Positions 1 to 37,268 of a stretch of 37,268 nucleotides of DNA are shown here, one piece after another. The position numbers were made by a program, and so were the translations under genes. This stretch comes from Reclinomonas americana ATCC 50394 (Eukaryota): contig PS015038.1 of the NCBI GenBank assembly GCA_048213135.1, positions 158,825 through 196,092 of the forward strand, read 5' to 3'. How positions within the stretch are numbered: position 1 is the first letter of the stretch; the number at the start of each line of letters is the position of its first letter. The notes below the pieces were generated by a model, which was given only the letters and a program-made list of their open reading frames with translations, searched no databases and was not told the DNA's origin.

Positions 1-1449
1 CTCTTGGAGTTGGGCGACGAGTGACTGGCCTTGCTCGGAGTCACCTTGAGCGCACTGATGCGACTCGCCGCCAGCATTGCCGACGTCTGCGCGGCCGCGG
101 TTGGATCGTACGACCAGTGGATGAGCACGGGTGTGAGATGCTCCGCCGCCTGCATCGCCAACTCCACCGACAGGGCGCTGAACTCGGACGAGTCGTCCAC
201 GAAAATGGTAAACTGGTCGTCCTCAATGCCGACCAGCATCACGTGACCGGCCACCGTCAGCTGCGTGATACGACCGGCGATACTGTGCTCCGAGCGGCGG
301 GCCTCACGCGGCACCGGCGAGCGTCGCGAGGCCACCAGCGGCTCCGTAAAATCGACCGTCACGCGACCCACTGGCACGCAGTCGAGCCGAGCACCGGCGG
401 CGGTCACTGCCGACTTGGTGCTCGACAGATCGGCGACATCCGCCAGCAGATTCACCGCGGCACTGGCCGCCGCCGCTCGCAGCAGCAACGCAACCATCAC
501 GTGACGCGTGCGCGAGTTGGTGGTGTCGAGGCGAATCACATTGGAGCGCGACGGCTCGTCGCCCGACAGGCTCACGTGGAAGGCCGTCTTGTGCGCCAGC
601 AGGCGCACCACATGACCACACGCCATCGACGCACTCGACACGGACTCGTCACTGACACGCGAAAAAAACACACACACACTTGTCAGTCGCAGCACAGAAT
701 CGACGCATGCATGCATGCAGGTTGCGATGCCACGAACCCATACACGATGCGCTCGGGCTCGGTGACGACATACTCGACCGGCGTCGGCTTGGCCGGCCGC
801 ACATGCGACGCCCACTTGACGGCCACGGGCCAGCCCCATCGCGCCGCCTCCAGCACCAACATGGCCTGCAACACCTCCCCGCCGCATCCACTCGCTCCCC
901 TGCGCAGATCAATCGCCGAGTACTGATCCTTGCGATCGCCCTCCACTCGCACACACAGCAGCGCGCCATCGAGCAGCAGCCGTCGCACGCGTCCCTGCAC
1001 CACGCGTCGCTCCTCATCGCGCATTCCCAACGATTCCTCCGCATCGACATCGTCCTCTTCTATCTCGTCGGCATCGCCCTCGTCGGCCTGCGCTGCATAG
1101 CTCACATCGACGTACACATAGCGCACAAGCTGACTCCCGCGCGCGCGATCGCGACGATCGGTGGAGACGGGCTCACACCGCAGCGATACCTCCCAGCGAC
1201 ACTCGCCCGCCATCAGCAGCAACCGCGAGAGGAACTCATCGCGAAAGCTCAGTGGCTCTGTGCACGCGAGACAGTGAGTGAGAGAGTGAGAGTGTGAAGT
1301 GTGAGAGAGAGCTGACCGGAGAGTGGTATCTCGAAACGCGATCGTCCCTCGTGCAGACGCACAAAGAGGCTCTGCTGTGACGATGCTATGTGTGATGAGC
1401 GTGCTGCATACACACGCGACACGGTGCCAGTCGCAAACAGCGACGTCAT
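1..1449 (-). CDS. Hypothetical protein with four internal ~90-aa repeats; 3' end runs off the window
   Basis: ATG at 1449. GT-AG introns at 1258-1316 and 652-737 join three open exons in frame, with no stop before base 1. No family recognised with certainty. Confidence 0.75.
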
Positions 1450-1587
1450 GTTGCTCTCACTCTAAAAACTCTATGATTCGAGCGGCTCTCACACTCGTCG
1501 ATTCATTGGACGAACAAAAAAACACTATCAAAACAACGCCCTTCCTGGCGTGGTCTCCCTCGTCCCACTGTGCGCGCGCCACCGTTT

Positions 1588-2862
1588 TCATGTGCGCGCG
1601 CTCTGCAGCCGGCTCTCCAGTGACGAATAAAACGCTTGGTCATCCTGCACACGCGTGTTGTTCAGAAACGGGGAAATTCATGCAATGAGAATGGAACGAA
1701 CGGTCAACGTACCTCCTCGTCGTCGTCGTCGGCGGGGTTGGGAATGGCGGTGCCGGAGTCCTTGCGCGCAGAGTACCAGTGATACGAGGCGGAGCCATCG
1801 CGATCGCCTGTGTGCCATCATCGACATGAGCACGGGGACAAAAAGCAGGCTCCACAGAGCAGAGTACGTCAAGCGCAACTGATGATCTTGTGCTGCACGG
1901 CCCAGTTGAGATCGCGCTTCTGCAGGTGCTCCATGCGCGCATCGGGGGCGCCATACGACAGCATGCAAAAGTGCGCGCCAGGTCGCAGCACGCGCATCAC
2001 CTCCTTCATCATGCGCGTGGCGTTCTCCTGCGAGTCGGTGCCGCACAGCAACGCATCCAGCGTGCCCTTGTCCAGCACCAAGTCAAAGTGCTCCGACGGG
2101 AAGTCCAGCTTGCACGCATCCATCGTGTACCCTACGTACGCGCCGTGAGTAACAAGCGGAGAAATCAACACGCGGACGGCTGTCTTGCGCGTGCGCAACA
2201 TTCCATGTTGGGATGCGAGGTGCCGTAGTGCTCCCGCATCTGATCGACGACCACGCTGCTAATGTCAATGTTGATGATCTTCTCGTAGCCGAGCTCGTAC
2301 AGTGCCGCGCTCACGCCTACCAACGTCAAGGAGATGAGTCAGTAAGATAGAAGAAAGAAAGATGGGAAGAGAGAAGGGAGAGAGAGGCGGAATGGAGAGG
2401 GATAAAGAGAAGGGTAAAAAAGGGAGACGATGAGAGACAGCGGATGGAGAACAAGGGGACGTAGGTACAGAGGAGTGAAAAGAGAGATGGAAGGAGAGCG
2501 GGAAGAGAGGGAGGGGGAAAGAACAAGAGAAAGAGAGAGAGAGAGTAAGAAGGGGACGGAGATACAGAGACGAAGAAATACAGAGACGGCAAAAGAGAGA
2601 CAGAAGGAGAGGAAGAGAAGGAGAGGGAGGCACAGAGGGAGAGAAGGAGGGGCACTGCGAGTGTGCGAGTGTGAGTAAGAGAGGGGGAAGAAGACTCACG
2701 AGAATTTCCGCAGCCGACAATGAGAATGGGACTGGACTTGGAGAGACCGGCATCAAACGGCAAATGCGCCTGCAACGACGCAAACGACAGGTACCAGTCA
2801 AAGTGCGTGTCGTTGGCCGCATATCGCTGATCCCAGTACTCGGGCTTTCCGTACTCCGGCAT
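1588..2862 (-). CDS. Class I SAM-dependent methyltransferase (EEF1AKMT4/METTL13 N-domain-like)
   Basis: Motifs YGKPEYWDQRY, ILIVGCGNS, IINIDIS, FDLVLDKGTLDALLCG, RVLRPG. Introns at about 2317-2699, 2132-2199, 1808-1879 and about 1645-1712. The last exon is less certain. Confidence 0.92.
2330..2695. repeat. Polypurine (GA-rich) low-complexity tract in methyltransferase intron 1
   Basis: Almost pure A/G on the + strand for about 360 bp. Confidence 0.9.
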
Positions 2863-3205
2863 GCTAGTTCTAAACACACAATGCACAATGCACACACAAC
2901 AGAGTCAAAATCACTCACATTGCTCTCTCTCTCTTTGTTCTGTCTCTACCTGAAACGGGCTTCTGGGTGACTGGGAACGATGCGAATGCGCTGTTGTTGT
3001 TGTTGATAGTGATCAGATGCGTCCAAGATAGGCCACGTCACTCACTCACACGCAGCGAATGAAAACAAGAGTCAAGGTTGTGGAGGAGAGAGAGAGTGTG
3101 TGTGTGTGTGTAAGAGAGAGAAGAGCGCTCGGTTGTTGCTCACGCGACACACACAAACAGATGGGACGGTGTCGTTTGCAGTTGAATTTTCATCTTCTTG
3201 CACTC

Positions 3206-4608
3206 ATGTGTTGCGTGCGCGTGCGCGTTCTCTCGCGTTCTCTCTGTGTGCCTGTGAGCAGTCTCTCACTTGTGTACACCTGCAGCACTTGACATTCGTG
3301 CAAAGCGCTTTGATTATCGCGTTGATTTGGATGCTCCAGTTGCGTTTTTTATTTGTGACACCCTTTGAGAGCGCCTAAGTCGCCACCTGAGGGCGCAAAA
3401 GTCGCCGCCTGAAGGCACCTTTAGTCGCCATCTTTGCTGCTGTCATCTTGATCGTCATCGTTGCAATCAGGATCAACCCTTCAGTCCTCGCATGTCGTGT
3501 TTCTTGTCACCTTTGAACGACTAAGTTGTCACCTGATGACACCTTTTGGTCAAAACCTGAGGGCACTACAGTCGCCATCTTTGCAGCTGTCATCTTCTTT
3601 GCAATCAGCATCATCCCTTCAGTCCTCGCATGTCGTGTTTTCTTGTCACCTTCGAACGCCTAAGTTGTCACCTAATGCGCCACCTTTGAACGCCTTTGAC
3701 ACCACGTTTGCAGCTGTCATCTTGATCGTCATCTTTGCATTCAGGATCGCCTTTGTCTCGTCCATCGCTCCTCTTGCCACTTTCCTTCTTCCGCCGCCTT
3801 TGCAGCCACACCTCCAGTTGTCACCCTTGATATATCATCTCTTGCCATCGTCCCTTGTCTCGCTCCGTCTCCTTCACTGCTTTCGAGTTGTCACCAGTCT
3901 GCAGTTGTCGCTCATTCCTCGGAGTTTTTCCCTCGTCAGTCTCTGGAGAACACGCATGCGTCGCCGTTTGCGCAGTTCAAACAGTGGTTTCAGCAGTGCG
4001 TGGATGCCGGGGTGAGTGATCCGGCGGCCACGTGCTTGGCCACTGCGGACGAGGCGGGGCGACCGTCGGCGCGCATGGTGCTGCTGAAGGAGATGCAGGA
4101 TGGGCGCGGTTTTGTGTTTTTCACCAACTGGGCCAGCCGCAAGGGCGCGCAGTTGCGTGCGAATCCGCACGCGTCCATGTGCTTCTATTGGGGTGATGTG
4201 CACCGGTCGGTGCGGGTGGAGGGCGTGGTGGAGCAGGTCGACGAGACCGAGTCGGAGGAGTACTTTCAGTTGAGATGTGCTTTCTCTCCCCCACGACAGT
4301 CCACTTGTGTGGGTGACTGATGGCTGGTGCACAGCATGAGACCGCGCGCATCGCAGCTCGGAGCCATTGCGTCGCACCAGTCGCAACCGCTCGAGTCGTA
4401 CGAGGTGCTGCGAGAGCGTGTGCAGGAGCTGGAGCGCGAGTTCGAGGGTCGCGATCCACCGCGACCGGCGACCTGGGGTGGCGGGCGGCTGGTGCCCACC
4501 CGCGTGGAGTTTTGGCAGGGCGACGAGTCGCGACTGCATCACCGCGTAGAGTACGTGCGAGACTCGGTGCACGACGAGGAGTGGAGGCGACAGCTGCTGA
4601 ACCCGTGA
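3206..4608 (+). CDS. PNPO: Pyridoxine/pyridoxamine 5'-phosphate oxidase
   Basis: Exons 3206-3209, 3286-3338, 3940-4268 and 4335-4608 give MSLDIRAKRFDY...SPFAQFKQWF...GRPSARMVLLK...FFTNWASRKG...RPRASQLGA...EFWQG..SRLHHR...LLNP, matching PdxH motifs. The two 5' exons are inferred from frame and motif. Confidence 0.93.
3423..3750. repeat. Degenerate ~140-147 bp tandem repeat (about 2.3 copies) in PNPO intron 2
   Basis: agtcgccatctttgc at 3423 and 3570; tcagtcctcgcatgtcgtgtt at 3481 and 3619; third partial copy near 3706. Confidence 0.85.
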
Positions 4609-4684
4609 TTGAAAACACAATGTGCCATTGCTGCAATGATGATTTTTCACTCCCACCTTCCTTCGAATTCACCCACCCCTTTCC

Positions 4685-7600
4685 TCATTGTGACAACCGC
4701 ACACTCTGCAACTCCTGCTGCATGTCGGTGACCAATCGGAGCGAATCGCCAACGTTCTTGCGCACACCCGACTGCAGCTTGTCCAACTGCGACTCGGTCA
4801 CCACGCCGCCAATGACCTCTTCGCAGGCGGCGATCTGGCCGCTCACCAAGGCCGCCGCCGACTCGCGCAAATGCGTCAGCTGCCGGTCGGCAGTGGCGCA
4901 AAACTCTCGCAGTGCACCCAACGTCAGCGCCGCCGCCTTGCTCGTCTCACCACGCCACACTGCCACACCAGCGCTGGCGTCGGCAGCCGGCGACAGTTCA
5001 GCCCATGAGCCGGCCACTGTGCAGGAGAGAGAAAAAGGTGAGCACCGACGCAGTGCATTCAGGGGGCGCACGACAAAACTGACCTGCTTCCGCGCCGCCC
5101 TTGCCCTTCTTGCCGCCCTTGTTCTTGTTGCCCGCCGAACCCAACGCCACATCCCACACCGTGGGCAGCAGCAACACGGCCCACGACAATTGGTCCGCCA
5201 GCACCGGAGCCACCGTCGGCAACACGTGCCACACCTGCGGGTGTGTGCCGTGAGAAGCCTGTGCGAGAGAGAAACCACTAGAAGGCAGCAACAAACCGGC
5301 TGTCCAGGCCGGCCCAGGAAGTCACTGTAATCCGTCAGCAGCTCGCGGCAGCGCAGAGCCACCGTCACCACGGCGTTGCGCACTTGCAGCGCCGACTGCT
5401 CCTCCGAGGCTTGCACCAGGCGCGATGCCGCCACATCGTGCGCGGCTGCAATGATCGACAAGAAGAAGGTCCAGTCACGCGACTGCCGCTCGCTGACTGA
5501 TGCCTCGGCCAGCGCCGCCTCCACCGCCTGTCGCGCCTGCTGCAGTGCCTCGAGCGCACTCGGAGGTGGTGCGGCAGCACTTGAGCCTGCACACACAGTC
5601 AGTCACCACCAAATAGTGTACACCGTTGTGCAAGCAACGCAACTGGCTCCTTCGTCGACCGACGCGGAAGCCGCCGCACTGCCCTTGCCCTTCTTGCCCT
5701 TCTTTCCGCCACCACCGCCACCACCGCCACCTGCTGGCTTCTTCTCTGCGGCCGCTAACAGCGCCGCCAAGGTGTGCATCAGCAGCACCGACACCGCCGC
5801 TCGCAGACGAATGATGCGCGCTTGTGGTTCGACGGACGCACGCGCGGCCTCCGGCACCAAAAATTTGTGCATCGACAGAGCCTCCACGTCGGTGGGCTCG
5901 TACAAATCAAAAACACTGCGCATCAGGGGTGTCAGCACAACGATACGAGAATGAGTGGCACAGCACACACAATACACAACGTAATGTCAGGCTTGTGCAC
6001 GAGACCATTGCCAAACTCTGCGGATTGCAACCGGGCCACCAACTGGTGATCAATGTTGTTCTGCAGGTACTTGAGTGCGTCCTGCGGTGTCTGCGCATTC
6101 GTGTGCAAATCCACAAGCACCTGCGTGACCGCGCACAGAGTGAGAACACACACACACATCAACTTGTAGGTCATCCATGATGCTGACAACTTACTTTGTC
6201 TACGCGTGCGCCGACGCGCAGTGCGCTCATCTCCAGCCGGTGCTTGAAGCGCGCCATCTCCACCACCTTGGAGTAGGAGCCGGTCGTGAAAGGGAACATG
6301 ATGACTTCGGGGTTCGACTCGTTGTAGTGCTGACGGTGGAATTTCTGCGCGAGAGGCACAAAGATTGAGCACCAGGCAAATACTTCGGAGGAAAGGAGAC
6401 GAGACGAGACCTCCAACTTCTCGTACAGTCCCTGCAACGATGACAGCGCGCCGTACGCCTGCAAGTCGTACGTCACCAGGAAACCGAGTGATTCGCGCTG
6501 CAGGTTCTTCACATCGAGGTCTTTGTAGGCCTCCACCGCCGCCGCCGTGGCACCGAGATGCACGTACAGGCGCAGAAGGAGCAGGCGGAACTGGAAAAAG
6601 TTGGACGAGCGCGCCACACCGGCCTCCAGTGCCGCAATCGCCACCAGCAGAGGCCGCAGATCGTCCTGTTGTCACAATCAGGCACGGCGGACAACACCAA
6701 ACTCGGTGTACACACACAAACCGGCGACTTCATGTAGGCGTCGACGCACGACAGGGCCGCCAGCAACAAGAACTCGTCTCCGTACTGGAACTCGCGTGCA
6801 TCTTTGCGGTACCTCTCCAGTGGCACCAGACTCAAGTACCGCTCGTAGTAGTCTCGAGCCATCGCCAAGTCATCGTCGCGCGAGACGCTGAGTTTGTTGC
6901 GTGAGTACCGTCGCAGCTGCTCGATGCACTTGAGCCGCTGCACGTGCTTCAGGAAGGTGGCACGCACGGCGCCCGGGTCATCGGCTGTGGTCTCCAGTGC
7001 CTCTTCCTGCAGAGGTTGGGGAGTTTGTGAGCACGCAGAATGAAAGAAGTGGGCGCATCAACACGCCCGTACCCGCGTTGGCGATGTCGGCACCGTGGAA
7101 CGCATGCGGTCCAGCAGCTGCGCGACGGCCTCGGCACCAGGCAGACCTGGTGTCCATTTGATGATGGTGAGGTATAAATCATGGCGCAATCAACTCTTCG
7201 ACATGCGCGCACCAACGTCGAGCTCCAGCAGCGCTGACGTGGAGTACGGGCTCATGTCCAAGAAGCACGATGGCTTGTCGCCAAATGTGCCAAAGTACGA
7301 GCCGAGGAGCTCACTCAATCGCTTCTCGCGAATCACGGCCTCCCCGGCAACCGGCAGGTCGCCACGGAGCACGCGCGCTTTCAACTCGATCTCGGCCAGG
7401 AACGGTCCACGCAGCGGGAGAGGCTTGCCCCTCTGCGCCTCCTGCAACTCGCGCAGCAACTCACACACGGCAGCCACAGTGGTGCACACGGGAAGCGCGA
7501 CACCACTCGATCCCGATGCATCACCAGCTGCGCCGAGGTAAATGAGTTACACGAGAATATCGAAAGTGAGTCGGAGAGTGAGCGCACCTGCAGCGGGTGC

Positions 7601-8725
7601 AACGGGAGACTTGGACGGTGGCGTGCCCACCGGCGTCAACGCATGTGGCGGCATGGCAAAGTTCACCATGTCCACACTGACAGTCGCTGCTGGATCGGCT
7701 GTCGACAAGAGAAAATGAGCCGGGGAAGAAAAGAAACAGCCTGCTGCCTGCTTCCACCCACCTCCGGCCGCCGACTCGTGCAACACAGGCAGCGAATCGA
7801 GCAGTGCCATGTGCGTCATCCAGTCGTCGGCATCGATGCACCGCAAGTACAGCACGAAACACGCATTGGCACGCAGGATATCGCCGGTCTTGCGATACAG
7901 GAACGCCAGATCCCGCACACGATCGGCATTGACGCGGAAGAGCGCACCGAGTGGTCCACGCAGCACTTCGGCGGCCTCGGCAGTTTTGCCCAGTCGCTCG
8001 AGAATATCGACATGCAAGCGCACCTGCTCATCCGTGGTCATCCCATTCGACGTGACAAGTCGTGTCATGAATCGCTCCGCCAGCTCCAACAGCCGCTTCT
8101 CCGCCCCGAACTCAACCTGCAGCAGCACCGACGATGCCGTCCACAACAAGTACTGCATGCACCTCTCGATTGAGCGATGATCCACTGACAAGGAGACTTC
8201 TCAACAGGAATACAGGCTTGCCTTGTTCGTGTCAGTCCACTTGCGGAACAAATCAAATGCCGTCTGCTGCGCCTCCAAGAAGCGCGACTGTGACACATGC
8301 AAGGAGAAGAGTCCCTCGCCCAAGTCGCGATCATGCGGAGCTGCAGTGTACGCGCAATCGTACAGCTCCGCCACGCGCTCCCTCCGATCCAACACCTTGT
8401 ACACTTCGGTCAGAATGCGCAGCACACTGGCCAGAGTCGGAGACTCGGCCGACACCTCCTCTGCCAGCAGCAGAGCCTCTTCCTGCACACAGACACACAC
8501 ACAAGCGCGTGTCACACACAGTGGCGGAGAGAGTGCGACATGCAAGACATGGCGCACCCGCGAATCCTGCTTGCTGAGGCAGAGTGCCTTCAGAGCGCGC
8601 AGGTTCTGACTGGAGCGCTGCTTGCTCAGCGCCGACTGGATCTGCTTGAGAGCGCCGCGAGTGTCGCGCCTGTCAATGAGGTCGGTGATTTGCCGAATGC
8701 GATGAAAGTCGGGCTCGTTCATCAT
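4685..8725 (-). CDS. NAA25: NatB N-terminal acetyltransferase auxiliary subunit (NAA25/MDM20 family)
   Basis: N-terminal TPR-like helices, LRGPFLAEIEL, YFGTFGDKPSCFLDM, SSNFFQFRLLLLRLY, YKDLDVKNLQRESLG, GSYSKVVEM. 13 introns reconstructed, one of them GC-AG. Confidence 0.88.
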
Positions 8726-8866
8726 GGTTGTGCAAGGTGCAAGCTGCAAGCGTGCACACTGCCTCCAGTCGCACAACGAAGGCAACACTGACGATTGAAG
8801 GACAACATGATTGCAATACTTCGTGACGTTCAATCACGAGACAACAGACGTCGTCTGCATGCGTCT

Positions 8867-9706
8867 CTATGTACGCAGATAGGAGGCACCGTTGACATCG
8901 AGCACAGCTCCGGTCATGGCCGGTGGCGCATCCAGTGCGCAAAAGACGGTGGCGGTGGCGACCTCTTCCGGCTCGGTGACTCGTCCGAGCGGATGCTGCG
9001 CGGCGACTTCGGCGGAACCCAACGCCAGCAGACTCGCGGTCGCCATGTCGGTGTTGACCCAGCCTGGGGCCACGCAGTACACGCGGACGCCGTGCGGTGC
9101 CAGGGCCTTGGCCATGGACTGCGACAGGGAATTCAGCGCGGCTTTGCTGGCACCGTAGGCCGGGGCCGTGGGCTCGCCACGGAAGGCTCCTCGGGAGGAG
9201 ATGTTGACAACGGAACCGCCCGTGCCACTGCTGACCATGGACTGCGCGGCCAGCAGAGACAAGTCGGCCGGGGCGCGAATGTTGGTGGCCAGGATCGAGT
9301 CCCACGCCTGTCGCCACGCGTGCAAGCCGGTCTCTAATGGCGGGTGGTCCTCGTAGATGCCGGCGTTGTTGATGAGAATGGTGGGCGGGCGACCGAGTCG
9401 CTCACACGCGTCCTTCCACAGCTGCGCGACGGCGTCGGGTCGGCCGAGATCGCACGGAGGCAAAATCACGTGCCCCGTGCCCTGCAACTCCGACGCCGTC
9501 TGCTCCGCCGCCACTCGGTTGCTGCAGTAGTGCAGGGCGACCTGCACTCCGCGGGCGGCAAGCTGCTGCGCGACGCAGCGGCCGATGCCTCGAGAGGCGC
9601 CTGTAACCAGTGCAGCTTGGCCACTGCTGCTGCTGTCGATTGCTGATGCAGTGTCAGCCAATGCACGCATGCATGCGTGTGGTGTGAAAGCAACCTCGCG
9701 CAACAT
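8867..9706 (-). CDS. Classical short-chain dehydrogenase/reductase (FabG-like); true start may be upstream at 9924
   Basis: VTGASRGIG, LINNAGI, NISS, YGASK, VAPGWVNTDM, DVNGASYLRT. The catalytic body has no introns. Confidence 0.92.
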   Translation of the reverse strand: MLREVAFTPHACMRALADTASAIDSSSSGQAALVTGASRGIGRCVAQQLAARGVQVALHYCSNRVAAEQTASELQGTGHVILPPCDLGRPDAVAQLWKDACERLGRPPTILINNAGIYEDHPPLETGLHAWRQAWDSILATNIRAPADLSLLAAQSMVSSGTGGSVVNISSRGAFRGEPTAPAYGASKAALNSLSQSMAKALAPHGVRVYCVAPGWVNTDMATASLLALGSAEVAAQHPLGRVTEPEEVATATVFCALDAPPAMTGAVLDVNGASYLRT

Positions 9707-10297
9707 CTCGGTGCTGGGGGAGAGTAGCTGCTGGGAGGTGGCGATGGTGATTGTGGTGGTGGAGATTGGTGGAAGAATGCAGAGAGGAGCGGGAAGAGGA
9801 GTGCTGCGGCGGCGGCGGCGCGCACCAGATCGTCGGCGTTCAACACCAGCTCAACAGCGAATGAGGACTTGAACACAGGCTCGTCGCGTGGGGCCAAAAG
9901 GCCTGGCGACTGCGCCGAGCCCATGCTGCAATGAAAATGTCCTACTTCGCTCATCGATTGAATGACTTCGCGTGCACACGTTCATTAAAGCATTACACCA
10001 CCCACCCACCCATCACCGCCGCTGTCCCCTTGTGTGCTACAGTGCGCAGTCTCACAAGCCTGGCTGATTCGACACAGCTCGCTCGCTCGCTCGCTTTCTC
10101 CTGCATCGGCCTTCTTGGCTGGCTTTCTCATCAACAACATCTCCTTTTCCACCAGCTGCTGATGCTCTCGATCTCCTCCTCCTCCTCCTGCTGCTGCTGG
10201 TCGATTCTTATTGTGTTTTTCTTTGTATAACAATCGAGGCAAAAAGTATTCAAACCACATCAACAATAGCAACTCGCGCACATTCTACACAGCAATC

Positions 10298-10440
10298 TCA
10301 ACAACAACAAACAGCAATAAACAACAACAACAACAACAACAATAGCTGGCATCGACTGGTCGACAAACTAGCGCTCACAAGCGCGGCTGATCATCCTCCT
10401 CATGCTCCTCACGCTCCACGATCATCATCATCATCATCAC
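10298..10440. repeat. (CAA)n and (CAT)n microsatellites
   Basis: caacaacaa runs at about 10300-10342; catcatcat run at about 10420-10440. Confidence 0.8.
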
Positions 10441-10542
10441 CTCACACTTCCTCCTCAAATCATTCTGTCATTTCGCTGCTGTTGCTGCTGTGTTTTTCTG
10501 TGTGCGTACCGGCTGCACCACCAACTGAGGAAGGGAAGACAT

Positions 10543-10855
10543 NNNNNNNNNNNNNNNNNNNNNNNNNNNNNNNNNNNNNNNNNNNNNNNNNNNNNNNNNN
10601 NNNNNNNNNNNNNNNNNNNNNNNNNNNNNNNNNNNNNNNNNNNNNNNNNNNNNNNNNNNNNNNNNNNNNNNNNNNNNNNNNNNNNNNNNNNNNNNNNNNN
10701 NNNNNNNNNNNNNNNNNNNNNNNNNNNNNNNNNNNNNNNNNNNNNNNNNNNNNNNNNNNNNNNNNNNNNNNNNNNNNNNNNNNNNNNNNNNNNNNNNNNN
10801 NNNNNNNNNNNNNNNNNNNNNNNNNNNNNNNNNNNNNNNNNNNNNNNNNNNNNNN
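10543..10855. other. Assembly gap (other gaps at 29476-29495, 30200-30219, 35708-35727, 36152-36171, 36405-36896)
   Basis: Runs of N. Confidence 1.
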
Positions 10856-12752
10856 CCCGCGTAGCCTGGGTACGCGGCTACTGGTGGCGGAGCACCGTAG
10901 GGAGCTCCCGACGAACGAGGGCCATACGCCACGCCACCACCGCGCGGCGCACCACGGCCGCCGCGGTAGTAGTCGCGATCTGTGGGGGGAAAAGGAAGAG
11001 AAGGAGGTCAGCAACACATATGCACAAGCACATGGGGCACACATAATCGATCAACGAGCCTCCCTCACCCTCGCGATAGCCACCGCTGCCGCCGGCACCA
11101 CCGGAACCACCACCACCGTAGCCACCGCCGTAGCCACCGCCATACCCGCCACCGTAGCCACCAGCATATGGCGGCGGTGCGTATCCGTAGCCGTAGCCGG
11201 CGTAGGGATCCTCGTAGCCACCGCGAGGGTACTGATCGCGGCCACCGGGGCCACCACGGCCTCCACGCGGCGGTCCAGGGAATCGCGGCTCAGCTGCGGA
11301 GCAGGGGGTGAGGTGAGAAGGGGGAAGGGGGGAGGAGAAGGGAGAAGGGAGAAGGGAGAAGGGAGAGGGGAGAGGGAGGGGAGAGGGAGGGGAGAGGGAA
11401 GTAGAGGAGAGCAGAGGGGAGAGAAACGGCGGGAGGAGATGAGAGAAGAGATGAGATGAGAGGAAGACGGCGAGGAAAAGTGCGGCGAAAAGCAGGGATT
11501 AAGGGAGAGTGCAAGAGAGAACGCAGGACAGGGACAAGGGGTGGGAGGAGAAGGGAGGAGAAGGGAGGAGAAGGGAGGAGAAGGGAGGAGAAGGGAGGAG
11601 AAGGGAGGAGAAGGGAGGAGAAGGGAGAGAGAGAGACAGACAAACCTCGCTTGCACTCGCACTGCTTGCCGTCAATCTCGAAAGTGCCCTTGTTGATGAC
11701 GCTGTCCACAGTCGCCTCATCGTCAAACGTCACAAAGCAGAAGCCGCGCGGCTTGCCAGTCTCGTGATCACGCATGATCTGCACCGAGGTCACTGGGCCG
11801 TACTTTTCAAACACCGAGCGCACCGTGTCTGCACAAAAGCACAAAGTCAGCAACTGCCGTCTGCAGAGAGAAGCACGACAGAACAGACCTTCGTTGGCAT
11901 CCCACGAGAGACCGCCGATAAAGATCTTGTTCGTGCGCAGCGCGTACTGCTGGCTGTAAATCTGCTCCTTGGGCACAGCGCGCTTCACCTCAATCTGCAC
12001 ACAGAATGCATGAGAAGGACAAGTGACAAAAAATGAAGAAAAAGGAATGAGCGCAACTCGGCGTCCGTCCAGCAAGTGCTCCGGGTGGTTAATGATGCGC
12101 TCCAGCGTCTCGCGGTTGGCGCACTCGACAAACCCAAAGCCGCGTGGCTTGCCCGTCATGCTGTTCAACATGACCATGCCTGTGTGCGCCCACCAACAAA
12201 GAAACAACACATCAGCACGTGAGCAACACAATGTGAGAACAAGCGGAAGAGTAGAATGCGAAGAGAGGAAGGAGAAAAGTGAAGAGACAATCCAATTTGG
12301 ACTTGCCACTCTGCAACCTCGTTCTCTCAACACACAAACGCAACAGTGTCGCAGCTCGCCAAACTTGCTAAAGTAGTCGCGCAGTTGATCTGTAAACGCG
12401 CAACTTTTGTTTTAGAGTCGCCGCCACTTACAAACAGACTCAACACTTGCAAAGCGCGCACACACACCTTCTGTGGTGTCCCACGAGAGGCCGCCCACGA
12501 ACACCTTGCTGCTCAACACAAACAAACACAGAGTAAGACACACACGCACACAAGAAAGCAAACTTGTTGTTGATGTCCCGCCATCTCCCTGCAAACACAC
12601 TCGCTCTTTCTCCTTCTCTCTCCAACCACACGCAACTGCTCTCCACCGGGACCACCCGGGGCACCACCTGCACCACTCGCGGGCGCCGCAGCCGCCGAGC
12701 CGCTCGCCATGCCATGCGCACCCTCTCCGTCCGGTCGCACTTCGTCAGCCAT
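10856..12752 (-). CDS. Two-RRM RNA-binding protein with Gly/Tyr/RGG-rich tail (hnRNP A/D, Musashi/DAZAP1-like); 3' end lies in or beyond the gap
   Basis: KVFVGGLSWDT..KPRGFGFV (RRM1), KIFIGGLSWD..KPRGFCFVTF (RRM2), then GGYGGGYGG and RGG low-complexity sequence. 7 introns before the gap. Confidence 0.93.
11551..11620. repeat. Perfect 10-bp tandem repeat (AAGGGAGGAG)x7 within an intronic purine tract (about 11310-11640)
   Basis: Seen directly in the sequence. Confidence 0.95.
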
Positions 12753-12887
12753 TATGCTTGTCGTTCTCGAAAGTCAATCAAAACACTGCTTTTGCTTGGT
12801 TGCTGCACGCGCGTCGCTCACGAAAAACACTGATGTGAAAAACTTGAGCGACGAATCGATGGATGGATTGTGCAATTCCACTCGACA

Positions 12888-14404
12888 ATGACCGGCGGCG
12901 GGCATCCGATGTCGCCACCGTCAATGGAAGGCCGTCGACGCGGTCTTTGTTGCGGCACGCTTGCGCTCACACTATGCATCACACTCATCCTGCTCGCGGC
13001 AATGCACGCCGCTCGCCACGCGTCGCCCCTGACAAGCCGACGCTCCTCCTCCACCGCCTCCTCCTCCTCCACATCCTCCTCATCGTCAGGTGACTCATCG
13101 CGAGTGGACTCGCCACGATCGCTGCCGTCGGCGTCGTACAAGTCGGCACCTGCACGACTGTTGCGATTGTGGACACGTGGTCCGCGGCTGGGCGAGCCGG
13201 GCTCGGCCAACTGGTGGACTCCGGAGCTGTGCGATGAGCTGCCGGTGTGGCTCGACGCCACGCGGAAACGCATCGATGATGTGGTCGAGAATGCCAATGG
13301 GTTGCAGTTGCGTGGACAAGGCAAAAGGGACATGTCGACTCGTTGCTGACTCTTGCACGAACACACAGCGATGCACTGTCGTACTCGGCCAAGGCGTCGT
13401 TTGTGCAGCAACTGAAACCGGTGCTGGCCAAGCATGCGATTCGATCGACGGTGACGGTGTTGGAGTTGCCACAGGCGATCCTGTTTACGGTGGTGCAGGT
13501 GGCGACGCGCGACTACTCCGAGTGGGTGCACAACTGGGTCTACTATACGCGGCTCAACACGCCGTTCCAGTTGCCGTTGATTGTGTGCGTCGATGAGAGC
13601 TCGCGCAAGTTTCTGCTGCAGACCGGCCTCGACGATGAGCTGTTGTATGTCGATCAGAGTGGGTGGCGTGCGGAGGCGGTCGAGTCGCGTGCGGTGGAGC
13701 TCAAGTACTTGTACGCGCACCTGATGCTGGTGCACGGGTATCAGGCGCTGTACTCGGACTGCGACGTGGTCTTCCATCGTGACCCGCTGCTGGCGGTGAT
13801 GAACCTGCCGTTCGACTTCCCGTCGTACGACGAGCCCACCAAGCCGGCGCGCTGGCAACCGGCGCTGCCCGACTGGTACGCTCTCAGCGACGCCACCGAT
13901 CCGAAGACGACGCACTGGCGTCTGCCGTTCTCGACGCGCGTACGTGCGCCGTACCTCAACCTGCCCACCGCCTGCATCACCTACGCCCGCTGTCCCAACT
14001 GGCCACACAACTACTGCCTCTCGACCGGACTGTGGCTGGCGCAGCCGACCGCGCGGACACGCGCACTGCTGGCGCAAATGATTGACCTGATTCCGCGTTT
14101 CGCGCTGTGGGAGCAAAATCTGTTCAACTCGATCGTGGACCTGCACGTGCTGCAGGACGGACTGGTGCTGGTGACGCTGCCGCCAGACCGCGTACTGAAT
14201 GTGCCCGTTGGCGTCGATGCCATGCGGCTGGTCGGTTTTGCGTGTCGCGAGAGCGAACGTGTGGCCTCGCATGTGGGCCACCGATCCGGCAAGCGGAAGA
14301 AGCAAGTATTCATCGACGGTGGTCTGTGGAAGGGAGCGTCGTTGATGCTTCCGCCGGCGCCGGGATCGGAGGTTGTTGGCGGTGGGGAGGATAAGAATAG
14401 GTAG
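12888..14404 (+). CDS. Type II membrane nucleotide-diphospho-sugar transferase (GT-A fold, GT77-like)
   Basis: N-terminal TM segment (LCCGTLALTLCITLILLAAM), Ser-rich stem, DxD motif YSDCDVVFHRDP, CLSTGLWLAQPT, WEQNLFN. One intron at 13307-13368. Confidence 0.8.
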
Positions 14405-14522
14405 TGGCGGTGGTGGGGGGTGGAAGTGGAGAAGTGAATGTGGGAGGGATAATTGGGAGGTTGGTGGAATGGCAGACTTCTCTTTGTAGTTGGCTTCGTT
14501 TAAATTAATACCAGAATGCAGT

Positions 14523-17500
14523 TTACAATGTCTTGACACCAAGCGACTCAAGCATTGACCTTGCTTCTGTGTTTGCACCCACCACATACAAATCATCGTC
14601 TGTGTTTGATGAAGTCGCAGTATTGGTTGACGTCGCAGTTGAGCTACGTGTCGAGCTCGAGCTGGTCGACTTGTAGCTGATGTCAACATCAACTGCGCAC
14701 ACAGGTTAGCAAGCAGATTGGACTGACACAGGCGATGTGGACACAGCCGCAAAGAAACGCAACGTTCCTCCGCAAACTGCACATGACAAGCGCAAAGAGT
14801 GAAATCAACTGACAAGAAATGCAAGAAGACTGATAGGCCGGGAGAACACAAACCATCGCAAGTTGGGGCATTGAGTCTGCCATCCAGTCCAGCGCAAAGC
14901 GCGTACGCATCGTCTCCCGCGCTCGCTCGAAGAGACACCGCAGCTCCGATGCTCGGACCCACCACTGCCGAGTCGTGTGTTTCCACTCATCAGAGGAGAG
15001 CTGAGTGCGCTTGTCGAGTGAGCGCACAGATTGGAAACTGAACAAGCTAAAGCGAACACAAACAAACCATCTCAGTCAGCTCGAGAGATTTGCGAAGATG
15101 CACCAGAGCACTGTTCGCGCACTCGGTAATAATGCGATTGCGTGGCTGATGGTCGTTACGGTTCCAGTGCTGGTGGATGGTGGCCAGGGGAGTGTGGAGC
15201 ATGAATTCTAGTCCACCCAAAACCTGCGCCAGGTTCGATAACACCTCCTTGCATGATTCCAGCGCAATTTGAGTTTCGAGCACTCGCTTCTTGTTACAGC
15301 CATCCAGGTGTTCGTAGCGTCTCAGCGCAAACCGCAAGTCAATAGATTGCGACTCAATGGTGGTCTTGAAGTCTTGCAACCTGCGCGTAAAGGCCTTTTC
15401 CAGTTCGCACAGCTCCGGTTTCGGCAGTTCACAGTCACGTAGCTGCTCCAACAGCCGCTCTGTCTCCGTCAGTCGATAAATTCGCAGCGTATATAGGAAC
15501 ACCAGCAAAGCGTCCGTGTCTGTTCTACCATCAGAGTTGGCGAACGCTGCATGCGCGCCAACGGTCGAGGGCATTTCCAGCCTGATGCTTGTGTCAGCGA
15601 TTGACAGCACGGTTCGGGCCGCCTACCCACAAGCAAGAAACAGAGTAAGGGAGGAACTGTGCAAGTGTAACCTCGGCCAGAGAGAGAACCTGCACAAGAT
15701 GAGTCGAGTCGCCGTACAAGCAAACGAGTGCCGCTTGTCCGCAGATAAGCTTCAGCGCGTTGATGTGATGTTCCGTGCGCGAACGCACAACAGGCGAACT
15801 CTCCAGATGAACAGACAGACGCTCCCACTCCGACTGGGCGCGCGCCAGAAACTGTACAACTGCGCGTGCTTGTCTGCTGTCTGCGCATGGGTGTAGCGTG
15901 TTGGCACGAGTTCGGAGAGACAGACACTGTGTGCTAGCAACCAACCATCAACTTTGCACGCTGCTGACGCCGCTAGGACACGATAATGCAAGTCTCCACG
16001 CATCCGATCGATGGTGCGACCAACTTCTGCCCTCGCCACAACAATTAGTTCTCTCATTGCTGAGTAAGATCAGATGCAAGCACAAACCATCCATTGTGGC
16101 GTCGTCTGGAATGATCGTGAGTGCCACTTCGATTTCTATACCGGCAGCTGCAGCCGCAAGTTCCTGCTGCCGACGGTCAAGCCAACTTGGTGTGACACCG
16201 TCGTCACTTAAGTCATCCTCTTCAGCATCAGAGTCAGCGAGATCGTGACGGAGACAGGAACTCGCGTCGTTGAGGTAGCTTGACAAGTCCGTCGCCGAGA
16301 TTCGTGTCTATTATCAGAAACAATATATTAGAACAACTCACTGCCATATAACACAGATTTCACTCACCCCTGGCAGTCCGGCATCGGACGCTGGTAGAGG
16401 CGCTGCCTCGGATCCGGTGTCCGAAGTGCCAGCGACGGTGCTCAAGGACTGTTGTCGAGACTCTCCACCGACAAGGAGTTGTCGTATATCGTCCACCGAC
16501 AACTCAGTGGCCATTCTTGCGAAAATGGCCGACTGCGGAAGAAGAAGCTGCGCATCCACTGCAGTTTCGGCCAGCGAATTTGGGCTGAACTCTCCGTCGA
16601 TCAACTCTGTGCATGTGGTTGACACGGGCGGTGATTGGTGGGTGACATGGGTGCAAGCAGCAAACCTTGCAACAGGTTGTCAATGAGTGACCGGCACTCT
16701 GCAAGTCTCTCCTCGAATACAAGAGTAACGAATCGGTCCCTTGACTCCTGAAGTCGACGCTGCAGAAGCATTGGAGATGAGACCTGCACAAAGATTGTAT
16801 CCACAGATTACTTGCGTACCTGGGTGTGCTGGCACATAATCTCAACGATATCGCGACTGCCGAGTGCATAGTCAGGGCCCTCGTTTGCAGTCAGCACAAA
16901 CACTGCTGCGGTCCCGTAGTTCTCATGAGCGAGAGCCTCCGTCGCGGCAGTGCCACACTCAGCAACTGTCAGCTCCCTCGGGCGCGACTGCATCCGCAAC
17001 GCGACCAGCATCTGGAGAGCAGTCCTCATCGACGATCTGGCAGCCACTTGACGCAGCATGGTGATGCCATTCTCATTTTTGTGCCCCAGCAAGCGCCGAG
17101 GGTCGCACTGTCGCAGATGCGGTTAGTTGCAACCACGAAAGTGGCATGAGGGTGAGGAACTTGCCTTCCTGAACAACTCCATGAACGCTCCACCGAGTGA
17201 AGCATCTGAGCTGCTGACCAGTGTAACCAGCAGATTGTTGCCGTCCTCATCGAGCAACAACTCAATGTCTGCCGATGTGAGTTCGGAGGCACAGCAGAGC
17301 GCAAAATAGAATCCTTCTACCCAGCAATGTGCGAACGCTTGAAGTGGAGCAACTTCCACGTCACTGAACGAGCGATCCACAAGCAGCCTACAGTGGCACC
17401 AAGATGAGCAATCGTGAGCATCGACAAGTTTACCTATCTGTTTTGTTCAGACACGAAACGACTGGTACCACGGTCCGTCACTCCGGTTGCAAAGCAGCAT

Positions 17501-20405
17501 CTGTAGACCTTCCACGTCAGCGCTCACGGCCAAGCTGAACAGGATGTGCAGGGCAGGTCGACTGGCCGATGCTGCCAGGCCTTGCAGATCATATTGCATT
17601 CCTACGCATAGGGTACCACACCTTCAAATAAACTACCGATACGCTGAAGTTGAGCGCAGCACACAAAATGTCGAACCGTCCATCGCATTCCGGGAAAATG
17701 AGATCGTCGTTCGAGACTCGGGTACAGACGACTCCTCAAAGTATCGCCTCTGCGACGACGGCGGATGATCACTCGAGCCTGCATACATGCAAGGCAGTTG
17801 AGTATTTGTGTTGCAGAAAGAAACGACAACGTGATAGACATGCCGTACCGGACGGCTCGCCGACACCTACTCTTTCGAGAGGTGGCATCGGTGGTAGTGG
17901 ATCGTCTGCCTTCTCACCACGCGCCTTGATCTTGGGTGGCTTCCCTCGAATCACTTGCATGGGCTTGTTGTACACGACGCAGCCATCTCGCTCCGCAACA
18001 ACGACAAACATCAATGCGCCGTTCCTCTGGTCGCTCACAAACTCGAGATCGACCTCGACGGTGATCACGCCGTCGGAGTATTCTGGGTAAGCACGTCCAC
18101 CCACCACTTTGCACAGTCGAGAAATCTGCGTACGCAAGCATTGTGGGACTCTACGGAAGTGCTGGACCACAGTGCTCAATTGAACGCACCTCGCGATGCA
18201 CCATCGCTGAACTGTGCGCAAATAGCACACCGATAGCATGAATGGCAGTCATCATTTCGACAGTGGCACCGACACACTGGAGGCGGACACTCAGTGGCAG
18301 CATAGTTCCGTCTGGATTCCTTGCCAAGTACACCTCCTCTGGAATGGGGATGAACTCTGTGCGTCAGTCACATTATTAGCAAAGCAGAACTACAGCGAGA
18401 GACGGCACGGCAAATACAGTGTTCGAGACCTATTTGACAACCAGGCTTGGGACGTCGAAGTCGATTGCTTTCATCGCCAACATGCACCGGCACGTGGTCA
18501 GTGGATGAAATTGCCCACCACTGCGAAGAATCGTATCCCGGAGCGTCTTGATGGCCCATCCACGTAATGTGGCTGGCACAATACGGTGACGCCCCCTCAG
18601 CTGCCCTGTTTCGCAACACTACAGGCACCGTGCACTCCAGCTTGTACGACCGCGCACCTTCCCCAGGTGGCTCGTCGCCGAAATGCACGTCGAGCACAAA
18701 TCGAAACCTACACAGTGGATCGCAACCCCTGCAATTCCTCACGGCCTAACGCACGTGCACACACGGTCGAATTCAGTTGCTGACAAAGGCGGAATAACAA
18801 ATGGTGTCGCATACCTCCAACTGCTCAACAGCGATGTCCACTGTCGTACGGGACCTGCCGACAAAAGCCGAGACTGCGAAACATCGCAGGCGAGACTCTG
18901 CTCTCGCCAACATGGCTTCGTCGATGCACCTGGTCGCAGGCTCCAGACGAACGTCAGCTGCGTGAATCCTGGCCTGAAGATCCTCCCGATGCCCAGGCTC
19001 AACTCGGAGCTCGAACTGCAGGCTAGTTGGCAGCACAGGGCCCGTCATGCCCTGAAAGTCCATCGCCAGCAAGAAATCGCGACTCAAGAGCTGGTGATAC
19101 TGATGCGCATGCATGTAGGTGTCAGCTTTCACCGCCGAGTGCGCCCTGTCCTCCAGATCGCGTTGGCACAGGCAGAACACGATTTCACCCTCAGTGCAAA
19201 TATGGGGGAGGACATTCTCCAAGTTCCACTTCGCACCAGCGAGAAGCCGATTGCACTCGACAACGTCATCGGTACCGCGAGTGGAATCACTGCGGACCTG
19301 TGAAACACAGACGTGCATGTCACGTCAGCGCAAAGACAAAGCACGTGTGCGGTCATTTGCACGCACCATACTGACTTTGTATCCGCCACCAGGGCCTCGG
19401 TGGCCGAGCAGGATTTCAGGAGGACCTGCTCTGATGACACGCAGGTACTCCTCCGCTGATGCTACTATTGATTGGCCGCCACTTCCAGCGTCGACACAGC
19501 CGATTCCACTGCTCATTCCGCCGTAAACGTAACCTCCACTGCCACTGCCGCTGCCACCGCTGCCACCTCTACCGTCATAGTCACCACCGAGAAGTCCGCT
19601 GCGATCCACCACGATCTCTGGAGTTGGCTGTTCGAGTGCCGGAGCTCCATCGGGACCGCGAAGACCGGCAACAAGCCCCCGTGCACAGAAAACGCCACTG
19701 CGGGCATTAACATGGTCGGCAGCATCAGCGGCAGCTGAGGATTTCTGCATCCCTGGCCTCAACAACACAGGCGGTGGCGCGGCAGCCGTCGGTGGCTGCT
19801 GAGTTTGATGCCTGACGGCAGAATACTCAGGATCCACTCTACGAGCTGCTTCAACCAGGGCCGTGAGGCCAGGAGCGAGGGGCGAAGGCGGTCGCGGCGG
19901 AGGTGGTGGTGGCTACACGCAGTATTTGAGAGCAAGCGAAAGCAGAGCCCATGATTCCAGATGCTCACCATCACAGCCACTGGCACTGGCACATGCTTCG
20001 GTACCATCTCCATCTCCACGTCGTCGTCGGCGACCAGGTGCGCGGCTTCATCGCCTCCACCAACGCCGATGCCCGCACCAGCACCCTGTGTACAATGTGA
20101 GAACATCAAAGGCACAAGCGAAGCTTTCGACAACATGCAACCTTTTGCGCAAACTGAAGCGAATACGCAGCACGGACTGCCGGTGGCTCGTCCTGAGGTC
20201 CACCCATGTGAGAATCGAGCAATGTACGTAAACAGATGATTGCTAATGAACCAAGTGCTCTTGCGGTGAGTGTTGTGTGTGAGAGTGTATGTGAATGTGA
20301 GAGTGTGAGACCGGGTGTGTGTGAATGCGAGTGTGTGTGTAAACATGCCGCACATTGATGCGATAACACCTCACTCACCATGTCGGCGTCCTCCAAGTCA
20401 CTCAT
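14523..20405 (-). CDS. Large multi-exon hypothetical protein with degenerate ankyrin-like segments and a helical C-terminus
   Basis: About 17 introns join the minus-strand ORF pieces in frame from MSDLEDADM (20405) to TAA at 14523. DEDGNNLL and KNENGITML resemble ankyrin-repeat starts. A few donor positions are ambiguous. Confidence 0.65.
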
Positions 20406-20546
20406 GGCTCTCGTCTCGACTGGTCGTCTCCCTTGACTTGCGACGTCGAGTCTTATTGTGCCGCTGCGGAGGGCGCCGTGTTTCTCCGCGTTTCCGACAC
20501 CCGACGCCTGTTGACAGGACTGCTCGGACAGACAGACACTCACACC

Positions 20547-20710
20547 ATGGCCGCCGCCGACGACCGGCGCTCTGTGCATCGCCTACGTGTGCACAGAGAC
20601 TGCGACGCACAATACCCGGGTCACTTGAGCGCGAGAGCCGATGACCTGCTGTACTTCTCGTGTGAAGTAGTTGCGTTTTTCCTCGCACACGCCATACACA
20701 CACACAGAGA

Positions 20711-20749
<39 letters not shown>

Positions 20750-23487
20750 CGTGAGAGCGGAGGGAGAGGAAAGACATCTGATTGTGTGATGATGCATTGA
20801 GATGACTTGATTGTTCTCTCCTTCCCCCCCCCCCCCCTCCCCTCTCTCTCCACTCACACTCACACTCACACAGCCACAAGCACACCCCAACTACGTCTAC
20901 GTGATGCGGCACAAGCGTACACTGGGTCAGCCACTGCGCGGATACGTGCCACAAGCTGTGGTCACTGGTGAAACATGCGGTCCACCACCACCACCACCAG
21001 TTCGACGCATTGTGGATGACAGTCAGCGACGGCGTGAGGAGGGAGGAGGCGGCAGTTCGTCTTCTTCACCACCGTACTCGTCGTGGCCGCCTCCTCCGGC
21101 GTTTCCGTGTCAGCACTGCTATGCATCGTTTTCCGGCAGCGAGGATCTGCAGTTCCACGTGTTGACGGAGCACGCTGAGCTGGCTGTTGAGGTTGGTGAG
21201 AGGGGGGAAGGGAGGAAAGAGATTGAGAGATCTAGAAGTAAGGGAAAGGGCGAAGAAGAAGGAGAGAGAGAGAGAGAAGAGAGAAAGGGAGGAGACAGAG
21301 GGACGAGAGAGAAGAAGACAGAAGAGAGAAAGGGAAGAAAGACGAACGGGAGGGATCGAGAGAGAGAGAACTAAAGGGAGGAGACAGAGGGAATGGGAGA
21401 GAAGAAAAGAAGAAGACAGAAGAGAGAAAGGGAAGAAAAGATCGAGAAAGCGAGAGAGAGAGAACTGAAGGGAGGAGACGGAGGGAATGAGAGAGAAAAA
21501 ACGAAGACAGAAGAAGACAGAAGAGAGAAAGGGAAGAAAGACGAACGGGAGGGATCGAGAAAGCGAGAGAGAGAACTGAAGGGAGGAGACAGAGGGAATG
21601 AGAGAGAAGAAAAGAAGAAGACAGAAGAAGACAGAAGAGGGAAAGGGAAGAAGACTGACGGGAGAGAAGGAAGACAGCAGAAGACACACGCACGCACACA
21701 CAGCCGTGTTCATCTGCGACGCCACTGCTGCTCTTTCTAGCTATCGCATTGCAGATCGCATTGCAAAGAACGTGGTGGACGAGGCAGGAGCGTGCAAGCT
21801 TGATCACTTGCGGGAAAGCACTCTCTTCTCTATCCGAGGCGACAGAGAGACACAGCATCACCTGCACTCTTCACAGTCGTCACACTCTTCGAAGTCCTCA
21901 CGCTTCTCCCCCCACAGATGATGGACATGCAGCTACGCGAGTCGCTGGGCAGTGCGCGACCGCCGGAGCTGTGTTCACTGGACGAGTTGATGCGTGGTGC
22001 GAAGCCACGATCGTGGAGCTGGTCGAGGTGTGTGCACTCCGCCCGAGTAACCCTCCTTTCCTCCCCGTCATCATGGTGGATGCTATACGCAGATTCCCGG
22101 AAAGCGACCGTGAGCTGCGACAGTGTGTGGTCGGCAAGTACCGCGGCATTGCCGGCAACAACAACTCGTGCTACATGGACTGCGCCGTGTTCTGTCTCTT
22201 TGCCTTCACCGACGCGTTCGACGGGTGCCTGCGTCAAGTGGCCACCGACGAGAGCTACGTGTACCCGGCGGAGTGGCACGAGAATGCCGTCCGTTCGCTG
22301 GAGTTGTGCGTCCGTCGACTGCGCCACGACTGTTTCGTGCCCGAGACCGAGGTGCGGTGCCGCTTCTGTGCTGGTCTCTTCGCTGCTGTCCCTCACTATG
22401 TCGCCCTCTCAGATGCTGGCGTTGCACGACGCAATCTCACCGTTCCTTGCCGGCGACGGGTTCCATGGTGACGTGCGCGAGAAGCGCGACGTGACAGAGG
22501 TGTTTGACGCCATGTGGCGTGCCTCGCGGGTATGTGATTTCCTGCCGTGCTTCTGTCTATCCGTCTGCTTGTCTCCTTCTGCCTCTCATTTCCCGATCTA
22601 TCTCTTCGACTATCTGTCTGTGTTTCATACCTCTCTCTCTATCTCTGACGTTCAATCTTCTCTTCTCCTTCCACATCCGTCTCCCTTCTCTTTCTCCCTT
22701 CACCAACCATTCTTCCGTGGCAGGCCCCACTGCCCCTAGTTCTGCGCACCGTCACCGGCACGGGGTCTGCCGCACCTCTGATGCACTGCAGCTACTTGCA
22801 GCTGACGGAGGGCGCCCCTGGAGGTGCACGTGAGACGAGTGTGCAGCATTTGCTGCATAGCTTCCTCGACCAGAACCGAATGCAGTTTGATCGAGCCCCC
22901 GACACGCTCATTCTCGTGCTGCCACGTGCTGGTATGTGTGTATTGTTCACGAAGCATTCGACTCTCTCCGTGTGCTCACCTGATACGTGCAGGAGAGTAC
23001 CGCGCACTCGACGCTTGCGTCGCCAACCCCATTCTCCAACTGCAGCCACAGCACATCAGCCAGTCGCCACCGCCAGCTTCCAGTCGGTTCGGTCGCAGTG
23101 AGGTGGAGGCGAGCGGCGCCGAGTACAAATTGCACGCCATTGTGGCCATTGAGCGCGCACATTACGTCTGCTACGCCGAATGCGACGGCATTGGATGGGT
23201 GCAGTACAACAGGTGCGGTTGCAGTGTTCTCTCTCCCCTCCGTGCCCTCCACCTCCAACTCCTCTCACAAAGGAGTATACACTATGCGCAGCATGGCTCA
23301 CCAGTTCCAGGGCAATGGCGAGTGCGTGCCCGAAGTGAGCGAGTGCCACGATCTGGCGCGTCACTTGAAAACATTTTCCGAGAATCCGCGAATCATCAGC
23401 ATCCGTCTCGACTCGTTGCAGGAGCACACAAGACGAGCCATTCGCGACCCGTACGTGTGGGTGTACATACGAGAGCAGCGACAGTAA
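20547..23487 (+). CDS. CYLD-type ubiquitin-specific protease with N-terminal SH3-like domain and C2H2/UBZ-like zinc finger
   Basis: Cys box VGKYRGIAGNNNSCYMDCAVFCLFAF, APDTLILVLPR, His box LHAIVAIERAHYVCY...WVQYNSMA, all paralleling CYLD. SH3-like DAQYPGHLSARADDLL...RGYVP. Finger CQHC...FHVLTEH. 7 introns. Confidence 0.85.
21200..21680. repeat. Purine-rich ~90-110 bp degenerate tandem repeat (about 4 copies) in a CYLD-like gene intron
   Basis: gggaggagac(a/g)gaggga recurs at about 21287, 21376, 21469 and 21581. Confidence 0.85.
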
Positions 23488-23866
23488 AGGCAATGTAAAA
23501 GCGCCGAGTGGTGGACAGATGCTGCGTGGAGATCCTGCGTTTCCGCTGTGCTGGTGGCAAGCCGGCTCAAAATCAGAACCAAGCAAACAATCTTCCACCC
23601 TTAGCAGCTGCACCGCAGCCTCAGGGTAATTAGAACCATCGCAGCACCCAGCTTCAACGAGTTCAGATTCTACGTAGGCCGCTGACACTATTGTGCGCCA
23701 CGATATCCTCTCGAGGCCCATACGCGTTTGATTGGCTTTGCCTCTTCAAGACTGTTGGAGAAGAGCAATTTTGTGTTTGTATTGTTGGTGCACCAAGGTC
23801 ATTGTCATCAAGGGATTTGTGGGCGTTTATCGCAGGTGGTGAATGAAGTGTTTTGTTTGTTTTTCA

Positions 23867-26800
23867 TTACTTGAAGAGCTGTCGGGCCGGTATTGTTGGT
23901 GGTCGGTCTCCGGGACTAGCACTGGCACTCCGCGCAGTGCCACCAGACGAGTGACCCCCACCGGCTCGCCGTCCGTGCCTCGGTGGTGACAGGCGAGACA
24001 CGAGGTGCTTTACATATCCACGCTCCATCTGGTGTCGAGCAACAACAATCAGTGAATGTGCTGGTTGAGAGACAAAGAGACCACGCACCGCTCGCATGCT
24101 CTCCTCCAGATTGCCGCCCACTTCCACGACTCGACGGATCGTGCTGATCTGCATGTCGAGACGCTCCTGTTCCACCTGTTTCCGACTGATGGTCTCCAGC
24201 AGTGGCCGTGCACTATCTGTTGCTCCTTGTGGTGTCCGCCTATCATAACAGCCAGCAGCAGTGAGCAGGAGATTAATGGCACACTCTCAAAAATAACGTT
24301 GATTATGAAACATACCCGACGATCATATCCAGCAAGTTGGGCGAGTCGTACAGTTTGGCTGCGTCGTCGTCAACGTGAGAAGCACGCACACTATCAACAA
24401 CAGCAAGCAAGCAAATGCTCACCTTCTTCTCTGGCCTCAATCTCCTCGTCGACGTCGATGGTCAGCTTTGGGCCTGAGTCACCGGCCTCCTGCACGTCAA
24501 TAGTGTCAGATCTCGATATGCCGCAGTCACGCATCTCTCTACAGCAAACCTCGAGGGCTGCCATGATCAGCTTGTGCTTCTCGCCGCGCACAAAGTCCAA
24601 CGAGAGGACCTGCCACTTGCCGAGGACTCCGGCATCGACAAGCAAGCGCACCTGCCAGCGACAGATTCAGATACATGTACAGTTGAAACCTCAAAGGCAC
24701 ATCACAGCTTCGCTGCTCACTTGTTCTGTGCGCGTGGAGCTGGTCATGATGCCGCGAATGTGACTGCCATCGTCTTTTGGTGTGATAACAATGCCGCGAT
24801 AGTCATCGGCCACATCCGGCACGCTGATGCGACTCTGTGACAGCGCCGTCGGCATGGGTGGCCGTCGCACACTTGGTGGCGCAGAGCCGGAACGCGACGA
24901 ACTGTGCAGAGTGCAGTGTGAGGCAACAATCGCGGAGAAGACCGAGGGTGGTCGGCGACGCACGTTCGTGTCGATGACGAGGCCGTTGAGTCGGCACCGC
25001 CCACTACGAGTGGCGCAGGACTGCCGCCGGCCGCTGCCACCATGCTGGGACGACCACGCCGACCAAATCGCGTGTTTGCACCCATACCAAAGGCAGTGGT
25101 CGACGAGCGTACCGGTGGTGGTGGGCCTGCGCGCACGACATCCCATGATCAGCGAGAGACGCGAGAATAAAGCAACATCACCAATGCACACAAACACGCA
25201 CCACGCGAGTCAACACTCCACCACGGATTGCTGTGAAACTCGTCCATCATGCCACGGATCTTGTCTTCACTCACGCCCTTGTTGCCGTCCAATGCTCCCG
25301 CTGATGCCTGTTGCAGCATGTCCTCCATGGCGCTGGATCGACACGTGCGATGAGCAACGGTAGAAGATGAAAGTGAGGGAGAGGAACACACACCTGATGA
25401 TATCACGAGTCTGACTCGACGATCGCCCTCGTCGGCTCGACTGCGGCGCCGAACCCTCGCGCGACGATGGTCGACCGCTCCACGTGCGACTCGCCGATGC
25501 TGTGCGATACATTGAGTGAGCACCTTGGTCGAAGACAAAACCACACATCGCCACCAATCAAGAAAACGCACAGGGTGCCGTCGGTTGCAGGAGAATCGAC
25601 GGGTCGTACTGGTACGGCTTCCACTCCTCGGCACTCGGACCACCGGCTCCATGCAGCGGCATGCCGGCGGCACTGGATGCGCTGCTGGATGGTACGGTGG
25701 CGCCCGCAGTCTCACTGGTGGTGCAAAGATGAGCACACTGCATATAATAGCCCAACATTGTGTTTGCGGAAAGACGCAACGCCGTCGTAGCGGCAGTGGT
25801 GACTGACACTGGTGGAATGTAAAAGAGGGAGCCCAGGCACGCCTCCGTTGCATTCGGCTCGTTGGAGGCTAAAAACAGCTCAAAGTTCCAGAAGCGCACA
25901 TCGCCTTCGGTGACACTCAACAGCGTCTTTCGCGGATCGTTGAATAATGACAGTCTGCGAGCGGCAAGCCGTCAGTCCAATGAAAAAATGGGAGGAGAAC
26001 ACGGCAACAGAGTCCGTCGCACCGTTTCAACATTTGCTCGTCCAGACAGCGCGGCTCCGATACGCGAAGATCGGCCGGATCCATGGAGATAATGTAGTCG
26101 GGCAGAGTCGATCCTTCGACCATTTTCTGTGACCAGTGTAAGCAACCATGGGGGAGTGCGCAATGGAAATACGTGCTGTGGGATCGCACCGTGTTGCCCT
26201 TGTGACGGAAACGAATGTACTTGCGGTCGGGTCGCTCAATGGGTACGATTGCGCCTCGGCGGAAGGCCTGCTTGAGGAAAATCAGACGGATTTTGCCCTC
26301 GTCGTCACCTGCGTGGCCACGAGCGTCAATGCAAGTTTCGCGGAGAGTGACAGTGAAAAGTGCAACGCACCTGTCACGAGCACTTGTGTCTGTCTGTCGA
26401 ACTCGAGCGAGGTGATGGCCGACGGCGGCACAGCCTCGGGATCGTCAGTGTATGAAATGCCGCGTTGCATGTGCTGCTCGTCGGGGAACGACGGATTGCG
26501 GAAGCTGCGGACAATGATAGTGAGTCGGGTGTCACAAAAGACATGTAGAGTCACACGCAACGTCATGAGACGGGTGAACTTGTTCTGTGCCGGATTCGTC
26601 GAGTAAAAGGTCAGCATGCCCGACGAGTCGCCCACGGCCAAGACTGGGAAGTGACTGAGCAGACGGATGCACAGGATATCCTATCAAAGACGATCATGAG
26701 CAGCGTGCATGTGAAAGCAGTGTCATCGTCACCAAGTTGCTCACCGCTTCGCCCTCGTGGTGCACCGTGCCGAGGACGCTGCCATTGCGAATGTCGAATG

Positions 26801-29800
26801 CAAATGCCTCGTGGCTGCCGGCAGCCGCACCAACGCTGAGCTCTTGTGACAGCGACAGCATGAGCAGCTCCACTTGCGACTGGTTCTCCTTGCGACGGCG
26901 ACGTGCCAGTTGCTCGGAGGGTTTGTTCGTCTCGCGTTCGCCGAGAATCTTGCCCTGCATCAGCAGCGACATGATGTCGACTCGTTGCACTGCGGGCGCG
27001 GGGAAAAGTCAGAAAGGAGAACACCGGTGCGTGACACCCGGCGACGAAACTGCGAGAGCGATCGCCGTGGACCGTGCCGCGTCGCAACGCCGCCAGATCC
27101 TCTGCTGTGTCGCTCATGTCGATTGACATTTTGCTGGCCTGTGGGTTGCCAAAGTCAGTCGACGCACCGAGACGCACACTCACTGGAAAGCAAAGTGCCA
27201 CTGACCGACGTGTGCACGCGTGTCTGAGCGCTGCCCACGAGCAGGCGTTCCGGACCGGCGATGCGATGCATCAACTCCATTCCGTCTTCACCGGCGCTGT
27301 ACAAGTGCTGCATGTGTGTGTCGAGTGAGGTGATCAGTCCACTCTTTCTTTCGCCAACACCGTCACTTCCGCAATCACGCAACAACTGTGCCATCCCACG
27401 AGCTGGAGACGAGGCAGTTTTCCGTCAATGCAAACGCAATGGAGGAGACCTCGGCGTAGTGCGGCGCCAGTTCTTGAATGACGGCACCCGTCGAGTTGTT
27501 GTGTTCCTGTGGCACAGCGTCAGCATCATGATTCACGCCGGGTGAGCGACAAAAAGAGCTGCAGTACCGTGAGATCGCCATTCGAGTTGCCGACGTAGAA
27601 CTTGCGACCGGTCAAGTCGAGCGAAAAGGCGGTGATCTCGTGGCGACTCACGTCCTTGAAGGTGTCTTGAATGCGCCCGGTGACGGCGTCCCACACGAGA
27701 ATGGTGGTGTCGGAGCACGTGTAGATCAGGTAGTTGACTGGATTGTAGGCGGCAATGGAGACCGACGATCGCAGCTCCTCGTCTTGTCGAGCGGCGGCGG
27801 TCGCTGCATCGGTGCCACTGACCGCATTGATGTCGACCTTGACCTTGTCCTCTTCGGACTTTTTGGCCACTTTCTTGCTGCAAGCCAGACTCATCAGCCA
27901 GGCAAAGAGGCAAAGAGAGAGAAAGAAAGAAAGAGAAGAATGAAAGAAAGAAAAAAGAAAGAAAGAAAGAAGAAAGATGAAAGAGAAGAATGAAAGAAAG
28001 AAAGAGAAAGAAAGAATGGAAGAAAGAAAGAGAAATGGCGTGGCATGCGCGCAACTCAAAGTAGAACAGCTGGCGGCCTCCACCCGCAATACGACGTAGG
28101 GGTGGAATGTACTTGAACGTGCGCAATCCACCGTCGGCGCCGTCCGTGAAACTGCGCTCCATAAAGGTCTGCACGCAGCGGAAGTTGCGACTGGAGACAC
28201 TCAACAGTCAGCACGGGTAGACGGTTGGGGAGAGGCTGCTGCACTACGCAACGTGTCCCACAGCTTGAAGGTTCCCGACTGCACACAAAACACCAGCAAC
28301 AGTGAGGGAGTGGATCGCGGTCAGCACTCAATTTCACACAAACCACATCGGCGGTGATGACTTCTGGCGTGTCCGGGATGGAGCAGACGCTGACCAGCGG
28401 CGCCAAGTGACCCTCCAAGCGGTACAGTCGCTTGCAAATCAGCGGATCCCACTGGCATGACACATAAGTGAGCAAAACGAAGGGAGGGAGTCACATGGCG
28501 ACATTCGGAGCGCTAACAAACCACATAGGCGTGATGTTCGTAGCCGGAGCTGAACAGCATGTTGTAGAGATTGTCGTAGCTGAGCGACGCCACGCCCTTG
28601 GTGTGATCGCGCAGCACGCCTTTGGTGGTCAGCGTGCGAATGTCCCACAGACGAATGGCTGCGCGGCGCGCGCGCGCGTGAGTGCGATGAAAGAGAAGCG
28701 AACACTGCAAAGACAAACACGCACTGCGATCGAGGGAAGCCGAAATGACCATGTCGCGTTCGCCGACAGTGAGCATGTCTTGTACGGTGTTGGAGTGAGC
28801 GGAGATCTTTTCCGTCGCCCGAATGTCGTACGTGGAGATCTGCAAGTGGAGGGTGAGCTGCTTGAACCAAGGCGAGGCTCTGTGTTTCGATCTCACCGTC
28901 TTTTTCACGCGCCACACAGACAGGTCGCCGGTGATGCTGCCAGAGAAGAGACGCTCTTCATCTCGCGACCATTTCACGGCCTGTGATAAGAGGAGGGAGT
29001 GAGACTCTACAAAGGAGAAAGGAGGGCTGACCCCTGATCAACAAACCGTCTGCGGCAGACCCACAGTGGTGGTGGAGACGCTGCGAAAGAGCGAGCCGTC
29101 CCACAGCACGAAGCGGCCCTCCGAGTGCGACGACACGACGAGGTTCTCGTGCACAATGTGATCGGCGGCCACGACGGCGCCGCGTGCGTTTGGTCCTCGC
29201 AGGTCGCAAATCATTTCGGAGGTCTGGTGGAGGGGATTTAGGAGAAGGGAATAAAGGAGAAGGGAATTAAGGGGAAGGGAATTGAGGAGAAGGGAATGAG
29301 GGAGAAGGGGGAAGGGCGAAGGGGGAAGAGCGAAGAGGAAGAGCAAAGGGGGAAGACGAAGGGGGAAGGCGAGGGGGGAAGACGAGGGGGGAAGACGAGG
29401 GGGGAAGACGAGGGGGGAAGACGAGGGGGAAGACGAGGGGGAAGAGCGAAGGGGGAAGACGAAGGGGAAGACGAANNNNNNNNNNNNNNNNNNNNGGGGG
29501 AAGACGAAGGGGGAAGACGAAGGGGGAAGACCGAAGGGGGAAGAGTGAATGGGAAAGACCAAGGAGTGGAGTGTGAAAGCTGACCTGCGCATTGTACAAC
29601 TTGAAATGCTTCTCCTGATCGGCCACAAACAAAAACGTCTCCAGGCCCGGGAAGAACCACACACGATCGACGCCACCCGGATTGTGCCGCGTCTCATCGG
29701 TGACATTCGGCGCCGGCTCAAACTCCTCGATATCAGCAAACTCCTCACTGGAGAACAGCAAGCCGCCCTCAATCAAATACGTGTTGAACTCCTCCCACGA

Positions 29801-30132
29801 GAGACCGCCGTCCGAGTTGGCGTCGATGCGATGAAACAGGTCGATGAGACTGTCGACGCGAAACAGTAAGAAACATGCATTGTTGTCAGAGAAGAGACTG
29901 CTGCTGGACGCACCCATCGTGCACATCCTCGCCACTGGCCTCGAATCGCCCGTGCAATCGCTCACCCAGCAGGTTGGCAAACTGGCCAAGTGACAGCTCA
30001 CCGCCAGCCTGAGAATGAAGGAGAAGGTGGGTGACAAAGGGGAAGAGAGGAGGACAAGAAGAGACATACTGAAGGCTGAGCGACTGAGAGACTGAGAAAC
30101 TGTGACAGAGAGGGGGACTGGGAGACTGAGCG

Positions 30133-30199
<67 letters not shown>

Positions 30200-30657
30200 N
30201 NNNNNNNNNNNNNNNNNNNAGAGAGAGAGAGAGAGAGAGAGAGAGACTGAGACAGAGACTGAGACAGAGACTCAGTGACTCAGAGAGAGGGGGAGGGAGG
30301 GAGAGACTGAGCGACTGGGAGAGAGAGAGACTGAGAGAGACTGAGAGAGACTGAGAGAGACTGAGGGCGAGACTGAGCAACTGAGCGATTGTGCACTGAG
30401 AGACTGAGACCGTGCGACTCAGAGACTGAAACACACTCAGAGAAGCACACAGACACACACTCACAAACCTGTTCCCACTTGCGACGAAACACCAAGAAAT
30501 CGGTGTCATTCAGCGACTTTACAATGCGCGTCGGCAGCGCCTCAACTCCGCGTTTCGCCCGCTCAATCTCCGCACGCGATGGAGACGCGCCCGAAGGCGA
30601 CGACGCGCCAAGCATTTTAAAACGGGCAGTTGCGCGGGTGTCACCCGCCTCCATCAT
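23867..30657 (-). CDS. EF-hand + WD40 repeat protein (WDR49/WDR64/EFCAB8-like, probably ciliary)
   Basis: EF-hand LFHRIDANSDGGLSWEEFNTYL, then many WD repeats (SASLDR..IRLWD, LRDHTKGV, LEGHLAPLV..FKLWDTRNFRCVQTF, ILVWDAVTG) and a low-complexity C-terminus. About 21 introns. Confidence 0.8.
29232..29560. repeat. Intronic purine minisatellites (about 15-mer GAAGGGAATTAAGGG-like and 12-mer GGGGAAGACGAG-like units)
   Basis: Seen directly; interrupted by a 20-N gap. Confidence 0.85.
30060..30440. repeat. (GA)n microsatellite flanked by GAGACTGA-type variant repeats, intronic
   Basis: Pure (GA)n at about 30135-30246 across a gap. Confidence 0.9.
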
Positions 30658-30904
30658 GTCAATCAACGAGTGTCACCGACGCACATCATGATCGCTTTGC
30701 GCAAGAGGCGGGCGGAGGAGAGCAGCACTCTGAGTGTCATGAGAGAGGTGCATTCGACCAGCGAGGAAAGACGAGGCATTCTCCGGGGCAGCGGGTGTCA
30801 CCTGCCTCCATCATGTGTGTCAACGAGTGTCATGGCCGCCCATCATCCGCACTGGTTATTGGCTTTTCAAGTACGCGCGCGACAACTGTGTGAGAGAGAG
30901 CAGG

Positions 30905-32893
30905 ATGCATCGTCGACTGCGGCCACCAGTTGCGTCCGACACGAGCACACATGGCCAATGTGTGTGTGACTCACTACCCTTGACAAACAGCCTGTGAGGA
31001 CGACTGGCTCACTGCAATCGCTCTCCTCGCCGGCCTCGTCGTTGGAGTCAAGCTCGTCTTCGACTGCGTATTCGTTTGGGCAACTGGTGGCGGCCATGGA
31101 CGATCATATGGTGCGCTCGACGTCGTATGATCATGAGGCGGTCGATGGGCCGCAGCTGGAGCAGCGGAGGTACACGGCCGAGGTCGATGCGCTGGCCAGT
31201 GTGCTGTTGCAGCGTGAGAGGTGGAGCCAGGAGGTGCGTGATGGAAAGAAGAGAGAGCGAGAGGCAGAGGGAATATCGCATTCACGTCGTTGTGCGAACA
31301 GAGGCACGAGCGGGAGAGCATTCGTGTGCGCGATGAGGCGACGGTGTTGCGGGAGCAGCTGGAGGAGGCGAAGCAGGTCGGTGGTGGCGTGTGATTGGTC
31401 ACTGTGTGTTCGCTTTCCGCCTCAATCGCGATCGGTTGTTTGGGCAGGCGCTGCTGGTGGCGCAGGCGGAGAACCGAGCGCAGCAGGCGACTGTGTCTGG
31501 TTTGCGAGCGGTGCTTGAGCAGTCGGCGACGCAGACGTGGCAGTCGGTGGATCATGTGGCGGTGGTCATGCTGCGGGCGGCGGTGGATAGCGATGCCGAT
31601 TCGGACGCGGTGGTCGCCTTGAGCGAACCGTACGTCGGTGTCGTGCAGATTCTTCCTCTCCTTCCCTTGCTGACAAAGCGTGCGTGCGTTCATAGACTGG
31701 TGAGGCAGCTCTTTCCGATCCTGCAGCGAGCGCAGCGGGATCCGTCGGCGTCGCCCTCCGCGACCACGGTGTATTCGATTGAGCGTGCTGTCGAGTCACT
31801 GGCGTCGGTGAGAGGGCACTCGCATAGGAGAAAGTAGCATGTCGTGTTTTCTGAACGCGTCCACCAGGTGGAGCTGGAGCTGGCCGCACTCGTGCATCGC
31901 TCGCTTCCGTCCGGCTCACCATCACGGTCGCCCTCGGCTGCGCGCACCCTCGGATCGCCGTACTTGCCACTGGTCAAGACCGGAGAGCCGCTTGCGGCGC
32001 GACTGCACGCGCACGTGGATCAACTGCGCGATCTGGTGCGCCAATGCCACGCAACCATGCCGCGGCACAGCGTGAGCGCCAACAGCAGTCCAGCCAGCGG
32101 CAGCGGCAGTGTGTACAGTTCTCCGTCTGCCGGCTCACCACCGCGATCGCCGCTGATGACCTCGTCGGTGACGCGGTCGCCACCAGTAAGCCGCGGTCTC
32201 GCCGTGCTGCGCGACGAGACAAGGGAAAACTTTCTGCGTGGTGATCGGAAAATTACCGAGGTGCGGATCGTGCAAGTCTCCTTCTCCTTTTGTTTTCTTC
32301 GCTGACGGTGGTTGATGGGCAGATGGAGACGGCACTGGCCGACGCCACTTCGGTGCTCTTGTTGCGTCAGCGGACGCTGCGCGAGGCAACGGCCTGTGTG
32401 GGCGGAGCTGCCGACGATATCAGTGCGCGACAGCAAGTGGAGGCACTGCGACGTGAGGATCGCGTGGCGGGAGCGCAGGTTCGCTTTGTGTGCTTCCCGT
32501 GTGAGTGTCATCTGCATCTCATCTCCTCTCCGTGTGCGTGTCGGCAGATTGTTGCCGAGTTGAACCGCCTCCACCAGCTGACGGTGGAATCGTGGGAGGC
32601 CTCGAGAGAGTGCACGCGGTTCTTTGATCGGTTAGCACGCGCGCAGCCGGAGACCGCGGAGCTCATGGCGCTGCGGGTGCGTGTGTGTGCATCAAACACA
32701 TTGTGTCTTCGCCCCCTCAACTCTCTTCTCTTTCGCGCAGGAGGAGGAGCGACAGCGCGCCGACGAAAGACGGCAGCGCATCGAGCGAAGCCACGAACAG
32801 CTCGAGGCACTGCAGCGCTCACAGTCTGACTTGGACGCCGCATGGGCCGACCTGTCGCTCCGCTGGCGACAATTGCGCGCCACCGTCCTCTGA
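30905..32893 (+). CDS. Hypothetical coiled-coil protein
   Basis: MHRRLRPP + PVRTTGS via intron 30929-30990. 8 introns join E/Q/R/L-rich helical exons through to TGA at 32893. Confidence 0.75.
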
Positions 32894-33011
32894 GTGAAAC
32901 ATAAACCAAGAGTTTTTCCAGCATACCATATGCATGGGTGTTATTCTGCGCGTTCCACAGTTCTCTCTCTCGCACAGATAGAGAGGGGCGCAGGCTTGCG
33001 CGCGCTCACAC

Positions 33012-34449
33012 TTACAGGTCCTTGAGCAGGTTCTCTGCGCTCGTGGTCTCGAACGATCCCGGAGGCTCGACGTGGATGGACTGCGGAGAAGGGTGAGTGA
33101 GAATGAAGAGGGAGGAGAAGTAAAGCGAGGAGGAGCACGTGTACCTCGATGCGACCATTGTCGACAATCATCGAGTAGCGCAGCGAGCGAGTGCCGAGGC
33201 CAGCCACCGACAGATCGACAGCCAAGCCGAGAGCGTTGGTGAAGGCGCCCGATGGATCGGCCAGCATGGAGACCTTGCCGACGCACAACATGGACTCACC
33301 CCACGCCTTCATGGTGAAGGGGTCGTTCACCGAGCTGCGGGAAGGGGAAAGGTGAGCGAAGAGAGGAGAAGAGAGGTGAGGAGGGGAAGGGGGAGAAGAA
33401 AAAGAAGGAGAAGAGGGAGGAGGAAGAGGAAGAAGAAGAAGGGGAGGAGGAAGAAGAGGAAGAATGGCAAGGAGAGAGAGAGAGAGAGAGAGAGAAGAGA
33501 AGAAGAATGGCAAGGAGGGGGATGAGAAGACGAAGGAGAAGGAAAAGGAAAGGAAAGGAGAATGAATAGAAGAAACAGAAGAACAAGAAGAAGAGGAAGA
33601 AGACGAAGAACAAGAAGAGAAGAAGGAGAGGGGGAGAAGAAACAAGAAGAGAAGAAGGAAAAGAGGAAGAAGAACAGGAAGAACAAGAAGAGAAGACAGA
33701 GAAGAGGGGCGAGGTGAAAGAACAGAGTGATTGTCAGAAAACACGGAAAGCAGAACCAGGTGTGAATGGAGGGGAATGAATGAATGCAGACAACAGAGCG
33801 CGGGAGAGAGAAGTGAGAAAAGAAGAGGAGAGAGGCAGCGCGGAACAACACCACGAACGAGCACTGCATCAGTTGTCTTGCATTGAAAGAATCGCGATGC
33901 AGAAAAGGAAGAGGAAGAGAAGAGAACCACTGGAGGCAACGCTGATGCTGCTGATGCAGAGGAGCAAGCAACACGCCCGACAAAAAAGAGAGAGAGAGAA
34001 AGTGAACGCAACATGCAGTACACTTCCTGCACGCCCTTCTTCTTCTTGAGCTCCTCTGCATGGTCGCGGAACGAGGGCACCTGTTGACACACACCAGTAA
34101 GCGAGAGAACACACACTCTCTTTGCCTCACACACACGCGCACGCAACATGCTTCAATGAGCACACAGGCGTGAACGCGCCAGGCACACCGACCTGATGCA
34201 ACACACACACTGTGAGCAAGCACTGATGCAGTGTACGCCTGTGTGTGAGTGTGTGAGAGCACACATGCAGACCAGTGCGACTTTGCGATTGCGGAAGAGC
34301 TCCTCAGTGGAGACAGCGGGTGGCTTGGAGCCGGGTGCCAGGAAGAGCTGCACACCCGGAACAATCACGTTGCTGCCCTTGGTCACTTGCTTGGCAGCAG
34401 CGGCGGAGAAGGAGCGGCGAGTGAAGGGGAGAAGAGCGCGGGCAAACAT
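33012..34449 (-). CDS. PRDX5: Peroxiredoxin, PRX5/type II family, with probable mitochondrial presequence
   Basis: MFARALLPFTRRSFS presequence, VGVPGAFTPVCSLKHVP, VYCISVNDPFTMKAW, MLADPSGAFT, RSLRYSMIVDNG. 4 introns. Confidence 0.92.
33340..33990. repeat. Long GAA/GAG purine tract in peroxiredoxin intron 3
   Basis: Nearly pure purine on the + strand over 33340-33720, purine-biased beyond. Confidence 0.85.
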
Positions 34450-34517
34450 GGGGTTGATTGACAGTGGAGAAAGTCCTGCACTTTGCGAGACAACACTACC
34501 CGCTTTTACACAAGGGC

Positions 34518-35585
34518 TCACTTTACGCTGCGTCGATACGCAACGGCTGCTGCTTCCTCGACAATGAAGCAACGCAACACCAGCTCTGGCAGGCACCGAG
34601 AATCTGCTTTGTCTGCTGCTTGCTGCACGGCTAGCATTGCCTGCCGCGCTGCCACGAGTTCCTGTTGTGCGAGACCGAGTGGTGTGGACCACACTCGTAT
34701 GGCGTTGTCCTCACCGCCACTGACAATGTGCTGGCCGTCGCGAGAGACGGCAACGCACATTACTCCATCACTGTGCCCCTCCAATCGTTGCACTTCGGCG
34801 CCACTTGCAATGGACCACACTCGCACCGTGCTATCCCAGCTCCCACTCACGATCGCGACGTGCTGACCATCGGGAGTGACGGCAACAGAGCGCACTGCGG
34901 AAGTGTGACCCTCCAACTGCCGCACCTTCTCGCCAGTCGACATGGACCACATGCGCACAGAGTCGTCACTGCTGCCGCTGATAAAGTGCTGACCGTCGGG
35001 AGTGAAGGCGACCGACCACAAGTAGCCGTAGTGGCTCGCCCGTCGCACGCACTTGCCTGTTGCAAGCACCTGCACGTGCACCATGTTGTTCGCCGTGCCA
35101 CTAACAATGTGCTGGCCATCGGGGGAGATGGCGACAGAGAGCACACTGTCGACGCGTCCCTCCAGTTGCCGCTCCTGCACGCCACCACTCGTCTCCAGTG
35201 ACCACACTCGCACGGTCTTGTCCCAGCTCCCACTCACAACGTGTCGACCATCGGGAGTCACAGCGACCGACGACACCATGGCTGTGTGACCCTCCAGTTG
35301 CAGTTCCTGTGCTCCACTCGCCAGTGACCACACCCGCACACTCATGTCCTTGCCACCACTGACAATGTGCTCACCACTGGGGGTGACAGCGACAGATGAC
35401 ACCACTCCCGTGTGGCCCTCCAGTTGTCGCACTTGTTCTCCACTGGCACGATGCCACACTCGCACTGTTGCATCGTGACTCCCGCTGATGATGTGCTCAC
35501 CGTTGGGAGTGACAGCCACGCACGTCACAGTGTCAGTGTGCCCGACAAGGTGCTGCGAGGCAAGGAAGGGGGGAGGGAGTGACAT
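34518..35585 (-). CDS. Intronless WD40 protein with seven highly similar repeats and a short helical C-terminal tail
   Basis: Seven LEGH...V.SVAVTPDG.HIVSGS.D..VRVW-type units; probable start MSLPPP at 35585. Confidence 0.9.
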   Translation of the reverse strand: MSLPPPFLASQHLVGHTDTVTCVAVTPNGEHIISGSHDATVRVWHRASGEQVRQLEGHTGVVSSVAVTPSGEHIVSGGKDMSVRVWSLASGAQELQLEGHTAMVSSVAVTPDGRHVVSGSWDKTVRVWSLETSGGVQERQLEGRVDSVLSVAISPDGQHIVSGTANNMVHVQVLATGKCVRRASHYGYLWSVAFTPDGQHFISGSSDDSVRMWSMSTGEKVRQLEGHTSAVRSVAVTPDGQHVAIVSGSWDSTVRVWSIASGAEVQRLEGHSDGVMCVAVSRDGQHIVSGGEDNAIRVWSTPLGLAQQELVAARQAMLAVQQAADKADSRCLPELVLRCFIVEEAAAVAYRRSVK

Positions 35586-35727
35586 GATTGCGGTAGGAAA
35601 GGACGTAGGAGGAAGGAAGAAGTGTGGGACTTTGATGCTTCGACTTCGTTTGCCCACCATTGATCTCGTCGGGACATGCATGAAGGACTCTGAGGTGCTT
35701 TTACATGNNNNNNNNNNNNNNNNNNNN

Positions 35728-35988
35728 GAGCGACCGAGTTCGCGTTGCTCGTCCACCTCGGCCGTCACCACCACCACCACCCTCGTGCACGAAACAATGG
35801 AGGCGTGGGCGGAGCAGTGCAGCAGCAGTGGTGGGGCCGGAGGACCCAGTGGCAGCGGTGTCGCCCCCCAAACCCTTCGGTACGTCGTGAGCGGCAGCAG
35901 TGCCGACAGCATTAGCAGTGGTGATGATGATGATGAGGAGGAGGAAGAGGAGGAAGAAGAGGAACAGGAAAATAATAGTGATGTATAA
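35728..35988 (+). CDS. Possible 3' fragment of a gene with an acidic C-terminal tail; 5' part lost in the gap
   Basis: Open frame ending SSGDDDDEEEEEEEEEEQENNSDV-stop, followed by AT-richer UTR-like sequence. Confidence 0.4.
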   Translation, partial: ERPSSRCSSTSAVTTTTTLVHETMEAWAEQCSSSGGAGGPSGSGVAPQTLRYVVSGSSADSISSGDDDDEEEEEEEEEEQENNSDV

Positions 35989-36298
35989 AACAGCACCTGC
36001 TTAATAGTATTCGGTGTGTGCAGAGCACGAGTGACGCCGCCGCGTGCGCGCAGTGGCGAGTGGTGACGCGGAATGCGGCCGATCAAGAACTAGTTTTAAA
36101 TAGTAGTAGTTTATCAAGAAAGACACACCCATAATGAAACGCGAATAACAGNNNNNNNNNNNNNNNNNNNNAAGCCCCGGTGGCACAACAACTCTCGTCC
36201 GGTCGCCGGCCGAGCAGCAGCCGCAGCGTCGCTCCCATTGACGCCCTGCTGCCGCATGCGGCGGCGGCGGCGGCGGCGGCGACGGCGGCAGAAGACGA

Positions 36299-37268
36299 CT
36301 ACAGCTGTCGAGGGGTTTCGCCCACACCCTCGGCAGCCTCGTCGTCGGCGTCGTCGTTGGCCGGCGAGGCCGACGGCCTCACGCGTGGTGGCACAGCGAG
36401 CACCNNNNNNNNNNNNNNNNNNNNNNNNNNNNNNNNNNNNNNNNNNNNNNNNNNNNNNNNNNNNNNNNNNNNNNNNNNNNNNNNNNNNNNNNNNNNNNNN
36501 NNNNNNNNNNNNNNNNNNNNNNNNNNNNNNNNNNNNNNNNNNNNNNNNNNNNNNNNNNNNNNNNNNNNNNNNNNNNNNNNNNNNNNNNNNNNNNNNNNNN
36601 NNNNNNNNNNNNNNNNNNNNNNNNNNNNNNNNNNNNNNNNNNNNNNNNNNNNNNNNNNNNNNNNNNNNNNNNNNNNNNNNNNNNNNNNNNNNNNNNNNNN
36701 NNNNNNNNNNNNNNNNNNNNNNNNNNNNNNNNNNNNNNNNNNNNNNNNNNNNNNNNNNNNNNNNNNNNNNNNNNNNNNNNNNNNNNNNNNNNNNNNNNNN
36801 NNNNNNNNNNNNNNNNNNNNNNNNNNNNNNNNNNNNNNNNNNNNNNNNNNNNNNNNNNNNNNNNNNNNNNNNNNNNNNNNNNNNNNNNNNNNNNNNCGTC
36901 GTGCAACCGCATCACGGGGGTGCTGGCAATGGCGCCGGCTGCCGGGCTGCTGACCTCGAGCGCCAGCTCCGCGTCAATAATCGACGGCATGCGCAGCACA
37001 AAGCTCTCGGCCGAGATGCTCTGCTTCGGGGCGTTTGACGGCGAGAAGAGCAGTGACGCGCGACGTGCCACCAGCGTCGACGGCAGTGGTCGATCGTCGT
37101 CGACCTCGTCGACCTCGTCAAACTTTTGCTTGCCACTGCCGTCGCCGCCGTCCACGTCGTCGCCCACCGCCTGCGGCGAGTACGGAATGCGCACGTCGGC
37201 CAGCGCTCGCTCCATGTAGGAGCGATGAGCCGGCGACGGGATCTGATCGAGCATCATGCGTTCGCGCT
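36299..37268 (-). CDS. Partial hypothetical protein (5' end probably outside the window, gap inside)
   Basis: Open frame with strong GC3 bias at 36897-37268. After the gap a frame ends ...EGVGETPRQL-TAG at 36299. Confidence 0.55.

Follow-up and report, generated by a model that had tools for sequence, protein, structure and literature searches.

A second class of 5' splice sites, GTTGCG(T/C) after an exon end other than G, in a 37-kb window of Reclinomonas americana

Introduction

Reclinomonas americana is an intron-rich and GC-rich eukaryote. In the 37-kb stretch of its DNA analysed here (37,268 nucleotides with about a dozen genes, hereafter the window), a group of introns starts with GTT and carries G at +6 instead of +5. 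Do these introns form a donor class of their own, and in which register with respect to the cut would such donors be read?

Gene models and intron sets

Introns were predicted from the window sequence with a purpose-built gene finder, and part of them were checked against homologues. Hereafter, class 2 denotes the GTT/+6G donors, the ordinary class denotes donors with G at +5, and a slash within a donor marks the cut. The strict set A contains 52 introns called identically in 5/5 gene-finder runs, one of which was donor-blind; it leaves out one start-codon artefact at 2918. The donor-blind run alone gave 76 introns. The curated set B1 has 76 introns, and the extended set adds 16 low-confidence introns to B1, giving 92. 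The gene finder repeatedly took wrong donors 3n bases off (e.g. 33138, 7737, 11042), which were corrected by hand. The p-values given below are not an independent test, since the hypothesis was raised on the same window that was used for testing.

A near-fixed heptamer defines the class

A second 5' splice-site class, H/GTTGCG(T/C), comprises between roughly a fifth and a quarter of spliceosomal introns in the window (12/52 in set A to 19/76 in B1). Class-2 donors hardly vary from the heptamer GTTGCG(T/C). Its GTTGCGT form is present at 22 positions when both strands of the window are counted, for about 4.5 occurrences expected of a random 7-mer (our own arithmetic). There are 30 sites matching GTTGCG(T/C): 22 are in the sense orientation within genes, 3 are antisense and 5 are intergenic. 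The curated models use 16 of the 22 sense sites as donors. In B1, +3 T and +5 C are found in 17/19 class-2 donors and GC at +4+5 in 16/19; T at +7 (14/19) resembles T at +6 of ordinary donors (33/51). The commonest ordinary donor of the organism is GTGCGT. GC is also the commonest +3+4 pair of ordinary donors (16/51), where TT, GT, CA and others are tolerated as well. Class 2 thus spans a much smaller range of sequences than ordinary donors moved by one base would. The sites, together with two contrasting ordinary donors, are as follows.

1873..1879, minus strand: class-2 donor ATCA/GTTGCGC, methyltransferase gene; intron 1879-1808; 5/5 runs, junction collinear with homologue P0020 and others
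2193..2199, minus strand: class-2 donor GAAT/GTTGCGC; intron 2199-2132; 5/5 runs, no junction gap against homologues
2694..2699, minus strand: contrast, ordinary-register donor after non-G, TCTC/GTGAGT; intron 2699-2317; collinear with homologues
3210..3216, plus strand: possible class-2 donor ATGT/GTTGCGT, PNPO 5' end; intron 3210-3285; candidate, frame-consistent, called in a single run, in which donor scores were up-weighted
3339..3345, plus strand: possible class-2 donor TCCA/GTTGCGT; intron 3339-3939 (601 nt); candidate, frame-consistent model MSLDIRAKRFDYRVDLDAP/SLENTH
4269..4275, plus strand: class-2 donor TTCA/GTTGAGA, PNPO; intron 4269-4334; 5/5 runs, homology to human PNPO (1nrg_A)
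5637..5643, minus strand: class-2 donor GCCA/GTTGCGT, NAA25-like gene; intron 5643-5587; 5/5 runs, 1065-aa model without stops
5974..5980, minus strand: class-2 donor TTAC/GTTGTGT; intron 5980-5916; 4/5 runs, the blind run took a GT 3 nt downstream
6189..6194, minus strand: contrast, ordinary-register donor after non-G, CAAA/GTAAGT; intron 6194-6121; 5/5 runs
12051..12057, minus strand: class-2 donor CCGA/GTTGCGC, two-RRM hnRNP-like gene; intron 12057-11995; 5/5 runs, BLASTP alignment to P0018/P0019 gap-free across residue 108
12338..12344, minus strand: class-2 donor CACT/GTTGCGT; intron 12344-12180; 5/5 runs, alignment gap-free across residue 67
12630..12636, minus strand: candidate class-2 donor AGCA/GTTGCGT; intron 12636-12509 (128 nt); frame-consistent only with acceptor 12509
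13307..13313, plus strand: class-2 donor TGCA/GTTGCGT; intron 13307-13368; 4/5 runs, the blind run took a 35-nt intron
14757..14763, minus strand: class-2 donor GAAC/GTTGCGT; intron 14763-14693; 5/5 runs
17453..17459, minus strand: low-confidence class-2-like donor AGTC/GTTTCGT; intron 17459-17388; only in a forced single-gene parse of a low-GC3 gene
25774..25780, minus strand: class-2 donor CGGC/GTTGCGT, EF-hand/WD40 gene; intron 25780-25715; 5/5 runs
26555..26561, minus strand: class-2 donor TGAC/GTTGCGT; intron 26561-26505; 4/5 runs
27044..27050, minus strand: class-2 donor CGCA/GTTTCGT; intron 27050-26990; 2/5 runs, the others took a 46-nt intron from 27035
27377..27383, minus strand: class-2 donor AGTT/GTTGCGT; intron 27383-27308; only in the run merging the two halves of a 1382-aa gene
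28049..28055, minus strand: class-2 donor TTGA/GTTGCGC; intron 28055-27878; 5/5 runs
28246..28252, minus strand: class-2 donor ACAC/GTTGCGT; intron 28252-28191; 5/5 runs
30929..30935, plus strand: class-2 donor ACCA/GTTGCGT; intron 30929-30990; 5/5 runs
34006..34012, minus strand: class-2 donor GCAT/GTTGCGT, peroxiredoxin gene; intron 34012-33335 (678 nt); collinear with 17 intron-less bacterial peroxiredoxins
34141..34147, minus strand: class-2 donor GCAT/GTTGCGT; intron 34147-34081; 5/5 runs, no junction gap against bacterial peroxiredoxins

For seven GTTGNG donors, all after non-G, collinear alignments with homologues provide confirmation. At the level of sequence comparison, class-2 introns are shown to be cut at GT, the exon junction being fixed by homology for these seven. 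Only a cut before GT restores the split codon at 4269 and 34012. In PNPO, the last residue of exon 1 corresponds to human residue 158 and residue 2 of exon 2 to residue 161; the split codon and residue 1 of exon 2 fill human residues 159-160. Pfam Methyltransf_25 positions 13-48 and 53-96 lie on the exons flanking intron 2199-2132, and RRM_1 positions 31-66 begin at residue 3 of the exon that follows intron 12344-12180. The model with intron 34012-33335 scores a mean of 141.8 bits against the 17 bacterial peroxiredoxins, and three other models score 125.9-138.5. For intron 12636-12509, the advantage over a two-intron alternative is slight and not decisive (194/197 bits with fewer gaps versus 191/197). 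The candidate model at 3339 presumably resembles PNPO N-termini. Among the donors named in the original prediction, 1879 and 4269 are homology-confirmed, 5643 and 30929 were called in 5/5 runs and 13307 in 4/5.

Class-2 donors in the window do not follow G

The original prediction held that GTT/+6G donors never follow G, and this holds in the window. In set A, G at -1 is found in 0/12 class-2 donors (A6 T3 C3), 27/33 +5G donors and 3/7 others; this contingency test of the -1 base against donor class, run on the window gene models, gives a Fisher p of 6.5e-7 and supports the distinction of two donor classes. The corresponding counts for class 2 and +5G donors are 0/19 (A9 T5 C5) and 43/51 in B1 (p 3.5e-11), 0/12 and 30/41 in the donor-blind run (p 5.1e-6), and 0/20 and 51/61 in the 92-intron set. 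At homology-verified junctions, G precedes 0/7 class-2 donors versus 6/7 donors of other kinds (Fisher p 0.005, by hand). Without use of gene models, G precedes 1 of the 22 sense-strand GTTGCG(T/C) sites, and that one is exonic. The absence is also seen against the 26% of G before exonic GT (p 0.003 for 0/19), and after correction for phase, with 4.2 G expected among 18 class-2 introns (P(0) = 0.006).

Donors preceded by G mostly keep +5G, as anticipated: 43 of the 48 in B1 do so, and none carries the heptamer. The 28 non-G donors comprise 19 with the heptamer and 8 with +5G, so that the rule is one-way; C/GTGAGT at 2699 is homology-confirmed and A/GTAAGT at 6194 was called in 5/5 runs. An anti-correlation of exon-side and intron-side matches is present in the B1 donors. 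Across the window, G precedes 13 of 102 GTTGNG sites, all of them antisense to a gene, between genes, or exonic without a downstream branch site or acceptor.

A possible G-preceded site lies in non-coding DNA at 3077 (TCAAG/GTTGTGG), with a branch motif and CAG 84 nt on.

Exon ends fit a register shifted by one base

The class had been proposed to be aligned as if read one base over. We scored class-2 positions -1/-2/-3 against the ordinary-class composition at -2/-3/-4. In B1, the log-likelihood is -75.6 for this shifted alignment, -106.7 for the canonical or bulged one and -80.4 without constraint; in set A, the values are -48.8, -65.4 and -50.9. Shifted alignment therefore beats the absence of exon constraint by a small margin, 4.8 nats (B1) or 2.1 nats (set A). 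The frequent CA/GTTG ends that had been pointed out are indeed enriched: CA occupies -2-1 in 7/19 class-2 donors versus 7.1% before exonic GT (p 2e-4), and A occupies -1 in 9/19 versus 20% (p 0.007). Hence, exon positions -2/-1 of class 2 behave like canonical -3/-2, and the fit speaks for a one-base shift of the U1 register and against a bulged U.

On the other hand, the idea of a special coupling behind the missing G was not borne out. None is needed, because the ordinary class rarely has G at -2, and most of the effect is expected from this scarcity. Under a pure shift, the ordinary -2 G of set A (3/33) gives P(0/12) = 0.28. In B1 (10/51), P(0/19) = 0.015 is borderline, G being somewhat rarer than predicted.

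Standard U1 pairs poorly in every register

With the standard U1 5' end (11-mer), from which the organism's own U1 may differ, the mean duplex energy of class 2 is -1.1 kcal/mol in the shifted register, 0.0 in the canonical and -0.5 in the bulged, and that of ordinary donors is -6.1. The proposal that a register shift compensates for weak exon-end pairing is thus upheld in part. The shifted register has the lowest mean; it is the best of the three in 12/19 class-2 donors and never worse than the canonical one. Nevertheless it barely compensates, -1.1 versus -6.1 kcal/mol, and 7/19 donors form no favourable duplex in any register. In class 2, a C lies opposite nucleotide 5 of U1, where the standard sequence does not allow a pair. 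With the best-fitting U1 variant, the energies become -7.0 (shifted) versus -5.2 kcal/mol (bulged). Since standard U1 pairs poorly with UGCGU, the organism's own U1 or a U1 isoform probably has a different sequence. It is likely that UGCGU is read by a lineage-specific U1 or by something else.

Class-2 introns otherwise resemble ordinary introns

Median intron length is 66 nt in both classes. The branch motif CT[CGT]A[CT] is found in 18/19 class-2 versus 38/51 ordinary introns and a CAG acceptor in 18/19 versus 48/51; we reject a U12-type identity on these grounds. Phase 2 is more frequent in class 2 (9/18 versus 9/49, p 0.014). All-against-all BLASTN of the 76 curated introns returned only microsatellite matches between long introns, and in the 19 class-2 introns it revealed no shared sequence past the first seven bases. 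With no similarity along the intron body, introner-like repeats were rejected as well.

Discussion

We regard the chances as evenly balanced that recognition of class 2 is offset by one nucleotide, the U1 5' end being the likely reader and U1 itself probably altered. Exon -2/-1 together with the intron's own +1G would replace the usual (C)AG, and intron +3 to +7 (UGCGU) would replace +2 to +6 of a GTGCGT donor. The U1 snRNA 5' end would pair as in the human shifted register, and the organism's U1, or one isoform, would probably be different at positions 5-6 or 8. The lack of a preceding G would then be ordinary avoidance of G at -2, and class 2 would serve where no G is available from the exon end. 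More tentatively, a dual-register donor code may exist, in which U1 or a second isoform complementary to UGCGU (G at 5, C at 6, possibly A at 8) binds a fifth or more of all introns one nucleotide downstream of the cut; we think this rather doubtful. If true, a U1 with G5, C6 and A8 would match CA/GUUGCGU perfectly, and introns could be accommodated at points in the codon that rule out a final G in the exon.

It is possible, though we lean against it, that the intron side alone is read, GUUGCGU being the organism's donor with a strong intron side and a free exon side. A shifted standard U1 would then not be the reader; that role could fall to a protein, to a different snRNA isoform or, later in splicing, to the ACAGA region of U6. 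AG/GT donors would need no heptamer and lose it, so that the absent -1 G would reflect a classical seesaw, not -2/-1 pairing. The near-invariance of the heptamer (GC at +4+5 in 16/19), its poor pairing with standard U1 in every register, the small gain of the shifted exon model over no constraint (2.1-4.8 nats) and the share of class 2 among non-G donors in B1 (19/28, as an intron-strong class predicts) all agree with this. However, a purely intronic reader does not predict an exon preference, and CA precedes 7/19 donors versus 7.1%, A at -1 is enriched, and G is missing (0/19) relative to exonic background, also when corrected for phase. A bulged register, in which canonical exon and +1/+2 pairing is kept, U at +3 (or +2) is bulged and +4 to +7 pair like +3 to +6, fits the intron side as well as the shifted register does, and predicted human bulge +2/+3 and +3 sites exist (68 and 51, as tabulated in Tan et al. 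2016, PMC4856993). It is nonetheless very unlikely: G should then be common at -1, where the ordinary class has it in 84% of its B1 donors and class 2 in none, and both the exon-end likelihood and the mean duplex energies, with standard U1 and with the best-fitting variant, are poorer than for the shifted register.

An artefact of purpose-built models for about a dozen genes in 37 kb, which would fade genome-wide, is improbable to a lesser degree. The models do rest on window sequence, donor errors needed hand correction, and the hypothesis was raised and tested on the same data. Against this, the effect is present in the donor-blind run (0/12 vs 30/41), at homology-verified junctions (0/7 vs 6/7) and without gene models, where the single G among 22 sense sites is exonic. 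In addition, gene-finder errors mostly made true G-preceded ordinary donors look non-G, and therefore weakened the association instead of creating it. Least plausible of all, and scarcely credible, is a family of related, introner-like introns or a set of U12-type introns with their own donor. The heptamer is repeated at intron starts, but class 2 shares those seven bases only, it does not depart from ordinary introns in length, acceptor or branch site, and its donor differs from the U12 consensus RTATCCTT.

If class 2 is indeed read one nucleotide out of register and accounts for a fifth of introns genome-wide, it would be a natural system that uncouples donor recognition from the cut site at scale, and it would bear on which snRNA (U1, U5 or U6) sets donor choice. 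It would predict that the U1 5' end, usually thought invariant, co-evolves with splice sites. Gene finders with a single position matrix would mis-annotate such genomes; the one used here mis-annotated donors until class 2 was learnt.

Comparison with known donor systems

Class 2 resembles U12-type introns in being an additional kind of donor whose motif is long, fixed and intronic and which lacks a consensus in the exon; unlike them, it has the branch site and acceptor of the major class. Human shifted-register sites, which are atypical and found rarely, already exemplify the mechanism; its frequency in this window looks new. In the human shifted (+1) register, the cut is at GU and all U1 pairs are moved by one position (Roca and Krainer 2009, via Tan et al. 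2016, PMC4856993), so that intron +1G faces U1 C9 and exon -1 takes the place of -2. A test oligonucleotide of Tan et al., ACA/GUCAAGUAUA, has non-G at -1 and G at +6 (PMC4856993), and the part of that article considered here describes shifted U1 pairing for human 5' splice sites only. Class 2 shares the cut at GU, the non-G at -1 and the G at +6. In contrast, it accounts for 12/52 to 19/76 of the introns predicted here, and it carries GCGU, which does not pair well with standard U1, whereas human shifted sites (AAGU) do.

The bulge +2/+3 registers (Roca et al. 2012, tabulated in Tan et al. 2016, PMC4856993) resemble class 2 in that GU is followed by an additional U, which displaces the later G and U from +5/+6 to +6/+7. 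Unlike class 2, which has no G at -1 (0/19), they keep canonical exon pairing. Finally, two major donor classes, AG//GUNNN and NN//GURAG, and a 5'/3' compensation or "seesaw linkage" are described by Parker, Fica and Simpson (2025, PMC11732430). As in the seesaw, a weak exon side goes here with a strong intron side, and the two kinds seldom coincide: -1 G occurs with GTNNGT, and non-G mostly with the heptamer. Unlike the GURAG partner, with +5G after non-G, class 2 has C at +5 and G at +6 after an extra U, which makes it an intron-strong class out of register with the cut site.

G is absent before GTT/+6G donors

Introns in the window fall largely into two donor classes. Class 1 donors have G at +5, whereas class 2 donors start with GTT and have G at +6 but not at +5. 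Class 2 makes up 12/52 to 19/76 introns, depending on the set. In the strict set of 52 introns, identical in five gene-finder runs including one blind to donors, G precedes 27/33 class 1 donors and 0/12 class 2 donors (Fisher p 6.5e-7). The donor-blind run by itself gives 30/41 and 0/12, and the 76 curated introns 43/51 and 0/19. Including 16 weak introns from a gene of low GC3 changes these to 51/61 and 0/20. Hence, the observation that shifted donors never follow G is confirmed for the predicted introns of the window. The rule is also one-way, as originally noted: 8/51 class 1 donors follow a base other than G, including those at 2699 (C|GTGAGT) and 6194 (A|GTAAGT).

The two strands of the window together carry 22 copies of GTTGCGT. 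The 30 GTTGCG[TC] sites comprise 22 in sense orientation within genes, 3 antisense and 5 intergenic. G precedes 13 of 102 GTTGNG sites, all of them antisense to a gene, exonic or intergenic. On the plus strand, the non-coding stretch that separates two divergent genes holds TCAAG|GTTGTGG at 3077, together with a CTCAC branch motif and, 84 nt downstream, a CAG. This site may be a 5' UTR donor that breaks the rule by following G. Three minus-strand donors at 6410, 26732 and 27567 (G|GTCTCG, G|GTGACG and G|GTACTG), each called in five of five runs, carry +6G without +5G and do not start with GTT. Therefore, +6G after G does exist outside the GTT class.

Intron catalogue

The window is eukaryotic DNA with a GC content of 0.49-0.63 (2-kb windows) and densely packed genes rich in short introns. 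Scans of the window found no Rfam families and no tRNAs. Introns were predicted by a small, purpose-written Viterbi gene finder trained on the window, which combines a 3-periodic model of coding sequence with GT..AG introns and with terms for acceptor, branch and length. Five variants were run, one without any donor model; the earliest versions were too coarse. Where it erred, it had mostly chosen a GT lying 3n bases away from the real donor. During curation, visible donor errors were mended and models were compared with homologues where possible. No stop codon is present in the translations of any curated model.

GTTGCGT calls at 34544 and 12636-12585 reflected over-calling under up-weighted donor scores and were left out. 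The intron at 35630, the unverified candidates 9704 and 20670, and a start-codon artefact at 2918 were dropped, as was a spurious "gene" at 21119-21713, a CT repeat. CT/GA microsatellites, which caused this spurious call, also account for the few long introns (352-678 nt; 33335-34012, 30009-30468, 2317-2699 and 11294-11645), which contain them. The window holds 885 N bases: a gap at 10543-10855 truncates the 3' end of the hnRNP-like gene, and ORF statistics place the others near 36.1-36.9 kb.

Junctions supported by homology

Several junctions are fixed by comparison with homologous proteins. The four-intron model of the peroxiredoxin gene aligns collinearly with 17 intron-less bacterial homologues at a mean of 141.8 bits, versus 125.9-138.5 for three alternative models. 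The hnRNP-like gene aligns gap-free with two plant homologues over four RRM junctions and a fifth just after the RRMs. In the PNPO gene, the first exon reaches residue 158 of human PNPO, and the second takes up the alignment at 160/161. For the methyltransferase gene, alignment to a 61%-identical homologue and to others, together with Pfam coordinates, shows all four junctions to be collinear; the alignment includes a C-terminal exon that exists only if the last intron is real. In total, seven class 2 donors are fixed in this way (1879, 2199, 4269, 12057, 12344, 34012 and 34147), all preceded by a base other than G, as are seven other donors (1712, 2699, 11645, 11888, 12467, 33144 and 34272), six of them preceded by G. 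Metagenome scans with P0020, a homologue of the methyltransferase-gene product, and with exon 13370-14401 yielded no DNA of relatives; a homologue search found no protein homologues of this exon.

Class 2 introns differ from class 1 at the donor

The class 2 heptamer is nearly fixed: besides +6G, present by definition, +4 is G in 18/19, +5 is C in 17/19 and +7 is T in 14/19. Comparison of the curated introns found nothing common to class 2 beyond this heptamer, which argues against a family of introners. A U12 type is also rejected, since both classes share a CAG acceptor and, some 17-20 nt before the intron end, a CT[CGT]A[CT] branch. The median length is likewise 66 nt in both. Class 2 introns are thus of the ordinary major type and differ in the donor. 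Cleavage at CAG|TT, with the acceptor slid accordingly, is rejected: only 5/19 downstream exons begin with G, and split codons fixed through homology also speak against this cut. Introns after the second codon base are more frequent in class 2 (9/18 versus 9/49, p 0.014); among exonic GTs, of which about 26% follow G overall, those after the second codon base are least often preceded by G (9%).

The pairing register was approached by scoring the class 2 exon end against the class 1 profile in three alignments. For the curated set, the log-likelihood is -106.7 in the canonical register, which is also the value for a bulged U, -75.6 when shifted by one base and -80.4 with no constraint. The strict set gives -65.4, -48.8 and -50.9 for the canonical, shifted and unconstrained cases. 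In addition, 7/19 class 2 donors come directly after CA, for which the expectation is 7.1% (p 2e-4), and position -1 is enriched in A. Together, these exon ends speak strongly against the bulge, which is rejected, and favor the shifted register as the best of the U1 readings. In this register, the lack of G at -1 would largely follow from how seldom ordinary donors have G at -2.

Duplex energies were computed with the standard U1 11-mer (nucleotides 1-11, AUACUUACCUG). The mean is -6.1 kcal/mol for class 1; for class 2, it is 0.0 in the canonical, -1.1 in the shifted and -0.5 kcal/mol in the bulged register, and seven class 2 sites pair in none of the three. The proposal that a register shift compensates a weak exon end is therefore partly supported: the exon ends favor the shift, but compensation by a standard U1 is doubtful. 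Class 2 nearly always has GC where class 1 takes nearly anything. When U1 positions 5-6 were scanned, G at position 5 ranked first for both classes, and a U1 with GC at these positions has computed values of -8.7 for class 1 and -7.0 for shifted class 2. We predict, as distinct from a finding, that the U1 of this organism, or another reader, would be complementary to UGCGU.

Individual gene models

Four regions deserve separate description.

8153-8221, minus strand: GC-AG intron of 69 nt (CAAG|GCAAGC), joining two gene-finder fragments into a 1065-aa ORF with 13 introns and no stops.
14523-20405, minus strand: large gene of low GC3 (about 0.55-0.65 versus about 0.75 elsewhere), with weaker signals at donors and branch sites, and with several acceptors that read TAG.
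3206-3939, plus strand: candidate 5' end of the PNPO gene, with an ATG at 3206 and frame-consistent introns 3210-3285 and 3339-3939.
23867-30615, minus strand: two seeming genes that probably form a single one, with 28 introns and an EF-hand/WD40 product of 1382 aa.

Judging by eye, we take the 1065-aa product to be putatively NAA25-like. The low-GC3 gene was modelled only through a forced parse, with 19 introns. Both PNPO introns start with GTTGCGT, the first following T and the second A; the latter, of 601 nt, contains tandem repeats of about 110 nt. The class 2 intron 27383-27308 links both halves of the 1382-aa model.

Comparison with known splice-site classes

Ordinary donors of the curated set read GTNNGT. 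Position +3 is G in 25, T in 13, A in 7 and C in 6; +4 is C or T in 41/51 and A in only 9/51, a poor fit to standard U1 positions 5-6. Parker, Fica and Simpson (PMC11732430) tie switches in +4 preference to U6 m6A, to which the pattern seen here may be related.

The same review describes a seesaw between exon and intron sides, with two classes, AG//GUNNN and NN//GURAG. Both the shift by one base and the bulge at +2/+3 are established registers of human sites (Tan et al. 2016, PMC4856993). The mechanism proposed for class 2 is of a known kind. Our limited literature search on GTTGCGT/GUUGCGU, variant U1 5' ends and the shifted register in protists found nothing relevant to splice sites, and the frequency of class 2 and its fixed heptamer look new. 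Like NN//GURAG, class 2 acts as the intron-strong class; unlike it, class 2 carries its G at +6, behind an extra U.
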